Of a stretch of DNA of 64,000 bases, positions 1 to 64,000 are shown piece after piece. The translations under genes were made by a program, and so were the position numbers. The notes beneath the pieces were generated by a model. The model did no database searches, had not been told where the DNA came from, and worked only from the letters and a program-made list of their open reading frames with translations. Origin of the DNA: Burkholderiales bacterium (GTDB lineage: Bacteria; Pseudomonadota; Gammaproteobacteria; Burkholderiales; WYBJ01); assembly GCA_022841915.1 (NCBI GenBank), contig JALHQN010000016.1:17859-81858 (forward strand). Direction: 5' to 3'. Every line of letters starts with the position of its first letter. Within the stretch, counting starts at the first letter, position 1.

Positions 1-2553
1 GAATTTTTCGGCACCACCCACGAGGCGACGCCGGCGATCGTCGAGATCAAGCAGTATCTGGATGCACATCCGGACGCCGTGCTGGCGGGCCTGGAGCACC
101 TCGACTCCCGCTACGTGAAGGCGGTCGACTACACGACCAAAGCCAAGCGCCAGGGCCGGCCGCGCATGGTGCTGGTCGCCGACATCGCCTCGGAAGACGA
201 ACACGCCGTCGGTCAGGCGGCTTCGCAAGTCGTGCGGATCGCGAATGCCCGCGGCGCGGAAGGCTTCGTGGCGGTCACGCCCGAAGCGCGCCACCGCTTC
301 TGGCTCGATCGCGCACGCACTGCCGCCATCGCCCGTCACACCAACGCCTTCAAGATCAACGAGGACGTCGTCATCCCGCTGGAGCGGCTGGGCGACTACA
401 CCGATGGCGTCGAGCGCATCAACATCGAGCTGTCGATCGCGAACAAGCTCGAACTGTGCGCGCGGCTCGGCGAGTTCTTCGCCGGTGACTTGCCCTTCGC
501 CGCGGGCGAGGAAGCGCGCCCCGCCGATGAGTTGATCGCGAGCAAGCTCGAAGAGGCACGCGGCCTGGTGGGCGGCGTGAGCTCGCTGTGGCAGGGACTG
601 CTCGACAACCTTGATCAGCACTTCGTCGCCCTGCGCGATCACGCCATCGTGGTGTCGTGGAAGCGCGAACTGATGATGCCGCTGGAGCAGATCTTCGCCG
701 GGCGCGTGTTCGCGCCGGTGCTGCAGCGATTGCACGCGATCCACAAGGAAGTCTTGCGCAAGCGCGTATTCGTCGCCTTGCACATGCACGCGGGCGACGG
801 CAACGTGCATACCAACCTGCCGGTGAACTCCGACGACTACGAGATGCTGCAAGTCGCCGCCCGCGCGGTCGATCGGATCATGCACCTGGCCGAGGATCTG
901 GGCGGCGTGGTCTCGGGCGAGCATGGCATCGGCATCACCAAGATGGATTACCTGCCGGCTCAGAAAGTCGCCGAGTTCAAGGACTACAAGGCGCGCGTGG
1001 ATCCGGAGGGCAGGTTCAATGCGGGCAAGCTGCTTGCCGGCGCGAACCTCGACAACGCCTATACGCCCAGCTTCTCGCTGCTGGGGGCAGAATCGCTGAT
1101 TATGGAGAAATCCGAGATCGGCACCATCGCGAATTCCATCAAGGATTGCCTGCGCTGCGGCAAGTGCAAACCGGTCTGCGCCACCCACGTGCCGGGCGCC
1201 AACCTGCTCTACAGCCCGCGCAACAAGATCCTCGGCACCAGCCTCGTGATCGAAGCCTTTCTCTACGAGGAACAGACGCGCCGCGGCGTGTCGTTCGCGC
1301 ACTTCGACGAGTTCGGCGACATCGCCGATCACTGCACCGTCTGCCACAAGTGCGCGAATCCCTGTCCGGTGGACATCGACTTCGGCGACGTGTCGATCGC
1401 GATGCGCAACTTCCTCACGCGCCACCGCAAGCGACGCTTCAATCTCGGCACCGCCGCATCGATGTTTTTCCTCAACGCGACCGACCCGCGCACGGTGAAG
1501 GCCACTCGGGCGCTGATGATCGATGTCGGCTACGGCGCGCAACGCGCGGCCCACCGGGCGGCGCGCTCCCTGGGGCTGCTCCGCGAGCAGACCAAGCATC
1601 CCTTTGCCACGGTCGGCCGGGCGCCGGTGAAGCAGCAAGTCATCCACTTCATCAACAAGCCGATGCCCGGCGGTTTGCCGAAGCGAACCTCGCGCGCGCT
1701 GCTCGACATCGAGGATCGCTCCGTCATCCCGATCCTGCGCGATCCGCAGAAGGTGTCCGACGACGGTGAAGCCGTGTTCTATTTCCCGGGCTGCGGCTCG
1801 GAGCGTCTATTCGGGCAAGTCGGGCTGGCCACGCAAGCCTTGCTCTACGAGATCGGGGTGCAGACCGTGCTGCCGCCCGGCTATCTGTGCTGCGGCTATC
1901 CGCAAACGGCAGCCGGCCGCGCCGACGAGGGCCAGAAGATCACGACCGACAACCGCGTGCTGTTCCACCGGGTCGCGCACGCGCTCAACTATCTCGACAT
2001 CCGCACGGTGATCGTCTCCTGCGGCACCTGCATGGATCAACTGCAGAAGTACGAGTTCGACAAGATCTTCCCCGGCTGCCGCCTGCTCGACATTCACGAA
2101 TATCTGCTCGAGAAGAACGTGAAGCTCGAAGGGGTCGGCGGTGTTCGCTACATGTATCACGACCCCTGCCACACGCCGATGAAGACCTACGAGCCGGGCA
2201 AAGTCGTCAATGGTCTCATGGGCAAGACGATCCCGATCAACGCCCGCTGCTGCGGCGAATCGGGCACGCTGGCGGTCACCCGTCCCGATGTCTCGACCCA
2301 GGTGCGCTTTCGCAAGGAGGCGGAACTGCGCAAAGGCGCCGATGCGCTGCGCAGCGACGGCTTCGACGGGCCCGTCAAGGTGCTCACCTCCTGCCCCTCC
2401 TGCCTGCAAGGCCTGGCGCGCTTCCGTGACGACGCGGCACTCGATCCCGAGTACATCGTGGTGGAGATGGCCAAGCACCTGCTGGGCGAGAACTGGTTGC
2501 CCGAATTCGTCGAGCGCGCCAACAAGGGCGGTATCGAACGCGTGCTTCTCTGA
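1..2553 (+). CDS. FAD-linked oxidase fused to an Fe-S/CCG-domain oxidoreductase (GlcD/GlcF-like); the 5' end is cut by the window edge
   Basis: Frame 1 is open from nt 1 (EFFGTTHEAT...) to TGA 2551-2553. It carries the FAD-oxidase C-terminal motif HAGDGNVHTNLP. Two ferredoxin-type clusters are present (CLRCGKCKPVC and CTVCHKCANPCP), followed by two Cys-rich CCG-type repeats (PGCG...CCGYP, CCGESG, LTSCPSC). Confidence 0.8.
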   Translation, partial: EFFGTTHEATPAIVEIKQYLDAHPDAVLAGLEHLDSRYVKAVDYTTKAKRQGRPRMVLVADIASEDEHAVGQAASQVVRIANARGAEGFVAVTPEARHRFWLDRARTAAIARHTNAFKINEDVVIPLERLGDYTDGVERINIELSIANKLELCARLGEFFAGDLPFAAGEEARPADELIASKLEEARGLVGGVSSLWQGLLDNLDQHFVALRDHAIVVSWKRELMMPLEQIFAGRVFAPVLQRLHAIHKEVLRKRVFVALHMHAGDGNVHTNLPVNSDDYEMLQVAARAVDRIMHLAEDLGGVVSGEHGIGITKMDYLPAQKVAEFKDYKARVDPEGRFNAGKLLAGANLDNAYTPSFSLLGAESLIMEKSEIGTIANSIKDCLRCGKCKPVCATHVPGANLLYSPRNKILGTSLVIEAFLYEEQTRRGVSFAHFDEFGDIADHCTVCHKCANPCPVDIDFGDVSIAMRNFLTRHRKRRFNLGTAASMFFLNATDPRTVKATRALMIDVGYGAQRAAHRAARSLGLLREQTKHPFATVGRAPVKQQVIHFINKPMPGGLPKRTSRALLDIEDRSVIPILRDPQKVSDDGEAVFYFPGCGSERLFGQVGLATQALLYEIGVQTVLPPGYLCCGYPQTAAGRADEGQKITTDNRVLFHRVAHALNYLDIRTVIVSCGTCMDQLQKYEFDKIFPGCRLLDIHEYLLEKNVKLEGVGGVRYMYHDPCHTPMKTYEPGKVVNGLMGKTIPINARCCGESGTLAVTRPDVSTQVRFRKEAELRKGADALRSDGFDGPVKVLTSCPSCLQGLARFRDDAALDPEYIVVEMAKHLLGENWLPEFVERANKGGIERVLL

Positions 2554-2556
2554 CGG

Positions 2557-2590
2557 GGCGGGGCGCGCTGGGCACGCGCCCGCCTTCGCT
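2557..2590 (+). terminator. GC-rich hairpin just after the oxidoreductase stop (weak terminator candidate)
   Basis: GGCGGGGCGCG / CGCGCCCGCC form a 10-bp stem with one bulged G and a 7-nt loop CTGGGCA. It is followed by TTCGCT, with no real U-tract. Confidence 0.3.
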
Positions 2591-2758
2591 CCGGCGCATC
2601 CGCAATCAGCCTGGACGCCGGGCGGCTTAAAGTCGCTGATGCCGTGGTCGTTACGTCAGTCTTGACGGCCTGTAATCGGTCCGTGCCGCGATCCGCAGGG
2701 AAATTCGGGGCGGTCCGTTCCCAGGTTCGACACCGCCACTCTAAGACTTGCCTTCATC

Positions 2759-3877
2759 GTGCTTATCCGATCCGATCCCAGCGCGGACGTCGACGCGCTC
2801 TCGCGCCTGCTGCAGGAAGTCGCGGCCGCTCCCGATGTCGGCCTGATCGTGGTGCTCGCCTGCGATGCCAATGGGTTCACGCCGGCCGTGCTCGATCCCC
2901 TCTTGCGCGCATGCGCGAAACCGCTGATCGGCGGCATCTTTCCGCAGATCATCGAGGGGGCCCGGGTGTACCAGCGAGGCACGATCGTGGCCGGGTTGCG
3001 CTGTCGCGCCACGGTGACGACGATCGATCGCCTGGAGCAGAGCGCACCCGACTTCGAAGCACGCATCGCCAGCAGGCTGAAGGAGTTCGAGCAGGGCCGC
3101 GGCACCTTGCTCGTATTCGCCGACGGCTGGTCAGCACGCATCTCCGCGCTGATCGACGCGCTCTTCAATACGTTCGGCCTGGACCTCGACTATCTGGGGG
3201 CTGGCGCCGGATCGCTCAGCCTGCGTCGATCCCCCTGCATCATGACCAATGACGGATTGCTCTCGGATGCCGCCGTACTGGCACTGACCGACATCGGTGC
3301 CGGCATCGGCGTCGGCCATGGCTGGATGCCCATCAGTCAGCCTTACAAGGTGACGCAAGCCGACCGCAACACCGTCATCAGCCTGGACTGGAAGCCCGCG
3401 TTCGATGTCTACCGCGAGATCGTCGAGGCGCACTCCGGTCGCAGCTTCGAGGGGGCCGAATTCTTCGACCTCGCCAAAGCCTACCCTTTCGGGATCGCCA
3501 AGCTCGATAACGAAATGATCGTTCGCGACCCCTTCATCCAGGACGGGTCGCGCATCGCTTGCGTGGGCGATGTACCGCGCGGCACCTACCTACACGTATT
3601 GCACGGCGACACCGATAGTCTGATTGTGGCGGCCGGGCGGGCAAGGGCCCTGGCGCAGTCTTCGTATCGCGGCGTGTCGGCGGAGCCATCGCTGCTGTTC
3701 ATCGACTGCGTATCGCGAGTGCTTTTCCTGCAGGACGAGTTCGCCCGCGAGATCGCAGCCGTCGATACGGGCTTGCCCCTGATCGGCGCACTGACGCTCG
3801 GCGAGATCGCCAACAGCGGCCGCGAATGCCTGGAGTTCTACAACAAGACCGCTGTGGTCGGGCTGCTGGATGCTTGA
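2759..3877 (+). CDS. FIST-domain sensory protein
   Basis: 372-aa ORF with a GTG start and high third-position GC. Length and sequence pattern are typical of FIST_N/FIST_C proteins (central GGIFPQII, C-terminal GALTLGEIA...FYNKT). It overlaps the downstream histidine kinase gene by 8 nt, suggesting translational coupling. Confidence 0.6.
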   Translation: MLIRSDPSADVDALSRLLQEVAAAPDVGLIVVLACDANGFTPAVLDPLLRACAKPLIGGIFPQIIEGARVYQRGTIVAGLRCRATVTTIDRLEQSAPDFEARIASRLKEFEQGRGTLLVFADGWSARISALIDALFNTFGLDLDYLGAGAGSLSLRRSPCIMTNDGLLSDAAVLALTDIGAGIGVGHGWMPISQPYKVTQADRNTVISLDWKPAFDVYREIVEAHSGRSFEGAEFFDLAKAYPFGIAKLDNEMIVRDPFIQDGSRIACVGDVPRGTYLHVLHGDTDSLIVAAGRARALAQSSYRGVSAEPSLLFIDCVSRVLFLQDEFAREIAAVDTGLPLIGALTLGEIANSGRECLEFYNKTAVVGLLDA

Positions 3878-6800
3878 AGCGTCGACATCCGCCGTGCCTT
3901 CGCGGGCCACCCTCGACCCCGTCATCCTGCTCGAGTTGGCGCTCGCGGTCGGCTCGAGTCTCGATCGAGACGCCATGCTGCGCGACGCCCTGCCGGTGTA
4001 CGCGCGCAAATTGGGCTGCACGATGGCCGCGGTGCTCGACGCCGACGACGGCTACCGGCAATCCGTGTCCAGCGTGCCGCGCAACCTCACGGGCAACGTC
4101 CGATGGCAGTTCGCACGGGCCGCCATCGCGGCGGCCTTCGCAACCGATCCGACGCTCTCGACGCATGCCGTCGAGGCGGGTCGGAACTGGTATTACGCCT
4201 TCAGGTTGGAGGACGCCGGCGTGCTCGTCCTGGGACGCGCCGTGCCGTTCGCGCCCTATGTCGTGCGGGAACTCGAGCCGGTCGTCGGACTCCTCGCTCG
4301 CGCCTGCCGGGCATGTAGCGACTACCAGGACAAGCAGGCGTCCGAGGCAAGACTGCGCGAGGCGCGCGAGCAGCTAGACTTCGCCATCCAGGGCTCGGGG
4401 GCCGGGCTTTGGGACTGGCGGGTGCAGACCGGCGTCGTGCAGGTCAACGAGTGCTGGGCGCAGATGATCGGCTATACCGTGGCCGAGCTTGCGCCCGTCG
4501 ATTTCCAGACCTGGAAGGACGCGCTCCATCCCGACGACGTTGCCGCGTCGCAGGCCGCATTGCAGGCCCACTTCCGCGGCGCGACCGAGCGTTTCGTGTT
4601 CGAGGGGCGCATGCGGCATCGGGATGGCCACTGGATCTGGATCCTGGCTCAGGGGCGCGTGGTCGAATGGGATGGCGACGACCCGGTCCGGCGCACGCCG
4701 CTGCGCATGGTCGGAACGCATACCGACATCACGAAGCACAAGACGCTCGAAAAGGCGCTCGAGCACGAGCGCAGCCTGCTCAAGACGCTGGTGCAGACGA
4801 TACCCGATCTCGTGTGGCTCAAGGATGCCCAGGGCGTCTATCTCGCGTGCAACCCGCAGTTCGAGCGACTCTACGGCGCCAGGGAAGCCGACATCGTCGG
4901 CAAGACCGACTACGACTTCGTCGCCCCGGCATTGGCCGACATGTTCCGGGCCAACGATCGCGCGGCGCACGCTGCCGGGCGCCCGCACACCAACGAAGAA
5001 GCCCTGACGTTCGCCGCGAACGGCTACCAGGGCCTGTTCCAGACCACCAAGACACCGATGTACGATGCCGAAGGCGGGCTGATCGGCGTACTCGGCATTG
5101 CGCGCGACATCACGGCAGTTCGGAGCGCCGACGAACATCGACGGCATCTGCTCGACATCTCGCGCGACGGCCTCATCGTGCTGGACAGCGACTACCGGGT
5201 GGTCGAAGCCAATCGGCGCATGGCCGACATGCTCGGCTACACCGTGGAGGAACTGATCGGCATGCACCCTTGGCAATGGGACGCCAACTGGACCGAGGCG
5301 GAGATACGCACGCGCTTTCCCGACCTCTCGACGACCAACGCGACTTTCGAGACGACCCACCGTCGCAAGGACGGCACATCGTATGCCGCGGAAATCAGCG
5401 CCACCGGCTGCATCGTCAACGGCACTGTTCGCGCACTGAATGTGGTCCGAGACATCAGCGAACGCGTGCGCTCGGCACTGGCGCTTCAGACCAGCGAAGC
5501 GCGCCTGAGCGCCTTGCTGCGCCAGGCAGCCGACGGCATCGTGCTGATCGATGTGGAAACACTGGGCTTCGCGGAGTTCAACGATGCCGCTTGTCGTGGC
5601 CTGGGCTACACGAGGGAAGAGTTCGCCTTGCTGGGCCTCGCGTCCATCAATCGCGACATGCCGCCCGCTGAATTTAGTACGGTGATCAAGTCGATCGTCG
5701 AGCGCGGCGGCCTGGATTTCGAAACCACGCACCGCTGCAAGGATGGAAGCCTGCGAGAGGTTCGCGTGACCAACCGGCCTGTCCATACCGCCGGTCGCAC
5801 CTACATCGTTGCCATCTGGACGGATATCACCGAGCGCAAGCACACTGAACGCGAACTCGAGCGACACCGGCTGCATCTGGAAGAAGAGGTGGCGGCGCGC
5901 ACCGAGGACCTCAGCGTGGCCAAGGAAGCCGCCGAAGCGGCAAGCCGGGCGAAGAGCACCTTTCTGGCGAACATGAGCCACGAACTGCGCACCCCGATGA
6001 ATGCGATCATGGGCATGACCGGGATCGCGCTGCGTCGGGCAACCGAGCCAAAACTCAAGGAGCAACTGACGAAAATCGGCAATGCTTCGAAGCATCTGCT
6101 GGGCGTGATCAACGACATCCTCGACCTGTCCAAGATCGAAGCGGAGCGCCTGACCCTCGAGTCCACCGAGTTCAATCTGAAGGCCCTGGTGCAAAGCCAC
6201 GTGGGCATGATCGGGCACAAGGCGGCGGAGAAAGGCCTCGATTTCGTCGTCGACGAACCTGCGGACAGCGAACGGATCTGGGTGCGCGGCGATCCCCTGC
6301 GTCTGGGCCAGATTCTGCTCAATCTGACCGGCAACGCGATCAAGTTCACACCGACCGGCGCGGTCACGCTGCGGGTCATCGTCGAGCACGAAAAATCCGA
6401 CCACACGAGCATCCGTTTCGAAGTCCGCGACACCGGCATCGGTATCGCACAGGCGGACCAACAGCGTTTGTTCACGGCATTCGAACAGGCCGATCCGTCG
6501 CTCACGCGCAAGTACGGCGGGACGGGTTTGGGACTGGCCATCACCAAGCGACTGGTGCAGGCAATGGGCGCAGAGATTCACGTCGAGAGCGAACCGGGCG
6601 CCGGCAGCCGGTTCTGGTTCACGCTTCGATTGCCGCGAGCGTTCGAACCGGCCGCCTCGCCGAGCTCCGAGCTGCGCGGGGCCTCGGCCGAGGCAATACT
6701 GCGATCGTACTTCGCCGGCACCCGAATACTCGTTGCCGAAGACGAGCCGGTGAATCAAGAAGTCGTGCGCGAATTATTGGAGGCTGCCGACCTGAACGTC

Positions 6801-7184
6801 GATGTCGCACAGGACGGCCAAGAGGCGCTCGACATGGCCATGCATACGCCATACGCCCTGATCCTGATGGACATGCAAATGCCGAAAATGAATGGCGTGG
6901 CGTCGGCGCGCGCGATTCGTCGGGCCTCACTGTGCCGGGGCACACCCATCGTCGCACTCACGGCAAACGCTTTCAACGAGGACCGGTCGGTGTGCATGGC
7001 CGCCGGCATGAACGATCATCTCGCCAAGCCCGTGGAGCCGGACCTGCTGTTCGAAACCGTGCTGAGATGGCTCACCAAGACGCGCTCCTCGGCGGACGGC
7101 AACGCAGCCCCGTCGGCCTGCCGAGACAGCGAAGCTTTGCGTTCCGGTACCGCCGCGGAACTGGAAGGGTTCGGCAACACCTGA
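3870..7184 (+). CDS. Hybrid sensor histidine kinase (N-terminal GAF-like region, about four PAS/PAC repeats, HisKA, HATPase_c, C-terminal receiver)
   Basis: H-box MSHELRTPMNAI and N/G boxes LLNLTGNAIKFT, DTGIGI and GGTGLGLAI are present. The receiver domain shows ILVAEDEPVNQ...LILMDMQMPKMNG...ALTANA. PAS signatures recur (e.g. GLWDW...WAQMIGY, RDITERK). Confidence 0.9.
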   Translation: MLEASTSAVPSRATLDPVILLELALAVGSSLDRDAMLRDALPVYARKLGCTMAAVLDADDGYRQSVSSVPRNLTGNVRWQFARAAIAAAFATDPTLSTHAVEAGRNWYYAFRLEDAGVLVLGRAVPFAPYVVRELEPVVGLLARACRACSDYQDKQASEARLREAREQLDFAIQGSGAGLWDWRVQTGVVQVNECWAQMIGYTVAELAPVDFQTWKDALHPDDVAASQAALQAHFRGATERFVFEGRMRHRDGHWIWILAQGRVVEWDGDDPVRRTPLRMVGTHTDITKHKTLEKALEHERSLLKTLVQTIPDLVWLKDAQGVYLACNPQFERLYGAREADIVGKTDYDFVAPALADMFRANDRAAHAAGRPHTNEEALTFAANGYQGLFQTTKTPMYDAEGGLIGVLGIARDITAVRSADEHRRHLLDISRDGLIVLDSDYRVVEANRRMADMLGYTVEELIGMHPWQWDANWTEAEIRTRFPDLSTTNATFETTHRRKDGTSYAAEISATGCIVNGTVRALNVVRDISERVRSALALQTSEARLSALLRQAADGIVLIDVETLGFAEFNDAACRGLGYTREEFALLGLASINRDMPPAEFSTVIKSIVERGGLDFETTHRCKDGSLREVRVTNRPVHTAGRTYIVAIWTDITERKHTERELERHRLHLEEEVAARTEDLSVAKEAAEAASRAKSTFLANMSHELRTPMNAIMGMTGIALRRATEPKLKEQLTKIGNASKHLLGVINDILDLSKIEAERLTLESTEFNLKALVQSHVGMIGHKAAEKGLDFVVDEPADSERIWVRGDPLRLGQILLNLTGNAIKFTPTGAVTLRVIVEHEKSDHTSIRFEVRDTGIGIAQADQQRLFTAFEQADPSLTRKYGGTGLGLAITKRLVQAMGAEIHVESEPGAGSRFWFTLRLPRAFEPAASPSSELRGASAEAILRSYFAGTRILVAEDEPVNQEVVRELLEAADLNVDVAQDGQEALDMAMHTPYALILMDMQMPKMNGVASARAIRRASLCRGTPIVALTANAFNEDRSVCMAAGMNDHLAKPVEPDLLFETVLRWLTKTRSSADGNAAPSACRDSEALRSGTAAELEGFGNT

Positions 7185-7236
7185 GGCTCTGAATCGCGGC
7201 CGAACCGAGGCATCCCGGGCCTGCGCGCGGCAAGCG

Positions 7237-8529
7237 TTACTCACTGATCGAGCGGGCGAGCCGGATCCCCGCAAATACATCGCTGCGATCGGGCGTATAG
7301 AAGTTGCGCCAGCGGTTATGCACCAGGCGCGAGCGCGTTGCGAACGATCCGCCGCGCAGGACGCGATGATCGCCGAACCAGGGCTGCGAGTACTCCTTGT
7401 AGGGTCCGGGCTGGAACCCCGGATAGGGAACAAACGGGCTCGAGGTCCATTCCCATACATTGCCCAACATCTGGCGCAGCCCGGTGCGGCTGTCGCCTCC
7501 CGGCAGGGCGGCACTGGGAACGGCGCCGTCCCATGCGCAGTCGAGGTTCGCCTGATCGGCCCGCGGCGAGATCGCCCCCCACGGATAGCGATCCGCGCCC
7601 GGATCCAGTTCGGCGCGCGCCGCGTACTCCCACTCCGCCTCGGTAGGCAGTCGAGCACCCGCGAATGCCGCGTAGGCGTCGGCCTCGTGCGCGCTCACGT
7701 GCATCATCGGTTCCGCATCGACCAGCGGCTCGATGCGGTCGAACCGCCGCAGCCGCCAGACCCCGCCATCCCGCTGCCAGTGACGCGGATGGTTCAAGCC
7801 GAGGCCTTGCCGCCATTGCCAGCCTTCGTCGGTCCACCAGCGCCGCTCGCCGTACCCGTTCGAATCGACGAAGCCACGGTACTGAAGTTGGGTGACGGTC
7901 GTGGTGGCCAATGCAAACGGCGCGATGTCGACCTCGTGCGCCTGCAACTCGTTATCGAAAACGAAGTCCGCACCCGGCATCGCCCCCATCGTGAAGCGAC
8001 CGCCGCCGAAACACACCTCGGACAGGCGGGGCGCCTCGACTGCGGCCATCTGCGACACCGATCGAGACGCCGGCCCCGGCAGCCCCAAGGTCTGCAGCGA
8101 CATGCGAAACGCCTCGGCATGCATGTCTTCATGATAGAGCGCGAGCATGGGAAAGTAGCTGTCCAGGACCGGCGCATGCTCGATGCGTCGAACCGTGGCC
8201 TCCAGCACGCGCTGCATGTAGTCGCGCACGATATCCCAGTCGAGCGCAGGCAGATCCCATCGCGCGGGATGAGCAATGAGCGCCGAGTTGAGCATGGGAT
8301 CGGCGTCGGTCAGCATCGACGCCTCGCGTAGCGCCCCGTCGCGCCAGCGCAGGCACCAGTGTTCCTGGAACCAGGCGACGTGGGCCAGTTCCCACAGCGG
8401 CGGATTCACCGTACGGCCGTATGGAAAGCGCATGGCCGCTTCATCCAGATGGGCATAGGCCGACAGCGTATAATCGCGGGCATCCTGCAACGCCTCGATC
8501 AACCGTTTACGATCGTTCAACGCTCTCAC
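7237..8529 (-). CDS. senA: EgtB-family sulfoxide/selenoxide synthase (DinB-like N-domain plus FGE-sulfatase C-domain); SenA-like by gene context
   Basis: The N-domain carries metal-ligand style motifs WELAHVAWFQEHW and LYHEDMHAEAF. The C-domain shows FGE-fold motifs LPTEAEWEYAAR, GNVWEWTSS, RVLRGGSF and GIRLAR. GTG start 8529 is preceded by a GGGGG SD; the listed 735-aa ORF extends upstream only as antisense of the neighbouring GT gene. The SenA versus EgtB assignment rests only on the adjacent SenB-like glycosyltransferase. Confidence 0.6.
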   Translation of the reverse strand: MRALNDRKRLIEALQDARDYTLSAYAHLDEAAMRFPYGRTVNPPLWELAHVAWFQEHWCLRWRDGALREASMLTDADPMLNSALIAHPARWDLPALDWDIVRDYMQRVLEATVRRIEHAPVLDSYFPMLALYHEDMHAEAFRMSLQTLGLPGPASRSVSQMAAVEAPRLSEVCFGGGRFTMGAMPGADFVFDNELQAHEVDIAPFALATTTVTQLQYRGFVDSNGYGERRWWTDEGWQWRQGLGLNHPRHWQRDGGVWRLRRFDRIEPLVDAEPMMHVSAHEADAYAAFAGARLPTEAEWEYAARAELDPGADRYPWGAISPRADQANLDCAWDGAVPSAALPGGDSRTGLRQMLGNVWEWTSSPFVPYPGFQPGPYKEYSQPWFGDHRVLRGGSFATRSRLVHNRWRNFYTPDRSDVFAGIRLARSISE

Positions 8530-9504
8530 TTGTCGCCCCCTGTCATCCTGATCGTCTCGCCGTACGCCGCGGCTGCCAACAACGGCAACACGCGCACGGC
8601 CGAGCGCTGGGCAAGACTGCTCAGCCCCGACTATCGCGCGATTGTACGCACGCCGCAGGATCCGCTCGGTGACGCCGATGTGCTCGTCGCATTGCACGCA
8701 CGCCGCAGCCACGCCGCGCTGCGCGCCTGGCGAGCGCGCGACCCGCAGCATCCGTGCATCCTGGTGCTCACAGGCACCGACTTGTATCGGGATATCCCCG
8801 AGCGCGACGCCAGCGCCCTCGAATCGCTGGCCCTCGCCGACGAACTGATCGTTCTGCAAGAGCGCGGCATCGAAGCCCTGCCTGCCGAACATCGCGGCAA
8901 GGCCACGGTGATCTACCAATCCGCCGCTGCCATGCCGTCTTGCGCAAAGTCGTCCCGGCGCCTGAACGCCTTGTTCGTGGGGCATCTGCGCGAGGAGAAG
9001 GATCCTCTTACTTTCATGCGCGCAGCCGCCGCCTTGTCCCCACGCAAAGACATCTCGTTCGCGCTCGCCGGCGGCCTGCGCGATGCCGCGATCGAGGCGA
9101 CCCTGGCGCCGCTGCGCGAGCAAGCACCCCAAGTGCGCCTGCTCGGCGCGCTGTCCCACGGCCGCACTCGGCAACGCATCCGGCGCGCCCATGTACTCGT
9201 CGTGCCCTCGCGCATGGAAGGCGGCGCCAATGTCATCGTCGAAGCCGTCATGTCCGGCACACCGGTGCTGGCGAGCGATTGCGACGGCAATGTCGGCATG
9301 CTGGGGGCCGGGTATCCGGGCTATTTCCCGGTAGGCGATGACGTCGCTCTTGCGCATCTGCTCGTCAGGTGCCGCGACGAACCGGCCTTCCTGCCGAGCT
9401 TGCAAACCCAATGTCGGGTGCGCGCACCGCTGTTCACCGCGCAAGCCGAACGGCAGGCTCTGGTCGCTGTGCTCGAACGCCGCCTCGCACCTCGGACCGG
9501 CTGA
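8530..9504 (+). CDS. senB: GT-B fold glycosyltransferase, SenB-like (selenosugar synthase-like); start uncertain (TTG 8530 or ATG 8449)
   Basis: The N-terminal strand-loop VILIVSPYAAAANNGNTRTAERWARLL and the C-terminal GT4-type motif PSRMEGGANVIVEAVMSGTPVLAS are present. It is paired head to head with the EgtB-family gene. From memory, this GT subfamily co-occurs with EgtB-like and SelD-like genes in the sen cluster. Confidence 0.55.
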   Translation: MSPPVILIVSPYAAAANNGNTRTAERWARLLSPDYRAIVRTPQDPLGDADVLVALHARRSHAALRAWRARDPQHPCILVLTGTDLYRDIPERDASALESLALADELIVLQERGIEALPAEHRGKATVIYQSAAAMPSCAKSSRRLNALFVGHLREEKDPLTFMRAAAALSPRKDISFALAGGLRDAAIEATLAPLREQAPQVRLLGALSHGRTRQRIRRAHVLVVPSRMEGGANVIVEAVMSGTPVLASDCDGNVGMLGAGYPGYFPVGDDVALAHLLVRCRDEPAFLPSLQTQCRVRAPLFTAQAERQALVAVLERRLAPRTG

Positions 9505-9513
9505 TCCACGAGT

Positions 9514-9942
9514 TCAATGTCGCGCGTTGCGCAGGATTTCCGCGCGGGCGTCCCTGACCTGCCTGGATGTCCAATGGCTGGCGATGAACGCGAGTACGGC
9601 GCGGATCTCCTCGTCGGTCAGCCGGTCGCCGAATCCCGGCATGTCGCTCTCGTAACCCGGCGGCGCATAGGGCGCCACCATGCCATGCTTGGTGATCGCG
9701 AACAGCAGTTCGTCCGCGTGGTGCCAGGTGTGCCCGCTTTCGTCATGAGGCGGCGCCGGCAGGCGACCGTTGGGCAAGCGCTCGCGCCAGTTCGGCTGCC
9801 CTTCCAGCTTGGCGCCATGACAAGCGGCACAGTGCTGCTCGTAGACGCGGGCGCCGGTGGCGATCTGCGCCGGGTCCGGCGTATCGGCGGTGCAGGCCGC
9901 GAGTACCCCGCAAAGTGCGATCAATAGCAAGCTTCGCGTCAT
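9514..9942 (-). CDS. Class I c-type cytochrome, probable lipoprotein
   Basis: ATG at 9942. The signal sequence carries a lipobox ([13 protein letters not shown]). The heme-binding motif is CAACH, with a distal Met region DMPGFG. The gene lies 7 nt downstream of the patatin gene stop. Confidence 0.8.
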
Positions 9943-9949
9943 GGACAAT

Positions 9950-10825
9950 CTATCCCGGAGTGCGCGCGAAGGCACGCGCCGTGCGCTCGCGGCCAAGCGC
10001 AATGAGTTCCTTGGCCCGCCAGAATTCGTGATATGCGCAAGCGTTGCGGGGCACCTCGATCGTGACGTCCGGAGAATAGGCCGCGAGCTTGAGACGAGCG
10101 ATCGTCGCCTGCATCGCCTCCATCGAGGCGAAGACGACCTCGCTCGTGCCCAGGGTAGGCGCAACCGGCGCCCCGCTGTTCGGAAACAGCCCCTCGATGA
10201 AGCGCCCGATGCGCCGTCGATAGTCGCTCCCCGCGTCTTCGGGTAGCACAGGCGGATCGACCAGCGCTTCGGCCCGCCCGTTGAGATCGACCGCGATGGT
10301 GAGATCCGTCGTATCGTTCAAAGTGGGCGCGATCGGAATCGGGTTGACCAAGGCGCCATCGAGCAGGCGGCGGCCGTTGTGCTGCGAGGGCGTGAACACC
10401 AGCGGCGTCGAAATCGAGGCCCGGATGGCGTCGAACAGCTTGCCTTCGCGCAACCAGACTTCCTTGCCGGTATCGAGATCGGTGGCGACGGCGGTATAGG
10501 CGATGGACAGATCCCGGATATCGCAGTCACCGATGAGATCGCGCAGCACGCCCATGATCCGATCACCCTTGATGAACCCGGTGCGGGCGAACGAGGGGTC
10601 GAGCAGGCGCAGGACATCCAAACGCTCGAGCGCGCTCACCCACTCGGTGTAGAGGTGCAGCTTGCCGGTCGCGTAGATGCCGCCGATGAGCGCGCCCATC
10701 GACGAGCCAGCAATGGAGCGCACAGCGTATCCATTCTCGCCGAGCCAATCGAGCACGCCGATATGCGCATAGCCCCGTGCGCCCCCGCTGCCGAGGACCA
10801 GCGACACCGTCGAGGGTCTGTCCAT
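9950..10825 (-). CDS. Patatin-like phospholipase (RssA-like)
   Basis: Oxyanion motif LGSGGARG, nucleophile elbow GSSMG and the catalytic Asp motif DGAL are present. The protein is 291 aa. Confidence 0.85.
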
Positions 10826-10969
10826 ACGCTTCCTGAAGAACGAAGAGCCGCCATGATACGCGCGCCCGCCCAGGTGCGAAGCCAGAGTGGCTGGGCCGGC
10901 GAGGGTGGCCGCCCCGGGGAAGACACCCGCCCGTTGCGACTTCTTCTTTGGGGAGCGGGGTTCAAGCTG

Positions 10970-11551
10970 CTACTGGCGCTCGGACCGATGCAGCGCGGGC
11001 GCGATCTCGGCGTCGCCCACACCCCGGGCGGTGTGTCGCAGGGCCTCCCGCCCGCTGTCGGCAGTGACCGCCAGCACGACGCGGATGTTTTCCCAACGGA
11101 CTTCCGGAGAACGCTCCGGGCGCACGCCGCCGGCTTTCTCCACCCCCACCCCGTGGCGGTACACGAGCTGCCCGCCAAGATAGGCCGTATAGTTCATCGC
11201 GACCACACCCGCGACCCCCGCCGCGAGATACCCCAGGCTGGGCGTCTGCGAGCGCGCTCGCATCAAGGCCAGGACGCCCGTCAAGGCGACCAGTCCGAGG
11301 TTCAGGTTTCGATGGGTCACCAAGGTCTCGTGGGCCTCTCGATCGACTTCGACCGCTCCCGGAGCGACCAACCCCGCCGTCGCCGCCACCGCGCCGCTGG
11401 CCGCAGCGATCGGCATCATCCGCGCACCCGCACGCATCCAACTTCGCTTGCCGGTGAGCCGGCCGATCAAGTCGAGCAACAGCGACGCCGGTATCAGGAC
11501 CAAAGGGAAATGGACGAGCGAAGGATGGATCTCATGAATGCGCAGGGTCAT
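10970..11551 (-). CDS. DUF2231-family integral membrane protein
   Basis: ATG 11551 follows a GGAGG SD. The N-terminal HPSLVHFPLVLIP motif and four predicted TM segments are present. Confidence 0.65.
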   Translation of the reverse strand: MTLRIHEIHPSLVHFPLVLIPASLLLDLIGRLTGKRSWMRAGARMMPIAAASGAVAATAGLVAPGAVEVDREAHETLVTHRNLNLGLVALTGVLALMRARSQTPSLGYLAAGVAGVVAMNYTAYLGGQLVYRHGVGVEKAGGVRPERSPEVRWENIRVVLAVTADSGREALRHTARGVGDAEIAPALHRSERQ

Positions 11552-11789
11552 GGCAGGCCTCCGGATCGAAGATGCGGAATCGCTCGCAAAACTCACACCC
11601 TCTTCGCTGCCGGGCTTTGCCTTCATCGCGTTTCCGGACCCGCGGCGCAGTGTCGGGCATGCGCGGCAAAGCCATCGGCACCGCGTTGCGGTGACCGATC
11701 CGGCGGCAGATATCGCCCGCGCGCAATGACAACGGAGCCCGAGTCGTAGACAATTGGCTTCTTGCCACGTGTGGATGGAGGGGAGCCAA

Positions 11790-12653
11790 ATGCGCTACGA
11801 GGCGCCAACGACAACAGAAGGGGCGGTCGCGCTGTTGGCGGCGGCCAACGGCACCGCGAAGGTACTTGCCGGCGGCACGGACCTGATCGTTCAGATGCGC
11901 AGCGGCCGGCTGGCACCGGATCTGGTCGTCGACCTGAAACGCATCCCGGCGCTGACCTCGATCGCGGCCGAGAACGGCGGTTACCGCGTCGGCGCCGCCA
12001 AAGCCTGCATGGAACTGGTGGAGCACGAAGCGTTCGTCAGGGACTGCCCCGGAATTACCGATGCAGTGAAGCTCATCGGCTCGATCCAGGTCAAAGGCCG
12101 CGCAAGCATGGGAGGCAATCTTTGCAACGCCTCGCCCGCCGCGGACAGCACGCCGGCACTGATCGCAGCTCGTGTCACCGCACGCGTCGTCGGCCCGAAC
12201 GGATCACGGGATGTGCCGGTGCAGGAAATCGCGATCGGCCCGGGCAAGACCTCGCTCGGCAAAGGGGAGATTCTCGAGTCCTTCCTGCTGCCCAAGCGCG
12301 CTGCGCGTTCCGGCGACGCCTACCTGCGGTTCACGCCGCGCACGGAGATGGACATCGCCGTCGTCAGCGCGGCGGTCAACCTGACGCTGGACGAGGGCGG
12401 CGTATGCCGCGACGCTTGCGTGAGCCTGGGCGCGGTCGCCGAGCGCGCGCTGGTGGTGCCCGAAGCCGCCGCCGCCTTGATCGGCACAAAAGTCGACGAG
12501 GTGGCCCTCAAGGCACTCGCGGCGGCGGCCAGCGCCGCATGCCGCCCGATCGACGACAAGCGCGGGACCAAAGCATATCGCACCAAGGTGGCCGGCGTGC
12601 TGGCGCGACGGGCCGCTGAAATCGCACTGAATCGGGCAAAGGGGACGAACTGA
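11790..12653 (+). CDS. Molybdenum hydroxylase FAD-binding (medium, CoxM-like) subunit
   Basis: ATG follows a GGAGGGGAG SD. The sequence VLAGGTDLIVQMR and the motif GGNLCNASPAADS are typical of xanthine dehydrogenase family FAD subunits. Confidence 0.85.
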   Translation: MRYEAPTTTEGAVALLAAANGTAKVLAGGTDLIVQMRSGRLAPDLVVDLKRIPALTSIAAENGGYRVGAAKACMELVEHEAFVRDCPGITDAVKLIGSIQVKGRASMGGNLCNASPAADSTPALIAARVTARVVGPNGSRDVPVQEIAIGPGKTSLGKGEILESFLLPKRAARSGDAYLRFTPRTEMDIAVVSAAVNLTLDEGGVCRDACVSLGAVAERALVVPEAAAALIGTKVDEVALKALAAAASAACRPIDDKRGTKAYRTKVAGVLARRAAEIALNRAKGTN

Positions 12654-13129
12654 TGGCCAAGCATCATGTGACGACGACGCTCAACGGCAGCCCCGTCGAG
12701 TATCTGTGCGAGCCGCATCACACGCTGCTCGATGTGTTGCGCGACGATCTGAACCTCACCGGCACCAAGGAAGGCTGCGGCTCGGGCGACTGCGGCGCCT
12801 GCAGCGTGATGCTGGACGGCCGCTTGGTCTGCGCCTGCCTCACCTTCGCCGCCGAATGCAACGGGCGCACCATCGAGACCATCGAAGGCATGGCGAACGG
12901 CACCAAGCTGCATCCCTTGCAGCAAAAGTTTCTGGAACACGCGGCGCTTCAATGCGGCATCTGCACGCCCGGCATGCTGATTTCGGCCAAGGCGCTGCTC
13001 GAGAAGAAGCCGGATCCGACAGAAGAAGAAGTGCGCTACTGGCTCGCGGGCAACCTTTGCCGCTGCACGGGCTACAACAAGATCGTGGAGGCGGTGCTCG
13101 ACGCCGCCGCCGAACTTCGGAGGGCATGA
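12653..13129 (+). CDS. Molybdenum hydroxylase (2Fe-2S) small (CoxS-like) subunit
   Basis: ATGA overlap with the upstream gene. The plant-type cluster GCGSGDCGACSV and the second cluster QCGICTPG...CRCTGY are present. Confidence 0.9.
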   Translation: MAKHHVTTTLNGSPVEYLCEPHHTLLDVLRDDLNLTGTKEGCGSGDCGACSVMLDGRLVCACLTFAAECNGRTIETIEGMANGTKLHPLQQKFLEHAALQCGICTPGMLISAKALLEKKPDPTEEEVRYWLAGNLCRCTGYNKIVEAVLDAAAELRRA

Positions 13130-13130
13130 C

Positions 13131-15407
13131 ATGGCAAACGACGTCAAGTTTCCAGAACGCGAACTGAAAGTCATCGGCACCAGCCCCGTTCGTCCGGACG
13201 GCGTCCCGAAGGTCACGGGCCGCGCCCAATACGGTGCGGACTGGACGCTTCCCGGCATGCTTTGGGCCAAGGTGCTGCGCTCGCCGCACGCGCACGCCCG
13301 CATCCGTTCGATCGACACCTCGGCAGCCGAGGCGTTGCCCGGGGTGAAGGCCGTGGTCACCGGCAAGGACTTCCCCGAACAGAAGTTCGACTACGTCGGC
13401 CCCGAGCGCGTGGCCATCAATTTCTGGCACTTCACGCGTAACGTCATGGCCAAGGAGAAGGCCCTCTTCGACGGCCATCCCGTGGCCGCTGTCGCCGCTG
13501 CAACCAAAGACATCGCCGACGAGGCGCTGAAGCTGATCAAGGTCGACTACGAAGTGTTGCCGCATGTCATCGATGTCGACGAGGCCATGCGGCCCGATGC
13601 GCCGCTGCTGTTCGAAGACATGAAGACGCGCGGTGTCACCCCCGAGCCGACCACGCCCTCGAACATCTCGAAGAAGATCGAGTTCAAGCTCGGCGACCTC
13701 GACGCCGGCTTCAAGATGGCCGACGAGATCGTCGAGATGAGCTACAAGACCAAGCCCGTGCACCAGGGCTACATCGAGCCGCAGTCCACCCTCGCCCGCT
13801 ACGATACCGACGGGCAGGCCGAAATGTGGTCTTCCAGTCAGGGCCACTTCGTCATGCGTACCTTCACGGCGAAGCTGCTCGGCATGCGTGTGGCCGATCT
13901 GCGCGTCCACGCCGCCGAGATCGGCGGCGGGTTCGGCGGCAAGACGATTTGCTACGTCGAACCGATTGCCGTGCTGCTGTCGAAGAAGGCGGGACACCCG
14001 GTCAAGCTCATGACCACCCGTGAGGAGGTCTTCCGTGCGACCGGGCCGACCTCGGGCGCCTCGATGACGATCAAGATCGGCGCCACGAAGGACGGAAAGA
14101 TCGTCGCCGCCCAAGGCATCTACAAATATCAGGCCGGCGCCTTCCCCGGCTCGCCTGTCATGAACGCCTGCATGTGCGGGTTCGCGCCCTACGACATACC
14201 GAACGCCCATGCGGTGGGCTACGACGTGGTGTGCAACCGCCCGAAAGCGGTCGCGTACCGCGCGCCCGGATCGCCCATCTCCGCCTTCGCGGTCGAGAGC
14301 ACGCTCGATGCGCTCGCCAGCAAGCTCGGCCTCGATCCGATCGATTTCCGCCTCAAGAACATCGCGCGGCCCGGCACCCAGATGCTCTCCGGCGGCAAGC
14401 TGGCCCATGCCGGCTTCGCCGAGACGCTGCAAGCCCTGCAGAAGCATCCCGCCTACAAGAGCAAGCTCGGCAAGAATCAGGGCCGGGGCGTCGCCTGCGG
14501 CTACTGGTTCAACGGCGGCGGCGAATCGAGCGCCACGGTGCACGTGAACGAGGATGGCACGGTGGTCGTTTCGACCGGCAGCCCGGACATCGGCGGCTCG
14601 CGCGCCTCCATGGCGCTCATGGCTGCCGAGACGCTGGGCATCGATTACGAAAGCGTGCGCCCCATCATCGCTGACACGAACTCGGTCGGCTATACCCAGG
14701 CGACGGGGGGCTCGCGCGTCACCTTCGCCACCGGCATGACCGTCATCAACGCCTGCAACAAGGTCGTCGACGAGCTGTGCGCCCGTGCCGCCAAGATCTG
14801 GAAGATCGACCGTGCCGACGTGATCTGGGAGAACGGTCATGCGCGCCCGGCCGGCGGCCGTGCCGGCGAATTCGAACCCATGTCGCTGAAGGCGATCGCC
14901 GCCAAACGCGCGGCCACGGGCGGGCCGATCACGGTGTCTGCATCGGTCAACGCCGAAGGCCAGGCGCCTGGCTTTTCCGCACAGTTCGCCGATGTCGAAG
15001 TCGACACGGACACCGGCCACGTCAAGATCCTGCGTTACGTCGCAGCCCAGGATGTCGGCCGGGCGATTCATCCGGCCTATGTCGAAGGCCAGATACACGG
15101 GGGCGTCGTCCAGGGCATCGGCTGGGCGCTGAACGAAGAGTACATCTACGACAAGAACGGCCACCTGGAGAACCCGGGATTTCTCGACTACCGCATCCCC
15201 GTGTGCTCGGATGTGCCCATGATCGAAGCCATCATCGTGGAAGTGCCCAACCCCGTGCACCCTTACGGCGTGAAGGGCGTGGCCGAGGCGAACATCGTCC
15301 CGCCCATGGCCGCCATCGCGAACGCCATCGACAAGGCCACAGGCACGCGCCTCACCGACCTGCCGATGTCTCCGCCCAAGGTGCTAGCCGCTCTCGACGC
15401 CGGTTGA
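13131..15407 (+). CDS. Molybdopterin-binding large (CoxL-like) subunit of a xanthine dehydrogenase/aldehyde oxidase family enzyme
   Basis: 758-aa protein with typical motifs (GGGFGGK, AYRAPGSP, GGSR, VHPYGVKGVAE). The active-site loop reads AVAYRAPG rather than the CODH signatures. Confidence 0.85.
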   Translation: MANDVKFPERELKVIGTSPVRPDGVPKVTGRAQYGADWTLPGMLWAKVLRSPHAHARIRSIDTSAAEALPGVKAVVTGKDFPEQKFDYVGPERVAINFWHFTRNVMAKEKALFDGHPVAAVAAATKDIADEALKLIKVDYEVLPHVIDVDEAMRPDAPLLFEDMKTRGVTPEPTTPSNISKKIEFKLGDLDAGFKMADEIVEMSYKTKPVHQGYIEPQSTLARYDTDGQAEMWSSSQGHFVMRTFTAKLLGMRVADLRVHAAEIGGGFGGKTICYVEPIAVLLSKKAGHPVKLMTTREEVFRATGPTSGASMTIKIGATKDGKIVAAQGIYKYQAGAFPGSPVMNACMCGFAPYDIPNAHAVGYDVVCNRPKAVAYRAPGSPISAFAVESTLDALASKLGLDPIDFRLKNIARPGTQMLSGGKLAHAGFAETLQALQKHPAYKSKLGKNQGRGVACGYWFNGGGESSATVHVNEDGTVVVSTGSPDIGGSRASMALMAAETLGIDYESVRPIIADTNSVGYTQATGGSRVTFATGMTVINACNKVVDELCARAAKIWKIDRADVIWENGHARPAGGRAGEFEPMSLKAIAAKRAATGGPITVSASVNAEGQAPGFSAQFADVEVDTDTGHVKILRYVAAQDVGRAIHPAYVEGQIHGGVVQGIGWALNEEYIYDKNGHLENPGFLDYRIPVCSDVPMIEAIIVEVPNPVHPYGVKGVAEANIVPPMAAIANAIDKATGTRLTDLPMSPPKVLAALDAG

Positions 15408-15451
15408 TTGCCACGGGGCGCTCGCGTCCCGTCACCGAGCAGCATCGCCCA

Positions 15452-15487
15452 CGCGGCGCCGTCCCCAGACGAGCGCCGCGTTTTTTC
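15452..15487 (+). terminator. Rho-independent terminator after the Mo-hydroxylase operon
   Basis: CGCGGCGC (15452-15459) pairs with GCGCCGCG (15473-15480) around a 13-nt loop. The stem is followed by TTTTTT (15481-15486). Confidence 0.7.
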
Positions 15488-15518
15488 TGGCCCAGGTCGA
15501 AGCGAGCGCTGCGAACGC

Positions 15519-15548
15519 TTGCTCGCCATACGTCCTGGGCCCTACAAT
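15519..15548 (+). promoter_or_regulatory. Sigma-70-like promoter and operator-like AT-rich inverted repeats upstream of the Xre/RES pair
   Basis: TTGCTC (15519-15524), an 18-nt spacer, then TACAAT (15543-15548). ACAAT (15545-15549) and ATTGT (15564-15568) are inverted repeats in an unusually AT-rich stretch just upstream of the antitoxin start. Confidence 0.4.
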
Positions 15549-15587
15549 TGCTACACCGTTTGTATTGTTTGATACGAGGAGTGCGGC

Positions 15588-15992
15588 TTGAGTGCAGTGT
15601 TCGAGCAGGTCGGCGCCATCGATCTCCATCAGCGCGACCAGCGAGGCAGGCTTGCCAGAATGGTCGTGAAGCTGTTCGATCACTGGCAGCTATCAGCGCC
15701 GGATCAGGCGACCTTGCTCGGCTTGTCGGCCGAGTCGCGCGCCACCGTCGCCCGTTACCGCAAGGGCGAGCCGCTTGCCGACAGCACGGACCTGCTGGCC
15801 CGCACGGGACATCTGCTCGGCATCCACAAGGCCCTGCGCATCATGTTTCCGCATGATCGCGATCTGGCCTATCGCTGGATTACGACCCCGAACCGTCGCT
15901 TCGGCGATCGCATGCCGTTGGAAATCATGCGTCAGGGCTACGAGGGGATCCTCGCCGTGCGCCGATTTCTCGATTTCGAGCGCGGCCGCTAG
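15588..15992 (+). CDS. Xre/MbcA/ParS-type antitoxin (DUF2384 toxin-binding domain)
   Basis: TTG start lies 6 nt after a GAGGAG SD. The C-terminal region (WITTPNRRFGDRMPLEIMRQGYEGILAVRRFLD) matches the DUF2384 antitoxin pattern. A RES-domain gene lies downstream. Confidence 0.7.
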   Translation: MSAVFEQVGAIDLHQRDQRGRLARMVVKLFDHWQLSAPDQATLLGLSAESRATVARYRKGEPLADSTDLLARTGHLLGIHKALRIMFPHDRDLAYRWITTPNRRFGDRMPLEIMRQGYEGILAVRRFLDFERGR

Positions 15993-16189
15993 CGCCCTGA
16001 GTCGGAAATTCGCTGAACAAAAGCGCCGGGAATCGACGCCATGCTTTGGCGGAAATCCTCGCCAAGCGTCCAACCTGGCTGCGTTTTCCTTCGCGTCCGA
16101 CGCCGATTTCGACCCTTTTGCCCCTTCCACACCGTCGGCACCGTTCGGCCATTCCTCAACGAATCTCTGACTCAGGACACTAGCGCGTC

Positions 16190-16897
16190 GTGTACGGCGA
16201 ACTGCTCACCACCATCGTCGACCACCACGACGACCTGGTCCGCAACATCAAGGGCATCCGCGTCTCGCAGGACCTGTACGACGATCTGTCGGACGAGATC
16301 GAAGACTGGAAAGTCGCAGTCGCTGCCGAATCCGCAGCCTGGATTCCGAGCCCTGCCCCGCTCGTCACGCGACCGTTCGACTACGGCGCCGTCATCACCT
16401 ACCCGTTCCTCAATCTGAATATCCAGGGCACGCGCTTCTCCGACGGGCTGGAATACGGCGTCTGGTACGGATCCCTCGACCTCGAGACGACGGTCTACGA
16501 GACTGTGCACCATTGGTCTGCGTTCGTCGCCGACAGCTTTCCCGACGAGGATCGGGAGATCGTGGCCGAACGGCGCATCCTGCGCACACGCTGCGATGCG
16601 ATCATGATCGACTTGCGCGGCAAGGAGCGCGTCGAGAAGCGCCTCGTGGACCGCAGCGACTACGGTTACGCTCAACAGCTGGGCCGCTACCTCAAGCGCC
16701 AGCATCAAAACGGGCTGCTCGTCCGATCGGCGCGCGGTCCAGGCACGAACGCCGCCGTGTTTCTCCCCGACGTGCTGTCCGACGTTCGGGATCTATGCTT
16801 CCTTACCTACCGCATGAACCCCACCCGGGACCAAGTGCGCGTCGAGCGCACGCCCGGGCGCAAATGGCTGGAGATCGCGCCCAGTCGGATGCGCTGA
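16190..16897 (+). CDS. RES-domain toxin (NAD+-targeting MbcT/ParT family)
   Basis: The R-E-S signature is spaced as expected: GTRFSDG, GSLDLETTVYE and LLVRSARGPGTNAAVF. GTG start, with an in-frame TAG three codons upstream (16181-16183). Confidence 0.7.
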   Translation: MYGELLTTIVDHHDDLVRNIKGIRVSQDLYDDLSDEIEDWKVAVAAESAAWIPSPAPLVTRPFDYGAVITYPFLNLNIQGTRFSDGLEYGVWYGSLDLETTVYETVHHWSAFVADSFPDEDREIVAERRILRTRCDAIMIDLRGKERVEKRLVDRSDYGYAQQLGRYLKRQHQNGLLVRSARGPGTNAAVFLPDVLSDVRDLCFLTYRMNPTRDQVRVERTPGRKWLEIAPSRMR

Positions 16898-17086
16898 TTT
16901 CCGCCCTGCGCCGCATTTTCGACACGCTCGGCGCAGGCAACGTGGGAGCTTTTTGGCTATCCTCGGGACTCTGGCACGACACCCCTTCGACGTCGCCTCG
17001 ATTCCCGCGCTGCCCCAAGCGACGTGCAGGACATCGAGCACGCACAACAACAGGGGCCGTGCATGACAACGAGCTGAGGAGACACC

Positions 17087-19321
17087 ATGGCAGAGGCCGA
17101 CGCCCTCGACGGCATACGCGTCATCGATTTCGGACAATACATCGCCGGCCCGATGGCAGGCATGCTGCTTGCCGACTTCGGCGCCGATGTGATTCGCGTG
17201 GATCCGCCTGGAGGGCCACGCTACCGGACCGCGGCCAACGCCACCTGGAACCGCGGCAAGCGCAGCATCGTGCTGGATCTCAAGCAGCCCGCGGATCTCG
17301 CCACGGCGCGCAAGCTCATTGCGTCCGCCGATGTCGTCATCGAGAACTTCCGACCCGGCGTCATGGACCGCCTGGGCCTGGGCGCCAAGGCCATGACCGA
17401 AGCCCACCCTCGGCTGATCTACTGCTCGCTGCCCGGCTTCGGCAGCGACGATCCGCGTGCCGGCATGCGCGCTTGGGAAGGCGTGGTGGCGGCCGCATCG
17501 GGCTGCTACAGCTCCAACGCGTACCTGGAGAACGATACGCGGCCGGTCTACACCGCCGTGCCGTTCTCGTCGGCGTTCGGCGCCTTTCTGGGCGTCGTTG
17601 CCATCGCTGCGTGCCTGAATGCGCGCGAGCGCAGCGGTCAGGGCCAGGCAATCGAAGTGCCGCTGTTCAACGCGACCTTCAGCGCCTTCAGCGGCAAGGT
17701 GATGCGCGTAGTCGGCGAGCCCGAGCCCGGCATCACCACGCGCTGGTCGCACGTCCGCTGCAAGGACGGACAGTGGCTCATGTACCTGGCCAATCGGCTG
17801 AACAAGCATCTTCTGGAGTTGCCCGAGATGGCGCCATGGCGTGATGCAGCCCTGAGCCCGGAGCAGCTCGACGAGAAGCTGCAGGCGCTGTTCCGCACGC
17901 GCACCGCGTCGGACTGGGAGGATTTCTGCGCCAGCGTCGGGCTCGAGGGCATCGCCTGCATCCATGGCAAGGACTGGCTGCATCATCCGCTGGCGGAGGA
18001 AACGGGCACGGTCGCCGACTTCGACGATCCGGAACTCGGCCGCTTTCGGGGCTACAACATCAATCCGCGCCTGTCGGCCACCCCGGGACGGGTTCGCGCC
18101 CCCCGGGCGAAGCTCGACGAGCATCGCGATCAGATCCTGAGAGAAATCGAAACGCCGCGCCCCTCCCCCGCTGCCTCGACGCGTGCGCTGCTGCGGGGCG
18201 CTCTGGAAGGCGTGAAGGTGGTCGATCTGGGCATCATCCTAGCCAGCCCCACCGCCGGACGCACACTGGCGGAGTTCGGCGCCGACGTGATCAAGATCGA
18301 CAGTGCGCACCGCAATCCGGTGAACTGGCACAACGACGTCAACCGCGCCAAGCGGATGATTCTTCTGGACCTGAAAAAGCCGGCCGGACTGGAGATCTTC
18401 TGGAAGCTGATGGCAGACGCCGACGTCATGCTGGAGAACTTCCGCATGGGGGTCGCGGACAAGCTGGGGATCGGCTATGAAGCCGCCCGGGAGCGCAATC
18501 CGGGCATCGTGTACTCGTCCGTGAACGCCTACGGCCGTCCGGGCAAGTACGCCAAGCGCCCCGGGCGCGAAGTGCTCGCCCAGGGAATCGCCGGCATGCA
18601 GCTGCGGCTGGGTAGCGAGGTGCCCGTCATCAACCCGTTCAACGGCTGCGATTACTGCACCGGCTTGATGTCCGTCTACGGCATTCTTTTGTCATTGTTC
18701 GCGCGCCGACGCACCGGCCGCGGCCAATGGGTCAACAGCGCGCTCATCTACGGCGCCACCTTGCTGCAGACGAATCTGCTGCAGGACTACGCGGGCAAAG
18801 TCTGGGACGAACCGCACGGCCAGGATTGCCTCGGCACCGGCCCCCTGTACCGTGCCTACGAGTGCGCAGACGGCTGGATATTCGTGGCCGCGCATGACTG
18901 CGGCATCGGCAGCTGCGAGGAACTGGCGGATCTGCGTGACCTGTCGGGCACCGAACTGGAACGCGCGCTCGAGCAGCGCTTGCGTGAGCGCCGCGCCGCC
19001 GAGTGGATCGATTTGCTGACGCGCGCGGGCATCGCCGCTCAGCCGGTCGCCATGAAGCTCACGGCGCTGACGGAAGACCCGATCGTGCGCAGCCTCGGGC
19101 TGGCGATCACGCGGGAGCACGCCGAGCTCGGCATGGTGACGACCGTCGCTCCGGGCATCAAGCTCTCGCGCACGCCCGTCACGGCCGGATGTCCCGCACC
19201 CAAGCCCGGCGCGGACGCCGCAGAACTTCTGGGCGAGATCGGCATGAGCGACCAGCTCGAACGCTTGGTGCACGAGGGCGTCGTGGTGGTGGACGGCATC
19301 AAGGCGGGTGGCGCATCCTAG
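17087..19321 (+). CDS. Tandem-domain family III (CaiB/BaiF) CoA-transferase
   Basis: Two copies of the N-terminal family III motif are present: IRVIDFGQYIAGPMAGMLLADFGADVIRVDPPGG and VKVVDLGIILASPTAGRTLAEFGADVIKIDSAH. A GAGGAG SD precedes the ATG. Confidence 0.85.
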   Translation: MAEADALDGIRVIDFGQYIAGPMAGMLLADFGADVIRVDPPGGPRYRTAANATWNRGKRSIVLDLKQPADLATARKLIASADVVIENFRPGVMDRLGLGAKAMTEAHPRLIYCSLPGFGSDDPRAGMRAWEGVVAAASGCYSSNAYLENDTRPVYTAVPFSSAFGAFLGVVAIAACLNARERSGQGQAIEVPLFNATFSAFSGKVMRVVGEPEPGITTRWSHVRCKDGQWLMYLANRLNKHLLELPEMAPWRDAALSPEQLDEKLQALFRTRTASDWEDFCASVGLEGIACIHGKDWLHHPLAEETGTVADFDDPELGRFRGYNINPRLSATPGRVRAPRAKLDEHRDQILREIETPRPSPAASTRALLRGALEGVKVVDLGIILASPTAGRTLAEFGADVIKIDSAHRNPVNWHNDVNRAKRMILLDLKKPAGLEIFWKLMADADVMLENFRMGVADKLGIGYEAARERNPGIVYSSVNAYGRPGKYAKRPGREVLAQGIAGMQLRLGSEVPVINPFNGCDYCTGLMSVYGILLSLFARRRTGRGQWVNSALIYGATLLQTNLLQDYAGKVWDEPHGQDCLGTGPLYRAYECADGWIFVAAHDCGIGSCEELADLRDLSGTELERALEQRLRERRAAEWIDLLTRAGIAAQPVAMKLTALTEDPIVRSLGLAITREHAELGMVTTVAPGIKLSRTPVTAGCPAPKPGADAAELLGEIGMSDQLERLVHEGVVVVDGIKAGGAS

Positions 19322-19401
19322 CGCAGACGCAGGTCGTCGCGCTTACGCAGCGACGGCCTTTCCATTCCCCGCGCAACGATCCATCCCCGGAGGCCAGCAT
19401 C

Positions 19402-19851
19402 ATGAGCGACACCTTTGCCATCGAACTGACGCAGCAGGCCGACTACCGGTTCGAGATCCGGTTCGACAACGCGAACGTCCCGCACCTGCTCACCGACGAG
19501 CCCGCGCCTTTGGGACAGGACTCCGGACCGAACCCGTCGCGGCTGTTGCTTGCCTCGGTCGCCAACTGCCTGTCGGCCAGCCTGCTGTTCGCGATGCGCA
19601 AATTCAAGAACGAACCCGGTCCGCTGCGCGCCACGGCGACGGCCAGCGTCGCGCGCAACGCGCAGAACCGGCTGCGCATCGCCTCGATGACGGTCGAGAT
19701 CCATCTGGGCGTCGCCAAGGACGCGGTCTCGATGCTTGATCGCATCCTGGCGCAGTTCGAGGAATTCTGCGTGGTGACACAGAGCGTGCGCTCCGCCATC
19801 CCCGTCGAGGTGCGAGTGCTCGACAAGGACGGTTTGCTGCTCAAGCAGTGA
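19402..19851 (+). CDS. OsmC/Ohr-family protein
   Basis: 149-aa protein with ATG after a GGAGG SD. It shows the OsmC-like pattern (GPNPSRLLLASVANCLSASL...FCVVTQS) with the two conserved Cys positions. Confidence 0.75.
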   Translation: MSDTFAIELTQQADYRFEIRFDNANVPHLLTDEPAPLGQDSGPNPSRLLLASVANCLSASLLFAMRKFKNEPGPLRATATASVARNAQNRLRIASMTVEIHLGVAKDAVSMLDRILAQFEEFCVVTQSVRSAIPVEVRVLDKDGLLLKQ

Positions 19852-19925
19852 CCGCCCCGAGCCCGACCTGCCCCGCCGCCGAATGACGATATCGGGCGCG
19901 CTGGCAGCCTGCGCTTGAATTCGGC

Positions 19926-20642
19926 CTAGCTCAGGCGCTCGCGCATGGCGGTGAAGTTCCTCATCGACTGCAGGTGCAGGTAGATGAGTTCCAGCTCGTC
20001 GGTTGCGGCCAGCTTCTGCAACTCGTCCCCTGAGAGCTTCTTCAATCGGTCGCGGTTCACCGCCATGAAGCCGCTCAACGACAAACGCTCACCCTTCTGC
20101 GTCGTGACCTGAGCCTGCATGGGCTCGAGCAGCGACAACGTCTTCAATCGTTCGCAGAAGGCTTGCGTGCGCTGGAACTGCGCCTGGTACTCCTGCAGGA
20201 ACTTGAGCACGTTCTCGGTATAGGGGCTCGGCTTGCCGTCCTCGGCAAAGAGGGGCTGCCCCATGCCTTCTTTGTTGAATCCAGCAAAGCGCTCGTCGAT
20301 GCACAACGTGAACGACTTGCCGTTGTCCGGGCTGGAAAACACGAACGGATAACGGCGTATGAAAGCAGGTATGTATTTCGCATTCCAACTCGCGGCTTCC
20401 GTGAGATAGAGATTTTCGTTGGCGCGCAAACCGAGGATGACCGCCGGCATGACTGCGGTCTCGTTGCCGGCGAACACGATCGCGTACTCGGCCGCCGCGT
20501 GCGGAAACTCCACCGCGATCAGCGGACAGGAGTTCACGTTGCGGCTGAACGAGTAGTCGTCTCCCACCTGCACCGAAAGCTTCTCGTGCTGAGTGCGCGA
20601 CACCGGAACGGCGCTCTCGTAGATCAATAGTTGTGCGGACAT
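19926..20642 (-). CDS. SapC-family protein
   Basis: The N-terminal pattern LSVQVGDDYSFSRNVNSCPLIAVEFPHAAAEYAIVF...YIPAFIRRYPF is typical of SapC (PF07277-like) proteins. Confidence 0.75.
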   Translation of the reverse strand: MSAQLLIYESAVPVSRTQHEKLSVQVGDDYSFSRNVNSCPLIAVEFPHAAAEYAIVFAGNETAVMPAVILGLRANENLYLTEAASWNAKYIPAFIRRYPFVFSSPDNGKSFTLCIDERFAGFNKEGMGQPLFAEDGKPSPYTENVLKFLQEYQAQFQRTQAFCERLKTLSLLEPMQAQVTTQKGERLSLSGFMAVNRDRLKKLSGDELQKLAATDELELIYLHLQSMRNFTAMRERLS

Positions 20643-20789
20643 CGAGGCATCTCCTTCGTACGAAGCTAGGGCTGAACCGAACCCCGGTCAGTGGACGTCC
20701 TGCCCGTCTGCAGGATTATCGCGACATTCTCCCGCGAGCGCGACCGCGGGCGCCGGCCTGCCAGCGGCCGCCATGCTGCCGATGCGGGA

Positions 20790-21689
20790 TCAGTGCTTGA
20801 TCCCGCCCAGAGCCTCGGCCAAATCCGCGATGCACTTCGTCAATTCGCCGGTCATGAGGGCAAAGTCGATGTCGAACTTTTCGTCCGGGTCCTGGCCTTC
20901 GTCGGCGACTTCGTTGCGCAGCACGTCGAGAAAGTTCACACGCTTGACCAGCAGCTGGTCGGTGAGCACGAAGGAGATGCGATCCTGCCAGGTCATGCCG
21001 AGCTTGGTGGCGGTCTTGCCCGTGCGGATATGGGCCTGGATATCCTTGCCATCGAGGTTGTGATTCGAATAGCGCACGATGGCCTTGCTGCCGTCGGCGG
21101 CCTGCAATTCGAGGTCCCGGTCGACCGTGAATCCGCTCGGTGCCTCGCCGGTCTCGACCCAGTGGGTCATCATGGCGCCGGGCGAGCGCTGCGTGTCGAG
21201 CCTCACGATGGTCGGCAAGCGGTCGTAGCTGCGCCGGAAGAACTCCATGAACTCGTCGGCCTTGGCTTCCGCACCGAGGTCGATGGTGAGCCAGCCGTTC
21301 GCCACATCCAGCCATGCGCGCGTGGTCCGCCGCCGCGTGAGGGCACGGGGAAGCAACTCGTCCTGGACTTGCAGCCGCAGATCGCGCATCTGCTTGCGCC
21401 CGACCGGATGCGCCTGCTTCTTTTCGACCGCGGCCGCACGCTCCTCGGCCACCTGACGCACGATCGAGGATGGCAGGATCTTCTGATCGACACCCAAGGC
21501 GAATAGCCACTGTCGATTCAGATCGTAGAGAAAACGCTCGGAATCGCGCGGAGGCACCCAGCCGCGGCTCTCCATGGCGAAACTGCCGCACGGCTGCAGG
21601 CCGTTTTGCGCCAAACCTGCTTCGAACGCATCCGGCTCGACTTCCCAAGGAGCGGTGATGCGGTAGACGAGAAGATTACGAAACCACAT
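20790..21689 (-). CDS. rdgC: Recombination-associated protein RdgC
   Basis: The N-terminus MWFRNLLVYR and the 299-aa length match RdgC. The listed 430-aa ORF has an implausible Arg/Ala-rich extension upstream of this ATG. Confidence 0.85.
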   Translation of the reverse strand: MWFRNLLVYRITAPWEVEPDAFEAGLAQNGLQPCGSFAMESRGWVPPRDSERFLYDLNRQWLFALGVDQKILPSSIVRQVAEERAAAVEKKQAHPVGRKQMRDLRLQVQDELLPRALTRRRTTRAWLDVANGWLTIDLGAEAKADEFMEFFRRSYDRLPTIVRLDTQRSPGAMMTHWVETGEAPSGFTVDRDLELQAADGSKAIVRYSNHNLDGKDIQAHIRTGKTATKLGMTWQDRISFVLTDQLLVKRVNFLDVLRNEVADEGQDPDEKFDIDFALMTGELTKCIADLAEALGGIKH

Positions 21690-21831
21690 AGGCACCCGAA
21701 AAAGCAGCGGATTATAGCGGCCTCCTCGCGGCAGGCGGCGGCCATCGACGCCGGCGCATCGACTCGAACCCAAGTTGCGCAAGTCGCCCCGCGCGACGTA
21801 CGCTTGCGCAATTGCCCAAGAGAGTGCATCG

Positions 21832-23199
21832 ATGACCCGCCCCACGCGCGAACTCACCGATTTCCTGCATGAACTGAGCTTGGCCGGCCTGCCGCCCAGC
21901 GTTACGCAAGCCGCGCAATGGGCGCTGCTCGACACCCTGGGATGCACGCTGTTCGGCGCGCCCGAGCCTTGGTCCCGGATCATGGCCGAGGAAGTGCTCG
22001 CGGAGGAGGCCAAGGGCCGCAGCACGATCGTCGGCCATCCCCGGCCGGTTCCCGCGCCCGCCGCAGCCCTATGCAACGGCACGGCTGCGCATGGCTTCGA
22101 ACTCGATGATCACCTGGACGAAGCGATCGTGCATCCGGGCGCGATCGTGGTCTCCGCGGCGCTGGCCGCGGCCGAAGCGATCGATGCCACCGGCGAACGC
22201 CTGCTCCTGGGCATCATCAGCGGCTATGAAGTGCTCAACCGCGTGGGCTTGGCGATGGGCGTGGGCCCCGCCCAACGCGGCTATCACAAGACCGCCGTCG
22301 CCGGGCCGCTCGGTGCCGCCGTCGCCGCAGCCGTGGTGATGAAGCTGCCGCCGGACCAAGTCTTCACCGCGCTCTGCCTTGCCTGTGCCACGGCCTCCGG
22401 CACCAAGGCTTTCGCGACCGGCGCAGGGGGCGGCATGGAGAAGCGCATGCATGCGGGCCGCGCGGCTGAAGCCGGCGTGCGCATGGCGCAACTCGCCTCA
22501 CGTGGTTTCACGGCACCGCCGACGGCGCTCGACGGACGCTTCGGCCTGCTCGAAGTCGTGTCGGGCACCGTCGCCCAAACGGCACTGCTCTCCTCCGGGC
22601 TGGGTGCGCGCTGGGCGATCGAGCACGTCTACGTCAAGACCTATCCCTGCTGCGCATGGATACAGGCGGCGGTACAGCAACTGGTGGCGATGCGCGGGCC
22701 GCGAGCACTGCGCCTGGAGGAAATCGGTCGAGTGCGCATCGGCGTCTCGGCTTATGCGAAAGCACAGAACGGCGCGGTGGCCCCCGTGGACACGTTCGGG
22801 GCGCAGTTCAGCATTCCGTATTGCTGCGCGCTCGCGCTGATGAGCGATCCCGCCGATCCTGCGATGTACGATCCCGATGTCATCGATGAAGCTGATCGCC
22901 GCGAACTCGCGCGTCGGATCGAGATCTTCGTCGACCCGGAGATGGAGGCCGCCTACCCGCGCCACTATGGCGCCCGAGTCGAACTCGAGCTCGCGAACGA
23001 AGTCCGCCATGCCGGCTCGGTGCTCGATCCGCACGGCATGCCTGCGGATCCCTGTACGCCGGATGAACTGTTGCAGAAGTTCGAGCACCTCGCCGGGCGG
23101 TCGAAATCCGAAGCGCAAATCGCCGCCATCGTCGAATCGATCGAGAACGCGGCCCGCCTCGACAATGTGCATACGCTGACTTCGATGTTCAGAGGTTAG
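21832..23199 (+). CDS. MmgE/PrpD-family protein (2-methylcitrate dehydratase-like)
   Basis: The N-terminal pattern LTDFLHELSLAGLPPSVTQAAQWALLDTLGC and the roughly 455-aa length fit the MmgE/PrpD fold. Confidence 0.85.
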   Translation: MTRPTRELTDFLHELSLAGLPPSVTQAAQWALLDTLGCTLFGAPEPWSRIMAEEVLAEEAKGRSTIVGHPRPVPAPAAALCNGTAAHGFELDDHLDEAIVHPGAIVVSAALAAAEAIDATGERLLLGIISGYEVLNRVGLAMGVGPAQRGYHKTAVAGPLGAAVAAAVVMKLPPDQVFTALCLACATASGTKAFATGAGGGMEKRMHAGRAAEAGVRMAQLASRGFTAPPTALDGRFGLLEVVSGTVAQTALLSSGLGARWAIEHVYVKTYPCCAWIQAAVQQLVAMRGPRALRLEEIGRVRIGVSAYAKAQNGAVAPVDTFGAQFSIPYCCALALMSDPADPAMYDPDVIDEADRRELARRIEIFVDPEMEAAYPRHYGARVELELANEVRHAGSVLDPHGMPADPCTPDELLQKFEHLAGRSKSEAQIAAIVESIENAARLDNVHTLTSMFRG

Positions 23200-23377
23200 C
23201 GCCCGCTTGACAGGCACGCTCACGACGGCTCTACTTCACGACGACGGTCGCACTGGCAGGACCGTCGCCGCAATGCTGCTCGAGCCTGCGTAGACGGGCG
23301 GCTCGCATCCGGCTTCGCGAGCCCATGCGGACACTGCGGCCGGAGAACCATCATCGGCAAGCGAGGAGACAGCATCG

Positions 23378-24355
23378 ATGACACACATCGTCCGCAGCGT
23401 CGGGATTTTCGCCACGTGCGCGTTTTTGACGACGCCCACCGGGGCGGCCGAACAGCCCGCCTATCCGAACAAGCCGATCCGCCTCATCGTGCCCTTCCCG
23501 CCCGGGGGCAGCATCGATCCGATCGCCCGCATGATGGCGACGAAACTCAGCGAGCGTCTGGGTCAGCAGATCCTCGTCGATAACCGCCCCGGCGCCAACG
23601 GGGCCATCGGCACCGAGTTGCTCGCCCGGGCCGCTCCCGACGGCTACACGCTGATCCACCTCGGCCCCGGCACGCATGTCATCAATGCGCACCTTGCCAA
23701 GAATCTGCCCTACGACAGCATTAAGGATTTCGCCCCGGTCGCCGCCGTGCAGCGCAGCGACTACGTCCTCGTCGTGCATCCGTCCCTGCCGGTCAGCAGC
23801 GTGAAGGAGATGGCCGCTTTGGCCAGGGCCCGGCCCGGACAGATCGCGTATGGATCCTCGGGCAACGGCAACATGAACCACCTGGCCGCCGAACTGATGA
23901 ACATCACGCTCGGCATCAAGACCCACCACATCCCCTACAAGGGCGCAGCCGTGGTGTTGACCGATCTGATCAGCGGCCAGATCCAGATGCATTTTTCGGT
24001 GGCGATCTCCGCCCTGCCGCTGATCCAGGCGGGCCGCCTGAAGCCGCTCGCCTTCGGCGGCGAGACGCGCCTGGCGCAGCTGCCGCAGGTGCAAACCTTC
24101 GCCGAAGCTGGCCTGGGCGCCATCACCCTGCGTCCCTGGCAGGGAATGCTCGCACCGGCCAAGACGCCTCGTCCGATCATCGACCGGCTCAATGGCGAGA
24201 TCGCGCAGATCCTCAGACTGCCGGATATCGTCGAGTCGTTGAGCGCTCGCGCGATGACACCGCTCATCACCACGCCGGAGCAGTTCGCGGCACTGATGGC
24301 CTCCGACTACAAGAACGTCGCCGCCATCATCAAGGCAGCCAACCTCAAACTCTAA
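23378..24355 (+). CDS. Bug-family (TctC-like) tripartite tricarboxylate transporter substrate-binding protein
   Basis: A signal peptide is followed by the AYPNKPIRLIVPFPPGGSIDPIAR hallmark. The protein is about 325 aa. Confidence 0.9.
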   Translation: MTHIVRSVGIFATCAFLTTPTGAAEQPAYPNKPIRLIVPFPPGGSIDPIARMMATKLSERLGQQILVDNRPGANGAIGTELLARAAPDGYTLIHLGPGTHVINAHLAKNLPYDSIKDFAPVAAVQRSDYVLVVHPSLPVSSVKEMAALARARPGQIAYGSSGNGNMNHLAAELMNITLGIKTHHIPYKGAAVVLTDLISGQIQMHFSVAISALPLIQAGRLKPLAFGGETRLAQLPQVQTFAEAGLGAITLRPWQGMLAPAKTPRPIIDRLNGEIAQILRLPDIVESLSARAMTPLITTPEQFAALMASDYKNVAAIIKAANLKL

Positions 24356-24390
24356 TGTGCGCGACGCCGCGAGAAGGGCATGACCATTCC

Positions 24391-26046
24391 ATGCACCACA
24401 CAATGACCGTCGGCGACCTGGTGGCCGAATTCCTGGAGCGTTGCGGCGTCGAGACGGCGTTCGGCATCATCTCCGTGCACAACGTGCCGCTGCTCGACGC
24501 GCTCGACCGGCGCAATGCCGTTCGCTTCGTCATGGCGCGCGGTGAAATGGGCGGCACGCATATGGCGGATGGCTACGCGCGCGTCTCGGGCAAGCTCGGT
24601 GTCGTGATCACCAGCACCGGGCCGGGGGCTGCGAGCGCCGTGAGCGGTTTGGTCGAGGCGCGCTTCGCCGGCAGCCCGGTGCTGCACCTTACCGGACAGT
24701 CCGCGACTGCGCTCGCCGACCGCGATCTGGGCAGCGTGCACGACGTGCCCGACCAGATCGGCATGCTGCGCTCCGTCGGCAAGGCTGCATACACGATACG
24801 TACCCCCGGCGCGGCGCTCGGCATCCTGATGCATGCCGCCGCGCAAGCGCTGACGCCGCCCATGGGCCCGGTGAGCGTGGAGATTCCGATCGACGTGCAG
24901 TTGGCCAAGATCGAGCGGCCCGTAATGCTGGATGCCATGACGCTGCCGATCCCGCCCGCAGCCCCGCCCCCGGATGCCGTCCTCGATGCGCTTGCCGAGA
25001 GACTGACGCGCGCGAAGCGCCCGATCTTGTGGACCGGCGGCGGCGCACGCCACGCCGGCGAAGCGGTCGCGCGCCTGGCCGCGTTGGGCATGCCGGTGGT
25101 CACGAGCTGGAACGGACGCGGCGTGATCCCCGAGGATCATCCGCTCTCGCTCGGTCCGCTCGCCACGACACCGGAGGTGGAGCGCTTCTACGCATCGGTC
25201 GACCTGATGCTGGTCGCCGGCTCGCACTTGCGCGGACACGAGACTCGCGACTGCACCCTGCGCCTGCCGGCTCATCGCGTGCAGATCGACGCCGACCCGC
25301 AAGCCAACGGACGCACCTACACGAGCGACCTGTTCGTGCATGCCGACCCGGCGCTGACGCTCGCCGCCCTAGCCGATCGCCTGGAAGGCCAGTGGCTCCC
25401 CCATCCTCACTATGCCGAGGAGATTGCGCGCCTCAAGGCCGAAGCCACTGCAAGCTATCGCGCCACGCTCGGCAGCTACGGGCGCTTGCCCGCCATCGTG
25501 CGCGCCGCCATGCCGCGCGACGCGATCTGGGCGCGCGACATCAGCTTCCACCAAACCACATGGGCGAATCGGATCTTCCCCGTGTACGGGCCGCGCGACA
25601 GCATCTACTCGGTGGGCGCGGCGATCGGCACCGGCATGCCGCTCGCCATCGGGGCTGCGCTGGCGGCCCCGGGACGCAGTACGGTCGCGATGTGCGGGGA
25701 CGGCGGCTTCGCGCTCAATCTCGGCGAACTCATGACCGTCGCCCAGGAGCAGCCCGACCTTTGCCTGCTCATCATGAACGACGGCGGCTACGGCGTCATC
25801 CGCCATATCCAGGACAGCAACAGCCCCGGACGCAACTACTACGACGCCCTGCTGCCGCCGGACTTCGAACACCTCGCCAGGGCAGCGTCCATGCCCTACT
25901 GGCGGGCATCGAGCTTGGACGACGTCGGCAAGCATCTGTCGGCCGCACTCGCACACGGCGGGCCGACGCTGGTGGAAGTCGACATGCGCAGGATCGGCCC
26001 GTTCCAGCCGAAGTTTCAGGCACCGTCCTACGCATCCAAGCGATGA
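24391..26046 (+). CDS. Thiamine-diphosphate-dependent enzyme (acetolactate synthase large-subunit-like)
   Basis: The N-terminal PYR domain (GVETAFGIISVHNVPLLDAL...GEMGGTHMADGYARV) and the TPP-binding motif GDGGFALNLGELMTV...NDGGYG are present. The start could also be ATG 24355 or 24403. Confidence 0.85.
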   Translation: MHHTMTVGDLVAEFLERCGVETAFGIISVHNVPLLDALDRRNAVRFVMARGEMGGTHMADGYARVSGKLGVVITSTGPGAASAVSGLVEARFAGSPVLHLTGQSATALADRDLGSVHDVPDQIGMLRSVGKAAYTIRTPGAALGILMHAAAQALTPPMGPVSVEIPIDVQLAKIERPVMLDAMTLPIPPAAPPPDAVLDALAERLTRAKRPILWTGGGARHAGEAVARLAALGMPVVTSWNGRGVIPEDHPLSLGPLATTPEVERFYASVDLMLVAGSHLRGHETRDCTLRLPAHRVQIDADPQANGRTYTSDLFVHADPALTLAALADRLEGQWLPHPHYAEEIARLKAEATASYRATLGSYGRLPAIVRAAMPRDAIWARDISFHQTTWANRIFPVYGPRDSIYSVGAAIGTGMPLAIGAALAAPGRSTVAMCGDGGFALNLGELMTVAQEQPDLCLLIMNDGGYGVIRHIQDSNSPGRNYYDALLPPDFEHLARAASMPYWRASSLDDVGKHLSAALAHGGPTLVEVDMRRIGPFQPKFQAPSYASKR

Positions 26047-26160
26047 GCAATACCGCAGCGAAGTTCTGATCCCGGACACGAGCGCAACGAACCACGGGGA
26101 CCAGCGCTTCGTTCGCCCGCTCGAAGATTGACCCATGCCGCGGCGCGGGGAGATACTCGT

Positions 26161-26178
26161 CGCAATCGCAATCGCAAT
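26161..26178. repeat. Hexanucleotide microsatellite (CGCAAT)x3 in the intergenic leader of the ADH gene
   Basis: Direct reading of the sequence: cgcaatcgcaatcgcaat, flanked by partial copies. Confidence 0.6.
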
Positions 26179-26237
26179 CGACCATCGCAGGCGCGCAGTG
26201 GCGCGCGCCGCCGACATCATCCGGAGGGGATACGAAC

Positions 26238-27341
26238 ATGCAAATCGAAGCCGCGGTCATGCGCAAGATCCACGAACCGCTCGTCATCGAGCAGGTCGAC
26301 ATGGACAAGCCGCGCGGACGTGAGATCGTGGTGCGCACCATCGCCACAGGGGTGTGTCATAGCGACCTGCATGTCATCGAAGGCATCAGCCGCTACCCGA
26401 CCGACCGACCGTTCGTGCTGGGCCACGAGGGGGCCGGCATCGTGGAGGCCGTCGGCCCGGACGTCACATCCATCCAGGTGGGCGATCATGTGGTCGCCTG
26501 CCTCTCCGGTTTTTGCGGGACCTGTCCGCAATGCCTGGACGGCCATCCCAACGTCTGCACGGACAACGCCACGGTCATCGGGCGCCCCGCCGGGGACAAG
26601 GCGCGCCTGACCCAGGAAGGCGGGCTCGTGAGGCAGTTCGGCGGCATCGGCAGCTATGCCGCGAAGATGATCCTGCACGAGAACATGGTGGTGAAGATCG
26701 ACAAGGATATACCTTTCGATCGCGCCGCCCTCGTGGGTTGCGGCGTGCTGACCGGTGTCGGTGCGGCACTGCGCTCCTCGGGCATGCGCGCCGGGCAGAC
26801 GGTCGCGGTGTTCGGCGCGGGCGGAGTCGGCCTGTCGATCATCCAGGGCGCGAAGATCGGCGGCGCCCGGCAGATCATCGCCGTGGACCAGTTCGATTCC
26901 AAGCTGGAGATGGCCAAGGCCATGGGTGCGACCCACACGGTCAACGCGACGCAGGACGAGCCCGTGAAGGCCGTGCGCGCACTCACCAAGGGACTGGGCG
27001 TGGATCACGCCTTCGAGGCCGTCGGGCTCTCCAAGCTGTGCCGCATGGCGATCGAAAGCCTGGCCGTGCGCGGCACCGCCACCATCGTCGGCGTGTTGCC
27101 GCCGGAAGCGACCATCGAATTCCCGTGGCTCGCCATCCGCCCCGAGTGCAAGGTGCAGACCTCGCGCATGGGCTCGAACCAGTTCCGGACCGACATCCCT
27201 AACTATCTCGAGTTCTATCGGCAGGGAAAACTCGACCTCGACACGATGATCAGCCGGCGCGGCCGGCTAAGCGACATCAACGAAGCCTTCCGGGCGATGA
27301 AGGCGGGCGAGGTGGCACGGACGGTCTTGATGTTCGATTGA
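26238..27341 (+). CDS. Zinc-dependent alcohol dehydrogenase (class III-like MDR family)
   Basis: The catalytic zinc motif GVCHSDLH, the structural zinc Cys cluster (CGTCPQCLDGHPNVC) and the NAD motif VFGAGGVGLS are present. Confidence 0.9.
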   Translation: MQIEAAVMRKIHEPLVIEQVDMDKPRGREIVVRTIATGVCHSDLHVIEGISRYPTDRPFVLGHEGAGIVEAVGPDVTSIQVGDHVVACLSGFCGTCPQCLDGHPNVCTDNATVIGRPAGDKARLTQEGGLVRQFGGIGSYAAKMILHENMVVKIDKDIPFDRAALVGCGVLTGVGAALRSSGMRAGQTVAVFGAGGVGLSIIQGAKIGGARQIIAVDQFDSKLEMAKAMGATHTVNATQDEPVKAVRALTKGLGVDHAFEAVGLSKLCRMAIESLAVRGTATIVGVLPPEATIEFPWLAIRPECKVQTSRMGSNQFRTDIPNYLEFYRQGKLDLDTMISRRGRLSDINEAFRAMKAGEVARTVLMFD

Positions 27342-27344
27342 TAC

Positions 27345-27380
27345 CGCGCAGCAGACCGACGCACGGCGTCAGGCTGCGCG
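27345..27380. terminator. Two-tier hairpin between the convergent ADH and FHA genes (possible bidirectional terminator)
   Basis: The outer stem is CGCGCAGC / GCTGCGCG (8 bp) and the inner stem is GACGC-ACG-GCGTC. The structure overlaps the last codons of the FHA gene. Confidence 0.35.
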
Positions 27381-28289
27381 TTCGGTCTCGGGGCGCTCGG
27401 CTGCGGGGACGGGGCGACGCTTTTCTTTCGGCGCCGGCCCCGGACAAAACACGATCTTGAATTGAAAGTCCGATCCGAGGCGAACGACACAGTCGCTGGC
27501 TATCGTGCTCGATCCCTTGCGGGGGACTTGAACGCTATCGGCGTAGGTGCCGTTCTTCGAACCCAGATCCCGAATCAGCACCCCGGTCGGCGTCGCTTCC
27601 AGCTGCACATGCCTGCGCGACACGCGACGCTCGCCCACGAGGCGATGGGCATACTGCGAGAACGCGGCATCGCGACCGACGCGGACCATGCCTTCGAGGT
27701 AGGAGGCATCGCCCCAGGGCCAGACGATGATCGCCTGCGCGGACACCGGTGCGCCCGACTGCGCCAGTGCGCCGATCTGCGGTTCCGCCGGAGCCGGACT
27801 CGGATCGCTTTCCAGATGCAAACCGCCCACCAGGGTTGTCTCGCCCCATGCGGCATGTTCATCGGGGGAGGAAGCTTCAGGGTCGGTGCTCATCGAGGGC
27901 GCAGACGCATGACTCGCTTCGGTGAGCCCGTCTTCGATGGCACGCGCGAGCCGCGCGAAGCCCTCCGCCGCACCTTGCAGGCGGGGCGCGAGTTGCTGAA
28001 AGATCCACAGATCGACCACCGGCGCCCCCGGACCGGATGCGACGAAGCGGGCAAGCGCCGGACACTCCTGGCAGGCCTCGTCGAGCTCACGCGGCCCAAG
28101 CTCAAGCCAGTGGGTGAGCAGACCGAGCTTGATCAGAGGTGTCGACAAAGGCATGCCCACCTCGGCCTCGATGGCCGCTGAAAGTTGATCGAGCGAGGCC
28201 CAATCGGTACAGGCCGCGACCCGATCGAAAAAGTCTGCCGAGGGCACGACGCGGCGGCTCGCGCTCGTTTCGACGTAGATGGCGCTCAC
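27369..28289 (-). CDS. FHA-domain protein with an IS5/InsH-N (DUF772)-like N-terminal region
   Basis: The C-terminal FHA core reads VRVGRD...VSRRHVQLEATPTGVLIRDLGSKNGTY...VRLGS. The N-terminal sequence TDWASLDQLSAAIEAEVGMPLSTPLIKLGLLTHWLELGPRELDEACQECPALARF follows the DUF772 consensus pattern. GTG start after a GAGGA SD. Confidence 0.7.
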   Translation of the reverse strand: MSAIYVETSASRRVVPSADFFDRVAACTDWASLDQLSAAIEAEVGMPLSTPLIKLGLLTHWLELGPRELDEACQECPALARFVASGPGAPVVDLWIFQQLAPRLQGAAEGFARLARAIEDGLTEASHASAPSMSTDPEASSPDEHAAWGETTLVGGLHLESDPSPAPAEPQIGALAQSGAPVSAQAIIVWPWGDASYLEGMVRVGRDAAFSQYAHRLVGERRVSRRHVQLEATPTGVLIRDLGSKNGTYADSVQVPRKGSSTIASDCVVRLGSDFQFKIVFCPGPAPKEKRRPVPAAERPETERAA

Positions 28290-28527
28290 GGGATCCTCAC
28301 GAGGTTTCGATTTTCATCGATTCTAGAGAACCCGCGGCGGGCAGGCGATCGACGCAACAGTCCTTCACGTTCCTATCGAAGCCTGGCGTTCAGCCGACGA
28401 TCGAGCCGGCTTGTTGCCTCGCCCCTACTGCATGGGTCGCACACCGGAATCGGCATCCGCAAGCGGGCGACCGGGGCACCGCCCTCACAGGGACGGCCCG
28501 ATCGTGTGTGCGCGCATTGCCGACGCG

Positions 28528-29505
28528 CTAATTCTCGATCCGGATGTTCGCCGTCTTCACGATCTTGGCGATCTTGGCCGTATCGGCACGCAGAAAGGCC
28601 GTGAAGTCATCGGGCGTCGACGGAAAGGCCGTCACGCCCTGGCTCGCCAGCTTCGCGACGACGTCCGGCGATGCAAGCACCTTCCTGACTTCGGCAGAAA
28701 GTTTCTCCACGATGTCCTTCGGCGTACCGGCGGGGGCGAGGATGCCTTGCCAGCTGATGACGACCACACCGGGGAGACCGGCCTCGGCCATGGTCGGGAC
28801 ATCGGGCAGGACGGCGGAACGCACGTCGCCCGTGACCGCAATCGCCCGCAGACGCCCGCTCTTGATATGAGGCGTGGATGTGATGGGGGCCTGATAGGAC
28901 GCCTGCACCTGGCCGCCGATCAAGTCGCTCATCGCCTGGGCACCGCCCTTATAAGGAATGAGTTGCATCTTGATGCCCGCGACCATGCTGAACAACTCGG
29001 CTGCCAGACGCCCGCCGGAAGCCGCGCCGGAGATGGAATAGTCGACCTGCCCCGGCCTCGCCTTGGCCAGCGCGACGAACGCCTTCACGTCCTTTGCCGG
29101 CACCGAAGGGTGGATGAGCATGACATACATCTGGCTCGCCAGTCCGGAAACCGGCGCGAAATCCTTGATCGCGTCGTAGGGCGTGTTGGTGAGCAGCGGC
29201 AGCACGATGTGCGTGATCGACGGCACCAGCAGCGTGTAGCCGTCGGGGACAGCCTTGGCGACGTGCTCGGTACCGACGATGGTGTTGCCGCCCGGACGAT
29301 TGTCGACGATGGCCGACTGCCCCCAGGCGGTCGTGAAGTGCTGCGCCACCAGCCGGGCGATCATCGTGGTGCTGCCGCCTGCCACCGTCGGCACGACGAT
29401 GCGGATCATTCGGTTCGGATAAGCCTGCTGAGCGGCTGCGGTGCCCGTCATCGCCAAGACCGCGCCTACCGCTGCTGCGCGCATTGCGAAACCGATTCGA
29501 TTCAT
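28528..29505 (-). CDS. Bug-family (TctC-like) substrate-binding protein
   Basis: ATG 29505 follows a GGGAGA SD. A signal peptide is followed by AYPNRMIRIVVPTVAGGSTTMIAR. Confidence 0.9.
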   Translation of the reverse strand: MNRIGFAMRAAAVGAVLAMTGTAAAQQAYPNRMIRIVVPTVAGGSTTMIARLVAQHFTTAWGQSAIVDNRPGGNTIVGTEHVAKAVPDGYTLLVPSITHIVLPLLTNTPYDAIKDFAPVSGLASQMYVMLIHPSVPAKDVKAFVALAKARPGQVDYSISGAASGGRLAAELFSMVAGIKMQLIPYKGGAQAMSDLIGGQVQASYQAPITSTPHIKSGRLRAIAVTGDVRSAVLPDVPTMAEAGLPGVVVISWQGILAPAGTPKDIVEKLSAEVRKVLASPDVVAKLASQGVTAFPSTPDDFTAFLRADTAKIAKIVKTANIRIEN

Positions 29506-29644
29506 GACACGTCTCCCTGTTTGAGTTGCGAGCAAGCGCCGCAACGTTTCATCGATGCCTCACCACGCGGCCGGATCGCACTCGACGTCGCGGCGCTGGG
29601 CCAGCCGAGATCCTGTCCACCAGCGGCGCGCGCCCGTGGCGACC

Positions 29645-30796
29645 TCACTCTGCCGGCCGCTCGTACCAGACGCGCCCCTCCTTGATCGTGAGTTGCGAGA
29701 TCAGCCGACGCTTCGCGGTCACGACATTGCCGTCGGTATCCTTCAGCTCGAAGCGCCCGTCGCGCAGTTCGAACACGGCGATATCTGCATTGGCGCCCGG
29801 CGCGAGCGTCCCGACCGTGCCCGCGTAGCCCATGATGCGCGCAGGCGTCGCCGTCGTCCGGCGGACGACCTCCTCCAGCGGCAAGCCGAAGTGCAGCAGC
29901 TTGGTCATGGTGGTCGGCAGATCCCACACCGGGCCGTTCATGGCCGAAGTCATGGTGAGATCGGTCGATATCGTGTCCGGCAGGAAACCTTGCTCGAGCG
30001 CCTTCTCGATCATGCTGAAATTGAAGTGACTGCGCCCGTGCGCGCAATCGAACACGATCCCCGCCCGCTGCGCCTCGACCACCTCCTTGAGCACGAACTG
30101 CTTCTCCTGACCCATGATGCCGTGGTTGCGCCCGTGATAGCAGTGGGTGACGATGTCGCCGGGCTTCATGTGCTCGATGAGGGCCGGCAGCGGCACAGGA
30201 GAATCGGTGATGTGCATCATCATGGGCACACCGCCCGCCATCTCGGCGGTGCGTCGCGCGAGCTTCACCGGCTCGGCCGAGTACTCCCAGACGAGGTTCG
30301 GCCCGAAGCGCAGCTTCACGCCGATGGCCAGATCCGGGTTCTCCTTGATCGCCTTGGCGCAGCCCTCGGGATCCGCATACGGAAAATGCGACAGCTCGCC
30401 CCCGCGCGAGATCCCGGTGATGCCGATGGCCGAGAGATTGACGAAGGCTCGCACACGCGTGCGGACGTGGTTGTCCAGCAGATCGCGCAGCCCGACGAAG
30501 TTCGCCGATCCGGCGCTGCCCGCGTCGCATAGCGTCGTCACACCTGTCGGGCGCAGGAAGGCGTCGGTGCGCATCCCCATGTCATGACCGTTGAGGAAGA
30601 CGTGCGCGTGAAGATCGACCAGACCGGGAAAGACGTAACGCCCTTTGGCGCTCACGGTGCGCAGCGCCTGCGTCGCCGGCAACGAGGGCGCCACGGCTGC
30701 GATCTTGCCGCCGACGATGCCGATGTCCATCACGCCGCGCAGGCCCGCGCCCGGATCGAGCACGTCGCCGCCGGTCACCAACAGATCGAACTTCAT
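29645..30796 (-). CDS. Amidohydrolase/deacetylase-family metallohydrolase (dihydroorotase-like)
   Basis: The N-terminal pattern LLVTGGDVLDP...GLVDLHAHVF (HxH metal site) and later His/Asp ligands are present. The protein is 383 aa. Confidence 0.8.
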   Translation of the reverse strand: MKFDLLVTGGDVLDPGAGLRGVMDIGIVGGKIAAVAPSLPATQALRTVSAKGRYVFPGLVDLHAHVFLNGHDMGMRTDAFLRPTGVTTLCDAGSAGSANFVGLRDLLDNHVRTRVRAFVNLSAIGITGISRGGELSHFPYADPEGCAKAIKENPDLAIGVKLRFGPNLVWEYSAEPVKLARRTAEMAGGVPMMMHITDSPVPLPALIEHMKPGDIVTHCYHGRNHGIMGQEKQFVLKEVVEAQRAGIVFDCAHGRSHFNFSMIEKALEQGFLPDTISTDLTMTSAMNGPVWDLPTTMTKLLHFGLPLEEVVRRTTATPARIMGYAGTVGTLAPGANADIAVFELRDGRFELKDTDGNVVTAKRRLISQLTIKEGRVWYERPAE

Positions 30797-31032
30797 GGTC
30801 GCTCCCCTCCGATGGTTGTCCGCGAACCACGATCCGTTCGCGAGTCATGTCCGGTGCTCGCGCGTGAAGCGCCGCCAGAACGGCACCGGCATCGGCCTAT
30901 TGTAGTCCGCAATACGTGTTTCAAGCGGAGGCACACCCGCTCCATCGCGGTGCACGTGCTCTCGCCCCAGCTCATTGGGCATAGAATCCGGGGCTGATAC
31001 GCGCACCGATCCACACTGGGCAGGAGGCCGCC

Positions 31033-32004
31033 TTGGCTACGACACGCATCTCCCTCATCGGCGAAGCCTACGATTGCGTCGCGCCATTGTTCGATGGCGT
31101 GATCGCACCGGCGGGCGTCGAGATCGTCGCCACCCGCGCCCCCTCCCCCGAGGCCATGCGCCGCCAACTGACGACGTGGGAGTTCGATGTCTGCGAGATG
31201 GCCTTCGGCGCCTATCTGATCGCCAAAGCCCAGGGCGCGGATGTGACTGCGATTCCTGTCTTTCCGCGCCGCGCCTTCTTCCACACGCAATTCGTCGTCC
31301 ACGCCAGTTCGGGCATTGCCCATCCCGCGGCGCTGAACGGCAAGCGGGTCGGTGTGGCCGAGTACGTCCAGTCAGCGACGCTTTGGGCGCGCGGCATGCT
31401 GGCGCACGACTTCGACGTCGACTCGCGCAGCATCGAGTGGTACGTAGAGCGCTCGGGAGCCGACAGCACCGGCACGGTACTCGGCTTCAAGCCGCCCGCC
31501 GACATCGCGATCGTGCAAACACCGGGCGGCAAGTCGGTCGCTGCCATGGTGCAAGCCGGTGAACTCGCGGCCGCTTTGGCCGGTTCGCTGTTCCAGCGGA
31601 TCGACACGCCGTTTCCGCCGGATGTCCATCCGCTGTTCGCGGATGTCGTTGCCGAGGGCAAGCGCTTCCATGCCGCCCACGGGTACGTGCCTGCCAACCA
31701 CATGTACATGATTCGGGGCTCGCTCGCCCGCGAACGCCCCGAACTGGTCGCCACCCTCTACCGCGCTTTTTGCGACGCGAGCGACCATGCTCGGGGCCAA
31801 CTGCCGGCAAACGCGACAGCAGGACAACTCTACGGCAACGCGTATCTGGTCGAAACCTGCCGATCGCTGTCCGGCGATCCGTTCGCCTACGGCATTGCGG
31901 CCAATCGCGCCATGCTGGAGCAGGTCGCCCGCCTGTGTCGGGAGCAGGGTCTCGTCAAGGCCTCGCCGCGAATCGAGGAGATGTTCGCTCCTCACCTCGA
32001 GTAG
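31033..32004 (+). CDS. Periplasmic-binding-protein-fold protein of the type usually annotated 4,5-dihydroxyphthalate decarboxylase
   Basis: TTG start 5 nt after an AGGAGG SD, with no signal peptide. The pattern GEAYDCVAPLFDGVIAPAGVEIV...EFDVCEMAFGAYL matches that family as I remember it. Confidence 0.6.
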   Translation: MATTRISLIGEAYDCVAPLFDGVIAPAGVEIVATRAPSPEAMRRQLTTWEFDVCEMAFGAYLIAKAQGADVTAIPVFPRRAFFHTQFVVHASSGIAHPAALNGKRVGVAEYVQSATLWARGMLAHDFDVDSRSIEWYVERSGADSTGTVLGFKPPADIAIVQTPGGKSVAAMVQAGELAAALAGSLFQRIDTPFPPDVHPLFADVVAEGKRFHAAHGYVPANHMYMIRGSLARERPELVATLYRAFCDASDHARGQLPANATAGQLYGNAYLVETCRSLSGDPFAYGIAANRAMLEQVARLCREQGLVKASPRIEEMFAPHLE

Positions 32005-33233
32005 GCCGTCTCTACGATCTCGGGCCCTCCCGCTATCGAGGCCCCCACTCAATCAATCGAAAGCCCGCAAGTATTCACCCCGACCGTCCAAAGCTGATCT
32101 TCTACGTTCTCGCACTGACCGCCATCAGCGGCACGGCGGCTCGCGCCGGCAACATGGTGTTGGTGCTGTACGCACTGAAGCTCGGATCTTCCGCTTTCAC
32201 CATCGGTCTCCTGGGGGCGATGTTCGCGATCCTGCCGATGCTCTTCTCCATGCCCGCGGGCAAGCTCGCCGATCGCTACGGTTCGCGGGCGCCGCTGCTC
32301 GTCTGCGCGATCGGCAGCGGCCTCGGCCTGCTCGTGCCCTGGGCGTTTCCCGGCATCGCGGCGATGTTCGTCGCTTCGGCGATGATCGGCCTTTCGCTCG
32401 CCATGGTCGTACCGCTGCAGAACTTGATGGGTCTCATCAGCACGCCGGAAACCCGCGCCCGCAACTTCGCGAACTTCAGCCTCGGGATGGGCATCGCGAA
32501 TCTGATCGGCCCGCTGATCGGGGGCTTCTTCATCGACTTGGCCGGACCGGCGAAGACCTGCCTCTATCTCGCCCTGCTCTCGGTGACCGTGGTGGCAATG
32601 CTGCTCGTGTGGGGACACCGACTGCCCAGAACGCCCGCGGAAACCGTCAAGGCCAAGGGCAGCGTGTATGCCATCCTCAAGATCGCCAACGTCCGCCGCG
32701 CGCTCGCAACCAGCAGCTTGATCAATGTCGGGCGCGATCTCTATCAGTTCTACTTTCCGGTGTATGCCTACAGCGTCGGGCTGTCCGCCTCGCTGATCGG
32801 CATCGTGCAGGCTTTCAACTTCGGCGCTGAACTCGCTGTCCGGTTCTTCCTCGCGCGCTTGCTCAAGAAGTTCAAGGAAGAACAGCTGCTCGCCTACTCC
32901 TTTTTCATCGGCGCCGGCGCCCTGGTGCTGATGCCCTTCTTCGAGAGCGCCTACATCCTCGCGCTGCTCTCGTTCATGCTCGGCATCGGCATGGGCTGCG
33001 GCCAGCCCATCATCACGATCCTGATGTACAGCTATTCGCCGGCAGGCCGCACGGGCGAGGCGCTGGGGTTGCGCATGAGCATCATTCACCTGACCAAGCT
33101 GATCGGACCGGTCCTGTTCGGCGCGATCGGCAGCGCGCTGGGATTGGCGGCGATGTTCGTCGTGAATTCCGCGGTCATGACGGCAGGCGGCTTGCTGAGC
33201 CGATCCAAGCCCAAGTCCGAGTCCGAGCCCTAA
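31935..33233 (+). CDS. MFS transporter (start uncertain)
   Basis: Multiple TM segments and MFS motif A (PAGKLADRYGSR) are present. TM1 (KLIFYVLALTAISG...) lies upstream of the first ATG (32154). The nearest canonical in-frame start is GTG 31935, which overlaps the previous gene by 70 nt. Confidence 0.6.
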   Translation: MSGAGSRQGLAANRGDVRSSPRVGRLYDLGPSRYRGPHSINRKPASIHPDRPKLIFYVLALTAISGTAARAGNMVLVLYALKLGSSAFTIGLLGAMFAILPMLFSMPAGKLADRYGSRAPLLVCAIGSGLGLLVPWAFPGIAAMFVASAMIGLSLAMVVPLQNLMGLISTPETRARNFANFSLGMGIANLIGPLIGGFFIDLAGPAKTCLYLALLSVTVVAMLLVWGHRLPRTPAETVKAKGSVYAILKIANVRRALATSSLINVGRDLYQFYFPVYAYSVGLSASLIGIVQAFNFGAELAVRFFLARLLKKFKEEQLLAYSFFIGAGALVLMPFFESAYILALLSFMLGIGMGCGQPIITILMYSYSPAGRTGEALGLRMSIIHLTKLIGPVLFGAIGSALGLAAMFVVNSAVMTAGGLLSRSKPKSESEP

Positions 33234-33254
33234 GCAGAGATCGCGCCGAAACCG

Positions 33255-34154
33255 ATGATCGACAAGGCATGCAGCTTCGTGCTCGGTGCGCGTGATCCGG
33301 AGATGCGCGAGATCGCCGAGGTGCTCGATGCACACAAGCTCGCGCACGCGTACGCGGCGAGAGGCGCGATGCCGGTGACCGCGCGCACCGCCTACGATGC
33401 CGATGGCGTGGTGCGACTTTCCCGCAGCGGCCGCGGCATACCGATGGTGCTCGCAAGCGACCGGCCCTTGGTGTTCGTCGAATGCACGATGCGTCATCGC
33501 CAGGCGCAACAACGCGTGGATCATCACAATCCCGGCGACCCCGGGTACGACATGCCGCCCGAGCGCTATCTCGAGGGCTCGTCGCTGGGCCAGATCCTGC
33601 GCCTGCTCGATCGGGAGCCGACCCCGACGCAGCACTTGCTGGCCGCCGCGGATCACTGCCTGACTGCGGCGTATCAGGGCGAGTGTCCCGGCGTGGATCC
33701 GAACGAACTGCTGTTTCTGCGGGCATCCTGGCGGGCACGCATGAGCGGGCGCACGCTCGGAGACGTCATCGAGGGCATCCTGCACGCAGCCGCCGAAGTG
33801 CAGCGCAAGTACGATTCGGCGTGCGGGGAGAGCATCTTCGCCGATCCGACCGACGTGCCGCGCGACCTGGCCGAAGGGGGCGCGTATGCCGGGCGGCCCA
33901 TCCGCTATCGCGAACTCTACCCCGGCGGCGAACTCAAGGAGATGCTCAAAGGGGCGCGGCCCGAGCACATCGAGCGCTTCATGGCCGAACACCGGGCGCT
34001 GGGTCGCGAGGTCTACGGCAATCCGCACCGCGGCTATGCCGGCACCTACCTGCCCGGCTACCTCCTTGCCGCCACGGCGCAAGCGCATGTCGGTCGGGAG
34101 CGTCTGCAGGCATCCTGCAATTGCGAACTCCGATCGACGCCACCGTGCGGCTAA
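33255..34154 (+). CDS. Hypothetical protein, unrecognised family
   Basis: 299-aa ORF with strong GC3 bias and an ATG start. I recognise no family. It contains VDHHNPGDPGY and AAADHCL motifs. Its stop overlaps the convergent gene's stop by 3 nt. Confidence 0.55.
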   Translation: MIDKACSFVLGARDPEMREIAEVLDAHKLAHAYAARGAMPVTARTAYDADGVVRLSRSGRGIPMVLASDRPLVFVECTMRHRQAQQRVDHHNPGDPGYDMPPERYLEGSSLGQILRLLDREPTPTQHLLAAADHCLTAAYQGECPGVDPNELLFLRASWRARMSGRTLGDVIEGILHAAAEVQRKYDSACGESIFADPTDVPRDLAEGGAYAGRPIRYRELYPGGELKEMLKGARPEHIERFMAEHRALGREVYGNPHRGYAGTYLPGYLLAATAQAHVGRERLQASCNCELRSTPPCG

Positions 34155-34876
34155 ACCTGCCGCAGGGCCGTCCTCGCCACGTAAACCGTGTTGGTGGCGT
34201 CCCGATGCTGCAATGGATTGGGGAAGGTGACGACATGCGCCTCGCACTGGGGGAAAACGCCGCCGAGCACGGTCATGAATTCCTCGTCCGGGGGATCGTT
34301 CGACCACAGCGCGAAGACGCCGCCCGGATGCAGATGTTCGGCGAGTTGCTTCAGTCCGTCGCCACGGTAGAGCGCAGCATGACTGGCATGCAGCACATGG
34401 CGGGGGGAATGGTCGATGTCCACCAGAATCGCATGAAAACGCCGGGTGAAGTCGCGCGAGTCGATGCCCGGCGAATCGAGCATCGCGAAGAAATCGCCGT
34501 TGACGAACTCGCAGCGCGGATCGGCACATAGGCCGGATCCCAGCGGGACGAGCCCCTGGCGGTGCCAGTCGATGACGGCCGCCAATGCATCGATCACCAG
34601 CAGAGATCTGACCGCGCGATCTTCCAGTACCGCGCGGGCCGTATAACCCAAGCCAAGACCACCGACGACGACATCGAGCGGCCCTGTGCCCGAGGCCGCA
34701 AGGCCGATCCGCGCCAAGGCGACCTCGCCTTCGGTGAACAAGCTCGACATCAAAAACTCGTCGCCGAGCTTGACCTCGTACACCTCGGTGCCGAGCGACA
34801 ACTGCGTGCGCCGACGCAGGCTCAATTCGCCGATCGGCGTCTCGCGGTAGTCGAGTTCTTCGAAATCGATGGTCAT
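34151..34876 (-). CDS. Spermidine synthase-like / class I SAM-dependent methyltransferase-fold protein
   Basis: The Rossmann glycine motif VVVGGLGLGYTA, an acidic loop (VIDALAAV) and ILVDIDHSP are present, resembling spermidine synthase-like proteins. ATG at 34876. Confidence 0.6.
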   Translation of the reverse strand: MTIDFEELDYRETPIGELSLRRRTQLSLGTEVYEVKLGDEFLMSSLFTEGEVALARIGLAASGTGPLDVVVGGLGLGYTARAVLEDRAVRSLLVIDALAAVIDWHRQGLVPLGSGLCADPRCEFVNGDFFAMLDSPGIDSRDFTRRFHAILVDIDHSPRHVLHASHAALYRGDGLKQLAEHLHPGGVFALWSNDPPDEEFMTVLGGVFPQCEAHVVTFPNPLQHRDATNTVYVARTALRQV

Positions 34877-34973
34877 GGCTGCCCTAAAAGAAGTCCTTGC
34901 TCGAAAAGTGAGCACAGCATAAACCGCGCAACGTCTGCGACGCTGCAGCGAACCGTCGTCACGCTTCGTGTTC

Positions 34974-35219
34974 TCATCGCAGCAGCAACGTCGGGATCTT
35001 GGCAGAGCGCAGCAGGTCCGTGGTCTTGCTGCCTACGAGCATGCTGCGCCAGGGCGAATGACTATACGCGCCCACGATCAGGAGATCGATGGCCAGTTCG
35101 CTGACCGTCTTGGCGATGATGTTGAAGCGAATCCCGCCAGCGGCGTGACCGCACCTGCGTCCGAATCGATCGAATCCGGTTGCTTCCGGCTCTTTCACAG
35201 ACTTTCTTGGACGCGTCAC
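34974..35219 (-). pseudogene. Universal stress protein (UspA family) C-terminal remnant
   Basis: Only the last ~55 residues look USP-like (IDLLIVGAYSHSPWRSMLVGSKTTDLLRSAKIPTLLLR). The N-terminal ~90 residues of the domain are missing. The sequence upstream drops in GC (35220-35300). Confidence 0.5.
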
Positions 35220-35506
35220 CGGCCGAGTGGGATATACTCGTGCCGAGAAACGATTGGATGATCGAATTATCTCCTGTAGCTCCCTTAATCACATCAGCAC
35301 CCGCCAGCCCGAAAAATCGAGGCGGTCGGTAGCGAAGGTCCCGCGCTGGAGCCTAGTCGACTTCAGCGCAAGGCTTGCCCCCTGATGTGATCCGCGCAAC
35401 CGAAGCTTGCCGCTTGCGGTTGACGCAGTTTCCCATGTCGTGGCCGCTTGACTTGCACCCTGGTGCGGACCGTAGTGTTTTCCAGAAAGGAACGACGGCC
35501 GGTACC

Positions 35507-37603
35507 ATGCATATCAAACACAGCTTTACCCTCGGCAGCCACACGATCACCCTGGAGACGGGCGAGATGGCTCGTCAGGCCACGGGTGCGGTGCTGCTCA
35601 CGGTCGCCGACACCGTACTCCTGGCCACCGTCGTGGCCGCCCGGGAAGCCAAGCCGGGACAAGACTTCCTTCCGCTGACGGTCAACTACGTCGAGAAGAC
35701 ATACGCGGCCGGCCGTATTCCCGGCGGCTTCTTCCGTCGCGAGGGCGCCCCCACGGAAAAGGAAACGCTCACCTCGCGCCTGATCGACCGGGCCATACGA
35801 CCGCTATTCCCCGACGGCTTCGCCAACGAGGTTCAAGTCGTCGTCCAGGTGCTCTCGGCCAATCCCGAAGTCGATCCGGATGTTCCGGCGCTCATCGCGG
35901 CCTCTGCTGCCATCGCCGTCGCCCGCCTGCCCTTTGCCGGCCCCGTCGGTGCCGTGCGCGTCGGCTATGTCGACGGATCCCATGTTCTCAACCCCGACCG
36001 CTCGGCGCAGGCCGAGAGTCAACTCGATCTGGTCGTTGCCGGAACCTCGGCAGCCGTACTGATGGTGGAGTCCGAAGCGCAGCAACTCTCCGAAGAAGTC
36101 ATGCTCGAGGGCATCGTGTTCGGCCATCGGCAGATGCAGGCGGCCATCGAGGCCATCGGGCAACTTGCCGCCCAGGCCGACAATCCGCCCTGGGAGTGGC
36201 TGGCGCCCGCGAAGGACGACGACCTGAACGCGCGAGTCGACGCACTCGCCCGTCCCGCGCTCGAAGAGGCTTATCGAATCAGCGCCAAGACCCAACGCAC
36301 CGAGGCCATTCGCGCCGCCCGTGCGCTGGCGATGGAGGGCTTGGCTGCGAGCGACGCCGCCGCGTACGCCAAGGTGGATGCCATCCTGCACGAAGTCGAG
36401 GCGCGAATCGTCAGGCAGCGCATCCTGGCCGGCGAACCGCGCATCGACGGTCGCGACACTCGCACCGTGCGCCCCTTGACCATTCGCACCGGCGTACTGC
36501 CCCGAACCCATGGCTCCGCGCTGTTCACACGAGGCGAGACGCAGGCCCTCGCCGTCGCCACGCTGGGCACCGACCGAGACCGTCAGAACATCGACGATTT
36601 GCACGGTCGCCATGCCGAACGCTTCATGCTCCACTACAACATGCCCCCCTATGCCACCGGTGAAACCGGCCGCATGGGCACACCGAAACGCCGCGAAGTC
36701 GGCCACGGCAGGCTCGCCAAGCGAGCCATCATTCCCCTGCTGCCTTCGCCCGAAGAATTCGCCTACAGCATGCGCGTGGTGTCCGAGGTGACCGAATCCA
36801 ACGGCTCCTCCTCCATGGCCTCGGTATGCAGTGCCTGCCTGGCGCTGCTCGACGCCGGTGCGCCGCTCAAGTCGCTGGCAGCCGGCATCGCCATGGGACT
36901 GATCCTGGAAGGCGACCGCTTCGCGGTACTGACCGACATTCTCGGCGACGAGGACCACCTCGGCGACATGGATTTCAAGGTGGCGGGCACCGAAGACGGC
37001 ATCACCGCCCTGCAGATGGACATCAAGACGCAAGGCATCACGGCGCAGATCATGAGCGTCGCATTGACCCAGGCGCGCGAAGCACGTCTGCACATTCTGG
37101 GCATCATGCGAGAGACGGCCGGCATGCGCCGCACCGAGTTGTCTGCCTACGCCCCGCGCATGCTCACCATGAAAATCAGCACCGATCGCATTCGCGATGT
37201 CATCGGCAAGGGCGGCGCCGTGATTCGCGCCCTGATGGAGCAGACCGGCGCGACCATCGAAGTCGCGGACGACGGCACCATCACCATCTCCTCGGCCGAC
37301 CTGAAGGAAGCCGAAGACGCCGTGCGGCGCATCAATCTGCTCACGGCGGATGTGGAAGTGGGCGGCATCTACGAAGGTGTGGTCCAGAAGATTCTGGATT
37401 TCGGCGCATTCGTCACCATTCTGCCCGGCCGCGATGGACTGCTGCATGTCTCGCAGATCTCCGACGTGCGTATCGATCTCGTGGCCGATCACCTCAAGGT
37501 GGGCCAAGTCATCCGCGTCAAGGTTCTGGAAACCGACGACCGAGGACGCATACGCCTGTCGATGAAAGCTATCGTCGATGAGACGCAAGGCGAGAAGGCG
37601 TGA
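35507..37603 (+). CDS. pnp: Polyribonucleotide nucleotidyltransferase (PNPase)
   Basis: Full architecture: two RNase PH domains ([32 protein letters not shown]), a KH domain (IGKGGAVIR) and an S1 domain ([18 protein letters not shown]). The true start is MHIKHSF at 35507 rather than the upstream ORF start. Confidence 0.95.
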
Positions 37604-37639
37604 GCACAGCGATGGCAATCGATCTCGAACAGGCTCAGG

Positions 37640-37668
37640 CCGGCCTCTCGCATAACGGCCGGAATTTT
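37640..37668 (+). terminator. Hairpin plus U-tract between pnp and the DksA/TraR gene (terminator or attenuator candidate)
   Basis: CCGGCC (37640-37645) pairs with GGCCGG (37657-37662) around an 11-nt loop, followed by AATTTT. Confidence 0.35.
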
Positions 37669-37679
37669 CGGGAGGGACG

Positions 37680-38030
37680 ATGACGATCGACCTTGAGCGT
37701 TTCCACCGTCAGCTCGCTGACGAACTGGTGCAACTCCAAGAGGCGCTGATGCAGGCGAGCGCCCCGCAAACCGAGTTGCCGGCCGATCCGTCGAGCGGCA
37801 CAGAGCTGGCGCAAATGGATGCACTCAAGCAGCAAGCCATAGCCAAGGCGATCCGCGAACGGTTGCCGACCCGCAAACGAGCGCTCCAGGCTGCCTTTGC
37901 CCGCATCGGGGCGGGTACCTTCGGTCGGTGCTGTCAGTGCGACTCGGCACTGGAACTCGAGCGGCTCGAGGGCGATGTCGCAGCCGTCTTTTGCCTCGAC
38001 TGCGTCATCGAAAGAGACGCCCAGAAGTAG
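37680..38030 (+). CDS. DksA/TraR-family C4-type zinc-finger protein
   Basis: The C-terminal CxxC-N17-CxxC zinc finger (CCQCDSALELERLEGDVAAVFCLDC) follows a coiled-coil region. A GGGAGGGA SD precedes the start. Confidence 0.8.
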   Translation: MTIDLERFHRQLADELVQLQEALMQASAPQTELPADPSSGTELAQMDALKQQAIAKAIRERLPTRKRALQAAFARIGAGTFGRCCQCDSALELERLEGDVAAVFCLDCVIERDAQK

Positions 38031-38194
38031 TCGATCGGCAACGCATGCGACCACAGGAAAGAGGCCGGGCCGCTGGCGACACGCGGCCAGCCTCGCCCTC
38101 TGCGTCGAGTGCGCCGACGACGCGAATCTCCGAACGGACGCTGCCGTCTTGGCGCTGAGCCAGCCGCCGACGCGAAGCGCCTAGACGATCCGGA

Positions 38195-38953
38195 TCAGCG
38201 CCCGGTCCAGCGCGGCTTGCGCTTCTCGCGAAAGGCGCGCGGTCCTTCCTTGGCATCCTCGCTCGCGTAAACGGGCTTGAAGATCTGCTTGGCGACTTCG
38301 GTCGCAGCGCTCGCCCCCATGTTGGTGGCATGCATCACCAATTCGCGTGCACCAGCCACCGACAACGGGGCGCACTCGATGATCTCCTGTGCCAGCGCCT
38401 CGGCCTCGCGCATCAAGTCCGCTTGCGGAACGACACGGTTCACGAAGCCGATTTCGTAGGCGCGCCGGGCATCGATGGTCTTTCCGGTCAGGAGCAACTC
38501 CATCGCCACCCGGCTTCCGAGCATGGCAACCAGAGGGGCGGCGAACCACATGCCGCGCCCGACTTTGCCTTCGGTGATTGCAAACTTCGCCGTATCGGCG
38601 GCCACGCACAGATCGCACATCTGAGCCAGCAGCCAGCCGCCTGCGAAGGCGTAGCCGTTCACGGCCGCGATCACCGGCTTGGAGAGCTTCATGTTGTCGC
38701 CCAGATTCGGCAGTTGCGGCTTGGCGAGCGCGCCGCCATCCACCGCTTCCTTGAGATCCATGCCGGAACAAAACGCCTTGTCGCCAGCGCCGGTGAGGAT
38801 CGCCACGCGCAGCGCCGGATCATCGTCGAAGCGCTCGAAGGCTTCCCGCAAGCCGACACGTACCGCCAGATTGATCGCATTACGGCTCTCGGGCCGATTG
38901 ATCGTGATGATCGCGAGCGGGCCGCGCACTTCGTACAACAGATCTTGGGTCAT
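38195..38953 (-). CDS. Enoyl-CoA hydratase/isomerase (crotonase) family protein
   Basis: ATG 38953 follows a GGAGACCAGGA SD. The sequences ITINRPESRNAI and GAGDKAFCSGMDLKE and the second oxyanion region AAVNGYAFAGG are present. Confidence 0.9.
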   Translation of the reverse strand: MTQDLLYEVRGPLAIITINRPESRNAINLAVRVGLREAFERFDDDPALRVAILTGAGDKAFCSGMDLKEAVDGGALAKPQLPNLGDNMKLSKPVIAAVNGYAFAGGWLLAQMCDLCVAADTAKFAITEGKVGRGMWFAAPLVAMLGSRVAMELLLTGKTIDARRAYEIGFVNRVVPQADLMREAEALAQEIIECAPLSVAGARELVMHATNMGASAATEVAKQIFKPVYASEDAKEGPRAFREKRKPRWTGR

Positions 38954-39296
38954 TCCTGGTCTCCGCGAGTAGTGAGTCCGGGGCGACGCTGTCGCTCCCC
39001 GGCGCAGCGATTCGCCCAAGACGCTTGTTATACAACACCGGCTCGCCGACGGCAGCCGCCGCGCAGTGGCGTCGCGCCTCGACATCCCGAACGCTCGATA
39101 TCGGCCTTGCATCGGCAACCCGAGGCTCGTGGGTCAAAACACCATGGCAGCGAGCCTCGATTCGTTCTCCTGCGCGGCACGAGACGCCTTGGTCGATGCG
39201 CAAAGCGTTCGAAGCCTCGCACTGAATCGACCGGGCTCAGAGGAATGCGACCAGCACAGCGCCGAAGCACTCGCGGTCGAACGCCGCTGCGAAGAC

Positions 39297-39369
39297 TGGA
39301 GGCGGGGGATGGATTTGAACCACCCTACGTGGCTTTGCAGGCCACGGCATAACACTCTGCCACCCCGCC
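39297..39369 (-). tRNA. tRNA-Cys (anticodon GCA)
   Basis: The minus strand reads GGCGGGGTGGCAGAGTGTTATGCCGTGGCCTGCAAAGCCACGTAGGGTGGTTCAAATCCATCCCCCGCCTCCA. It has a 7-bp acceptor stem GGCGGGG/CCCCGCC and an anticodon stem GTGGC/GCCAC with loop CTGCAAA. The T-loop TTCAAAT, discriminator U and encoded CCA are present. Length is 73 nt. Confidence 0.9.
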
Positions 39370-39395
39370 CTTGTTCGAAATCTCTGTTTGCTCGC

Positions 39396-39983
39396 TCAGG
39401 CCGTCTCCAGACAACGCAGCATCACCTTCGCGACATCCTCCAGGCCCTTGCGGTCGGGATTCGCTTTCCCGACCAGCCGCAAGCCTTGTATCCCTGCCGT
39501 GATGAACCGGGCCAGCGCATCGATGTCGGCTGACCGCGGAAGTTCGCCCTGCGCTTGCGCGCTCATCAAGGCGTCGCGAAACGTAGCCTCTATCCGTTCG
39601 AGGCTGCGACGCACCCGGGCAGCCGCAGCGCGATCGCCGCGAACCAGCTCAGCGGCACAGTTGCCCAGAAAACAACCCCGCCGGCCCGGCCCCGCTGCAA
39701 TCTCGTCGACGATGCGCTGAACGAAACGGGCAATCCCCTCCTTCACGGTCTTTGCGGTCGATATCGATGCCGCAATTCGTCGCACCGCCGCCTCTTCGTA
39801 ACGCTCGAGCGCACGGACATAGATCGACTGCTTGTCGCCGAATGCCCCGTACAAACTCGATCTTCCCAGCCCGGTCGCCTCGCACAAATCGTCGAGCGAC
39901 GTCGCCTCGTAGCCTTTGGCCCAGAACACCTGCATCGCCTGCTCGAGGGCCTCGTCGATGTCGAACTCTCTAGGGCGCGCCAT
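39396..39983 (-). CDS. TetR/AcrR-family transcriptional regulator
   Basis: The N-terminal HTH reads FWAKGYEATSLDDLCEATGLGRSSLYGAFGDK. ATG at 39983. It is co-directional with, and 133 nt downstream of, the peroxiredoxin-like gene. Confidence 0.9.
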   Translation of the reverse strand: MARPREFDIDEALEQAMQVFWAKGYEATSLDDLCEATGLGRSSLYGAFGDKQSIYVRALERYEEAAVRRIAASISTAKTVKEGIARFVQRIVDEIAAGPGRRGCFLGNCAAELVRGDRAAAARVRRSLERIEATFRDALMSAQAQGELPRSADIDALARFITAGIQGLRLVGKANPDRKGLEDVAKVMLRCLETA

Positions 39984-40116
39984 GCTCCACCAAGTCTTCA
40001 CACTGTGCAACTGCAGCCTGCGTCGAGCTCATTGGAAAAGACTGCTCAGCGCATCGGGCGATCTGCAACCGTCGTGCTCGCAAGCAAGGACGATGACCGA
40101 TCCCAGTTCCCCTGGT

Positions 40117-40593
40117 CTACTTGGCGAGCTGCCGCTCGCGAAACTGGATCATCTTGACCACATCCGCGGCATCCATCCGCCCGATCGGACCGTCGCTATA
40201 GCTCGATGCGAGCACCTTGCCGTCGCCACCGAGAACGAACTCGGCCGGTTGAACGATGCCGCGACGATCCTCCCACCAGGCGCCGATACGGTCTGCGATG
40301 TCGCGCGTGACGCCGTAACCGACGGGAAACGAAACCTCCGCGGCCACCTCGCGAGCCTTGTCCTCGGCATCAACGCTTGCCGCAAGGACTCGGACGTCCA
40401 GCGCATCCAAGGCTTGCTTGAGCTTCTCGAAGCCGACCAACTGTCGGCGGCAATACGCTCACCAGTGCCCGCGATAGAACAGAACGACACCATATTTGCC
40501 GCCGAGCTGCGACGGCACCCGAATACGCTGACCATCGACAATATCGATTTCCAGAGCCGGAAACGCTTCCCCGATACCGAGCTTGTCCGCCAT
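40117..40593 (-). CDS. Peroxiredoxin-like (AhpC/TSA/redoxin fold) protein with an in-frame UGA at the peroxidatic position; candidate selenoprotein (U-A-Y-C), alternatively a pseudogene
   Basis: ATG 40593 lies 6 nt after a GAGGAGG SD. The translation is MADKLGIGEAFPALEIDIVDGQRIRVPSQLGGKYGVVLFYRGHW-[TGA 40461-40459]-AYCRRQLVGFEKLK... and continues in frame to TAG at 40117. Cys homologues of this fold carry FYRGxWCPxC at the same place. Confidence 0.6.
40432..40448 (-). promoter_or_regulatory. Candidate bacterial SECIS hairpin for the peroxiredoxin-like gene
   Basis: The minus strand reads GCCGAC-AGUUG-GUCGGC, a perfect 6-bp stem that starts 11 nt after the UGA. The apical loop contains GU. 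Confidence 0.45.
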
Positions 40594-40617
40594 CTCGTCC
40601 TCCTCGCATTTGGTTCT

Positions 40618-40648
40618 GGACTATACAGTCCGTAATTCGAGGATGCAA
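40618..40648 (-). promoter_or_regulatory. Sigma-70 promoter of the peroxiredoxin-like/TetR unit with an operator-like inverted repeat over the -10
   Basis: The minus strand shows TTGCAT (40648-40643), a 17-nt spacer and TATAGT (40625-40620). The inverted repeat GGACT-GTAT-AGTCC (40631-40618) overlaps the -10 box. Confidence 0.5.
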
Positions 40649-40661
40649 CCGACAGGGACAG

Positions 40662-41360
40662 TCAGGAAACGATGCTCGCCGCGTGACGCCTGGAGAAAAG
40701 CTTCGCGACCGCCACGACCAGAATGGCACCGAGCGCACCGGCCACGTGCCAGTTCTGGAGCCAGCCCACATGCGCCTGCACCCAGGCACTCAAGACCGGG
40801 TCGCGAACGATCATGTCGCCCGCGATATACCCCAGCAGCGCCCCACCCAACGCGACGATCACCGGATAGCGCACCATGAGCTTGAGGATGAACTGACTGA
40901 ACCAGACAATGATCGGAATCGAGACGATGAGGCCGAACACGATCAGATAGATGTTGTCCTTGGCCGCGGCGGCAACGGCGATGATGTTGTCCAAACTCAT
41001 CACGAAGTCGGCGATGATGACCGTGCGCACCGCACCCAGGAGCGTCGTGCTGCCCGCGATCTTGCCAGGATCCTGTTCGCTCTCGTCCTGCATGATGAGC
41101 TTGCCGCCGATCCACAGCAACAAGAGGCCGCCGATCAACTTAAGGTACGGCACGGCGAGCAACACCACGGCGAATCCCGTGGCTGCCACTCTGAGGCCGA
41201 CAGCACCAGCCACCCCCCAAAGGACGCCTTTGCGGCGCTGCTCGGGCGGCAGGTCTCGGCAAGCGAGGGCAATCACGACCGCATTGTCACCGCCGAGTAA
41301 GATGTCGATGGCGATGATCTGCATCACTGCAAGCCAGAACGCGGGGTCGCCCAGGGTCAC
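40662..41360 (-). CDS. TerC-family (YjbE-like) integral membrane protein
   Basis: Two copies of the TerC signature are present (DILLGGDNAVVIALA and FVMSLDNIIAVAAAA), with about 7 TM segments. GTG start. Confidence 0.85.
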   Translation of the reverse strand: MTLGDPAFWLAVMQIIAIDILLGGDNAVVIALACRDLPPEQRRKGVLWGVAGAVGLRVAATGFAVVLLAVPYLKLIGGLLLLWIGGKLIMQDESEQDPGKIAGSTTLLGAVRTVIIADFVMSLDNIIAVAAAAKDNIYLIVFGLIVSIPIIVWFSQFILKLMVRYPVIVALGGALLGYIAGDMIVRDPVLSAWVQAHVGWLQNWHVAGALGAILVVAVAKLFSRRHAASIVS

Positions 41361-41579
41361 TTCGTTAGGCTCGGTATGGCAAGGGTGTCATTATAGCGCT
41401 CGATCCCAACGCAGGCCGAGCCGTCTTGCTGCCGAGACAACGCAGTGCGTGGGTCGTGGTGGTGGCAGCCCCAGCTGTTCGTACGCAAATCCACCCCCCT
41501 TGGCTCAGTCGGACAGTGCGCTTGTGGGAAGGATCGATAGGTCGACCATGCCGGAGCGGCGCAACGCGAGGACTCGGAA

Positions 41580-42518
41580 TTGAGCATCGATCACCACACG
41601 CCCGGCCATAGCCATAGCCATAGCCATGGCCACGGCCATGTTCACACGCCCGCTGCCGGGCAATCCCTGATCTTCGCGTTGGTTCTCACGCTATCGTTCG
41701 CGGCGATCGAAGCCCTCGCCGGCTGGTGGTCGGGCTCATTGGCGCTGTTGAGCGACGCGGGCCACATGGTCACGGACAGCGCTTCGCTCGGATTGGCGGC
41801 ACTCGCCGCGTGGCTTGCGCGCAAGCCGCCCTCGATGCGGCACTCCTACGGACTGGGCCGGGCTGAAATCGTGAGCGCGCTCCTGAACGCCGTGTTCATG
41901 CTCGTGATCATCGTGACGATCACCGTCGTCGCCGTCCAACGCTTGCGTGACCCTCAACCCGTCGTGGGCGAGAGCGTCATCGTCGTCGCACTGATCGGCC
42001 TCGTGATCAACATCGTCGTGGCTTGGCTGCTGGCGCACGGCGAGAAGACGATGAACACCCGCGGCGCGCTGTTGCACGTGCTCGCTGACCTGCTCGGTTC
42101 GATCGCCGCGCTGATCTCCGGCGTGGTGATCTGGGTGACGGACTGGACGCCCGTCGACCCGCTGCTGTCGCTCGTCATCTGCGTGCTGATCCTCGCATCG
42201 AGCTTGCGCCTGTTGCGAGAAGCCCTGCACGCCCTGATGGAAGGCGTGCCGTTGCATCTTTCCCTGGACGAAATCGGCACGGCGATCGCGGGTGTCGACG
42301 GCGTCCGCTCCGTCCACGACCTGCACATCTGGACGCTCTCCTCCAACCGGATTGCGTTGTCCGCGCACATCGTCATCGACAACTTCACGCGCTGGGACGG
42401 CATCTTGCGCGAGATCTCGTCCATGCTCGAGCACCGCTTCGAAATCGCCCACGTGACCTTGCAGCCCGAAACCAATGTTCGCGTGCTGTCGCGCATGCCC
42501 CGGGTACCCACGCATTGA
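41580..42518 (+). CDS. Cation diffusion facilitator (CzcD/ZitB-like) divalent metal exporter
   Basis: The N-terminus is His-rich (HHTPGHSHSHSHGHGHVH). CDF signature motifs are present (LLSDAGHMVTDS, HVLADLLGS, and the C-terminal HDLHIW...HVTLQ). TTG start after a GAGGA SD. Confidence 0.9.
   Translation: MSIDHHTPGHSHSHSHGHGHVHTPAAGQSLIFALVLTLSFAAIEALAGWWSGSLALLSDAGHMVTDSASLGLAALAAWLARKPPSMRHSYGLGRAEIVSALLNAVFMLVIIVTITVVAVQRLRDPQPVVGESVIVVALIGLVINIVVAWLLAHGEKTMNTRGALLHVLADLLGSIAALISGVVIWVTDWTPVDPLLSLVICVLILASSLRLLREALHALMEGVPLHLSLDEIGTAIAGVDGVRSVHDLHIWTLSSNRIALSAHIVIDNFTRWDGILREISSMLEHRFEIAHVTLQPETNVRVLSRMPRVPTH
41606..41640 (+). repeat. Imperfect hexamer repeat (CCATAG)x3 plus CCATGG, CCACGG and CCATG, encoding the His-Ser/His-Gly tract of the CDF protein
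   Basis: Direct reading of the sequence: ccatagccatagccatagccatggccacggccatg. Confidence 0.7.
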
Positions 42519-42911
42519 TCGGTTGGCCCCGACTGCGGGAAGCAACGCGGCGTCACACAACGATCGGGATGATGCCACCACTGAACGCGAATGCGCGCCA
42601 TGCCTGCCGAAAGCGGCAAGGTTGAAACCTTGCGGCCTAGGCACGAATGCAAGGCCCCCTCACCGGCCACTCGCGATCGGCACCGCGGCGCGCGCGAGGG
42701 TTGCCACGCGCCTCGTACCGCACCGGATTCGAATTTGTATCGCAGTGTGTCAATCCCGGCTACGCAACACGGCGATACCAAACGTCCGCTGCCTGAAACA
42801 GCTTCCTTGCCCGTGGATGCGTTAATCGAGTTGGCGACACAGCGCGACTCTGCCTCGAAGTCGCGATGCCGATCGAGCGCCCGCCACGCTTTCACCCCAA
42901 GGAGAACCTGC

Positions 42912-43634
42912 ATGCTGTGCAAGAGAGCAATTGCAACCACATTCGCTGCGGCGATCGTTTTCTCGGCGAACCCGGTGTTCGCCCAATCCGCCGCCTCCCA
43001 CGCGGGCCCTCGAGCAGACGATACGGGGGGAATGACGAGCCACGGCACGGGACCAGGCATGGGTCATGGGATGGGACGCGGGATGGGGCATGTTCCCGGC
43101 GCCAGCCGTGGCGCGATGCATGGTCCGACCTCGATGCTCACCAAGCAGGATGAACGCTCGTCCAGCGACATGGCACTGGTCATGGATCTGGTACACAGCA
43201 ACGACAAGATCAAGCGCACCGTCACACTGTTGCCAAACGGCATCCGGACCGTCACCGAATCGGATGATCCGAAAGTCGCACAGAACATCCAGGCTCACGT
43301 CGCCAGCATGTCGAGTCGATTGCAGGAGGAGCGCGAGTTCAACATCTTCAGCACCACGCTCCCGGTCATCTTCGACCATGCCAAGAGCATCGACATGTCG
43401 ATGACGATGACCGACAAGGGCGTCATCGTCACTCGCACCACGACCGATGCCCGATTGGTCGCCGCCCTGCAAGCGCACGCGGGCGAAGTGACCGAACTCG
43501 TTCGGGACGGATCGGCCGGCATGCGACGCGGCATGACGGCACGCATGGCCATGGGCCCCGAGGGCCCCCGCGGCGCCATCGGCACCAACGCGCGTCCGGG
43601 CAATCGCACGCAGCCACAGCCGCACGCCCACTGA
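42912..43634 (+). CDS. Secreted Met/His-rich protein with an apparent internal duplication (putative periplasmic metal-binding protein)
   Basis: ATG follows an AAGGAGAA SD. The signal peptide is MLCKRAIATTFAAAIVFSANPVFA-QS. A GMGHGMGRGMGH tract is present. Two related modules occur (...NGIRTVTESDDPKVAQNIQAHV... and ...KGVIVTRTTTDARLVAALQAHA...). The opposite-strand 356-aa ORF looks like an antisense artefact. Confidence 0.65.
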   Translation: MLCKRAIATTFAAAIVFSANPVFAQSAASHAGPRADDTGGMTSHGTGPGMGHGMGRGMGHVPGASRGAMHGPTSMLTKQDERSSSDMALVMDLVHSNDKIKRTVTLLPNGIRTVTESDDPKVAQNIQAHVASMSSRLQEEREFNIFSTTLPVIFDHAKSIDMSMTMTDKGVIVTRTTTDARLVAALQAHAGEVTELVRDGSAGMRRGMTARMAMGPEGPRGAIGTNARPGNRTQPQPHAH

Positions 43635-43994
43635 GCGCACCCCCGAGCACGTGCTCGAGCGCCCAAGCCAGACGAGTCCGCTATGCCGGACGCGTTTGGC
43701 TTCAGACCGCCGGCGAATTTTTTTCCCCGCATTCGAGTCGATTTCCACTACGCAGGGAACTCGCTCCTCCCCTCTGGTCGGTCGGCTCAGGCGACGACGA
43801 CAGCCCGATAGGACCGCACGCGCCTGCCTCTTGCCTACTCGAACGTCGGTGACGCTCGCAGGGCAGCAGCCGATCGCTGCCGTCGTGATCATTCATAGCC
43901 CTCGCACGGTGGGACCCTGCGTGTCGCGAATTTGTCATACGAGCGAAATATGCTCCGAACTCGTACTTTCGACCAGACACGACGCGAGGTTCCC

Positions 43995-44984
43995 ATGCCG
44001 ACATCGATACCGAAGCACATCGCCCGATTGATCCTGCTTGCCAGCGCAGTGACCGCCTTGAGCGCGGGCAGCGCATCGGCACAGACGAACTGCCCGCGCG
44101 GCACCCTCGATGCCCGCTTCTGTGACGAGAACGGCGACTTGGTCGCCGACACGCCGAAGGATCCGAAGCAGCTCGTGGATCCGAACGTGCTGGTGTTTGC
44201 TTACACCCCGGTGGAGGACCCCGCGGTCTATGCGAAAGTCTGGGACGGATTCATCAAGCACATGGAGAAAGTGACAGGCAAGCGGGTGCAGTTCTTCCCT
44301 GTTCAATCCAACGCAGCGCAGATCGAAGCGATGCGAGCCGGACGTCTGCACGTCGCCGGGTTCAATACCGGATCCAATCCCTTGGCCGTGAACTGCGCCG
44401 GTTTCGTGCCGTTCACGATGATGGCCCGCGCCGACAACTCGTTCGGTTACGAGATGGAAATCATCACCTACCCGGGGAGCGGCATCCACAAGGTCGAAGA
44501 CATTCGCGGCAAGACGCTCGCCTTCACCGCCGAGACCTCCAATTCCGGTTTCAAGGCGCCCTCGGCCCTGCTGAAGTCGGAGTTCAAGATGGAACCCGGC
44601 AAGGACTACAAGCCGGCGTTCTCCGGCAAGCACGACAGCTCCATACTCGGCGTGGCCAACAAGGATTACCCGGCCGCCTCGATCGCGAACTCGGTGATGA
44701 AGCGCATGATCGCCCGCGGCGTGGTGAAGGAAGACCAGCTGGTCAGCATCTACAAGTCGCAGACGTTTCCGACGACGGGCTACGGCCATGTCTACAACCT
44801 GAAGCCCGAACTCGCGGCCAAGGTGCGGGAAGCGTTCATGAGTTTTCCCTGGGAGGGCTCGGCACTCAAGGCGGAGTTCGAAAAATCCGGCGAGGCGAAG
44901 TTCATCCCGATCACCTACAAGGGACACTGGGAAGTCGTTCGCAAGATCGACGCCGCGAACAACGTCAAGTACGCCTGCAGATAG
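43995..44984 (+). CDS. phnD: Phosphonate/phosphite/phosphate ABC transporter substrate-binding protein (PhnD family)
   Basis: A signal peptide and the PhnD-like pattern ([12 protein letters not shown]...[17 protein letters not shown]...SGFKAP) are present. phnC and two phnE genes follow. Confidence 0.85.
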
Positions 44985-45829
44985 TGTCGTCGCACGGCAC
45001 CACGCTGCGTCTGCGAGCGCTGAGCAAGCGCTATCGTACGGGCGATCTGGCACTCGACCGGGTCGATCTGGATGTGCCCGCCGGTCAAGTCATGGCCCTG
45101 ATCGGGCCTTCGGGCGCGGGTAAATCGACGCTGATCCGTTGTGTCAACCGCCTGGTGGAGCCCACCTCGGGCAGCATCGTCCTGGGCTCCACCGATATCA
45201 CGGGATTGACCCCGCGGGGACTGCGCCGAGCCCGTCAGCGAATGGGCATGATCTTCCAGGAATACGCACTGGTCGAACGCCTGACCGTGATGGAGAACGT
45301 CCTCTCCGGACAGCTCGGGAGTGTCGGCTTCTGGCGCAGCTACTTCCGGCGCTTTCCGGAAGCCACCGTCAGGCAGGCGTTCGCCATGCTGGAGCGCGTC
45401 GGCCTGAGCGACCATATCGACAAGCGCGCCGATGCGCTATCCGGGGGGCAGCGCCAGCGGGTCGGCATCGCACGGGCGCTCGTCCAGAACCCCGAGATCC
45501 TGCTGGTCGACGAACCCACTGCGAGCCTCGACCCGAAGACCTCCCGACAGATCATGCGTCTGGTATGCGAGCTGTGTGCAGAGCATGGACTGGCGGCAGT
45601 CATCAACATCCACGACGTTCAACTCGCGCAGCTGTTCGTGCAGCGCATCGTCGGGCTGCGCGCGGGCCGCGTGGTGTTCGACGGCCCTCCCGGCGAATTG
45701 AACGCCGATGTGCTCACCGAGATCTATGGCGAGGAGGACTGGACTGCCTCACTCGGGGGCAAGCAGGCCGCCTCGAGCGCGCAAGCCGCGCTCGAAGTCG
45801 AGGAGGAGCGGCTGGCGGGCCTGACATGA
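44984..45829 (+). CDS. phnC: Phosphonate ABC transporter ATP-binding protein
   Basis: Walker [13 protein letters not shown] signature [15 protein letters not shown] and Walker [13 protein letters not shown] are present. GTG start abuts the phnD stop. Confidence 0.9.
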
Positions 45830-46629
45830 ACGGCGCCGGTCAACCGATCCGGTGGTCTGCGCCACCGCTGATCGCCAATGCTTGGCTTCGCCGCAGCTTG
45901 ATCGCTGGAACGGTGATCTACGTCATGCTGGCCCTGGCCTCGCTCGACGTCAACTGGCAGCGTCTCGCCGAGGGCGTACCTCGCGCCATCCGGTTCGTGA
46001 GCGCCTTCTTCCCGCCGGACTTCATCAGCCGCTGGTCGGACATCGAGGCGGGTCTGCTAGAGAGCTTGACCATGACTTTGACATCGACTGTCGTCGGCAT
46101 CGGACTCTCAGTGCCGATCGGCGTCGGTGCCGCGCGCAACGTGGCCCCACGCTGGGTTTACTTCTTCTGCCGCAGCATCATTGCCGCTTCGCGCAGCTTC
46201 CAGGAAATCATCGTTGCCATCATCTTGGTCGCCTTGGTCGGCTTCGGTCCGCTCGCCGGCTTCCTCACGCTGTCCTTCGCCACGATCGGCTTCCTCGCCA
46301 AGCTCCTCGCCGAGGATATCGAGGCCATCGACCCGAGTGCGCCGGAGGCCATTCGCGCCACCGGTGCTTCGTACCTGCAATGGCTCAACTACGGCATCCA
46401 GCCCCAGATCATGCCGCGCCTGATCGGATTGTCGATGTATCGACTGGACATCAACTTCCGGGAGTCCGCCGTCATCGGCATCGTCGGCGCGGGCGGGATC
46501 GGCGCGACGCTCAATACCGCGATCGACCGGTACGAATTCGATTCGGCGGCAGCGATACTGCTGATCATCATTGCGATCGTGATGCTGTCCGAATACAGCT
46601 CTAGCTGGATACGACGGAAGGTCCAATGA
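45826..46629 (+). CDS. phnE: Phosphonate ABC transporter permease PhnE
   Basis: ATGA overlap with phnC. It is a multi-TM protein with the PhnE-type EAA loop ([20 protein letters not shown]). Confidence 0.9.
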
Positions 46630-47441
46630 GGGCCGTCGAGCGAAACGAGTCCGTGATCTGGCGCCGTCGAGCGCCCAAGGCCGAACTGGTGCGCTTCGCT
46701 GGATGGTTCGCTCTCGCTACGCTCACCGTGTTCTGTTTCCAGGTCATGACGCGCGACACGGTGTGGTCGTTTCTGCTCGATGCGCATATACAAGCCGCCG
46801 ATCTGGGCAGTCGCATGTTCCCTCCGAACTGGGGCTACATCGACAAACTTTGGTGGCCCCTGTGGGAAACGCTCAACATCGCCACCCTCGGCACCTTCCT
46901 GGCGATCCTTTTCGGCGTGCCTGTCGCGTTCCTCGCGGCGCGCAACACCACGCCCAGCACGACCTTCGTGCGGCCCGTGGCGATGTTTTTCATCGTTGCA
47001 TCCCGCTCGATCAACTCCATCATCTGGGCGCTGGTGCTGGTGTCGATCATCGGCCCGGGCGCACTAGCGGGCATCATCGCGATTGCACTGCGCTCGATCG
47101 GCTTCATCGGCAAGCTACTCTACGAGGCCATCGAGGAGATCGACACCGCGCAGGTCGAAGCGATACGAGCCACAGGCGCCAGCCGAGCTCAAGTGCTCGT
47201 CTACGGAATCTGGCCGCAAGTCCGGCCGGCGTTCGCAGGGATCAGCGTTTTTCGCTGGGACATCAATATTCGCGAATCGACCGTGCTCGGCCTCGTCGGC
47301 GGCGGCGGCATCGGCCTGCAGCTACAGGCTTCGCTGAACGTGCTGGCCTGGCCGCAGGTCACGCTGATCTTCCTCGTCATCCTTCTGACCGTCGTGATCA
47401 GCGAGTGGGTGTCCGCCAAGGTCAGGCACGCCTACATCTAG
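46626..47441 (+). CDS. phnE: Phosphonate ABC transporter permease PhnE (second copy)
   Basis: ATGA overlap with the first phnE. The EAA loop is [20 protein letters not shown]. Confidence 0.9.
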   Translation: MRAVERNESVIWRRRAPKAELVRFAGWFALATLTVFCFQVMTRDTVWSFLLDAHIQAADLGSRMFPPNWGYIDKLWWPLWETLNIATLGTFLAILFGVPVAFLAARNTTPSTTFVRPVAMFFIVASRSINSIIWALVLVSIIGPGALAGIIAIALRSIGFIGKLLYEAIEEIDTAQVEAIRATGASRAQVLVYGIWPQVRPAFAGISVFRWDINIRESTVLGLVGGGGIGLQLQASLNVLAWPQVTLIFLVILLTVVISEWVSAKVRHAYI

Positions 47442-47718
47442 AAGAACGTTCCAGGGCGGAATGGAGCCCAGACGTCGCGACCGGCCCGGTTCGCCCCATG
47501 AACGCGGCGACCGGGCTGCGCAACTCCGCATGTCGGGTACCGTGGGCACTGCCGCTGCAGAACCTCACGGGGATCGTGACGCTGTGCGCTCGAAGATCGA
47601 ACATGGGCGGTGCATTCCCATCGCAGTACGAAACTCGGGAACCCACCGCCTCGAGTGCCACGATGATGCGCGTGTCTTGGCTGCGCCATGCGGTGACGCA
47701 GCCGCAGTCACGCGTTGC

Positions 47719-48717
47719 TCATTGAGCCGGGATGTTCGCCTCCTTCACCACCTTGGCCCAACGCTTGACCTCGGCTGCGATCTCGCGCCGGAACTCGTCG
47801 GGTGAATTCGCGATGACCTCCAGCCCCATGGCGAGCAACCGGTCACGGTCGGTGTCCGCCTTCAGGATGCGTCGAATCTCGGTGGCGTACTTGTCGACGA
47901 GCGGCCGAGATATACCCTTGGGGGCCAGGATGCCTTGCCAGTCGAGCACGACGATGTTCGGCACGCCCGCCTCGCCCAAGGTCGGCACGTCGGGGAGCAG
48001 CGGCGAGCGCTGAGCGGACGAGACCGCAAGCGGTCTCAAGCGACCCGACTTGATCAACGGCAGCGACGATGTCGCGGAGGCGAAGCTCATCGAGACGTTG
48101 CCGCCGGCCAAATCGATCATCGCCGGCCCCCCGCCCTTGTAGGGGATGTGGGTCATTTTGACCCCCGTGGTGAGCGCAAAGAACTCGCCGATCAGGTGGG
48201 GCGCTCCCCCAATGCCCGAGTGAGCAAAGGTGAGCTTGCCCGGTGCCTGCTTAGCCTGCGCGATGACATCCTTGACCGTCTGAATAGTCGACTTCACGGG
48301 CACGACCAGCACGTTGCCTACCGACGCCGTCATGGTGACCGGCTCGAAGTCGTTGAGCGTGTCGTAGGGAAGCTTCATCAAGCTCGGGTTCACTGAAAAG
48401 CGCATGCCGGCCAGCATGACCGTATGGCCGTCCGGTGCGGCACGGGCGAGGATCTGCGTTCCGATGACCCCGCCCGCCCCCGGGCGATTGTCGACCAGCA
48501 CTTGCTGACCCCACGCCTCGGTGAGTCTTTGGGCAAGCACCCGGGCCATGCCGTCGCTGCTGCCTCCCGGCGCCACCGGGACGATCAGCCTGACGGGCCG
48601 ATTGGGAAAGGCGGCCCCAGCATCCGTCTGACTCCAGCTCAGCGAACTCGCGCTCGCAAGGAGCAGGGCCGTGACGGTATAGGATCCGGCGCGGAGTACA
48701 TTCTTTTTCGACTTCAT
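47719..48717 (-). CDS. Bug-family (TctC-like) substrate-binding protein
   Basis: A signal peptide is followed by FPNRPVRLIVPVAPGGSSDGMAR. Confidence 0.9.
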   Translation of the reverse strand: MKSKKNVLRAGSYTVTALLLASASSLSWSQTDAGAAFPNRPVRLIVPVAPGGSSDGMARVLAQRLTEAWGQQVLVDNRPGAGGVIGTQILARAAPDGHTVMLAGMRFSVNPSLMKLPYDTLNDFEPVTMTASVGNVLVVPVKSTIQTVKDVIAQAKQAPGKLTFAHSGIGGAPHLIGEFFALTTGVKMTHIPYKGGGPAMIDLAGGNVSMSFASATSSLPLIKSGRLRPLAVSSAQRSPLLPDVPTLGEAGVPNIVVLDWQGILAPKGISRPLVDKYATEIRRILKADTDRDRLLAMGLEVIANSPDEFRREIAAEVKRWAKVVKEANIPAQ

Positions 48718-49123
48718 CGATCACTCCAAATAATCAAAAAGCAAAACTGCCGCAGCTGCTAAAAGCAAGGCTTGGACCATTAGGTGGACACTTCAGCTGC
48801 CCGCGGCAATGCCGTACGTGGAAGAGCAGGAAATTCGACACCTTCCCCCGAACACTCCTGCCGGCAAACGAGACGCAGGCGGCGAACGCCCCCCCCGCCC
48901 CCTACCGGTCGTCAGCTTTGGGTCGAGGATAGCGTCCAAAACGGCGCAGCGCCCGGCCGACAAGTACCTTTTCGGTGCATACGCGGGCCACTGCAACCTC
49001 GATGCGAAGCGGATCGTGCCGCAGACCACCTGGCATGATGCGTGCGTAGGCCGTGACGACGTCACATCCGGCGGTCGATCTCCTGACCATCGCCGGTGCG
49101 TGCCGCCAAGAGCCCCCAACGCA

Positions 49124-50140
49124 ATGATCATGAACATCGAAAGAGTTTCCCATCCACGGATGCGGACCGTGTCTGCCTCGGCGACAGCATGCCTGCTTGC
49201 GACACTGTGCCTCCCAGCACTCCCGTCATTCGCCACCACGCCCTACCCGACCAAGCCCGTTCGCCTGGTGATCCCTTTCCCGCCAGGCGGATCGACCGAC
49301 TTCGTCGGGCGCATCATCGCACAGAAACTTTCCGAATCGCTCGGGCAGCAGGTCATCGCAGACAATCGCGGCGGCGCGGGAGCCGCCATCGGGACGGCAA
49401 TCGTGGCGCGCGCCATCCCGGATGGCTACACACTGCTTCTGGGCAGTTCGTCAGGGCTGGTAACCAATCCGCTGATGAACCCCAAGCTCCCCTACGATCC
49501 GTTCAAGGACTTCGACCCGATCATCCGGCTCAACCGCAATGCCCAGGCGCTGGCCGCGACACCGACGCTGCCGGCCAGTAACGTGAAGGAGCTGATTGCC
49601 CTCGCCAAGGCCCGCCCAGGCAAGCTCAACATCGCCTCGCCCGGCATAGGCTCTTCGAATCATGTCGGTGCCGAGATGTTCAAATACTTGTCCGGCGTCG
49701 ATATCGTGCATGTACCGTACAAGGGTTCGGGTGCAGCGACACTCGACCTCATGGCGGGCAACATCCAGTTGCAGCTCACCAGCCTCCCGACCGTCATGCC
49801 GCACTACAAGACAGGCAAACTGAAGATCCTCGGGGTGGGAAGCGCGCAGCGGTCGGCCCTGCTGCCCGAAGTGCCCACGATCGCCGAATCAGGCCTGCCG
49901 GGATACGACGACACCGTGTGGTTCGGTCTGTTCGCTCCCAAAGGCACTTCGGCCGGCGTCGTCTCGCGCATCAACGAACTCGCCACTAGCGCCCTCGCCA
50001 CCACCGAGGTGACCCAGCGCTTCCTCTCCCAGGGCGCGGAACCGTTCCCGAGCACGCCGGCGGAACTCACCCAATACATGCGTACCGAGCACGAACGCTG
50101 GGGGCGCGTGATCAAGGCAGCGAAGATCCGACTGGAGTGA
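49124..50140 (+). CDS. Bug-family (TctC-like) substrate-binding protein
   Basis: The hallmark sequence is YPTKPVRLVIPFPPGGSTDFVGR. The start could be ATG 49124, 49130 or 49160. Confidence 0.85.
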   Translation: MIMNIERVSHPRMRTVSASATACLLATLCLPALPSFATTPYPTKPVRLVIPFPPGGSTDFVGRIIAQKLSESLGQQVIADNRGGAGAAIGTAIVARAIPDGYTLLLGSSSGLVTNPLMNPKLPYDPFKDFDPIIRLNRNAQALAATPTLPASNVKELIALAKARPGKLNIASPGIGSSNHVGAEMFKYLSGVDIVHVPYKGSGAATLDLMAGNIQLQLTSLPTVMPHYKTGKLKILGVGSAQRSALLPEVPTIAESGLPGYDDTVWFGLFAPKGTSAGVVSRINELATSALATTEVTQRFLSQGAEPFPSTPAELTQYMRTEHERWGRVIKAAKIRLE

Positions 50141-50312
50141 CCAAACCGCAGAGGCCGCATGCCGCCCGACGAACGGCGACCGGCAACCGCTGCGACAGAT
50201 CATGGCCGCGCCCCCAGAACAGACCACCCGGAACCCCAACGCCGCCAGGGCTCGCGCCTGCGGTGGCATCGATGCTCCGGACCGACCGAGCCCGTCAACC
50301 TTGCATCTGCCC

Positions 50313-51293
50313 ATGAACATGCCGACATCCTTCCTCAGAGCGCTCCCCGTGCTTGTGCTGCTCGCCCCCATGGCGGCCGTCGCAGCGTCCCTCAACTATC
50401 CGTCCAAGCCCATACGGCTGATCGTGCCGTTCCCACCCGGCGGCGGCACGGACATCGTCGCACGCCTCGTTCAGGAGCGATTCTCTCAAGCGATCGGTCA
50501 GCAGGTGATCATCGACAATCGACCGGGTGCCAGCGGCATACTCGGCAGCGAGCTTACCGCCAGGGCGGCACCGGATGGCTACGTGCTCGGCATGGGCACC
50601 TCCAACACGCTGTCCGCGAATCCCAACATGTTTCCCAAGCTCTCCTACGATCCGAGACGCGACTTCGCCTTGGTCACGCAAATCGCGACTCAGCCGAACA
50701 TGCTCGCCGTCCATCCTTCGCTCCCCGTCCGGGACCTGAAAAGCCTACTGGCCCTGGCGCGTCAACGGCCCGGACAGCTCAATTACGCTTCATCCGGCAA
50801 CGGCAGTTCGCACCACATGTCGGGCGAGTTGCTGAAAATCCTGGGAAAGGTGGATGTCATGCATGTGCCTTACAAGGGCACGGGAACCGCGATCGCGGAC
50901 ACCATCGGCGGGCACATCGAGTTGGTATTCGCCGGCACCGCCGCATTGATGTCTCACGTCAAGGCCGGCAAACTGCGCCCGATCGGCGTCACCTCGGCCA
51001 AGCGCGTCGCCGCCTTGCCCGATATTCCGACCCTCGCCGAGGGCGGGCTTCCGGGCTACGAAATCACGGCTTGGCACGGCATGATCGCCCCCGCAGGAAC
51101 GCCAGCGGCGATCGTGAGCCGCGTGAGCGAAGCAGTGAGCAGCGTGCTGGCGCACGAAGACATCAGGAGCCGGTTTGCAGTCCTGGGTGCCGAGCCGGTC
51201 GGCTCGACACCCGAGGCGTTCACCCGATTCCTTCATGCCGACATCGAGCGTCTGGGCAAACTGATTCGCGCGGCCAACATCAAGGCCGACTAG
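50313..51293 (+). CDS. Bug-family (TctC-like) substrate-binding protein
   Basis: The signal peptide MNMPTSFLRALPVLVLLAPMAAVAA is followed by YPSKPIRLIVPFPPGGGTDIVAR. Confidence 0.9.
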   Translation: MNMPTSFLRALPVLVLLAPMAAVAASLNYPSKPIRLIVPFPPGGGTDIVARLVQERFSQAIGQQVIIDNRPGASGILGSELTARAAPDGYVLGMGTSNTLSANPNMFPKLSYDPRRDFALVTQIATQPNMLAVHPSLPVRDLKSLLALARQRPGQLNYASSGNGSSHHMSGELLKILGKVDVMHVPYKGTGTAIADTIGGHIELVFAGTAALMSHVKAGKLRPIGVTSAKRVAALPDIPTLAEGGLPGYEITAWHGMIAPAGTPAAIVSRVSEAVSSVLAHEDIRSRFAVLGAEPVGSTPEAFTRFLHADIERLGKLIRAANIKAD

Positions 51294-51384
51294 CCGCCCT
51301 GCTCGGGGAGGCGTAGCCGACAGCAATCGTCTCGAAAGACGCCTTTGCACGGGATCTCGAACTTCGAACGCTCGCCGATCGGGA

Positions 51385-52689
51385 TCACCCCTGAACGCCG
51401 AGTATCTCGAGCATGGCCAAGGCCAGCACTTTGGTGCCGGCCACCGACTTCTGCACCCGGATGTATTCATTGATCGGCGGCCAGCCGTCTTCGCCGGGAC
51501 CGAAGGTGACCGCGGGTATGCCACGCTCGGCGAAGCGGATCGTGTCGTTGAAGGCATTCTTCCGGTAGAGGATCGGTTCGTCGCCGAGCAGGCGGCGGTA
51601 AGCGTTGCGCAGCGCCAGCGCGGGCTGACGCTCCGGATCCTGCTCCTGGGTTCCCGATACGAACAATGCGCCGGGATAGGGCCGCACCGTGGCCGTCAAT
51701 CGGGGGTCGCCCGCTGCGCGCTGAGCGACCCAGGCGCGGACATCCGCGAGTACCGATTCCGCTGTCATTCCCGGCACCAGTCCGACCAGACCCAGGACCG
51801 CGCGACACCAGCCCGGCGTGAACTGCATCTCGCGCACCACACCGCCTTGGATCCTCAGCACCGTGGCTCGTGGCGGTGTGCCGCCGTACATCTTCGGCTT
51901 CGGGTGCGTGAGCTGCAGGGTCTCCACGCCGCTCAGAAGGCGGGTCATGTCCTCGACCGGGTTCACGGCAAGATCCGGACGCCACAGGTGGGACTGCACG
52001 CCCAGCAACTCAAGCTCGACCAGAAAGTGCCCGCTGTTCGCCAGCGCGAGCGACATGCCCCAACTCTCGTCCGGACGCGTCCATCCGGTCGGTTCGCACG
52101 TGATCTCGTAATCGGCGGTAAGGCCCTTCTCATCCAGCAGGTAGATGGAACCATCGGGGCCGTTCTTCTCTTCATCGACCGTGTAGACACATTTGAGCGT
52201 ACCCGCCGGACGCACGCCGGCTTCGAGCACTGCCTGCACGGCCAGCAGCGTGCAGGCGAGATTGCCGCGCGTGTCGGACGTGCCGCGAGCGAAGAGGAAA
52301 TCGTCCTTTCGCGTCGGCCGATACGGGTCGCCTCCCGTCTGCGTCCACAACGCGTGCTCGCCTGACGGGTAGGTATCCAGGTGATCGTTCAATATCAGAC
52401 TGGGCGACTGGGCCCCTTGCAGGATGCCGATGACGTTGGGTCGTCCCGGTCGCTTGGCATCGAGCGTCACCTCCAGCCCCATCGCGCGCAGCTTCTGCGC
52501 CACGACCAGCGAGATGCCTTCTTCACGACCCGGCGGCATATCGGGATCGAGCGGATTCTCGGCGTCCGGCTGTCCGGCGACGATCAGCTCTTGGGCCAGC
52601 GCCAGCCAGCGCTCTTCGGTGATGCCGGCAAAGATCTTCGCTTCGAGGGTGGCGTCGAGCGATACGGTGGGTGCGGAAGGTGCGTTCAT
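51385..52689 (-). CDS. M20-family metallopeptidase / ArgE-DapE-type deacylase
   Basis: ATG at 52689. Metal-ligand motifs are present (LNDHLDTYP, GTSDTRGN, DEEKNG). The long upstream part of the listed 693-aa ORF is Arg/Ala-rich antisense of the hydrolase gene. Confidence 0.8.
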   Translation of the reverse strand: MNAPSAPTVSLDATLEAKIFAGITEERWLALAQELIVAGQPDAENPLDPDMPPGREEGISLVVAQKLRAMGLEVTLDAKRPGRPNVIGILQGAQSPSLILNDHLDTYPSGEHALWTQTGGDPYRPTRKDDFLFARGTSDTRGNLACTLLAVQAVLEAGVRPAGTLKCVYTVDEEKNGPDGSIYLLDEKGLTADYEITCEPTGWTRPDESWGMSLALANSGHFLVELELLGVQSHLWRPDLAVNPVEDMTRLLSGVETLQLTHPKPKMYGGTPPRATVLRIQGGVVREMQFTPGWCRAVLGLVGLVPGMTAESVLADVRAWVAQRAAGDPRLTATVRPYPGALFVSGTQEQDPERQPALALRNAYRRLLGDEPILYRKNAFNDTIRFAERGIPAVTFGPGEDGWPPINEYIRVQKSVAGTKVLALAMLEILGVQG

Positions 52690-53618
52690 GCTGGACGACT
52701 CCGGTCTGGGATAGGGTGCAGTTCGTGCCCGGCCTCCTCGCGCAGAAGTGACAGAACACGCTGACAGAGACTGCCGCGAGGATTTGCGAGTTGTTCGAGG
52801 ATCGTGAAGTGGTCGGCCCCGGGCACGAGTTGAAGTTCCACTTCCCGGCTCTGCTCGCGCAGATACCCGGCATAGTCGACCGACTGGCGTACCAGTTCGG
52901 GAAGCTCGCCCGATCCCACGGCCACCACCGATCGGGCCGTCCCCGGCACGCGATGCACGGGCGATGCCGACCAGGCATCGTTCTCGGTGAGGGCCAGTGC
53001 CTCGTTCAGATAGCAAAGCCGGATCGGCTCGAGGTCGTAGATTCCGCTGATCATCAGCGCCCCGGCCAGGCCCTCGGCCTCCAGCGCCGTCGCCGCGAGA
53101 TGCCCGCCGGCCGAGTGACCGCATACGAGAAGTCGGGGCGCGGCATCGAAGCGTCCGGGCAGGTTGAGCAGGAGCCACCGCATCGCAGACTGCACCTCGA
53201 GGATCATGGCGCCGACACTTGCCTGCGGTGCGAGCGTGTACTCGATCATGGCGACGTTCACGCCGTGCGAGAGCAAGCCTTCCGCGACGAAGGCGTAGTT
53301 CTCCTTGTCGTTCCACTGCCAGTAGCCGCCGTGGATATAAGCTAGCGTGGGCCGCCCGGGGATCCCGCAAGCGAAAAAGTCCAGCCGCTGGCGCGATCCC
53401 GGACCGTAGCGGACGTCGCGCTCGCCGAGGGTCGCGCGCATCAGGCGCTCCCCTCGCTGCGACCAAGTGTCGCGCAGCGCCATGAAGCTCGGAAAGGCAC
53501 GGCGGTTGTCGTACGCGGCATCCAGTGTCGCGCGATCCATCCCGCGGTAGAGTGCGCCCGCGGATGCCGTCGGCGACAAGTCTTTGCCTTGCAGGGAAGT
53601 CTCGCTGAATTCGTTCAT
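52686..53618 (-). CDS. Alpha/beta hydrolase (fold-3 esterase / arylformamidase-like)
   Basis: The oxyanion motif HGGYW and the nucleophile elbow GHSAGGH are present. ATGA overlap with the M20 gene. Confidence 0.8.
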   Translation of the reverse strand: MNEFSETSLQGKDLSPTASAGALYRGMDRATLDAAYDNRRAFPSFMALRDTWSQRGERLMRATLGERDVRYGPGSRQRLDFFACGIPGRPTLAYIHGGYWQWNDKENYAFVAEGLLSHGVNVAMIEYTLAPQASVGAMILEVQSAMRWLLLNLPGRFDAAPRLLVCGHSAGGHLAATALEAEGLAGALMISGIYDLEPIRLCYLNEALALTENDAWSASPVHRVPGTARSVVAVGSGELPELVRQSVDYAGYLREQSREVELQLVPGADHFTILEQLANPRGSLCQRVLSLLREEAGHELHPIPDRSRPA

Positions 53619-53634
53619 GGTCGTCCTCTCACGG

Positions 53635-54426
53635 CTACCGCCGTCCCTCCCAATGCACCCAGCGACGCGAGAGCCATGCGAGTCCGCGGTCGCTCGCCAG
53701 ACCGACGATGCCGATGATGATCACGCCCGAGAAGACATACGTGGTGCGAAAAAAATTGCTCGCATCGAGCACGATGAATCCCAGCCCTCGATCGCCTCCG
53801 AGCAGTTCCGAGGCGACGAGAATGGACAGCGCCGTTCCCAGGGCCACCCGCAGACCCGTCATGATCTGAGGCAATGCGGCCGGCAGCACGACGTATCTGA
53901 AGACCTGGAATCTGTCGGCACCCAACGAAAGCGCAGCCCGCAGCGGATCGGCCGGACAAGCGCGTGCACCGGCCTGCGCGTTGACCATCGTGATGAGAAA
54001 AACCGAGGTCAGTATCAGGAGGATCTTGGACAGTTCACCGATCCCGAACCAGAGAATGAACAAAGGGATCAAGCCGAGCGGGGGGATCGGTCGGATCATC
54101 TCGGCCGGCACCACGAAGATCGCATCCACTTCCGCCACGCGCCCGCGCAACATGCCGACAAAGATCCCGAGCAGCGCGCCGACGAAAAAGGCCACCCCCA
54201 CCCGCATGAGGCTCGCTGCAACATGGACGTATAGGGGAATGCCCGAGTAGCCCGACACGACCATGTCGACGAAGCTCATCACGACCGCATCCGGTGGCGG
54301 GAGAATCACAGGCCGCACCCACCCATGGCGTGTCGCTGCGACCCACAGGAACAAGAGCGCAAGAGGCGACAGCGCCGCCAGCAACACGTACCGCAGACGC
54401 GCACGCCGCTGTCGGTTCTCGCTCAT
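53635..54426 (-). CDS. ABC transporter permease (NitT/TauT family)
   Basis: Six TM segments and an EAA-type loop (AALSLGADRFQVFRYVVLP) are present. It overlaps the ATPase gene by 4 nt. Confidence 0.85.
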   Translation of the reverse strand: MSENRQRRARLRYVLLAALSPLALLFLWVAATRHGWVRPVILPPPDAVVMSFVDMVVSGYSGIPLYVHVAASLMRVGVAFFVGALLGIFVGMLRGRVAEVDAIFVVPAEMIRPIPPLGLIPLFILWFGIGELSKILLILTSVFLITMVNAQAGARACPADPLRAALSLGADRFQVFRYVVLPAALPQIMTGLRVALGTALSILVASELLGGDRGLGFIVLDASNFFRTTYVFSGVIIIGIVGLASDRGLAWLSRRWVHWEGRR

Positions 54427-55199
54427 GCGGCGGATCCCGCCGGCTGGCGCATGGCGCGATAGATGCGCTCGCGCACGGCAAGAAACTCCGGGTGCAGCCG
54501 GTTATCGCTACCATCGCGCGGCTGCGGCAGATTCACCGCGAACTCCTCGAACGCACCCAGGCCGCCTTTGAGCATCAGAAAGATCCGGTCGCCCAGGAAC
54601 ACCGCCTCGTCGATGCTGTGCGTGACGAAGACGATGGTGCATCCGGTCTGCGCCTGTATGCGCAGGATTTCCTCCTGCAAGGTTTCCCGAGTCTGCACGT
54701 CGACCGCCGCGAACGGCTCGTCCATGAGCATGACACGAGGATTCGCCGCCAGCACCCGAGCCAAGCCGCACCGCTGACGCATGCCGCCCGACAGCTGATA
54801 CGGATAGCGATCTTCGGTGCCCGTGAGCCCCACCAGCGCAGCCATGCGGTCGGCGACTTCGAGTTGCTCCCGGCGGGGCCGCCCGGCGCAGCGCAGATGA
54901 AACGCGATGTTCTCGCGCACCGTCATCCAGTCGAACAGCGCGTACGACTGAAACACGACCCCTCGGTCCGGGCCCGGCCCGGCGATCTCCCGGCCCGAGA
55001 TCAATGCGATGCCGGCACTCGGCTGCAGAAAGCCCGCAACGATATTGAGCATCGTGGTCTTGCCGCAGCCGGACGGCCCGAGCACGGCGACGATCTCGCC
55101 TCGCTTGATCGAGAACGAGAGCTCCGAGAGCACGCGCTGTCCGCCATAGTCCAGGCTGACCCGATCGAACTGCAGGACCACCTCAGGAGCGCTCGTCAT
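54423..55199 (-). CDS. ABC transporter ATP-binding protein (NitT/TauT family)
   Basis: Walker A GPSGCGKTT, signature LSGGMRQRCGLARVL and Walker B VMLMDEPFAAVD are present. Confidence 0.9.
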   Translation of the reverse strand: MTSAPEVVLQFDRVSLDYGGQRVLSELSFSIKRGEIVAVLGPSGCGKTTMLNIVAGFLQPSAGIALISGREIAGPGPDRGVVFQSYALFDWMTVRENIAFHLRCAGRPRREQLEVADRMAALVGLTGTEDRYPYQLSGGMRQRCGLARVLAANPRVMLMDEPFAAVDVQTRETLQEEILRIQAQTGCTIVFVTHSIDEAVFLGDRIFLMLKGGLGAFEEFAVNLPQPRDGSDNRLHPEFLAVRERIYRAMRQPAGSAA

Positions 55200-55235
55200 T
55201 GCGCAAATTCCACGCTCGTCCTTCGCGCCGTGCCC

Positions 55236-56252
55236 CTACCGTTTCTCGGCTGCCAGCACGTCCTGAAGCGGACGCGTATTGAAGAGGCGCGACCAGTCTG
55301 CCGGCGGCGCCGAGATCCGCTTCTCCCCGACGAGGAATGCGCCGATCCCCTGAAGATGCTTCATCAGCCGTGAATCAAGCTCCCGGCCCGGAGGCCCCAT
55401 GAACTCCGCCGTCAGCAGCGCCTCGAAGCTCGGGTGACTGGCCGACTGCCGCTCGATCAGGGCATCGAACTGCTCCGGCGTCTGATTGACCCGCTTGGCC
55501 TCGAACTGGCGCACGGCGCGTGCATCCTTCGCATACGCCGCCTGAGCTTCGCGCCAGGCCTTCAGAAAGGACTGCAGCGCCTGCGGACTGGTCTTGGACA
55601 GCGACTGCTGCGCGACCCAGATGCCGCCCGTCAACGTGCCGATGCTGCGCGTGGTCGCGATCACGCGACCGCCCGAGGCCTCGATGACGCCGATGTTGGG
55701 CTCCCAGGTGAAGGCCGCATCGATCTGCCCGGCCGCGTAGGCGGGAGGCATGTTGGCTGGCGACAGATTCACCAAAGTGATGTCCCCTTGCTTCAGACCG
55801 GCCTGTGTGAGTGCGCGCAACAAGTGATTGTGGCTGGTCGAGCCGACCGAGGCGCCCACGCGCTTGCCCTTGAGTTCGGCGACCTTCGTCACGCCGGAAG
55901 CCGGATTGACCACAAGGCGCACGTTGGTGAAGTCGAGCCGCTCCATCATGATGATCTCGATCGGCATGCCGTTCGAGTAGCCAGTGACAGCGGGCACCTC
56001 GCCCATCCAGGCCATGTCGATCTCGTTGGCCGCCAGCGCGGGCAGCATGGCAGGGCCGGCAGGAAACGGAATCAGGCGCAGGTTCAGATTGTGTTTCTCG
56101 AACAGCTTGGTGTTGATCGCGTACATGAGCAACACATTGATCTCGCCGCTTTGAAAACCGACGCGCAGCGGCGTGCTCTGAGCGTGTGCAATTGGCGTGA
56201 TCGCAAAGAACGTGGTCACTGCGAGTATGGCTGAAGCAAGCATCCTGAGCAT
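55236..56252 (-). CDS. ABC transporter substrate-binding protein (NMT1/THI5-like, SsuA/TauA-type)
   Basis: A signal peptide ending in AHA-QS and an NMT1-like fold pattern are present. It is the first gene of the binding protein-ATPase-permease unit. Confidence 0.8.
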   Translation of the reverse strand: MLRMLASAILAVTTFFAITPIAHAQSTPLRVGFQSGEINVLLMYAINTKLFEKHNLNLRLIPFPAGPAMLPALAANEIDMAWMGEVPAVTGYSNGMPIEIIMMERLDFTNVRLVVNPASGVTKVAELKGKRVGASVGSTSHNHLLRALTQAGLKQGDITLVNLSPANMPPAYAAGQIDAAFTWEPNIGVIEASGGRVIATTRSIGTLTGGIWVAQQSLSKTSPQALQSFLKAWREAQAAYAKDARAVRQFEAKRVNQTPEQFDALIERQSASHPSFEALLTAEFMGPPGRELDSRLMKHLQGIGAFLVGEKRISAPPADWSRLFNTRPLQDVLAAEKR

Positions 56253-56521
56253 GGCGGTCGCCCTCGTGTCGACAGAGAACCTGTCATTACAGCGTCTCGA
56301 AGCAAGGGACATACCACACGCGCTCCAGACGCATCGAGAGCGAACTAATCACCGCATCCCACTGCCGCGCACCCCGCCGTAGTGCATCAGCGCGGCCCGA
56401 TGCTCCAGGACCGTGCGGCTGTCGACCGCGCTCCGCTGGAGAAGCGCCGCCGCTTCCAATGGCATGGACCTTGCTAAAACTCGCGGGCCGATAACCTGTC
56501 ATGACAGCACGAGGATCGAGG

Positions 56522-57313
56522 ATGCTTGCAGTCGCTCACAATTCACCGCCGCTCTATGCCCGAGTGCGCGACAGCTTGCGCGCGGAGATCCACGCAGGCC
56601 GATATGTCGATGGCGGTCCGATGCCTTCGGAGGCTGTGCTGGGCCAGCGCTTCAACGTCAGTCGCATCACCGTGCGCCAGGCCCTGAGCGATCTGCAGAG
56701 CGAAGGCCTGATCTACAAGGTCAACGGCAAAGGCTCCTATGTCGACGCGCCGAAAGTGCAGCAAAGCCTGCAGCGGCTGGAGGGCTTCGGCGAAGCGATG
56801 TCTCGCCTCGGCTTCGAGAGCACCAACCGGGTAATTCGAAAGCGCACGGTCCCGGTACCTGCAGCCGTGGCGCCGCGGCTCGCGCTGCCCCCCGGCAAGC
56901 CTGTCACCGAACTGGTCTGGCTGCGGGCCCTGGATGGCGCGCCCTTCTGCTACGAGATCTCCTATCTGCCTCTCGACATCGGGGCCTTGCTGCCGGCAGC
57001 GAAGTTGGCAAATCGCGACATGTTCGCGATTCTCGAACAGGACCACGGCTTTCGCCTGGGCAATGCCGAGGTGAGCATCGGTGCGGTGCTGGCCAACCGC
57101 ACCCATGCTCGCCATCTTCGCACGCGCATCGATCAGCCCTGCCTTCGCATCGAGCGCCTCACCCGTTTGCAGAGCAATCGGCCGATCAACTTCGACTATC
57201 TGACTTTCCGGGGCGACGCATTCCAGTACCGTCTGACCATCGAACGCCAGTACGTCGGATTGAACGAGTCGACCCAGGCGAGTACCCCGAGAGTTGCGCG
57301 CCGCGCAGCTTAG
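56522..57313 (+). CDS. GntR-family (HutC/UTRA subfamily) transcriptional regulator
   Basis: The winged HTH reads LPSEAVLGQRFNVSRITVRQALSDLQSEGLIYKVNGKGSYV, followed by a UTRA-like C-domain. It is divergent from the ABC operon. ATG 56501 is an alternative start. Confidence 0.85.
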   Translation: MLAVAHNSPPLYARVRDSLRAEIHAGRYVDGGPMPSEAVLGQRFNVSRITVRQALSDLQSEGLIYKVNGKGSYVDAPKVQQSLQRLEGFGEAMSRLGFESTNRVIRKRTVPVPAAVAPRLALPPGKPVTELVWLRALDGAPFCYEISYLPLDIGALLPAAKLANRDMFAILEQDHGFRLGNAEVSIGAVLANRTHARHLRTRIDQPCLRIERLTRLQSNRPINFDYLTFRGDAFQYRLTIERQYVGLNESTQASTPRVARRAA

Positions 57314-57341
57314 CGTATCGACTCACCACCAGGAGATGGTC

Positions 57342-58334
57342 ATGAATGCAGGATCAGTACTTCTCAAGCAGGTATCGCTGTGCGCCCTTGCGGCGCTAGG
57401 CTTGCTCTTCGCAGCGAGTGCGCTCGCGCAACAACCAGCGACGGTTCGACTGGCGCAGAACCTGTCTCCGATCTCCGGAGTAGCCATCGTCGCCAAGCAG
57501 CGCGGTTTCTTCGACAAGCACGGCCTGGAGGTCGCCGTGAGCAATTTCACCACGGGGCGTCAGGCGCTCGAAGCAGTCATGGCCGGCGGCGCCGACATCT
57601 CGACCGTCGCCGAGGCCCCCATTACGGCCGGCGCGATGGCCAAGCAGCGCATGGCGCTGCTGGCGCGAATCAACTTTTCCGATGTGAAGACGCTCACCGA
57701 CACTTCGGATCGGATCGCCAAGGCGTCCGATCTGAAAGGAAAGCGCATCGGCTATGCAGCGGGAACCGGCAGCGAGGTCTATACGATGACGCTGCTCAAG
57801 CAAGGCGGCCTGACGCCTGCAGACGTGACCCTGGTCAATCTGCGTCCGCAAGACATGGTGTCGGCGATCGTCAAGGGCAGCATCGATGCCATGAACATCT
57901 GGGAGCCGCACATCTCCAATGCCCGCAAGCTCCTCGGCGAGAAGGCCCGCGAACTCGACACCAAGGGCGTCTACGCGGAGACGTTCAACATCGTCACCAC
58001 GCAGGACTACCTCAGCAAGAACCCGGCGCCGGTCCAAAGGTTCCTGCGCGCGCTGATCGATGCCCATCAATGGATCCGAGCCAATCCCGACCAGGCCATC
58101 ACGGTGATCGCCGAAACCGTCGGCATGAAGCGAGACGACTTCGCGCCGCTGTGGGGCGACTACAACTACGATGTCGTGCTCGATGAGCAGGTCTTCGCCG
58201 TGCTGCGCACGCACGCTCAGTGGCGCCTCGACACGAAGAACGCCCCGTCCGGCGCCACCATGCCGGATTTCCGCAGCGTGGTCTTCCCCGAGCCGCTGCG
58301 GTCCATCGCACCGGACCGGGTTCGCATCAAGTAG
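57342..58334 (+). CDS. ABC transporter substrate-binding protein (NMT1-like), second system
   Basis: ATG lies 6 nt after an AGGAG SD. The signal peptide ends in ALA-QQ and the body is NMT1/SsuA-like. Confidence 0.8.
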   Translation: MNAGSVLLKQVSLCALAALGLLFAASALAQQPATVRLAQNLSPISGVAIVAKQRGFFDKHGLEVAVSNFTTGRQALEAVMAGGADISTVAEAPITAGAMAKQRMALLARINFSDVKTLTDTSDRIAKASDLKGKRIGYAAGTGSEVYTMTLLKQGGLTPADVTLVNLRPQDMVSAIVKGSIDAMNIWEPHISNARKLLGEKARELDTKGVYAETFNIVTTQDYLSKNPAPVQRFLRALIDAHQWIRANPDQAITVIAETVGMKRDDFAPLWGDYNYDVVLDEQVFAVLRTHAQWRLDTKNAPSGATMPDFRSVVFPEPLRSIAPDRVRIK

Positions 58335-58350
58335 TCACGGGAACCCGGGC

Positions 58351-59118
58351 GTGATCGGATTCGAGCAGAACCCGCGTGCCGTTCTCGTAGCGCGCCTCGC
58401 ATCGGTGCCGGTCTTCCTGCTCGCCTGGGAACTCATCGTCCGCTCCGGCATCGTCAATGCCGCCCTGTTCCCGCCGCCGTCGGCGGTCGCACTCGCACTC
58501 GTGGCGTACGCGTCAGACGGCCCTTTGTTGCTCGATTTGGCCTGGAGCGTATCCCGCGTCGCCGTCGGATTCTTCAGCGGCGTCGCGGCCGGCATTCTGC
58601 TCGGCATCCTGACCGGAACCTTTCCCGTGGTCTCCGGCGCACTGGCCCCCATCTTCCAGATGCTGCGCCCGATACCCCCGATCGCCTTCGTGCCGATCGT
58701 GATCGTCTGGTTCGGGCTGACCGAGCTGGGCAAATGGTTCCTCGTCTTCTGGGGCGTGTTTTTTACCGTTTGGATGTCCGCCCATCTCGGTGTTCAGCGC
58801 GTCGGCGAAACCCTGCTACGCGCAGCCCTTTCGCTCGGCACGAGTCAGCGCAACCTGCTGCTGGCGGTCGTTCTCCCTGCCTCGCTACCGGTGATCTTCG
58901 TCGGCGTGCGCACAGCGGTGGGCATCTCTTTCTACACGCTGGTGGCCGCCGAACTGGCCGGCGCATCCTTCGGCATCGCCTATCGACTGGAGGTCTCGCA
59001 GCAGAACATGCAGGTGGCCCAGATGATGGCAGGGCTCGTGATGCTCGGACTGATCTCGTTCACCGCCGATCAACTCTTCGGGAAGTTGTCCCGACGCATC
59101 GTTCACTGGAAGGAATGA
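58351..59118 (+). CDS. ABC transporter permease (NitT/TauT family), second system
   Basis: GTG start. The TM-rich protein carries the EAA loop AALSLGTSQRNLLLAVVLP. No cognate ATPase gene follows. Confidence 0.8.
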   Translation: MIGFEQNPRAVLVARLASVPVFLLAWELIVRSGIVNAALFPPPSAVALALVAYASDGPLLLDLAWSVSRVAVGFFSGVAAGILLGILTGTFPVVSGALAPIFQMLRPIPPIAFVPIVIVWFGLTELGKWFLVFWGVFFTVWMSAHLGVQRVGETLLRAALSLGTSQRNLLLAVVLPASLPVIFVGVRTAVGISFYTLVAAELAGASFGIAYRLEVSQQNMQVAQMMAGLVMLGLISFTADQLFGKLSRRIVHWKE

Positions 59119-59251
59119 CCATTCAGAGCGCAGCCCTTGCTGATCGCGCATTCGCAGCGCGTTTGCTTACTCGGTTCAGCCACCTCTCGCCCCAGCAGTG
59201 CGTTGACGCCGCACGCGTCCCCATCAATGCCGACAGTGCCCGGATCGATCG

Positions 59252-60661
59252 ATGCTCAGCCTAGACATCACCACGCTGCACGCCGGTTATCGCAACGGCA
59301 CCCTCACGCCGACGCAGGTCATCGAGGAAGTCTATCGCCGCATCGAGGCACGAGGCGACGACCACGTCTGGCTGAGCCTCGTGCCCCAGCGCATCGCAGT
59401 CGAGCGGGCGCAAGCACTCGAGGCCCGCATTCCCCCGCGATCCGGCCCCGACAGTCACCCGCTCTACGGGCTGCCCTTCTCCGTGAAGGACAACCTCCAT
59501 GTCGCCGGCATGACCACGAGCGCCGCCTGTCCGGCGTTCTCGCACGTGGCGAAGGTCACAGCGACCGCAGTCGATCGGGCACTCGATTCGGGCGCGATCC
59601 TGATCGGCAAGACCAACATGGATCAATTCGCCACGGGCCTGGTCGGGATACGGTGTCCGACCGGATATTGCCGCAATCTGTTCGATCCCGACTACATCCC
59701 CGGTGGCTCCAGTTCGGGCGCGGGCGTTTGCGTCGGCGCAGGCTTGGTGAGCTTCGCATACGGATCCGACACCGGCGGCTCGGGTCGTGTTCCGGCGGCA
59801 ATGAGCAACGTCGTCGGATTCAAGCCGACCCCCGGCGTGATCAGTGTCGCCGGCTTCGTCTACGCCAATCGCAGCATCGACGTCTGCCCGATCTTCGCAC
59901 TGACCGTCGACGATGCGTATCGGGTGTTCGAAGTCGTCCGGGGCTTCGATCCTGGCGACGATTTTTCACGCCCCGAAGCCGGCGACTATGACGTGTCGGC
60001 GCGCGACTTCGCCGCATTCAAGTTCGGCGTCCCCTCGGCCGAGCACCTGAATTTCTTCGGCGACGTCGCGCAGGCAGCCGCGTACCGGGCATCGATCGAG
60101 CGCCTTGCCGCGATGGGCGGCACGCCGGTGGAGATCGACTTCGCCCCGTTCACCGAGCTCGGCCGCATGCTGTTCAGCAGCCCTGCGCTGGCGGAGCGGC
60201 TCGTCGACCTGGAAGCCTTCCTGGAACATCATCTGGAGGACTTGCATCCGACCACGCGGACGGTTCTTTCGAGCGCTCGCCACTTCACGGCCACGGACGC
60301 CTATCGCGAGCAGTATCGAATGCAGCGCCTGAAGCGCGCCGTTCATGCACAGATGGCCCAATGCGACTTGCTCGCGCTTCCGACCACAGGGACGATCTAT
60401 CGCATCGCCGAAGTCGAAGCGGATCCGGTCCGTCTCAATGCGAACAACGGCTACTACACGTACTTCGCCAACCTTGCCCACTTGTGCGCCATCTCGGTCC
60501 CGGCGAGTTTCCGCCCCGACGGCCTGCCGTTTTCTATTTGCCTGGTAGCACCGCCACTCCAGGAAGGCGCGTTGCGCGGCATCGCTCGGCGCTTTCATGC
60601 TTCGAGCGGATTGCCTGCCGGAGCAACCGGCGCCGCCGTGGCCCCCATGTACGACCGGTAA
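59252..60661 (+). CDS. Amidase-signature enzyme (allophanate hydrolase-like N-domain)
   Basis: The amidase signature stretch GGSSSGAGVCVGAGLVSFAYGSDTGGSGRVPAA contains the Ser-cisSer-Lys triad context. The protein is 469 aa. Confidence 0.85.
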   Translation: MLSLDITTLHAGYRNGTLTPTQVIEEVYRRIEARGDDHVWLSLVPQRIAVERAQALEARIPPRSGPDSHPLYGLPFSVKDNLHVAGMTTSAACPAFSHVAKVTATAVDRALDSGAILIGKTNMDQFATGLVGIRCPTGYCRNLFDPDYIPGGSSSGAGVCVGAGLVSFAYGSDTGGSGRVPAAMSNVVGFKPTPGVISVAGFVYANRSIDVCPIFALTVDDAYRVFEVVRGFDPGDDFSRPEAGDYDVSARDFAAFKFGVPSAEHLNFFGDVAQAAAYRASIERLAAMGGTPVEIDFAPFTELGRMLFSSPALAERLVDLEAFLEHHLEDLHPTTRTVLSSARHFTATDAYREQYRMQRLKRAVHAQMAQCDLLALPTTGTIYRIAEVEADPVRLNANNGYYTYFANLAHLCAISVPASFRPDGLPFSICLVAPPLQEGALRGIARRFHASSGLPAGATGAAVAPMYDR

Positions 60662-61069
60662 TCCCCGACGCTTGCAGCGCCAACGAGCGCAGAGGATCGG
60701 CCGCAGTCGCGAAGGCGACATACAAAAGCCCTGAGACGCCCTGGAACGCCAGGTGCGACACTTGGCCGCAGCTCGTCGGCGCCCCCGGTCGCTTCGCATT
60801 GAGCATCGGCGCCGGCCTGGCCGGCACGCTGCTGCTGGTTGCATGTGCACCCTGAAGCGACGCGCCGATGCACGGGACCGAGCGTGAGAACGGGCTCTGA
60901 GCCCTCTCGACTGGGCACGGATGATCACGCAAGAACAATACTTGCAGACGGCGCCGGTCATCGCCCCCGAGCAGCGCGCCGAGCGAATCCTGCATCCGTG
61001 AAGCGCAAAGCCTCTGCGATGGGTCTGCGGTCCGTCGAGAAGTCCGCGACGGCCTGCGAACGACCGGCC

Positions 61070-62317
61070 CTAGCGCGCGAAACGCTCGGCCCGGTAAGGC
61101 GTCGGATCCACGAAGGGTTGCTCGCCCGTGGCCATCTCGGCGATCAGCCGCCCGGTCACCGCGCCCAACGTGAACCCTTGATGGGCATGGCCGAACGCGA
61201 ACCACATATTGGGGTGGCGCGGCGCCTGACCGATGACAGGCAGCATGTCCGGGGTGCAGGGCCGGGCGCCCATCCAGGGTTCGGCATCCACGCGCTCGGC
61301 CAGCGGAAACAGTTCTCGCGCGGCGGGCTCGGCACGCTCGAGTTGAACGGGTGTCGGTGCGGCGTCACGCAAGGCGAACTCCACCCCGGTGGTGAGGCGC
61401 ATGCCGCGAGCCATGGGCGTCAGGCAATAGCCTCGTTCGCTGTCGGCGATCGGGCGGTTGAGCACGGCCTCGCCCTGCGCGCGATAGTGCATGTGATAGC
61501 CGCGCTTGACGGCCAGCGGCAGATCGTAGCCGAGAGCCCGAGTCACCCCGTCGGACCAGGGGCCGAGCGCGATGACGACCTTGCCGGCATCGATCGGCCC
61601 ATGGGCGCCATCGACCCGCCAACCGCTGCCGTTCTCTGTCAGCGTATTCGCATCGCCTTGCACGAACTGACCGCCGAGCGACCCGAAGCGCCGCAAGTAC
61701 GCCAACGCGAGCGCCTGCGGATCGCCAACGGTGGTCGGCTGGGTCCAATGCAGGCCGCCGACGAGCACGGACGACAAGTGAGGTTCGGCTTCCTGAAGCC
61801 CGCGCGCATCGAGCGCCCGAAAGGCGACCCCGAAGGCGCGCTGCGCACGCTCGGCATCCGCGAAGCCCGCATCGCGCTTCTCGGCGGTGCGATAGACGCG
61901 GATCCAGCCATCGCGTCGCAGCAACCCCGTCGCCCCCGACTCCTGCGCCAGCGCATCGTGCTCGGCGACGCAGTGCTCGATCAGGCGCGCATAGCTGCGG
62001 GTGACGTCCCCGTAGCGCTTGGGGTGGGAATTGCGCCAATAGCCCCACATGAAGGAGGCGATGCGGGGCAACGCCGCGAGATGATAGCTGGCGTCGATGG
62101 AACGATTGCGAGCGTAGCGCATGATCACCCCGAACTCCTGCGGGAAGACATGCGGATTCACGGCCTCGCGCTGAATCATGCCCGCATTGCCGAACGAGGT
62201 CTCTTCAGCCGCCCCGCGCTTATCCACCAGCACCACGGCGTAACCGCGCTTCTGCAGATGCAGTGCGACGCACACGCCCACCATGCCGGCACCCAGAACC
62301 GTGAAGTCTGCTTTCAT
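61070..62317 (-). CDS. FAD-dependent oxidoreductase (DadA-like D-amino-acid dehydrogenase family)
   Basis: The N-terminal dinucleotide fold VLGAGMVGVCVALHLQKRGYAVVLVDK is present. The protein is 415 aa and DAO-family-like throughout. Confidence 0.85.
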   Translation of the reverse strand: MKADFTVLGAGMVGVCVALHLQKRGYAVVLVDKRGAAEETSFGNAGMIQREAVNPHVFPQEFGVIMRYARNRSIDASYHLAALPRIASFMWGYWRNSHPKRYGDVTRSYARLIEHCVAEHDALAQESGATGLLRRDGWIRVYRTAEKRDAGFADAERAQRAFGVAFRALDARGLQEAEPHLSSVLVGGLHWTQPTTVGDPQALALAYLRRFGSLGGQFVQGDANTLTENGSGWRVDGAHGPIDAGKVVIALGPWSDGVTRALGYDLPLAVKRGYHMHYRAQGEAVLNRPIADSERGYCLTPMARGMRLTTGVEFALRDAAPTPVQLERAEPAARELFPLAERVDAEPWMGARPCTPDMLPVIGQAPRHPNMWFAFGHAHQGFTLGAVTGRLIAEMATGEQPFVDPTPYRAERFAR

Positions 62318-62843
62318 GATCGCTTTTTTTCAGTTTTCACTTCTGTGACGACCATCGCCCGTCGTCTCCGAACCAGTCGCTTGCGTGCGCGATCGCGGGC
62401 GCTCGAACCCTGAACACCACGCACCCGCCGGGCTGTGGAGACTCAACGGACAGCCAGCCGGACGCATCGTGTTCCTAGAATAGCAGGCAAAGAACGACTG
62501 TCGGCATTCGAGCGCCATCGTCGCACCGCGCCGCGCTGCCAGCTGAAGCAAGACCGAGACCATCCCGCATGCGCGCCGGATGCATCGGACAACCCTGCCT
62601 CGCTCCCGGACCATGGCCTCTCGCGCCCCGACTCGACTTCGGAATGCGCCAACGTAGGATGACCGCCCACGACCCGAGGCGGTAGACTCTTCTTGCTGCG
62701 GTCGGTTTCGAGTTTTCCGTCCACGAACTCGCTGAGCCGCTGCCCGCGAGTCGACACGCGCTTCAGGTCGACCACGCTATCCGGGCGAAGACGGCAATCG
62801 CAGCGAAGGTTCGGTCACAGGACATCGATCATCCGGAGGCAGC

Positions 62844-64000
62844 ATGACTACCTATCGAGTCGTCTATCCGCTCGGGCGCAAAGCGCGCCGGAGCACCAGC
62901 AGCAAGCCACGTCCCCGGACACTGGACGGCATGACGATCGCGGAGCTCTCCAATCACAAGTTCGATTCCGAGTTCACCTTCCGCTCGATCGAGCAGGCCA
63001 TCCTGAAACGCCATCCCGGTGTCAAGTTCGTGCCGTTCGAAACGTTCGGCGACACCTACGGCCCGCGCGAATCGGAGGTCATCCGCGACTTGCCCGAAAA
63101 GCTCAGGCTGCACGAAGTGGACTTGGTGATATCAGGCAACGCAGGTTGAGGGAGCTGCACCGCCGCGAGTTCGCGTGCAAGCATTGCAGCTGAAATGGCC
63201 GGGCTGCCGACTGTGACGGTCGCCATCGGAGAAGGATTCGCCAAATCGGTCAAGGCGATCGGCAGGCAATCTGGGGTCGATCTCAAGGTCGCCGTCTACC
63301 CGGGTGTCATCTCGACGCACGAACGCCCCACGGTCGCGAAGAACATCGACGAAGTGCTCGCGGATCAGCTCGTGGCGCAGCTGACAGCCCAGAGCGAATC
63401 GTCGGAGTTCGCGCCCTTCGAAGGCGAACCCGGCGAGCGGGACATCGTCTTCACCGGCAGCTTCGAAGCCGTCAACGAGCACTTCCAGAGGCAAGGATGG
63501 AGCGATGGGCTGCCCATCGTCCCGCCGACAATCGAGAAGGTAGAAGCCTTCTTGCGTTACACCGACCGCACGCCCGAGCAGGTGCTGGGCATCATGCATC
63601 CGAGTCTCGCCGCCGCGAGCGTATGGAACGTCGCCGTGACCGGCGTCATGGCCGGATGCCGGCCCGAGTACATGCCGGTGCTGCTCGCGATTGCCGACGT
63701 CATGGCCGACCCCGACTACGGCCTCAAGCATGGAGGAAGCACCCCCGGCTGGGAGGCGATGATCATCGTCAACGGACCGATCCGGGAGCAGCTCGGTCTC
63801 GACTACGGGCAGGGCCTGCAGCGTCCGGGGAACCAGGCGAACACGAGCATCGGACGCTTCTATCGCCTCTTCGCCCGCAATATTCCCCGCTTTCTGCCCG
63901 GCTCCACCGACATGGCCACCTTCGGCCAGATGTTCCGTGCCGTCGTCGCGGAGGACGAAGCTGCTTGTCGCGCCATGGGTTGGGCCCCGCTGCACGTGAC
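62844..64000 (+). CDS. Candidate selenoprotein with a U-G-S-C motif (in-frame TGA 63147-63149); the 3' end runs beyond the window
   Basis: ATG lies 5 nt after a GGAGG SD. The 101 codons end ...VDLVISGNAG, then TGA-GGG-AGC-TGC (U-G-S-C). The same frame stays open for the remaining 851 nt with coding-like codon usage (...TAASSRASIAAEMAGLPTVTVAIGEGF...GLPIVPPTIEKVEAF...MAGCRPEYMPVLL...). If read conventionally, this is a 101-aa ORF plus a second ORF from ATG 63195. Confidence 0.65.
63154..63190 (+). promoter_or_regulatory. Candidate bacterial SECIS element for the UGSC gene
   Basis: The outer stem is GCUGCA (63154-63159) / UGCAGC (63185-63190). The inner stem is GCCGCG (63162-63167) / CGCG-U-GC (63172-63178, with U63176 bulged). 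The apical loop AGUU (63168-63171) lies about 20 nt after the UGA. Confidence 0.5.

Follow-up and report, generated by a model that had tools for sequence, protein, structure and literature searches.

The closest described system to the locus reported here is the sen cluster of Variovorax paradoxus DSM 30034, a senC-senB-senA unit (Kayrouz and Seyedsayamdost 2022; structures 8k5i, 8ryz, 8fbx and 8jjq). In this canonical arrangement, senC, the gene for a dedicated selenophosphate synthetase, adjoins or overlaps senB, and SenB and SenA are the two C-Se bond-forming enzymes. An unlinked source of hercynine is typical of most sen clusters (10.1101/2022.04.13.486033). The ovoselenol pathway (ovsA/ovsM plus senB/senC) likewise employs a SenB-made selenosugar and a SenA-related NHISS enzyme, OvsA, which binds free histidine and needs OvsM; in some strains its selenometabolite genes are chromosomally separated yet co-occur (Kayrouz et al. 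2024). The type I EgtB of ergothioneine biosynthesis, prototyped by the M. thermoresistibile enzyme (4x8b), displays the same DinB plus FGE fold as the synthase studied here, along with a 3-His iron site, a catalytic Tyr377 and a hercynine-binding Asn, and is partnered by egtA/C/D/E rather than senB.

We analyzed a stretch of 64,000 nucleotides from a Burkholderiales bacterium (hereafter the window), which codes for the same two C-Se bond-forming enzymes as the V. paradoxus cluster, with the same active-site motifs. The senA gene (7237-8529, minus strand; 430 aa, GTG start) is predicted to encode a selenoneine (hercynyl-selenosugar selenoxide) synthase, and senB (8530-9504, plus strand; 324 aa, TTG start) a selenosugar synthase, i.e., a GT-B Se-glycosyltransferase. 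As in V. paradoxus and at least 60 Burkholderiales loci, senA is divergent from senB. Unlike in V. paradoxus, senB is not followed by senC. Instead, the pair lies between a gene for a PAS-rich hybrid histidine kinase (3870-7184, plus strand) and a cytochrome c gene (9514-9903, minus strand), the two flanks named in an earlier sequence-only reading of this DNA; the latter gene is convergent with senB, begins 9 nt past it, and is followed by a gene for a patatin-like lipase. We consider it probable that the pair constitutes a working two-gene selenoneine module, with selenophosphate supplied in trans by a housekeeping SelD and hercynine by the product of an unlinked egtD.

The plus-strand gene had been likened to SenB on account of its N-terminus and size, and the assignment is well supported. 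Its product, a Glycos_transf_1 domain protein, scores 382.4 bits on the TIGR04348 model 'selenosugar synthase SenB' (cut-off 300), against 93 bits for the next GT4 family, and matches four SenB crystal sequences, including those of 8jjq and 8fbx, from residue 1 with E-values of about 1e-80. It is 52% identical to the crystallized V. paradoxus SenB, whose N-terminus MSNPSLVIVSPA (beginning MSNPSLVIVSP) aligns from the first residue with MSPPVILIVSPY of the window protein. The residues found to be important by mutagenesis or structure (PMC10891094; PMC10702425) could be traced across the alignment, with H56, R59, T81/T83, R154, K157 and E230 of the window protein corresponding to H58, R61, T83/T85, R155, K158 and E231 of V. 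paradoxus. The invariant positions comprise N17, G19, N20, R22, T23, H56, R59, T81, T83, D84, R154, K157, E230 and E238. These include the selenophosphate pocket (N20, H56, R59, T81, T83 and R154), the catalytic lysine K157 that cleaves the Se-P bond and the sugar-selectivity residues N20, T23 and E230, all of which are retained. The conserved EGGAHV motif reads EGGANV in the window and in the related locus L002, with the functional Glu kept and the His replaced by Asn. Thus, the glycosyltransferase is a SenB and is predicted to act as a selenosugar synthase.

The minus-strand gene codes for a protein with DinB_2 and FGE-sulfatase domains, in agreement with its earlier description as a DinB-plus-FGE-fold member of the EgtB family. 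Pairwise comparisons with solved structures do not discriminate among the candidate families, giving 253 bits with M. thermoresistibile EgtB, 253 with OvsA and 249 with V. paradoxus SenA. This tie would equally suit a true EgtB of ergothioneine biosynthesis, or an OvsA of ovoselenol biosynthesis, whose gene merely adjoins that of a glycosyltransferase, as would the fact that some of its relatives have been deposited as 'EgtB'. Given the tie, we based the assignment on curated HMMs and on the published composite motif that defines the SenA, OvsA and EgtB classes (Methods of 10.1101/2024.04.10.588772). The protein scores 461.3 bits on the NCBIfam SenA equivalog model NF041186 (curated cut-off 420), whereas on the EgtB model TIGR03440 it reaches 321.7 bits, under the cut-off of 360.

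The composite motif separates the three classes residue by residue. That of SenA, xNEH--HRHxHYYN(F/Y)(F/Y)R, takes in the three His of the iron site, the catalytic Tyr, the Y/N/F contacts to hercynine and the N/E/H/R of the selenosugar pocket; that of OvsA is xNEH--HRHxHYMQAYR, in which M/Q/A binds free histidine; and the gamma-Glu-Cys-binding type I EgtB has xSDH--RRHQHYYNWDR. In a MAFFT alignment, the window synthase shows NEHHRHMHYYNFYR (NEH-HR-HMH-YY-NFY-R), as compared to NEHHRHMHYYNFFR in V. paradoxus SenA, NEHHRHMHYMQAYR in OvsA and SDHRRHQHYYNWDR in M. thermoresistibile EgtB. The residues concerned are N42, E47, H50, H87, R90, H133, M136, H137, Y377, Y380, N409, F410, Y411 and R415, among which H50/H133/H137 form the iron triad, Y377 is the catalytic Tyr, Y380/N409/F410 are the hercynine contacts and N42/E47/R90 belong to the selenosugar pocket. 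Both SenA-specific replacements are present, with His in place of Arg87 and an aromatic residue (Y411) in place of Asp416. The SenA-class motif is hence complete, while the protein differs from the type I EgtB motif at its S/D/R/Q/W/D positions: the gamma-Glu-Cys-binding S43, D48, R87, W415 and D416 of M. thermoresistibile are replaced by N42, E47, H87, F410 and Y411. Likewise, the M/Q/A of OvsA is Y/N/F here, and our domain scans of 40 further ORFs recovered no OvsM-type or other relevant methyltransferase in the window. The SenA class is further characterized by an adjacent senB gene, which in this case abuts senA at 8529/8530. The exact SenA motif occurs in 115 of 121 aligned sequences (the window protein and its 120 closest metagenomic homologs) and in all SenB-adjacent homologs from at least 60 reference loci. 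The best SenA match in the protein collection is 89% identical. We accordingly rejected the EgtB and OvsA identities on the HMM cut-offs and motifs, and rate either as extremely improbable; the synthase is well supported as a SenA, with selenylation of hercynine at C2 using SeGlcNAc as its predicted activity.

This SenA differs from the characterized V. paradoxus enzyme in retaining a 50-aa segment (residues 306-355) that is absent from the V. paradoxus-type SenA; we term versions with this segment the long-form SenA, which is only about 35-40% identical to the V. paradoxus enzyme. The segment is also present in type I EgtB, with which the window protein shares a similar overall length, and in OvsA, a feature that in isolation would favor one of those two identities. 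However, a neighbor-joining tree of 28 sequences split SenA and OvsA jointly from type I EgtB in 185 of 200 bootstraps. In the same tree, the long-form group was recovered in 139 of 200 bootstraps; the tree does not fix its place relative to OvsA.

That reading had also stated that no SelD-like gene lies within the 64 kb, and this held up: the best tblastn match of E. coli SelD in the window has an E-value of 0.96, Pfam scans of 40 further window ORFs detected no AIR-synthase-type domain, and 46 further window ORFs, scanned with both Pfam and NCBIfam, included neither SelD nor EgtD. To place this absence in context, we surveyed SenB loci in one genome per GTDB species, obtaining at least 586, the best 80 of which were analyzed. 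Among these best 80, senC lies directly downstream of senB, within about 15-460 nt, in 66; a diverged SelD (33-34% identical to E. coli SelD) is found 1.3-5.7 kb away in five; and SelD is absent within 5-10 kb in the remaining nine (~11%). In nearly all of the same 80 loci, senA is divergent from senB, with a start-to-start gap ranging from -2 to about 140 nt. The head-to-head arrangement is therefore the norm of the family, and it is only in the absence of senC that the window deviates. Against this background, the sequence-only reading overrated how unusual the locus is, and it is best described as an ordinary member of the sen family, a variant of a known pathway whose senC-less layout recurs, if less commonly than the canonical one. 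The pathway is modular: about 10 loci show the converse layout, in which senB-senC lacks a senA within 10 kb.

The absence of senC is a property of a clade rather than of the window. All seven loci with a SenB at least 64% identical to that of the window, counting the window itself, lack senC (the window, L001, L002, L003, L088, L089 and L090), and three of these have different flanking genes. L001 is syntenic with the window, as is L090 (LNFM01001339.1), in which the DNA corresponding to window positions 2628-15745 is 89-95% identical. In L002, from a Burkholderiales MAG, the pair is flanked by nuo genes on one side and a gene for an FAD oxidoreductase on the other, and in L003 by lipase and BatA genes. 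Comparing the histidine kinase/cytochrome c flanks of the window with the nuo flank of L002 and the lipase/BatA flanks of L003, we found no conserved neighbor across the senC-less loci that could be an alternative partner enzyme. The next relatives, L005 and L010 (SenB 54-57% and SenA 53-57% identical to the window proteins), do possess senC. The three senC-less SenA sequences included in the tree (the window, L002 and L003) were monophyletic in all 200 bootstraps, and in 199 of the 200 their sister group was formed by the senC-bearing L005 and L010. As the senC-less versions are monophyletic and nested among senC-bearing relatives, senC was lost or unlinked in a single event at the base of the clade.

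Such a loss raises the question of whether the two genes are a relic, inactive or in decay, left behind once a three-gene cluster lost senC. Besides the missing senC, this would be in keeping with our scan of 7000-10100 for promoters and terminators, which was uninformative and showed no sigma-70 consensus for either senA or senB, and with the fragmented gene calls in the relative L001. The fragmentation, however, affects the cox genes of that locus equally and thus looks like assembly noise. Moreover, both ORFs of the window are intact with every catalytic residue in place, and the pair has persisted in a clade diverged to 64% identity and in at least three genomic contexts. Comparison with L090 yielded dN/dS values of 0.21 for senA and 0.17 for senB. 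Both genes are thus under purifying selection, and values of about 0.2 in both argue against a decaying remnant, an explanation we regard as improbable.

A functional pair without senC needs selenophosphate from another source, and the window itself provides evidence for selenium use. Two candidate selenoproteins had been proposed from the sequence alone, and we located both outside the sen locus. The first is a gene of the UGSC family (62844->63998, plus strand, running off the end of the window) with an in-frame TGA at 63147-63149 in the context ISGNAG-U-GSCTAASSRAS. UGSC is a recognized selenoprotein family (PMC13188914), and the ORF matches its model NF041046 with 40.8 bits (E = 2e-10), which is below the model cut-off. 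In three further loci (L085, L086 and L087; 62-75% identical), where gene callers report two ORFs in the same frame instead of one gene, the TGA occupies the same column of GN(A/G)G-U-G(S/A)CT, with both flanks conserved. The RNA following the TGA folds no better than shuffled sequences when scanned for a SECIS element (z = +1.56), and the selenoprotein call therefore rests on this comparative conservation of the TGA. The second candidate (40117-40593, minus strand) encodes a thioredoxin-fold, Prx/AhpC-like protein in which a TGA (40461-40459) falls within HW-U-AYC, a UxxC motif; it shows weak peroxiredoxin/ResA/SelL-related matches and a hairpin after the UGA. The evidence for selenocysteine use is thus strong for the UGSC gene and weaker for the second candidate.

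Selenocysteine decoding requires selD. The conserved in-frame TGA of the UGSC gene therefore indicates that the organism decodes selenocysteine and needs selD, and all selenium traits draw on the selenophosphate made by SelD as their common donor (PMC11448449). The 64-kb window holds no tRNA-Sec, selA, selB or selD, nor an egtD, and from the selenocysteine decoding we infer, rather than observe directly, a selD elsewhere in the genome. Of the two alternatives that the sequence-only reading had offered for the missing senC, the supply of selenophosphate in trans is accordingly favored, since the UGSC gene points to selenocysteine use and hence to selD.

In the model that we prefer, SenB would convert selenophosphate, together with a UDP-sugar that is most likely UDP-GlcNAc, into a 1-seleno-sugar, with Lys157 (K158 in V. 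paradoxus) breaking the Se-P bond. SenA, as a putative non-heme-iron enzyme with its His50/His133/His137 triad and catalytic Tyr377, would oxidatively couple this selenosugar to C2 of hercynine, and the resulting selenoxide would eliminate spontaneously to yield selenoneine. In this model, the lineage of the window lost or unlinked its dedicated selenophosphate synthetase senC, with a selD located elsewhere, and also serving selenocysteine insertion, feeding SenB; most simply, a housekeeping selD would render senC redundant. Hercynine would come from an unlinked egtD, much as V. paradoxus presumably takes it from an egt pathway that is not linked to its sen genes.

The other alternative offered earlier was that the pair, lacking senC, makes a sulfur or other analog, for example a thiosugar-derived, ergothioneine-like product. 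The lack of a nearby SelD would be compatible with this, and both enzymes do accept sulfur substrates weakly. Nevertheless, published enzymology speaks against it: although thiophosphate is a weak substrate of SenB, the enzyme discriminates against it 10- to 20-fold (PMC10702425), and although SenA takes thioglucose, it does so very poorly, with the sulfoxide accumulating and no elimination to a thione (10.1101/2022.04.13.486033). As the active-site residues in the window are unchanged from the Se-specific enzymes and the organism clearly uses selenium, a sulfur analog has very little probability, and selenoneine, produced with selenophosphate supplied in trans, is the product we predict. A more novel reading, which we consider unlikely, is that the long-form SenA clade dropped its own selenophosphate synthetase and couples selenoneine synthesis to the housekeeping SelD on which the selenocysteine trait depends; the use of a different chalcogen or sugar donor is less likely. 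The clade might also be an evolutionary intermediate with an altered substrate scope, given the 50-aa segment resembling that of type I EgtB and OvsA.

The locus does not reveal new chemistry, and current NCBI models already name senA and senB correctly. The new points are limited to three: senC is unlinked across a whole clade, SenA is of the long form, and the divergent start codons abut fully. The locus shows that the two genes for C-Se bond formation can be maintained over long evolutionary periods with no dedicated senC, in a genome that already uses selenium for selenoproteins, and the redundancy of senC wherever a housekeeping selD exists offers a simple rationale for its loss. Genome mining that starts from cassettes next to selD, the route taken in the original discovery, will overlook such senC-less loci.

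Finally, the junction between the two genes is tight. The senA GTG (8529-8527, minus strand) and the senB TTG (8530-8532, plus strand) together occupy 8527-8532 with 0 nt between them, which distinguishes the window from the V. paradoxus cluster; the promoter and ribosome-binding site of each gene must therefore lie inside the other. A mechanical listing of ORFs extends the minus-strand frame to 7237-9444 (735 aa), an overextension made possible by a chance open frame on the strand opposite senB. In more than 100 homologs, the Met/Val start (M/V-R-E-L) falls at the position of the senA GTG. The third-position GC content of senA (0.79) and senB (0.78) is near that of their neighbors (0.81-0.83), giving no indication of foreign DNA. 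The zero start-to-start gap recurs in the senC-less L002 (10000/10001) and L090 (6000/6001), and the corresponding gaps in the senC-bearing L005 and L010 are -2 nt and 4 nt, respectively.

Among the SenB loci of GTDB genomes, the arrangement of senB relative to senC, the SelD-type selenophosphate synthetase gene, and to senA varies. Eight loci (L007, L009, L013, L036, L042, L049, L063 and L064) feature senB-senC but lack a senA-like gene in the 10 kb upstream; such cassettes may be modules producing only the selenosugar, or suppliers of an unlinked enzyme of the NHISS group. In two further loci, a NHISS gene lies 3' of senB-senC on the same strand (L028, 2984-4243; L047, 2715-3962), and both products display the composite active-site motif SHHRRHQHVYNFFA, which resembles that of EgtB-II and is unlike that of SenA. 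As these contigs are short upstream, truncation could have removed a divergent senA in either case. In another five loci (L070, L073, L078, L080 and L082), the closest SelD is encoded 1.3-5.7 kb downstream, non-adjacent to senB, and is of a diverged type, with 33-34% identity to the Escherichia coli SelD compared to about 50% for a typical senC product.

The antisense strand of senB stays open in the senA frame (7237-9513, minus strand of the window); therefore, ORF finders stretch SenA to 735-759 codons. The N-terminal extension of one public SenA homologue (P0004, 564 aa) is the same artefact as in the over-extended SenA of the window. The UGSC-family selenoprotein gene (62844-63998, plus strand) has an in-frame TGA Sec codon at 63147-63149, and its N-terminal UGSC domain is followed, in the same frame, by a long C-terminal region without a Pfam domain. 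Homologues whose called start lies immediately behind the TGA measure about 450 aa. At three homologous loci (L085, L086 and L087), public gene calls show two ORFs in the same frame, separated by the Sec codon, in place of a single gene; thus, annotation of the UGSC fusion protein seems to be systematically wrong. A candidate Prx/AhpC-like thioredoxin-fold selenoprotein (40117-40593, minus strand) has its TGA at 40461-40459 within a HW-U-AYC (UxxC) motif, with a GCCGAC/GUCGGC hairpin beginning about 14 nt 3' of the UGA; its family matches are only weak.

Multiple TctC/Bug-family periplasmic receptor genes are typical of Burkholderiales. The five in these 64 kb (23378-24355, 28528-29544, 47719-48717, 48809-50140 and 50202-51293), together with pnp, rdgC and a tRNA-Cys (39297-39369), indicate a chromosomal origin for the window. 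In the senC-less relatives L001 and L090, synteny with the sen pair extends to the coxM/S/L-like molybdenum hydroxylase genes (11754-15407, plus strand), which are of the xanthine dehydrogenase family. Shortly downstream of these genes, the window codes for a toxin-antitoxin pair made up of an Xre-like antitoxin and a RES-domain toxin (15588-16897, plus strand).

Follow-up and report, generated by a model that had tools for sequence, protein, structure and literature searches.

Three selenium-linked loci in a 64-kb window of an uncultured Burkholderiales genome: a senA/senB pair and two predicted selenoprotein genes with canonical SECIS hairpins

The window analysed here, a 64,000-nt stretch of the Burkholderiales bacterium assembly GCA_022841915.1 (contig C16, JALHQN010000016.1:17859-81858), contains three loci with a putative link to selenium, namely a senA/senB pair and two genes in which an in-frame TGA is followed by a candidate SECIS hairpin. 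This raises the questions of whether the two TGA codons are read as selenocysteine (Sec), whether the AGUU loop shared by the two hairpins is a special signature, and whether the closeness of the three loci has a meaning. The source genome is an uncultured, metagenome-type assembly with 96% completeness and 1.3% contamination. The three loci had been placed by a sequence-only reading, and all were recovered at their positions, with the family scores for SenA, SenB, AhpC-TSA, and UGSC above the curated cut-offs. The features are listed below.

7237..8529, minus strand: senA, selenoneine synthase (EgtB homologue), by NF041186; presumed GTG start at 8529
8530..9504, plus strand: senB, selenosugar synthase (Se-glycosyltransferase), by TIGR04348; start uncertain
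40117..40593, minus strand: predicted Prx-like (AhpC/TSA fold) selenoprotein gene, 158 codons, W-U-A-Y-C motif, by Pfam AhpC-TSA
40459..40461, minus strand: predicted Sec codon UGA of the Prx-like gene, codon 45; column invariant in the orthologue alignment
40432..40448, minus strand: predicted SECIS hairpin GCCGAC-AGUUG-GUCGGC of the Prx-like gene, by fold and covariation
62844..64000, plus strand: predicted fused UGSC/'Unknown_1' selenoprotein gene, first 385 of 566 codons, by Pfam UGSC PF24696
63147..63149, plus strand: predicted Sec codon UGA in the U-G-S-C motif, codon 102; column invariant in the orthologue alignment
63162..63178, plus strand: predicted SECIS hairpin GCCGCG-AGUU-CGCG(U)GC of the UGSC gene, by fold and conservation

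The translation of 7237-8487 on the minus strand scored 451.2 bits against the SenA model NF041186 (cut-off, 420), whereas its score against the EgtB model TIGR03440 was 317.7 bits, which is below the cut-off of 360. Orthologues of senA with 65-69% identity were found in four of the five same-genus genomes. The plus-strand ORF 8359-9504 scored 381.5 bits against the SenB model TIGR04348 (cut-off, 300), with residues 63-373 matched; the candidate start of senB is an in-frame TTG at 8530, and the HMM match starts at 8545. The two genes are divergent, their likeliest starts (GTG at 8529 on the minus strand and TTG at 8530 on the plus strand) abut, and their neighbours encode a sensor kinase and a cytochrome c.

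The biochemistry of SenA, SenB, and SenC has been published (Kayrouz et al., bioRxiv 10.1101/2022.04.13.486033), as have structures (PMC11237966, PMC10891094). Like the sen cluster (senA-senB-senC) of Variovorax paradoxus, the window encodes a SenA and a SenB that both exceed the equivalog cut-offs. However, senC is neither adjacent to the pair nor present as a separate gene in the genome, and the divergent arrangement with abutting starts differs from the co-directional sen cassette. No selD homologue is co-located with senA and senB; the sole selD-class match above the cut-off lies at C28:17953-18882, not on C16, and is a Sec-containing selD beside selU. As in most sen organisms, EgtD, from which hercynine would be supplied, is encoded elsewhere in the genome (C1:465675-466574; TIGR03438, 392.6 bits with a cut-off of 290.9). 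Such a layout is not rare, since only 827 three-gene cassettes stand against 2,353 TIGR04348 genes (bioRxiv 10.1101/2022.04.13.486033).

The Prx-like ORF has exactly one in-frame TGA (context FYRGHW-U-AYC), and the Pfam AhpC-TSA domain (PF00578) runs over residues 7-128, across this TGA, with 70.8 bits (cut-off, 26). Its product had been called a peroxiredoxin, a label that we rejected. The peroxidatic PxxxTxxC motif of true peroxiredoxins is absent, a W-U-x-x-C redox motif stands in its place without a Thr at position -3 (FYRGHW-U), and the best peroxiredoxin model of NCBIfam gave 29.6 bits versus 211. Given this motif, Prx-like 1 or thiol-disulfide oxidoreductase would be a more fitting name for the product. 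It resembles the 'Prx-like 1' selenoproteins (pfam00578, UxxC; Zhang and Gladyshev, PMC2398784) in the AhpC/TSA fold, in the PF00578 score above the cut-off, and in the U-x-x-C motif (HW-U-AY-C) with Sec at the first redox position. The window copy has U-A-Y-C, compared with U-P-x-C in 44 of the 45 orthologues.

The hairpin of this gene folds alone with a dG of -9.4; its loop (40442-40438) begins 16 nt past the UGA and has the G at nt 21, counted from the U of UGA. The TGA and the AGUU are kept in all 45 orthologues, which come from alpha-, beta-, and gammaproteobacterial MAGs, and CAGUU is invariant across the alignment. In the stem, 99.6% of the cells are paired and 11 double-sided changes occur, a result matched by none of 500 shuffles; the pair 18-26, for instance, varies among GC, GU, UA, and AU as compensatory changes.

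The UGSC gene has a full length of 566 codons and ends at C16:82402, 544 nt past the end of the window. Its ORF has one in-frame TGA (context ISGNAG-U-GSC), and Pfam UGSC PF24696 covers residues 6-181, across the TGA, with 82.6 bits (cut-off, 25), placing U-G-S-C at the Sec position of the family. In the motif and in the domain match across the UGA, it is like the known UGSC family (PF24696, NF041046; PMC2398784). Against the NCBIfam equivalog NF041046, a model of the short UGSC form of about 147 residues, it reached 40.8 bits, below the cut-off of 125; the window copy is a divergent long form. A 'UGSC/Unknown_1 fusion' was already described in 2008 in the GOS selenoproteome, and in the window gene, too, UGSC is fused to an unnamed C-terminal domain of this kind; the UGSC family in that data set is mostly Sec-containing (255 Sec versus 21 Cys) and commoner in non-marine samples (PMC2398784).

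The 'Unknown_1' partner domain gave no Pfam or NCBIfam match. An AlphaFold2 model of the 566-residue protein had a pLDDT of 75.8, and a Foldseek search of the PDB matched the N-terminal UGSC module only, to generic flavodoxin or Rossmann-like folds (TM < 0.2 on the query), and found no relative of the C-terminal domain. As modelled, the UGSC module would adopt a flavodoxin-like alpha/beta fold in which a helix starts at Sec; this fold differs from the thioredoxin-like one suggested in 2008 (PMC2398784).

The loop of the UGSC hairpin (63168-63171) begins 18 nt past the UGA and presents G23 and U24. An outer helix may extend over 63153-63191; when it is included, the dG is -16.3 to -17.5. The TGA and the AGUU are kept in 20 of 20 UGSC-long orthologues. 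Neither the core of five base pairs nor the loop varies among the 21 sequences, so that no covariation signal arises and conservation of the RNA is confounded with that of the peptide A-A-S-S-R-A. Nevertheless, the rare Ser codon AGT is fixed at the hairpin in all 21 sequences, and codon choice would be the only feature that separates RNA-level from protein-level constraint here. Rare codons are fixed in the SECIS loops, AGT making up 6.3% of Ser codons and TTG/TTA 14.7% of Leu codons.

Within the 64-kb window, profile searches found no selA, selB, selC, selD, selU, or second selD, as the sequence-only reading had noted; the Sec and selenouridine machinery is encoded on contigs C1 and C28. Profile searches of the contigs recovered selA (573.8 bits), a single selB (434.2 bits), and tRNA-Sec (75 bits; confirmed as tRNA-SeC with the anticodon tca). 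The selD gene at C28:17953-18882 (424.4 bits) itself has one in-frame TGA, in GGG-U-GCK, and adjoins selU (355 bits). The Sec-decoding set of selA, selB, tRNA-Sec, and selD is therefore complete, every member being over its cut-off. TGA ends 62% of the long coding ORFs in the genome and is thus an ordinary stop codon, which argues that the code is not globally reassigned. Among the markers of the Se-cofactor trait, YqeB scored 208.5 bits, just below the cut-off of 220, and YqeC was not found in the genome. The genome content supports a combination of Sec decoding, selenouridine (selU), and selenoneine (senA, senB, and egtD), in line with the broad selenium-utilisation trait that had been proposed for the lineage.

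Alternatively, the in-frame TGAs could be true stops, dividing two genes or marking a pseudogene, or assembly errors, and the hairpins could be chance or terminator-like structures. Sec-blind gene calling indeed splits both genes (40117-40440; 62931-63149 and 63195 onward). However, single Pfam domains span both TGAs, the coding signal carries on in frame past them, all 65 orthologues, taken from independent assemblies, have the TGA at the homologous Cys/Sec position, and the full Sec machinery is present in the genome. This explanation is thus extremely improbable. A lack of the machinery, or a loss of the AGUU loops in orthologues with sense codons in place of TGA, had been named in advance as refuting the sequence-only reading; the machinery is present, and TGA and AGUU persist in 45/45 and 20/20 orthologues. 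Both window TGAs are very probably Sec codons, read via SECIS hairpins that one SelB could recognise.

To place the two hairpins among the SECIS elements of the genome, in-frame TGAs were scanned and filtered by hairpin, which gives a lower bound on the selenoprotein count; the first threshold of coding score, 0.45, was too strict and was relaxed. At least 26 predicted selenoprotein genes were found, comprising 19 UGSC paralogues, FdhA, SelD, PrdB-like, AhpD-like, and OsmC-like genes, a rhodanese candidate, and the Prx-like gene of the window. The DedA-rhodanese gene at C1:354094 (YCS-U-PDE) is only a probable selenoprotein candidate. On reading, the hits at C3:262962 (atpE/atpF in the same frame) and C4:195841 (a 35-codon ORF) proved to be false positives, and many low-scoring hits were discarded. 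The earlier remark that neither window gene is the usual formate dehydrogenase holds for the window; the genome, however, does encode a Sec-containing FdhA at C15:77159.

In each of the 26 genes, the apical loop of the hairpin contains GU, the G being at nt 21-29. As had been read from the sequence, both window hairpins have an AGUU loop on unrelated stems; the loops begin 16 nt (Prx-like) and 18 nt (UGSC) past the UGA, compared with the earlier figure of about 17-22 nt. In the E. coli fdhF SECIS loop, G and U stand at nt 23 and 24. The window UGSC gene has G and U at the same positions and is in this respect like the G23-U24 loop of fdhF/fdnG. The published bSECIS model requires the apical loop N-G-[G/U]-N-N (PMC13188914), 16-37 nt from the UGA to this loop, and an MFE of -7.5 kcal/mol or lower. 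AGUUG of the Prx-like gene and AGUU of the UGSC gene fit the pattern, both spacings counted on the sequence fall within the range, and the energies of the Prx-like hairpin alone and of the UGSC hairpin with its outer helix are below the limit. Compared with the bacterial consensus (bSECISearch model, PMC13188914), nothing essential is different; the stems lie within coding sequence and are therefore particular to each gene. Rfam at the gathering threshold reported one tRNA only and no SECIS family in the whole window. The proposal that one SelB may recognise both hairpins stands.

AGUU, or A-G-U, could also be a lineage-specific SelB signature that is narrower than the bacterial SECIS rule, with genes lacking it decoded less well. 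A-G-U does occur in 17 of the 26 loops, including those of all 13 UGSC genes with the short-type hairpin and of the OsmC-like gene (AGUU), and the Prx-like family retains AGUU in three classes of proteobacteria. Nevertheless, the 13 short-type copies, in which the closing pair flips between C-G (6) and G-C (7), are paralogues and so not independent, and conservation in distant classes is contrary to a lineage-specific rule. Furthermore, other loops in the genome, such as GGUCU (FdhA), GUU (SelD), GUG (PrdB-like), and GUC (AhpD-like), lack the A or lack a U after the GU, as do those of five long UGSC genes (CGUGUU, CGUGCA, and GGU), and the pattern is already covered by the published consensus (PMC13188914). 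Such a signature is therefore unlikely. Because all 26 loops have GU, AGUU is an instance of the bacterial SECIS consensus rather than a signature of its own.

The density of selenium loci in the window had also been taken as meaningful, and the loci could form a functional 'selenium island' or regulon, their co-location within 57 kb resulting from co-regulation or joint transfer. For one pre-fixed 64-kb window, three such loci have a P of about 0.003. However, when 27 selenium loci were placed at random in 6.2 Mb, 42% of the trials contained one or more 64-kb spans that held three loci or more, and contig C11 holds another three-locus span (56333, 75783, and 80297). Gaps of 30 and 22 kb, which hold unrelated genes, separate the window loci. 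Moreover, in the same-genus genomes the three loci are on different contigs or absent: SenA and the UGSC-long orthologue lie on C136 and C22, respectively, in genome G001, and none of the five genomes has the Prx-like gene. The island idea is thus largely refuted and very unlikely; the closeness of the three loci is due to chance and is not a conserved cluster.

The reading that we prefer, with a probability of roughly 0.9, is that the genome uses selenium in three ways, that the window holds three unlinked pieces of this use, that both UGAs are recoded via canonical SECIS elements, and that one SelD likely supplies all three pathways. SenB would join selenophosphate to a UDP-sugar to form a selenosugar, and SenA would move the selenium onto hercynine from EgtD to form selenoneine. 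The Prx-like thioredoxin-fold protein would have selenocysteine in its U-x-x-C redox motif, and the two-domain protein would combine the N-terminal UGSC module with the unnamed 'Unknown_1' domain, which has about 380 residues. In both mRNAs, UGA would be recoded by the single SelB with Sec-tRNA(UCA), SelB docking on the hairpin 16-18 nt downstream, where the apical loop presents G-U; the shared AGUU would be this canonical G-U with common neighbours. As no senC is present in the genome, the Sec-containing SelD beside selU is the most likely source of selenophosphate for all three pathways; that it serves SenB we infer solely because the genome has no second selD-class gene.

All families in the window and the SECIS type are already known, and the window itself thus adds little to biology; the genus-wide expansion of UGSC is the notable residue. 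UGSC copies number 19 here and 14-26 per genome in the genus, compared with 33 UGSC genes in 26 organisms in a 2016 survey, which placed selenoprotein-rich bacteria mainly among anaerobes (PMC5029168). All 19 paralogues have the TGA, and only three of them exceed the NF041046 cut-off of 125. The partner domain of ~380 residues that accompanies the UGSC Sec module is either fused to it or the product of an adjacent gene. Around UGSC copies, genes for Bug/TctC solute receptors, enoyl-CoA hydratases, TauD dioxygenases, TPP enzymes, and acyl-CoA synthetases form catabolic islands.

We give about even odds to the view that this apparently aerobic, uncultured Burkholderiales genus has expanded a two-part UGSC selenoenzyme to 14-26 copies per genome, almost all keeping Sec, and that the copies in catabolic islands are enzymes that depend on selenium, act on a variety of organic acids, and draw on one Sec-containing SelD. 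If so, the lineage would be selenoprotein-rich outside the anaerobic clades in which such organisms are known, it would point to an uncharacterised Se-dependent enzyme family for varied organic acids, and all UGSC copies would depend on one SelD that also serves selenouridine and selenoneine.

For annotation, Sec-blind callers would split or truncate both window selenoprotein genes and about two dozen more in the genome. Through the window, we reached a genome that combines three selenium traits and encodes 26 or more predicted selenoproteins, with 19 UGSC modules as the dominant group. This makes the lineage well suited to learning the function of the UGSC/partner enzyme and to asking how a single SelD and a single SelB serve many clients.

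The window corresponds to positions 17859-81858 of contig C16 in the source assembly G000 (6.21 Mb, 63.8% G+C, 66 contigs, 96% complete, 1.3% contamination). When ORFs were listed with TGA translated as U and the sequence was read alongside, the three selenium loci proposed by the sequence-only reading were all present where it had placed them. TGA ends 62% of the long, well-scoring ORFs in the genome and is therefore an ordinary stop codon rather than a reassigned one. The window features were as follows.

7237-8487 (translated), minus strand: senA; NCBIfam SenA, 451.2 bits (cut-off 420)
8359-9504 (ORF), plus strand: senB; TIGR04348, 381.5 bits (cut-off 300)
39297-39369, minus strand: tRNA-Cys (GCA), the sole tRNA gene of the window, separated from the upstream Prx-like gene by about 750 nt that include a TetR regulator
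40117-40593, minus strand: Prx-like selenoprotein gene, 158 codons; single TGA at 40461-40459, reading FYRGHW-U-AYC
40448-40432, minus strand: Prx-like SECIS hairpin GCCGAC-AGUUG-GUCGGC; dG -9.4; loop starting 16 nt past the UGA
40662-41360, minus strand: YjbE/TerC-family membrane protein; TIGR03717, 233.8 bits; adjoins the Prx-like gene on its upstream side
from 62844, plus strand: UGSC-long selenoprotein gene; single TGA at 63147-63149, reading ISGNAG-U-GSC
63162-63178, plus strand: UGSC-long SECIS hairpin GCCGCG-AGUU-CGCG(U)GC; G and U at nt 23 and 24; loop starting 18 nt past the UGA

The NCBIfam EgtB model fell below its own cut-off on the senA translation. Since in-frame candidate starts lie at the sequence junction (GTG 8529 for senA, TTG 8530 for senB, whose start is uncertain), the two genes are divergent with abutting candidate starts. 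At 8527-8532 these starts stand head to head with zero spacer, and alternative starts exist; any promoters or ribosome-binding sites would thus lie inside the partner's coding sequence. EgtD, for hercynine supply, is encoded at C1:465675. A genome-wide profile search returned a single selD-class gene above cut-off, on C28, and a separate senC is therefore absent. A senA-senB pair that lacks a neighbouring selD, as in G000, is common, given published counts of 2,353 senB genes versus 827 three-gene cassettes (Kayrouz et al., bioRxiv 10.1101/2022.04.13.486033). A close SenA orthologue was found in four of five same-genus genomes.

The machinery for Sec decoding was found complete in selA, selB, tRNA-Sec and selD, all on other contigs than that of the window.

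C1:633191-634555: selA, 573.8 bits
C1, immediately after selA: selB, 434.2 bits
C1:637593-637683: tRNA-Sec, 75 bits; tRNA-SeC with anticodon tca by ARAGORN
C28:17953-18882: selD, 424.4 bits (SelD locus L100, C28:17896-18882; TGA at C28:17983)
adjoining selD, opposite strand: selU, 355.1 bits

The one in-frame TGA of selD lies in SHGGG-U-GCK and is followed by its own hairpin, so SelD is itself a selenoprotein. As the only selD-class gene product of the genome, it probably supplies the Sec, selenouridine and selenoneine pathways alike. For the Se-cofactor trait, a YqeB-like gene (C4:150131-150892, minus strand) scored 208.5 bits against a cut-off of 220, and YqeC was not found in the genome.

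The Pfam AhpC-TSA match of the Prx-like protein (residues 7-128) spans the TGA. The protein combines a thioredoxin-type fold with a W-U-x-x-C motif, lacks the peroxidatic PxxxTxxC motif, and is most likely a selenol/thiol oxidoreductase; it matches the class called 'Prx-like 1' in the ocean selenoproteome papers (PMC2398784). In all 45 usable orthologues, which come from MAGs of alpha-, beta- and gammaproteobacteria, the homologous codon is TGA and AGUU comes after it. In their alignment, 99.6% of stem cells were paired, against at most 51% in slid controls; pair 18-26 occurs as GC, GU, UA and AU, double-sided changes occur at pair 15-29 too, and none of 500 shuffles matched the observed covariation. 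The gene is flanked by the TetR regulator and the YjbE/TerC gene. The NCBIfam model name for the latter protein starts 'R_switched', which we take to denote riboswitch-regulated members; no Rfam riboswitch was found at this gene at the gathering threshold. Since the Prx-like gene was found in none of the five same-genus genomes, it may be a recent acquisition; G+C around the tRNA-Cys/Prx-like region is unremarkable.

The UGSC-long ORF comprises 566 codons on the contig and ends 544 nt beyond the window, with Pfam UGSC (PF24696) covering residues 6-181. TGA at the homologous codon, then AGUU, was likewise kept in 20 of 20 orthologues, so that in neither gene has the loop been lost or the TGA given way to a sense codon. 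The core helix is invariant in the UGSC-long alignment and thus gives no covariation evidence. The loop Ser codon of UGSC-long is always AGT (6.3% of genome Ser codons), and the loop Leu codon of the Prx-like gene always TTG or TTA (together 14.7% of Leu codons); such fixed rare codons point to selection on the RNA rather than on the peptide alone. In an AlphaFold2 model (pLDDT 75.8) the Sec domain has a flavodoxin-like alpha/beta fold, in which Sec102 follows a beta-strand and begins a helix. Foldseek returned only generic flavodoxin or Rossmann matches for the Sec domain and none for the C-terminal part, whose invariant residues include W219-x-D-G-L-P and Cys272. A D-amino-acid-dehydrogenase-like FAD oxidase (61070-62317, minus strand) adjoins UGSC-long, its transcription pointing the other way; past it (57402-60661, plus strand) lie apparent ABC-transporter permease genes and a 469-codon ORF. 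The short UGSC copy at C11:75783 has a paralogous FAD oxidase (C11:69296-70555) at a distance of about 5 kb.

A genome-wide scan required each in-frame TGA to be flanked by coding signal on either side and followed by a hairpin; the survivors were named by Pfam and NCBIfam. At least 26 selenoprotein genes were predicted, made up of 19 UGSC copies, the Prx-like gene, SelD and the five genes of other families listed below. Each of the 26 carries a hairpin whose apical loop contains GU, the G at nt 21-29. The loop reads A-G-U in 17; the others have GGUCU, CGUGUU, CGUGCA, GUC, GUG, GUU or GGU. Thirteen UGSC genes share the short-type hairpin GUCGUG(G/C)-AGUNU-(C/G)CACGAC, its closing pair being C-G in 6 and G-C in 7 despite the resulting amino-acid changes. 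The bacterial SECIS model allows loops of 3-9 nt with N-G-[G/U]-N-N, spacing of 16-37 nt and MFE <= -7.5 (PMC13188914). Both window hairpins fit it, so AGUU amounts to the canonical G-U that SelB binds, in an ordinary context. The shared loop had been taken as expected of one SelB; the loops are consistent with one SelB reading all selenoprotein genes, but AGUU is not a distinct signature.

The density of loci had also been read as a broad selenium trait. The 27 selenium loci in 6.2 Mb amount to 0.28 per 64 kb, giving P ~0.003 for three in a pre-chosen 64-kb window; under random placement across the genome, 42% of trials yield one or more such spans. A second span of three (C11:56333, 75783 and 80297; 24 kb) holds two UGSC genes, one long and one short, and an OsmC-related gene, the last also with an AGUU loop. 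The genes between the window's loci are unrelated (transporters, regulators, CoA metabolism), and the UGSC-long orthologue, present in three of five same-genus genomes, is never on SenA's contig. The broad selenium trait is real; neither the density nor the AGUU 'signature' is meaningful in itself. The observation was confirmed and its interpretation partly supported.

Selenoprotein genes of other families in the genome included the following.

C15:77159: FdhA, IENQARI-U-HSS
C3:350052: PrdB/GrdB-like, 438 codons, LSPV-U-PNC
C3:351088: AhpD/YciW-like, about 200 codons, GCHY-U-MAHN
C11:80297: OsmC-related, GR-U-P
C1:354094, minus strand: DedA(VTT)-rhodanese fusion, probable selenoprotein, TGA in IIVYCS-U-PDEASAA

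The PrdB-like and AhpD/YciW-like genes are in tandem (locus L101, C3:349460-351500), each with a GU-loop hairpin. The TGA of the DedA-rhodanese gene stands where homologues presumably have Cys, and the gene may be an extra selenoprotein or a broken gene.

Every family concerned is known: SenA and SenB from the work of Kayrouz et al.; Prx-like 1; and, since 2008, UGSC-containing proteins as well as the 'UGSC/Unknown_1 fusion' (PMC2398784). The bSECIS model is known likewise. The window loci are thus additional members of described families. UGSC itself occurs in 19 copies, each with a single in-frame TGA (e.g. C1:112972-113409, C11:75582-76010, C8:94334-94765); 8 are fused to the partner domain of about 380 residues, and 11 are short, each beside a stand-alone gene for that domain. 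Commonly encoded around them are Bug/TctC receptors, enoyl-CoA hydratases, TauD dioxygenases, SDRs, TPP enzymes, MmgE/PrpD and acyl-CoA synthetases. The Sec region is locally similar to PrdB/GrdB-type proteins (VISGNAG-U-GSC vs VLSPV-U-PNC), which hints that UGSC may have a reductase-like role. A 2016 survey counted 33 UGSC genes in 26 organisms and found selenoprotein-rich bacteria mainly in anaerobic clades (PMC5029168). The five same-genus genomes have 14-26 copies each, almost all with TGA; of 25 further families of the order that were sampled, 24 gave no UGSC gene. The stand-out feature is the UGSC copy number, a genus-level expansion that merits follow-up.

What the first reader, a model, noticed from the sequence alone, without database searches (positions are those of the whole stretch)
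40117..40593. Peroxiredoxin-like gene with UGA replacing the peroxidatic Cys (HW-U-AY-C) plus a SECIS-like hairpin 11 nt downstream
A strong SD and ATG at 40593 open a frame that reads ...GGKYGVVLFYRGHW, then TGA (40461-40459), then AYCRRQLVGFEKLK..., and runs in frame to 40117. The combined 158-residue product is a complete AhpC/TSA/redoxin-fold protein. The UGA sits exactly where Cys homologues carry the first Cys of WCPxC. Eleven nt after the UGA is a perfect hairpin GCCGAC-AGUUG-GUCGGC with GU in the loop. The gene also has a near-consensus promoter (TTGCAT-17-TATAGT), which argues against a decaying pseudogene. The ORF track shows only the 107-aa C-terminal piece (40117-40440).
Basis: partly seen in the sequence, partly recalled or inferred. 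Interest (0 to 1): 0.8.

Follow-up and report, generated by a model that had tools for sequence, protein, structure and literature searches.

The report
Known Prx-like selenoprotein gene with SECIS
This is a real selenocysteine-encoding gene that ORF finders split in two at its UGA, but it belongs to a "Prx-like UxxC" selenoprotein family catalogued since 2005-2008, so it is a correct call and not a new kind of thing.

Summary
A minus-strand frame runs 40593->40117 with one in-frame TGA (40461-40459), reading FYRGHW-U-AYC, and a 17-nt hairpin begins at the 11th nt after it. The joined 158-aa product is an AhpC/TSA-fold protein.

Comparative evidence is decisive:
- All 80 orthologous genome loci I fetched carry TGA at this codon, while nearby synonymous sites vary freely.
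- The hairpin is kept by compensatory changes, and synonymous sites are frozen only over it.
- More distant Cys-form homologues have lost the hairpin.
- In 26 of 80 loci a tRNA-Sec gene lies within 3 kb or less. In L016 the order is selA-selB-selC, then this gene, then a second UxxC (DsbA-like) selenoprotein gene.

- Sec does not replace the peroxidatic Cys. It aligns with the Thr of the Prx TxxC motif, which is the first Cys of a thioredoxin-type CxxC. Cys48 sits at the peroxidatic position.
- The promoter is not near-consensus (8 of 12).

[quoted passage not shown] The GOS 2008 supplement holds reads with FYRGHWUPYCRRQL.

Sec machinery is not in this window, so expression as a selenoprotein in this genome is inferred, not shown.

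The parts
40117..40593 (-). Complete coding sequence of a 158-aa Prx-like (AhpC/TSA-fold) selenoprotein. Codon 45 is UGA = Sec and the stop is TAG at 40119-40117.
   Evidence: frame; Pfam AhpC-TSA 1.3e-19 over residues 7-128; tblastn matches residues 1-158 in 80 genomes; intact in closest relatives, synonymous changes exceed nonsynonymous.
40459..40461 (-). In-frame UGA read as selenocysteine (residue 45 of the U-A-Y-C redox motif).
   Evidence: TGA in 80 of 80 orthologous genome loci plus L084/85 and L087-L092. Cys (TGC/TGT) in Cys-form homologues at the aligned codon.
40450..40452 (-). Codon for Cys48, the partner of Sec in UxxC. It aligns with the peroxidatic Cys of true peroxiredoxins.
   Evidence: alignments (6q5v, 2ywn, Prx2, 3hdc). 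Invariant Cys in 81 of 81 sequences.
40432..40448 (-). Bacterial SECIS minihelix: 6-bp stem GCCGAC/GUCGGC with loop AGUUG, 17 nt in all, starting at the 11th nt after UGA.
   Evidence: RNAalifold predicts it independently. 98.1% of cells paired, compensatory changes at 2 pairs, slid controls 4-54%. Synonymous sites frozen only here. Broken in distant Cys forms.
40599..40604 (-). Shine-Dalgarno AGGAGG, 5 nt before the ATG.
   Evidence: Read directly from the sequence. Conserved GAGGAG in relatives L089 and L092.
40620..40648 (-). Possible promoter TTGCAT-17 nt-TATAGT in the 68-nt gap after the TerC gene. Weak evidence.
   Evidence: Only 8 of 12 consensus matches, below the scanner threshold. 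Both hexamers are conserved in L089 (identical) and L092 (TTGCAT-17-TATCGT).

Best explanation
The gene encodes a cytoplasmic, roughly 158-residue redox protein. It has a peroxiredoxin (BCP/AhpC-type) scaffold whose active site is a thioredoxin-style U45-x-x-C48 pair.

During translation the UGA at 40461-40459 is not read as stop. The 17-nt hairpin that begins at the 11th nt downstream, with an invariant G-U in its loop, acts as a bacterial SECIS. It recruits SelB.GTP.Sec-tRNA(Sec) to the ribosome, and selenocysteine is inserted. This step is inferred from conservation and from selA-selB-selC linkage in orthologous loci.

In the protein, Sec sits at the N-terminal cap of helix alpha2 as the attacking nucleophile. 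It reacts with a disulfide or a hydroperoxide, forms a selenenylsulfide with Cys48, and is recycled by a thiol reductant such as thioredoxin. This step is inferred from motif and fold only. The substrate is unknown.

The gene is an orthologue of the published 'Prx-like 1 / Prx-like thiol:disulfide oxidoreductase' selenoprotein family.
For: Sequence and fold:
- Frame, TGA and hairpin are present.
- AhpC-TSA domain spans the TGA.
- AlphaFold model of the nearest Cys form has pLDDT 90.8, with the active-site residue just before helix 49-60. Best structural matches are peroxiredoxins, TM 0.76-0.83.
- Residue 45 aligns with the first Cys of WCPYC in 3hdc and with Thr of TxxC in Prx.

Conservation of the UGA:
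- TGA in 80 of 80 orthologues from Alpha- and Betaproteobacterial MAGs, with free synonymous variation nearby.
- 110 of the top 120 protein hits are Sec-type calls, either truncated after the stop or read as Trp.

Hairpin:
- 98.1% of cells paired, with five standard pair types at pair 24-32 (GU/GC/AU/UA/UG) and CG/GC/UG at pair 21-35. 0 of 500 shuffles reach the covariation score.
- A further C-G to U-A compensatory change in L084.
- Arg49 is CGC in 78 of 81, Gln51 is CAG in 81 of 81, Leu52 is only UUG/UUA, and Val53 and Gly54 third positions are frozen. The same amino acids elsewhere in the gene vary freely.
- Distant Cys forms lose the hairpin, with 3-4 of 6 pairs.

Sec machinery in orthologous loci:
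- tRNA-Sec within 3 kb or less in 26 of 80 loci.
- L016 has selA-selB-selC directly upstream and a DsbA-like UxxC gene downstream.

Window lineage and literature:
- The closest relatives keep TGA, the hairpin and the frame, with synonymous exceeding nonsynonymous changes.
- GOS 'Prx-like 1' reads are 48-60% identical, E = 3e-49 and 2e-54.
- Geometry matches the E. coli minimal SECIS rule: a 17-nt stem-loop about 11 nt from UGA with G/U in the loop (PMC8659212).
Against: - No selA, selB, selC or selD in the 64-kb window, so Sec decoding in this particular genome is not demonstrated.
- The hairpin alone is not energetically exceptional (z = -0.77).
- No Rfam model recognises it.
- The spacer is 10 nt rather than the 11 nt of E. 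coli, and there is no bulged U.
- Two Cys-form homologues nested among the Sec forms keep a perfect hairpin (L081, L082). Part of the conservation could therefore be coding constraint or recent conversion.
- No experimental evidence of Sec insertion exists for this family. The 2026 review lists it as 'predicted with high confidence'.
- The catalytic chemistry and substrate are inferred only.
Confidence: 0.88

Rival explanations
1. Relic or pseudogene in this lineage. The family is a true selenoprotein elsewhere, but the window's organism has lost Sec decoding and the UGA now terminates translation.
For: No Sec machinery and no other convincing selenoprotein gene in the window. The gene is detached from the selABC block seen in other genomes and has a lineage-specific Pro46Ala change in the motif.
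Against: Four independent contigs of the window's lineage (92-100% identical) keep TGA, the identical hairpin, an intact frame, SD and upstream hexamers. Synonymous changes exceed nonsynonymous ones (16:6, 10:3, 21:8). A 64-kb window covers only about 1-2% of a genome, so absence of sel genes here means little.
Confidence: 0.06
2. UGA is decoded by something other than Sec, for example Trp or Cys through an alternative code or near-cognate read-through.
For: Many gene callers translated orthologues with Trp at this codon (28 'HWW' proteins). An ordinary tRNA-Cys gene lies about 750 nt downstream.
Against: The 'W' calls are TGA in the DNA and do not translate under table 11. TGA ends many high-GC3 genes in the window, including PNPase and TerC, so it is a normal stop here. 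The tRNA-Cys has anticodon GCA and cannot read UGA. tRNA-Sec, selA and selB flank the orthologues. A conserved structured element right after the UGA is the Sec signature.
Confidence: 0.03
3. The stop is genuine and two separate products are made: a 44-aa peptide and a 107-aa protein starting at TTG 40440. The hairpin would be only conserved coding sequence.
For: This is how gene callers annotate it. Near Cys forms keep the same hairpin sequence.
Against: The AhpC/TSA fold and its active-site motif span the stop. Full-length Cys homologues exist as single proteins. Synonymous sites are frozen only over the hairpin and covary, which coding constraint does not explain. Distant Cys forms with the same peptide lose the pairing.
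Confidence: 0.03

Closest known systems
Prx-like 1 / 'Prx-like thiol:disulfide oxidoreductase' selenoprotein family (pfam00578, UxxC). Sources: Zhang et al. 2005 Sargasso Sea (PMC1088965); Zhang & Gladyshev 2008 GOS (PMC2398784); reviews PMC9312934 and PMC13188914.
   Same: [quoted passage not shown] The GOS supplement lists reads with FYRGHWUPYCRRQL...IQPSEF...SSYS.GP.GR that are 48-60% identical to the window protein.
   Different: The window lineage has U-A-Y-C rather than U-P-[YFH]-C. The published family is broad and also includes TlpA-like secreted forms, so this is one subfamily of it. The linkage to selA-selB-selC and the spread in soil and groundwater Alpha- and Betaproteobacterial MAGs were not found in the papers I could search.
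Canonical peroxiredoxins (BCP/PrxQ, AhpC/Prx1, Prx6) and the Sec-containing Prx (PrxU, TxxU).
   Same: Same fold (TM 0.76-0.83). Cys48 occupies the peroxidatic-Cys position.
   Different: The Pro and Thr of the PxxxTxxC signature are replaced by Arg41 and Sec45. Sec is three residues upstream of the peroxidatic position, not at it. The Arg aligned in Prx2 corresponds to the invariant Pro116 here. NCBIfam PrxU scores 23 against a cut-off of 270.
Thioredoxin-fold CxxC oxidoreductases (TlpA/ResA-type; 3hdc 'thioredoxin family protein' WCPYC).
   Same: The W-[C/U]-P-Y-C motif aligns residue for residue. The expected chemistry is a nucleophilic N-terminal residue plus a resolving Cys.
   Different: Overall structure ranks closer to Prx than to TlpA/ResA. 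There is no signal peptide or membrane anchor (sequence).
E. coli fdhF-type bacterial SECIS (minimal 17-nt upper stem-loop 11 nt after UGA; G23/U24 in the loop; bulged U17).
   Same: A 17-nt stem-loop inside the coding sequence immediately after UGA, with invariant G-U in the apical loop and similar spacing.
   Different: The spacer is 10 nt rather than 11. The stem is a perfect 6 bp with no bulged U. The loop is 5 nt (AGUUG/A). No Rfam family matches it.

Membership tests
Prx-like (UxxC) selenoprotein, pfam00578 | AhpC/TSA (pfam00578) domain | tested here: met
   Pfam PF00578 E = 1.3e-19, 70.8 bits against a cut-off of 26, residues 7-128.
Prx-like (UxxC) selenoprotein, pfam00578 | In-frame UGA within a thioredoxin-like UxxC motif (not TxxU) | tested here: met
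   HW-U-AY-C. U45 aligns with the first Cys of WCPYC and with Thr of the Prx TxxC.
Prx-like (UxxC) selenoprotein, pfam00578 | UGA conserved in orthologues, and Cys in homologues at the same column | tested here: met
   TGA in 80 of 80 loci. TGC/TGT in L081, L082, L083, L093 and L094.
Prx-like (UxxC) selenoprotein, pfam00578 | Sequence similarity to catalogued members | tested here: met
   GOS '#Prx-like 1' reads JCVI_READ_286511 (60% identity, 2e-54) and JCVI_READ_1161201 (48%, 3e-49).
Prx-like (UxxC) selenoprotein, pfam00578 | SECIS stem-loop immediately downstream of UGA | tested here: met
   Conserved and covarying 6-bp hairpin with G-U in the loop.
Prx-like (UxxC) selenoprotein, pfam00578 | Sec-insertion machinery (selA, selB, selC, selD) in the same genome | tested here: inconclusive
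   Not in the 64-kb window. Present next to the orthologue in 26 of 80 other genomes. The rest of the source genome is not available.
Prx-like (UxxC) selenoprotein, pfam00578 | Selenium actually incorporated into the protein | not testable with these tools
   Needs 75Se labelling or mass spectrometry. The family is listed only as 'predicted with high confidence'.
Canonical peroxiredoxin | PxxxT/SxxC active-site signature, with Sec or Cys at the peroxidatic position | tested here: not met
   Arg41 and Sec45 replace the Pro and Thr. Cys48, not Sec, is at the peroxidatic position.
Canonical peroxiredoxin | Prx fold | tested here: met
   Foldseek top hits are Bcp4, Prx6 and AhpC, E = 5e-12 to 1e-10, TM 0.76-0.83, using the model of Cys homologue P0001.
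PrxU (NF040737) / SelL-related redox protein (NF040769) | Score above the NCBIfam curated cut-off | tested here: not met
   23.0 against 270, and 25.6 against 120.
E. coli-type bacterial SECIS | 17-nt upper stem-loop about 11 nt after UGA, with G and U in the apical loop | tested here: met
   17 nt, 10-nt spacer, loop A-G-U-U-G/A with G27/U28 invariant in 81 sequences. Rule as summarised in PMC8659212.
E. coli-type bacterial SECIS | Bulged U in the 5' arm of the upper stem | tested here: not met
   The stem is perfect. Only a U.U mismatch at pair 24-32 in 11 of 81 sequences.

The most novel reading that the evidence does not exclude
In many uncultivated Alpha- and Betaproteobacteria this gene sits directly behind selA-selB-selC and in front of a second UxxC (DsbA-like) selenoprotein gene. 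That arrangement forms a compact 'Sec island', which could be the unit that spreads Sec decoding among aerobic proteobacteria together with redox selenoproteins rather than formate dehydrogenase. The earlier view was that FdhA is the only selenoprotein linked to selABC in these classes (PMC1794560, PMC5029168). In the window's lineage the gene has left the island, lies beside tRNA-Cys and has changed UPYC to UAYC.
Probability: 0.3. Interest if true: 0.45.

Novelty: already known. Interest (0 to 1): 0.27.

Why it matters
- For annotation: the gene is mis-called as two ORFs (44 aa and 107 aa) here and in dozens of public assemblies, or is translated with Trp under table 4. Recognising the UGA as Sec restores a complete redox enzyme.
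- For biology: the finding adds little that is new. The family and its UxxC motif have been catalogued since 2005-2008.
- Modest extra value comes from three points. The family is far more widespread in soil and groundwater Alpha- and Betaproteobacterial MAGs (312 species hits) than the 28 organisms counted in 2016. The family gives a clean, minimal 17-nt SECIS with natural covariation. Its frequent position right after selA-selB-selC suggests it is a core 'reason' for keeping Sec decoding in these lineages.
- The function and substrate of the family remain untested experimentally.

Tried and rejected
- Single-sequence folding statistics: not informative (z = -0.77).
- Rfam at gathering threshold on the whole window, and in permissive mode on the 121-nt region: no SECIS family, only a chance miRNA hit at E = 4.6.
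- Promoter scan: no site passes.
- Sec machinery in the window: ARAGORN and Rfam find only tRNA-Cys. Pfam on 20 neighbouring or size-matched ORFs finds none of SelA, SelB or SelD. tblastn with SelA and SelB taken from L016 gives nothing better than E about 1.
- Crude scan for other in-frame-TGA genes with redox motifs in the window: 15 candidates, all looking like out-of-frame Arg/Ser/Pro-rich artefacts. The GC3 filter also missed the target gene itself, so this scan is weak.
- Neighbour clustering across the 80 loci: the two largest 'neighbour' clusters were alternative-frame ORFs overlapping the gene itself and were discarded.
- I considered that the adjacent tRNA-Cys might be an unusual Sec-like tRNA. 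It is an ordinary 73-nt tRNA-Cys with GCA anticodon and U73.
- I considered TlpA/ResA-type membership. The fold search ranks peroxiredoxins first.
- One Pfam call failed on wrong coordinates.
- I did not determine the taxon of the window beyond 'proteobacterial, 65% GC'.

Full report
**1. What is in the sequence**

On the minus strand an ATG at 40593 is preceded by AGGAGG (40604-40599, 5-nt spacer). It opens a frame reading MADKLG...VVLFYRGHW, then TGA (40461-40459), then AYCRRQLVGFEKLK..., ending at TAG 40119-40117. The mechanical ORF list shows only a 44-aa piece and a 107-aa TTG-started piece. With Cys placed at the stop, the 158-aa product matches Pfam AhpC-TSA (E = 1.3e-19) and Redoxin across residues 7-138, so the domain spans the stop. 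No NCBIfam model reaches its cut-off: PrxU scores 23 against 270, and the SelL-related model 25.6 against 120.

The hairpin GCCGAC-AGUUG-GUCGGC lies at 40448-40432. It starts at the 11th nt after UGA (a 10-nt spacer) and has dG -9.4 kcal/mol. On its own, the 71-nt region folds no better than shuffled sequence (z = -0.77).

The claimed promoter TTGCAT-17-TATAGT is real sequence but matches only 8 of 12 consensus positions. The scanner reports no sigma-70-like site.

**2. Is the UGA conserved?**

A search of 5.8 billion proteins returned 1421 relatives. Of the best 120:

| Type of hit | Number | Notes |
|---|---|---|
| ~107-aa calls starting just after the stop | 82 | 70-97% identical to the C-terminal piece |
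| Full length with Trp at residue 45 | 28 | TGA in the DNA for the one checked (P0011, on contigs L084 and L085) |
| Full length with Cys | 7 | |
| Full length with Arg | 1 | codon CGA, one step from TGA |

DNA for one of the 'Trp' proteins (P0011, on two contigs, L084 and L085) shows TGA, and the call does not translate under table 11. The 'Arg' form is CGA.

A scan of one genome per GTDB species found 312 genomes encoding a relative. I held the best 80 as DNA. They are Beta- and Alphaproteobacterial MAGs: Burkholderiales, Rhodospirillales, Hyphomicrobiaceae, Defluviicoccus and others. All 80 have TGA at codon 45. Neighbouring invariant amino acids use their synonymous codons freely: Arg41 third-position entropy is 1.60 bits and Gly42 is 1.76. 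Codons before the TGA show the pattern expected under purifying selection.

**3. Is the hairpin a functional RNA element?**

- In an ungapped 81-sequence alignment, RNAalifold independently predicts exactly this 6-bp stem.
- 98.1% of cells are paired.
- Pair 24-32 occurs as GU 30, GC 22, AU 12, UA 4, UG 2 and UU 11 (81 rows). These changes alter the encoded residue (Val, Ala, Asp or Gly) in step with the synonymous third base of Arg50.
- Pair 21-35 switches CG to GC in two genomes (AGG CGG ... GCC GCC) and to UA in L084.
- No shuffle out of 500 reaches the covariation score, and slid registers give 4-54% pairing.
- Synonymous sites are frozen only over the element. Arg49 is CGC in 78 of 81. 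Gln51 is CAG in 81 of 81. Leu52 is UUG or UUA in 81 of 81, although Leu38 in the same genes uses CUN in 74 of 81. Val53 third-position entropy is 0.10 against 1.43 for Val36. Gly54 is 0.38 against 1.76 for Gly42.
- Control with Cys forms: three more distant Cys-form homologues that still encode [R/Q]RQL have only 4, 4 and 3 of 6 pairs, and two of them use CUA or CUC for Leu. Two Cys forms that nest among the Sec forms (L081 TGC, L082 TGT) keep a perfect hairpin. I read these as recent Sec-to-Cys conversions. They are also the main caveat.
- The geometry fits the E. coli rule as summarised in PMC8659212, citing Liu et al. 1998: a 17-nt upper stem-loop 11 nt from UGA with G23/U24 in the loop. 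Here the spacer is 10 nt and there is no bulged U.
- Rfam has no matching model.

**4. Sec machinery**

The window contains one tRNA, an ordinary tRNA-Cys(GCA) at 39297-39369. It has no selA, selB or selD among 20 ORFs scanned with Pfam. tblastn with SelA and SelB taken from a related locus also finds nothing.

In the orthologous loci, however, ARAGORN finds tRNA-Sec(UCA) within 3 kb or less in 26 of 80. It is often about 40 nt upstream of the gene. In L016 the order is:

- selA (PF03841, 2e-136);
- selB (GTP_EFTU plus SelB beta-barrel and winged-helix domains);
- selC;
- this gene;
- a DsbA-like gene that itself reads LEVFSDYV-TGA-PWCYLS, a second UxxC selenoprotein.

This is strong indirect evidence that the family's UGA is decoded as Sec.

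For the window's own lineage, four contigs that are 92-100% identical keep TGA, the identical hairpin, the SD, the upstream hexamers and an intact frame. Synonymous changes exceed nonsynonymous ones (16:6, 10:3, 21:8). They share the same synteny: cation-efflux, TerC, this gene, TetR, tRNA-Cys, enoyl-CoA hydratase. TGA is an ordinary stop for other genes in the window.

**5. Which catalytic residue is Sec?**

phmmer alignments to solved peroxiredoxins (6q5v DFTPVC, 2ywn AFTQVC, human Prx2 DFTFVC) put residue 45 on the conserved Thr and Cys48 on the peroxidatic Cys. The alignment to the thioredoxin-family protein 3hdc (WCPYC) puts residue 45 on the first Cys of CxxC. The Pro of PxxxTxxC corresponds to Arg41, and the Prx2 Arg127 column corresponds to the invariant Pro116.

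An AlphaFold model of the nearest Cys homologue (pLDDT 90.8) places the motif at the start of helix 49-60. Its best PDB matches are peroxiredoxins: Bcp4, Prx6 and AhpC, with TM 0.76-0.83.

So the protein has a Prx scaffold with a thioredoxin-type UxxC redox pair. 'First Cys of WCPxC' is correct.

**6. Mechanism**

- Shown: conserved UGA, conserved and covarying hairpin, and linkage to selABC.
- Inferred: SelB-dependent Sec insertion directed by the hairpin.
- Inferred: Sec45 acts as the nucleophile and forms a selenenylsulfide with Cys48, which is then reduced by a thioredoxin-like partner.
- Not determined: whether the substrate is a disulfide or a hydroperoxide.

**7. Comparison with what is known**

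- The GOS paper lists 'Prx-like 1, pfam00578, UxxC, 225 selenoproteins' (PMC2398784).
- Its supplementary sequence file under '#Prx-like 1' contains reads such as ...YNVVLFYRGHWUPYCRRQLVAFEE...IQPSEF...SSYSSGPLGR. The string HWUPYC occurs 41 times.
- Two such reads are 60% and 48% identical to the window protein (E = 2e-54 and 3e-49).
- The 2016 census found it in 28 organisms.

The gene is therefore an orthologue of an already catalogued selenoprotein family. I found no paper in the searchable library that reports the selABC linkage of this family. That is absence of evidence only.

**8. Verdict**

Two details need correcting: the catalytic position and the promoter strength. Sec machinery for this genome remains unverified. 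Novelty is low, so interest is 0.27.

Noticed in passing
L016:1-4100 (also L025, L031, L055, L047, L024, L007 and others): In 26 of 80 orthologous loci a tRNA-Sec gene lies within 3 kb or less of the Prx-like gene. In L016 the order is selA, selB, selC, the Prx-like (U) gene, then a DsbA-like gene, forming a compact Sec island. Earlier surveys reported FdhA as the selenoprotein linked to selABC in Alpha- and Betaproteobacteria.
   Followed up: partly
L016:3488-4096 (+): The 187-aa DsbA-like neighbour, conserved in 12 loci, has its own in-frame TGA. It reads MTQEPLVLEVFSDYV*PWCYLS, i.e. a DsbA-like UxxC selenoprotein gene that is also split by ORF callers.
   Followed up: partly
window 39297-39369 (-); also L087, L089, L092: In the window's sub-lineage the gene is followed by an ordinary tRNA-Cys(GCA, U73, CCA encoded) rather than tRNA-Sec. 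In L092 (81% identical protein) the tRNA is only about 250 nt after the gene, with no TetR gene between. This could be coincidence or a tRNA-linked insertion site. I did not resolve it.
   Followed up: partly
window 40456-40458 (-), codon 46: The window lineage (also L089-L091) has Ala at the first x of UxxC (U-A-Y-C). All 80 other orthologues have Pro (U-P-Y/F/H-C).
   Followed up: partly
L086:1181-1183: One metagenomic relative has CGA (Arg) in place of TGA with the hairpin intact, and odd N- and C-terminal extensions (226 aa). It may be a sequencing error, an inactivated copy, or a recent mutation.
   Followed up: no
protein hits P0003, P0005, P0008-P0037; L084/L085: 28 of the top 120 database proteins show Trp at residue 45. 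The one checked (P0011) is TGA in the DNA on both contigs that carry it (L084, L085), so its caller used a UGA=Trp table; the other 27 were not checked. Public protein sets therefore hold mistranslated versions of this selenoprotein.
   Followed up: partly
window 40620-40650 (-): The upstream hexamers TTGCAT-17-TATAGT are conserved in relatives down to 81% protein identity (L092: TTGCAT-17-TATCGT). A short inverted repeat GGACT-GTAT-AGTCC overlaps the -10 hexamer. With a TetR-family gene immediately downstream (39396-40010), this could be an operator.
   Followed up: no
window 23378-24355 (+) and 47719-48717 (-): There are at least two TctC/Bug-family tripartite tricarboxylate receptor genes, plus several ABC and NMT1-type binding proteins. 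This fits a Burkholderiales-like or related proteobacterial chromosome. The taxon was not determined.
   Followed up: no

Follow-up and report, generated by a model that had tools for sequence, protein, structure and literature searches.

An in-frame UGA in a Burkholderiales genome almost certainly encodes selenocysteine in a UGSC-family fusion gene divided by gene callers

The window, by which we mean the whole 64-kb stretch of Burkholderiales DNA analysed here, ends within a coding sequence on its forward strand (Table 1). The frame from ATG 62844 meets a TGA at 63147-63149, which closes a 101-aa ORF (62844-63149), and beyond this codon the same frame carries no stop up to nt 64000, as an earlier sequence-only reading of this DNA had described. 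When the TGA is read as U, the translation becomes ...VDLVISGNAG-U-GSC-TAASSRASIAAEMAGLPTVTVA..., exactly the sequence given in that reading. The third-position GC content was also said to remain coding-like past the TGA, and we find a GC3 of 0.79 upstream and 0.81 downstream of it in this frame, compared to 0.65 and 0.48 in the other two forward frames and 0.65 in the minus-strand ORF 63132-63995. The minus-strand ORF was considered as a gene and ruled out by its lower GC3 and because all homology evidence is on the plus strand. The remainder of the coding sequence can be followed in contig L002, which is 100% identical to the window over 8,948 nt and in which a stop equivalent to window position 64542-64544 gives a product of 566 aa.

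Table 1. Features at the 3' end of the window, in window coordinates.
Feature	Position	Strand	Remarks
Shine-Dalgarno GGAGG	62835..62839	+	4 nt 5' of ATG 62844; read directly from the sequence
Proposed selenoprotein CDS, residues 1-385 of 566	62844..64000	+	Interrupted by the window end
UGSC domain, aa 6-181	62859..63386	+	Pfam PF24696, E 2.2e-23, 83.7 bits (gathering score 25)
Shadow ORF, 287 aa, not a gene	63132..63995	-	GC3 0.65 vs 0.81 for the + frame
UGA codon, Sec reading (U102)	63147..63149	+	TGA or Cys codons aligned in homologues
Complete two-tier SECIS-like structure	63153..63191	+	Lower stem: 63153-63159 with 63185-63191
Cys105, second residue of the U-G-S-C motif	63156..63158	+	In most copies; not in U-G-S-S variants
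SECIS upper stem-loop	63162..63178	+	6-bp stem, bulged U63176, apical loop AGUU 63168-63171
Internal Met118 codon, false start of the 449-aa 'gene' from Sec-blind callers	63195..63197	+	
Start of the ~370-aa C-terminal domain, aa ~197-566	63432..64000	+	Conservation over 97 C-domains
W219-x-DGLP-xx-PPT229	63498-63530	+	C-domain signature
VMAG-C272	63657-63659 (Cys)	+	C-domain signature

The ENA and Logan annotations divide this gene into 101 aa and 449 aa, as had been expected of a caller blind to selenocysteine (Sec), and both P0001 and the ENA/Logan calls start at MAGLPTVT, that is, at Met118. Taken at face value these calls describe two genes, UGA 63147 being a true stop that leaves a 101-aa UGSC fragment and ATG 63195 being the start of a 449-aa protein. 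Besides the public calls, such an arrangement is favoured by the stand-alone UGSC genes with a separate C-domain gene in L068, L072, L077, L081 and L083, and by the existence of C-domain paralogues that have no UGSC domain. However, the 101-aa product would end at the one invariant catalytic position of the family and would be without half of the Pfam domain. No Shine-Dalgarno sequence comparable to GGAGG was found upstream of ATG 63195, and in L040, L042, L045 and L048 the Met118 codon is AAT (Asn), giving AAE-N-AG instead of the AAE-M-AG of the window. As the closest relatives thus lack the ATG, and as the ATG itself lacks a ribosome-binding site, a family of homologues that stop at the TGA and are followed by an independently started gene does not describe this locus. 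The stretch between the TGA and the ATG is also conserved as protein, since its 15 codons show 4-6 synonymous versus 0-3 non-synonymous codon changes, indicating purifying selection, and even where the two domains are truly split, the in-frame TGA is retained and a further 70-100 residues follow it. We therefore consider two separate genes to be very improbable here.

The codon aligned with UGA 63147 was followed in 94 copies from the fetched loci, and it is TGA in 75 of them and TGC or TGT (Cys) in the other 19. The copies come from Alpha-, Beta- and Gammaproteobacteria, Acidobacteria, Methylomirabilota, Actinomycetota, Chloroflexi and Thermodesulfobacteriota, and homologues bearing the TGA extend down to about 29% identity. 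Three full-length homologues (P0111, P0114 and P0116; 585-607 aa, 99% coverage) have Cys exactly at the UGA (VGA-C-GSC-TP), which answers the proposal of the sequence-only reading that homologues should carry Cys or Sec across position 102. In nearly all Sec-type copies a single TGA is read through to give an ORF of 560-600 aa. The UGA is thus aligned with Cys or Sec and the frame is conserved on both sides of it, the pattern by which bacterial selenoprotein genes are recognised. From these alignments, TGA 63147 is almost certainly a Sec codon within one 566-residue gene that gene callers have divided.

The same alignments bear on the suggestion that a Cys-type gene has been inactivated, or only appears so, through a TGC codon mutated or miscalled as TGA. 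The change from TGC to TGA requires a single base, and Cys-type homologues do exist. However, at least five sequencing runs, assembled independently (L001-L005), show this TGA, and so do 75 copies from different phyla. The downstream frame is intact and under purifying selection (substitutions between the window and L001 at codon positions 1/2/3 are 8/5/36), and a Sec-specific hairpin accompanies TGA and not TGC/TGT. Because the TGA is conserved, a pseudogene or assembly error is effectively refuted, and we give it next to no credence.

The hairpin in question, with two tiers, a bulged U and an AGUU loop just past the UGA, had been drawn from the sequence and was recovered by folding at 63153-63191. 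In the upper stem nt 63162-63167 pair with 63172-63175 and 63177-63178. The apical loop begins 18 nt past the UGA, and numbering from the U of this codon places the loop G at +23 and the following U at +24, as in the SECIS of E. coli fdhF; the bulged U17 of fdhF is located on the 5' arm, whereas the bulged U of the window hairpin is on the 3' arm. The energy of the upper hairpin is -7.0 kcal/mol when blunt and -8.5 kcal/mol with dangling ends, and that of the two-tier structure is -16.3 to -17.5 kcal/mol with pair probabilities of 0.70-0.75. Compared to dinucleotide shuffles of this GC-rich sequence, the 64-nt fold has no unusual stability (z = +1.03). As stability alone is at chance level, the significance of the hairpin comes from comparative tests.

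Across the homologues, an apical-loop G-U is present at 72 of the 75 Sec sites, and in most of them this G falls at +22 to +25; neither the Cys sites nor the in-gene controls carry the hairpin. The mean fold energy is -13.6 kcal/mol at Sec sites versus -7.3 kcal/mol at 599 in-gene controls (p 1e-32) and -7.2 kcal/mol at Cys sites (p 6e-8), and the z-score against synonymous recoding is -1.18 at Sec sites, -0.14 at controls and -0.27 at Cys sites. Loop and position are the same as in the window in L001, L040, L042, L045 and L048, while the lower stem is retained in close relatives only and its sequence differs in L048 and L045. The stem register varies among subfamilies (i+j = 47 to 50), as do the stem sequences, so the alignment columns are not homologous and covariation was counted within one subfamily. 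There, compensatory changes occur in three of seven stem pairs and the covariation is 0.331 versus 0.125 in shuffles, a value that none of 500 shuffles reaches. No single covariance model fits all subfamilies; in the largest of them, conserved Pro-Ala...Arg-Ala codons hold the stem core nearly invariant. Scanned against Rfam at gathering thresholds, the window gave a tRNA only and nothing at the hairpin.

Published constraints on bacterial SECIS elements are an apical loop of 3-9 nt with G among its first two nucleotides, a spacing of 16-37 nt, an upper stem of 4-16 bp and an MFE of <= -7.5 kcal/mol (PMC13188914). The window hairpin resembles the bSECISearch consensus in lying inside the CDS, in its 4-nt loop, where G is second and U third, in its 18-nt spacing and 6-bp upper stem, and in the energy of the whole structure (<= -16.3 kcal/mol). 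It falls within the bacterial SECIS model with an upper-stem energy (-7.0 to -8.5 kcal/mol) that is borderline, and the site failed an automated version of the test in which the blunt upper hairpin, at -7.0 kcal/mol, was held against the -7.5 kcal/mol rule; the same test passes 56 of 75 Sec, 2 of 15 Cys and 61 of 599 control sites. The fit to the bacterial model claimed in the sequence-only reading is accordingly upheld by the published constraints, together with the position and loop conserved across subfamilies.

In the proposed decoding, the complex of SelB, GTP and Sec-tRNA(Sec) would bind the mRNA hairpin at 63162-63178 through its A-G-U-U loop, and UGA 63147 would be decoded as Sec in the host organism. 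Neither selA, selB, selC and selD nor a tRNA-Sec was found within the 64-kb window. In four other loci (L006, L011, L024 and L033) a tRNA-Sec lies at most 5 kb from the homologous gene, which is 4 of the 15 tRNAs in all loci, and the same four have selA (560 bits, cutoff 268) and selB (267 bits, cutoff 242) adjoining. As a whole, the locus is very probably explained by a single gene starting at 62844, with Sec at UGA 63147 and a 566-residue UGSC fusion as its product.

The N-terminal part of this product contains the UGSC domain, and its match to PF24696 covers positions 2-171 of the 172 in the model, which places it in that Pfam family; 24 of 24 diverse relatives match the same model. The motif that defines UGSC selenoproteins in the literature (UxxC) is present as U102-G-S-C105. 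The family entered the literature in 2007-2008 (PMC2398784), and a survey of the GOS data counted 255 Sec versus 21 Cys forms in it (PMC2398784). The present gene shares with the family of Zhang and Gladyshev the U-G-S-C motif, a SECIS after the UGA, the pairing of Sec with Cys and the dominance of Sec forms, 255 versus 21 in GOS and 75 versus 19 in our set. It is a further member of a family already described rather than a novel type of element. The RefSeq name 'UGSC family (seleno)protein', given in the sequence-only reading, does exist (NF041046), but the protein scores only 40.8-43.4 bits against an NCBIfam cutoff of 125. It is thus related to this equivalog but falls outside its NCBI definition, and the RefSeq rule would not assign that name to it. 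NF041046 is a profile of about 147 residues, whereas the window protein is a 566-aa fusion from a distinct subfamily (GNAG-U-GSC-TAASSRAS). A 'UGSC/Unknown_1' fusion was reported in 2008 (PMC2398784, Fig. S1A), and its 'Unknown_1' is probably the present C-domain. Both the family and a UGSC fusion are already in the literature.

The UGSC domain is a distant relative of the 'protein B' subunits GrdB and PrdB in the part that carries their Sec. Of 24 diverse UGSC domains, 14 match GrdB (best E 5e-5) and 11 match PrdB (best E 2e-5). The PrdB alignment offset puts U102 near profile position 149-151, and the catalytic Sec of PrdB is U151 (PMC11229817). The scores of the window protein against PrdB are 14.6-16.5 bits at a cutoff of 300, far from membership in these families (models TIGR01917, TIGR01918 and TIGR04483; family cutoffs 65-602 bits). 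Neither a homologue of the pyruvoyl subunit (PrdA/GrdE) nor any Gly_reductase, PrdA or GrdA family was found among the window genes and the recurrent neighbour clusters, so that the pyruvoyl proprotein and reductase operon expected near GrdB/PrdB do not accompany the gene. Similar to GrdB, GrdF, GrdH and PrdB of the glycine, sarcosine, betaine and D-proline reductases are the sequence around Sec and the U-x-x-C motif, and the TrxR-like (thioredoxin-reductase-like) partner near some UGSC loci recalls the reductant requirement of Grd/Prd. In contrast, the UGSC partner is an unrelated fused domain and not a PrdA/GrdE pyruvoyl subunit, and the hosts of UGSC fusions are mostly aerobic Proteobacteria, whereas Grd/Prd occur in Stickland-fermenting anaerobes. 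Judged by sequence comparison, the likeness to Grd/Prd is a resemblance and not membership.

UGSC proteins were predicted in 2008 to fold like Trx and to function in redox reactions (PMC2398784), and the sequence-only reading likewise saw the context of a thiol-redox selenoprotein. On this alternative Sec is kept, but the UGSC domain would be a generic, thioredoxin-like oxidoreductase of the thiol/selenol-disulfide type that acts on protein disulfides or as an antioxidant, and its similarity to GrdB/PrdB would be mechanistically meaningless. The U-x-x-C motif is indeed present, and a TrxR-like neighbour would suit a thioredoxin-type relay. However, thiol-redox chemistry is only one possibility for this motif, as the resolving Cys (C105) is missing in some Sec-containing relatives (U-G-S-S), and the remote relationship of the UGSC domain is to GrdB/PrdB rather than to thioredoxins. 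None of the 24 UGSC domains has a thioredoxin-family HMM match. The top Foldseek matches of an AlphaFold2 model are Rossmann/flavodoxin-like (FtsZ N-domain, azoreductase and SIS), although all are weak (E >= 1e-3), and no thioredoxin is among the 50 matches listed. The domain thus shows neither of the marks of Trx-fold UxxC selenoproteins, and the model predicts a Rossmann/flavodoxin-like alpha/beta domain. A PDB sequence search with the UGSC profile (A3) returned chance-level matches only and no PrdB or GrdB structure. Also the obligatory large conserved domain among catabolic genes suggests a metabolic enzyme instead, and we regard the thioredoxin-like function as possible though unlikely.

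This large domain had been described as unrecognised from its sequence, and searches of Pfam, NCBIfam and the PDB, the last by both sequence and fold, indeed gave no match to the C-domain. The whole-protein profile (A1) gave 0 matches at E <= 10 in the PDB sequence search. The AlphaFold2 model of the C-domain has a pLDDT of 79 and a pTM of 0.76, and Foldseek searches of the PDB with the full model and the C-domain model gave nothing significant (best probability 0.38, TM 0.21); a match to class-I fumarase (E 7e-3, probability 0.38, rmsd 18.8) was dismissed as noise. Besides the signatures in Table 1, G311-P312 and N333-xxx-GR338 are conserved in the 97 C-domains. The domain is widespread, with 4,295 representatives/clusters in a 50%-identity library. 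Fused and split (adjacent-gene) architectures of UGSC and the C-domain both occur, which links the two domains. In some distant loci the UGSC and C-domain genes are truly separate.

Gene neighbourhoods differ between subfamilies. In the largest subfamily the fusion is followed in an operon by a UGSC-less C-domain paralogue and then by a TrxR-like gene (L022, L024, L027 and L043, where it occupies 13071-13988, and also L021), and 10 loci in total carry such a gene. The subfamily of the window has neither the paralogue nor a TrxR-like neighbour, and its own conserved partner genes do not go beyond TctC receptors; the local amidase/DAO context is common only to the window and the 93%-identical L001. 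The neighbours are catabolic in character, including amidase, FAD dehydrogenase, CoA ligase/transferase, Rieske and TauD oxygenases and transporters. Together with the large conserved domain that obligatorily goes with UGSC, these surroundings suggest that the fusion is a metabolic enzyme.

In the mechanism that we propose, a small molecule bound to the C-domain would be attacked or reduced by the selenolate of U102, serving as catalytic nucleophile or as redox centre, and the conserved W-x-DGLP-xx-PPT, VMAG-C272 and N-xxx-GR motifs of the C-domain would form the substrate site. The reaction would leave a selenenyl-sulfide between U102 and C105 or another Cys, which a thiol system would re-reduce; in the largest subfamily this may be the TrxR-like flavoprotein from the same operon. 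A more specific proposal, which we put forward as speculation and consider doubtful, is that the fusion is a self-contained selenoenzyme of a new fold that performs reductive C-N or C-X cleavage in the manner of Grd/Prd in aerobic environmental bacteria. The substrate would then be a small nitrogenous acid or betaine and Sec the nucleophile, while the conserved C-domain pocket, possibly by means of the near-invariant Cys272, would replace the pyruvoyl subunit and the TrxR-like flavoprotein would give the electrons.

At present this locus and thousands alike are filed in public databases as two hypothetical proteins (101 aa and ~450 aa), and joining the two calls restores a 566-aa selenoprotein. 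The gene is also carried by culturable bacteria, such as Vineibacter terrae CC-CFT640 (L043) and Actinomycetospora aeridis OC33-EN06 (L058). The remote homology to GrdB/PrdB, the link to the C-domain, the operon with TrxR and the co-location with selA, selB and selC provide leads toward experiments. Should the Grd/Prd-like cleavage prove true, a function would be assigned to an orphan selenoprotein family that is among the most abundant of its kind in aquatic metagenomes.

The open frame across the in-frame TGA is confirmed and its interpretation as a selenocysteine (Sec) codon is supported; taking the three points as one claim, we consider it very likely that this is a single gene, that UGA 63147 encodes Sec and that a SECIS element lies at 63153-63191. 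As the sequence-only reading had described, the upstream ORF ends at the TGA, the same frame is stop-free to nt 64000, and reading the TGA as U gives an identical translation (...HEVDLVISGNAG-U-GSC-TAASSRASIAAEMAGLPTVTVA...). The claimed coding character also persists, GC3 in the gene frame being 0.79 on the 5' and 0.81 on the 3' side of the TGA, with 0.65 and 0.48 in the two other plus-strand frames. Beyond nt 64000, the full length could be read from L002, a contig with 100% identity to window positions 55053-64000 and 3.3 kb of further sequence, in which the frame ends after 566 codons. A minus-strand ORF at 63132-63995 (GC3 0.65), overlapping the gene, was rejected as a shadow ORF; this and 60839-62413 (+) are long GC-rich shadow ORFs opposite real genes (the selenoprotein and DAO, respectively) that a naive ORF list would include.

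The nearest database proteins (at most 96% identity, about 450 aa) all start MAGLPTVT and cover only about 70% of the query, because they begin at the first Met downstream of the UGA. Less closely related proteins (585-607 aa) span 99% of the query, with a Cys residue aligned precisely to the UGA (VGA-C-GSC-TP). Scanning one genome per species gave at least 600 related stretches, from which 80 loci were kept, and alignment of the 566-aa product to all loci placed TGA at this codon in 75 copies and TGC or TGT in 19, that is, the Sec or Cys expected from the sequence alone. Sec forms, with identity down to about 29%, occur in Alpha-, Beta- and Gammaproteobacteria, Acidobacteria, Methylomirabilota, Actinomycetota, Chloroflexi and Thermodesulfobacteriota, and read-through of a single TGA yields a 560-600-aa ORF in nearly all Sec-type copies. 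The Cys forms come mostly from gut or rumen anaerobes (motif C-G-L-C), plus Curtobacterium. Alternatively, the TGA would be a real stop followed by a separate gene of about 449 aa from the internal Met, and this is how ENA and Logan call the identical and the 93%-identical contigs (a 101-aa 'UGSC' ORF, then a 449-aa ORF without family), the very split that had been predicted for a Sec-blind gene caller. Within the window's own subfamily (L001, the 93%-identical contig, and loci L040, L042, L045 and L048), the 15 codons from the TGA to the internal Met show 4-6 synonymous versus 0-3 non-synonymous codon changes, and in four of these five relatives Asn stands in place of the Met of the supposed second start; the two-gene model therefore lacks a conserved start as well as a Shine-Dalgarno sequence, and the single Sec-containing gene is preferred.

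The two-tier hairpin with a bulged U and an AGUU loop that had been proposed after the UGA was found by folding (see the table), its loop beginning 18 nt after the UGA with G at +23 and U at +24. The bacterial SECIS model has a loop of 3-9 nt with G in the first two loop positions (usually then G or U), a spacing of 16-37 nt, an upper stem of 4-16 bp and a minimum free energy (MFE) of at most -7.5 kcal/mol (PMC13188914). The window hairpin agrees with all these constraints if the energy of the whole element is used (-16.3 kcal/mol); the proposed fit thus holds in spacing and loop G/U, and in energy the upper hairpin by itself is borderline (-7.0 kcal/mol blunt, -8.5 with dangling ends, limit -7.5). 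Because stability as such is unremarkable in this GC-rich DNA (z = +1.03 versus shuffles), the case for a SECIS rests on comparison. Among 75 distinct Sec sites, the apical loop of the MFE hairpin lies at +21 to +26 in 69 and at +27 to +32 in six, and has G-U within it in 72. Folded from +10 to +40, Sec sites average -13.6 kcal/mol; the corresponding means are -7.3 for 599 same-gene control positions (p 1e-32) and -7.2 for 15 sites of the Cys type (p 6e-8). When codons were resampled with the peptide kept, Sec sites showed more structure than the recoded sequences (mean z -1.18, p 2e-12), with no such excess at controls (z -0.14) or Cys sites (z -0.27), and a strict automated four-constraint test was passed by 56/75 Sec sites, 2/15 Cys sites and 61/599 controls. 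Stem sequences are wholly different among subfamilies (GCCCGC/GCGGGC, GUCGUGG/CCACGAC, CCGGCCGC/GCGGCCGG, GGCUGGU/ACCAGCU), and in the most variable subfamily three of seven stem pairs carry compensatory double changes, with covariation of 0.331 versus 0.125 in shuffles (0/500 reach 0.331) and at most 0.147 in slid controls.

Features of the locus, the window and related loci (window positions unless a locus is named)
Feature	Position	Strand	Remarks
GGAGG	62835-62839	+	ahead of ATG 62844
Upstream ORF	62844-63149	+	ATG start, 101 codons, ends TGA 63147-63149
SECIS lower stem	63153-63159 with 63185-63191	+	fold
SECIS upper stem	63162-63167 with 63172-63175 and 63177-63178	+	fold; U63176 bulged
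SECIS apical loop A-G-U-U	63168-63171	+	fold
Esterase; ABC transporter with NMT1-type binding proteins; GntR/UTRA regulator			cluster neighbours
Allophanate-hydrolase-type amidase	59252-60661		cluster member
FAD oxidoreductase similar to D-amino-acid dehydrogenase	61070-62317		divergently transcribed
ADP-forming acyl-CoA ligase	beyond window		convergent
Molybdenum hydroxylase cluster	11754-15407	+	three genes: FAD subunit, small subunit, MoCo-binding large subunit
TctC ('Bug') receptor genes	23378-24355, 28528-29544, 47719-48717, 48809-50140, 50202-51293		five in 64 kb
High-GC3 ORF	33255-34154	+	299 aa
High-GC3 ORF	34151-34915	-	254 aa
High-GC3 ORF	42591-43634	+	347 aa
Large ORF	79-2553	+	FAD-oxidase C-terminal, 4Fe-4S dicluster, CCG and DUF3400 domains
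U-G-S-S (or U-G-S-S-A/T) Sec relatives	L068 10304; L072 6265; L073 10052; L081 7316		second Cys of U-x-x-C missing
selA, selB and tRNA-Sec beside UGSC-fusion gene	L006 7507-15324; L011 3432-11814; L024 10010-16620; L033 5233-11731
UGSC-less paralogue, about 400-413 aa	L010, L013, L014, L021, L022, L023, L024, L026, L027, L043		e.g. L023 11749-12984

Residues 6-181 match Pfam PF24696 'UGSC' (83.7 bits, threshold 25). The NCBIfam equivalog NF041046, whose name 'UGSC family (seleno)protein' the sequence-only reading had given, scored 41-43 bits, below its cutoff of 125, so that this protein counts as a divergent relative, of fusion type, of the proteins of roughly 150 aa which that model describes. 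The suggested UxxC thiol-redox motif is present in the window as U-G-S-C and is not general, since some Sec forms have U-G-S-S without the 'resolving' Cys; a simple intra-motif selenenyl-sulfide therefore cannot be universal. A comparison of 24 diverse UGSC domains left just three invariant positions, namely the Sec/Cys, the Gly that follows it and another Gly; within the motif, U/C-G alone never varies. In an NCBIfam scan the same 24 domains matched GrdB (14/24, best E 5e-5), PrdB (11/24, best E 2e-5), TIGR01918 (9/24), GrdF (9/24) and GrdH (5/24), which shows a remote but systematic kinship with the 'protein B' selenoproteins that belong to Stickland-type reductases. Judged by the offset of the PrdB alignment, U102, the residue at the TGA, falls at around profile position 149-151; in C. 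difficile PrdB, U151 is the catalytic Sec. The AlphaFold2 model of the domain (pTM 0.80) resembles only generic Rossmann/flavodoxin-like domains and shows no resemblance to thioredoxins, at odds with the thioredoxin-like fold guessed in 2008.

The remaining 370 or so residues (the C-domain) gave no Pfam, NCBIfam or PDB-sequence match, and their reasonably confident model (pLDDT 79, pTM 0.76) had no structural neighbour in the PDB (best match probability 0.38, TM 0.21), in line with the 'unrecognised' domain reported earlier. Its conserved signature comprises W219-x-DGLP-xx-PPT229, N-x-VMAG-C272-x-P, G311-P312, N333-xxx-GR338, N346, E370 and W380. The family is large (4,295 representatives at 50% identity, 2,693 at E <= 1e-10) and contains Sec forms that gene callers have cut short, Cys forms that are intact, and some fusions of far greater length. 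The longer relatives P0147 (1254 aa), P0151 (1226 aa), P0218 (986 aa), P0235 and P0247, with one or two matches to the C-domain, are probably additional fusions or duplications of it.

In the window the gene lies at the edge of a catabolic cluster, a context shared only by L001. Elsewhere in the window are a molybdenum hydroxylase cluster of the CO-dehydrogenase/xanthine-dehydrogenase type, not a selenoprotein by its sequence in the window, and a glycolate-oxidase/D-lactate-dehydrogenase-like fusion ORF (79-2553), whose N-terminus is probably cut off by the window start. Three high-GC3 ORFs had no Pfam match at E <= 1e-5 or 1e-6. The five TctC (tripartite tricarboxylate receptor) genes agree with the gene's closest genome relatives (L042, L045, L048); many such genes are typical of Burkholderiales. 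Among the 75 loci surveyed for neighbours, a C-domain paralogue without UGSC, which may be a heteromeric partner, directly follows the fusion gene in 10, often followed by a thioredoxin-reductase-like gene. Such a flavoprotein, with a CxxC motif, occurs in 10 loci, and in L022, L024, L027 and L043 fusion, paralogue and flavoprotein form a contiguous operon. Looser recurrent neighbours are TctC and TRAP transporters, CoA-transferases, SDRs, TauD and Rieske (GbcA-like) oxygenases and MmgE/PrpD. In L068, L072, L077, L081 and L083 the architecture is split, a UGSC gene preceding a separate C-domain gene. Taken together, the fused, split and operon-linked arrangements argue for both domains working as one enzyme, and they indicate a thiol/flavin reductase as its electron donor in one subfamily or more.

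Among the 50 annotated ORFs of the 64-kb window there is no selA, selB or selD, and its sole tRNA is tRNA (Cys). In L006, L011, L024 and L033 a tRNA-Sec is found no more than 5 kb from the homologous gene, these being four of only 15 tRNAs detected across all loci; in L011 it starts 6 nt past the stop codon of the fusion gene. Adjoining ORFs are selA (560 bits, cutoff 268) and selB (267 bits, cutoff 242), and this linkage implies that the UGSC fusion is a principal client of the Sec system in these organisms. Paralogue expansion is striking in two MAGs: Chloroflexi JACPQD01 (contigs L031, L035, L053, L075) has at least 11 Sec-type UGSC or UGSC-fusion genes, several in tandem (three consecutive in L075, 7905-13356; four within 16 kb in L031, 4300-20300), and Betaproteobacteria CANJQI01 (L012, L038, L040, L060) has four UGSC-type genes of different subfamilies.

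By analogy with PrdB and GrdB, the U102 selenolate could act as catalytic nucleophile or redox centre in a reductase-type reaction whose small-molecule substrate is bound by the C-domain, the enzyme passing through a selenenyl-sulfide that a thioredoxin-type system would re-reduce; we give this scheme as a whole rather less than an even chance. The near-invariant Cys272 might, speculatively, be a second redox partner or a processed cofactor, and the neighbourhoods suggest nitrogenous organic acids or betaines as substrate class.

The UGSC-containing family has been in the literature since 2007-2008, with 255 Sec and 21 Cys sequences in the GOS metagenomes, commoner in non-marine samples, and a fusion to a conserved 'Unknown_1' domain already reported (PMC2398784); this 'Unknown_1' may be the present C-domain. 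The gene is thus a well-supported member of a described family and not of a new kind. In the literature searched, whose coverage was limited, we did not find the link to GrdB/PrdB, the lack of a thioredoxin fold, the operon with paralogue and TrxR-like gene, the selA-selB-selC linkage to the fusion or the size of the C-domain family. As the sequence-only reading had stated, no function is assigned, and reviews up to 2026 still list the family as uncharacterised (PMC9312934; PMC13188914). To a selenoprotein specialist the gene itself would be ordinary; the UGSC family is an orphan of high abundance, and clues from the context open its function to testing.
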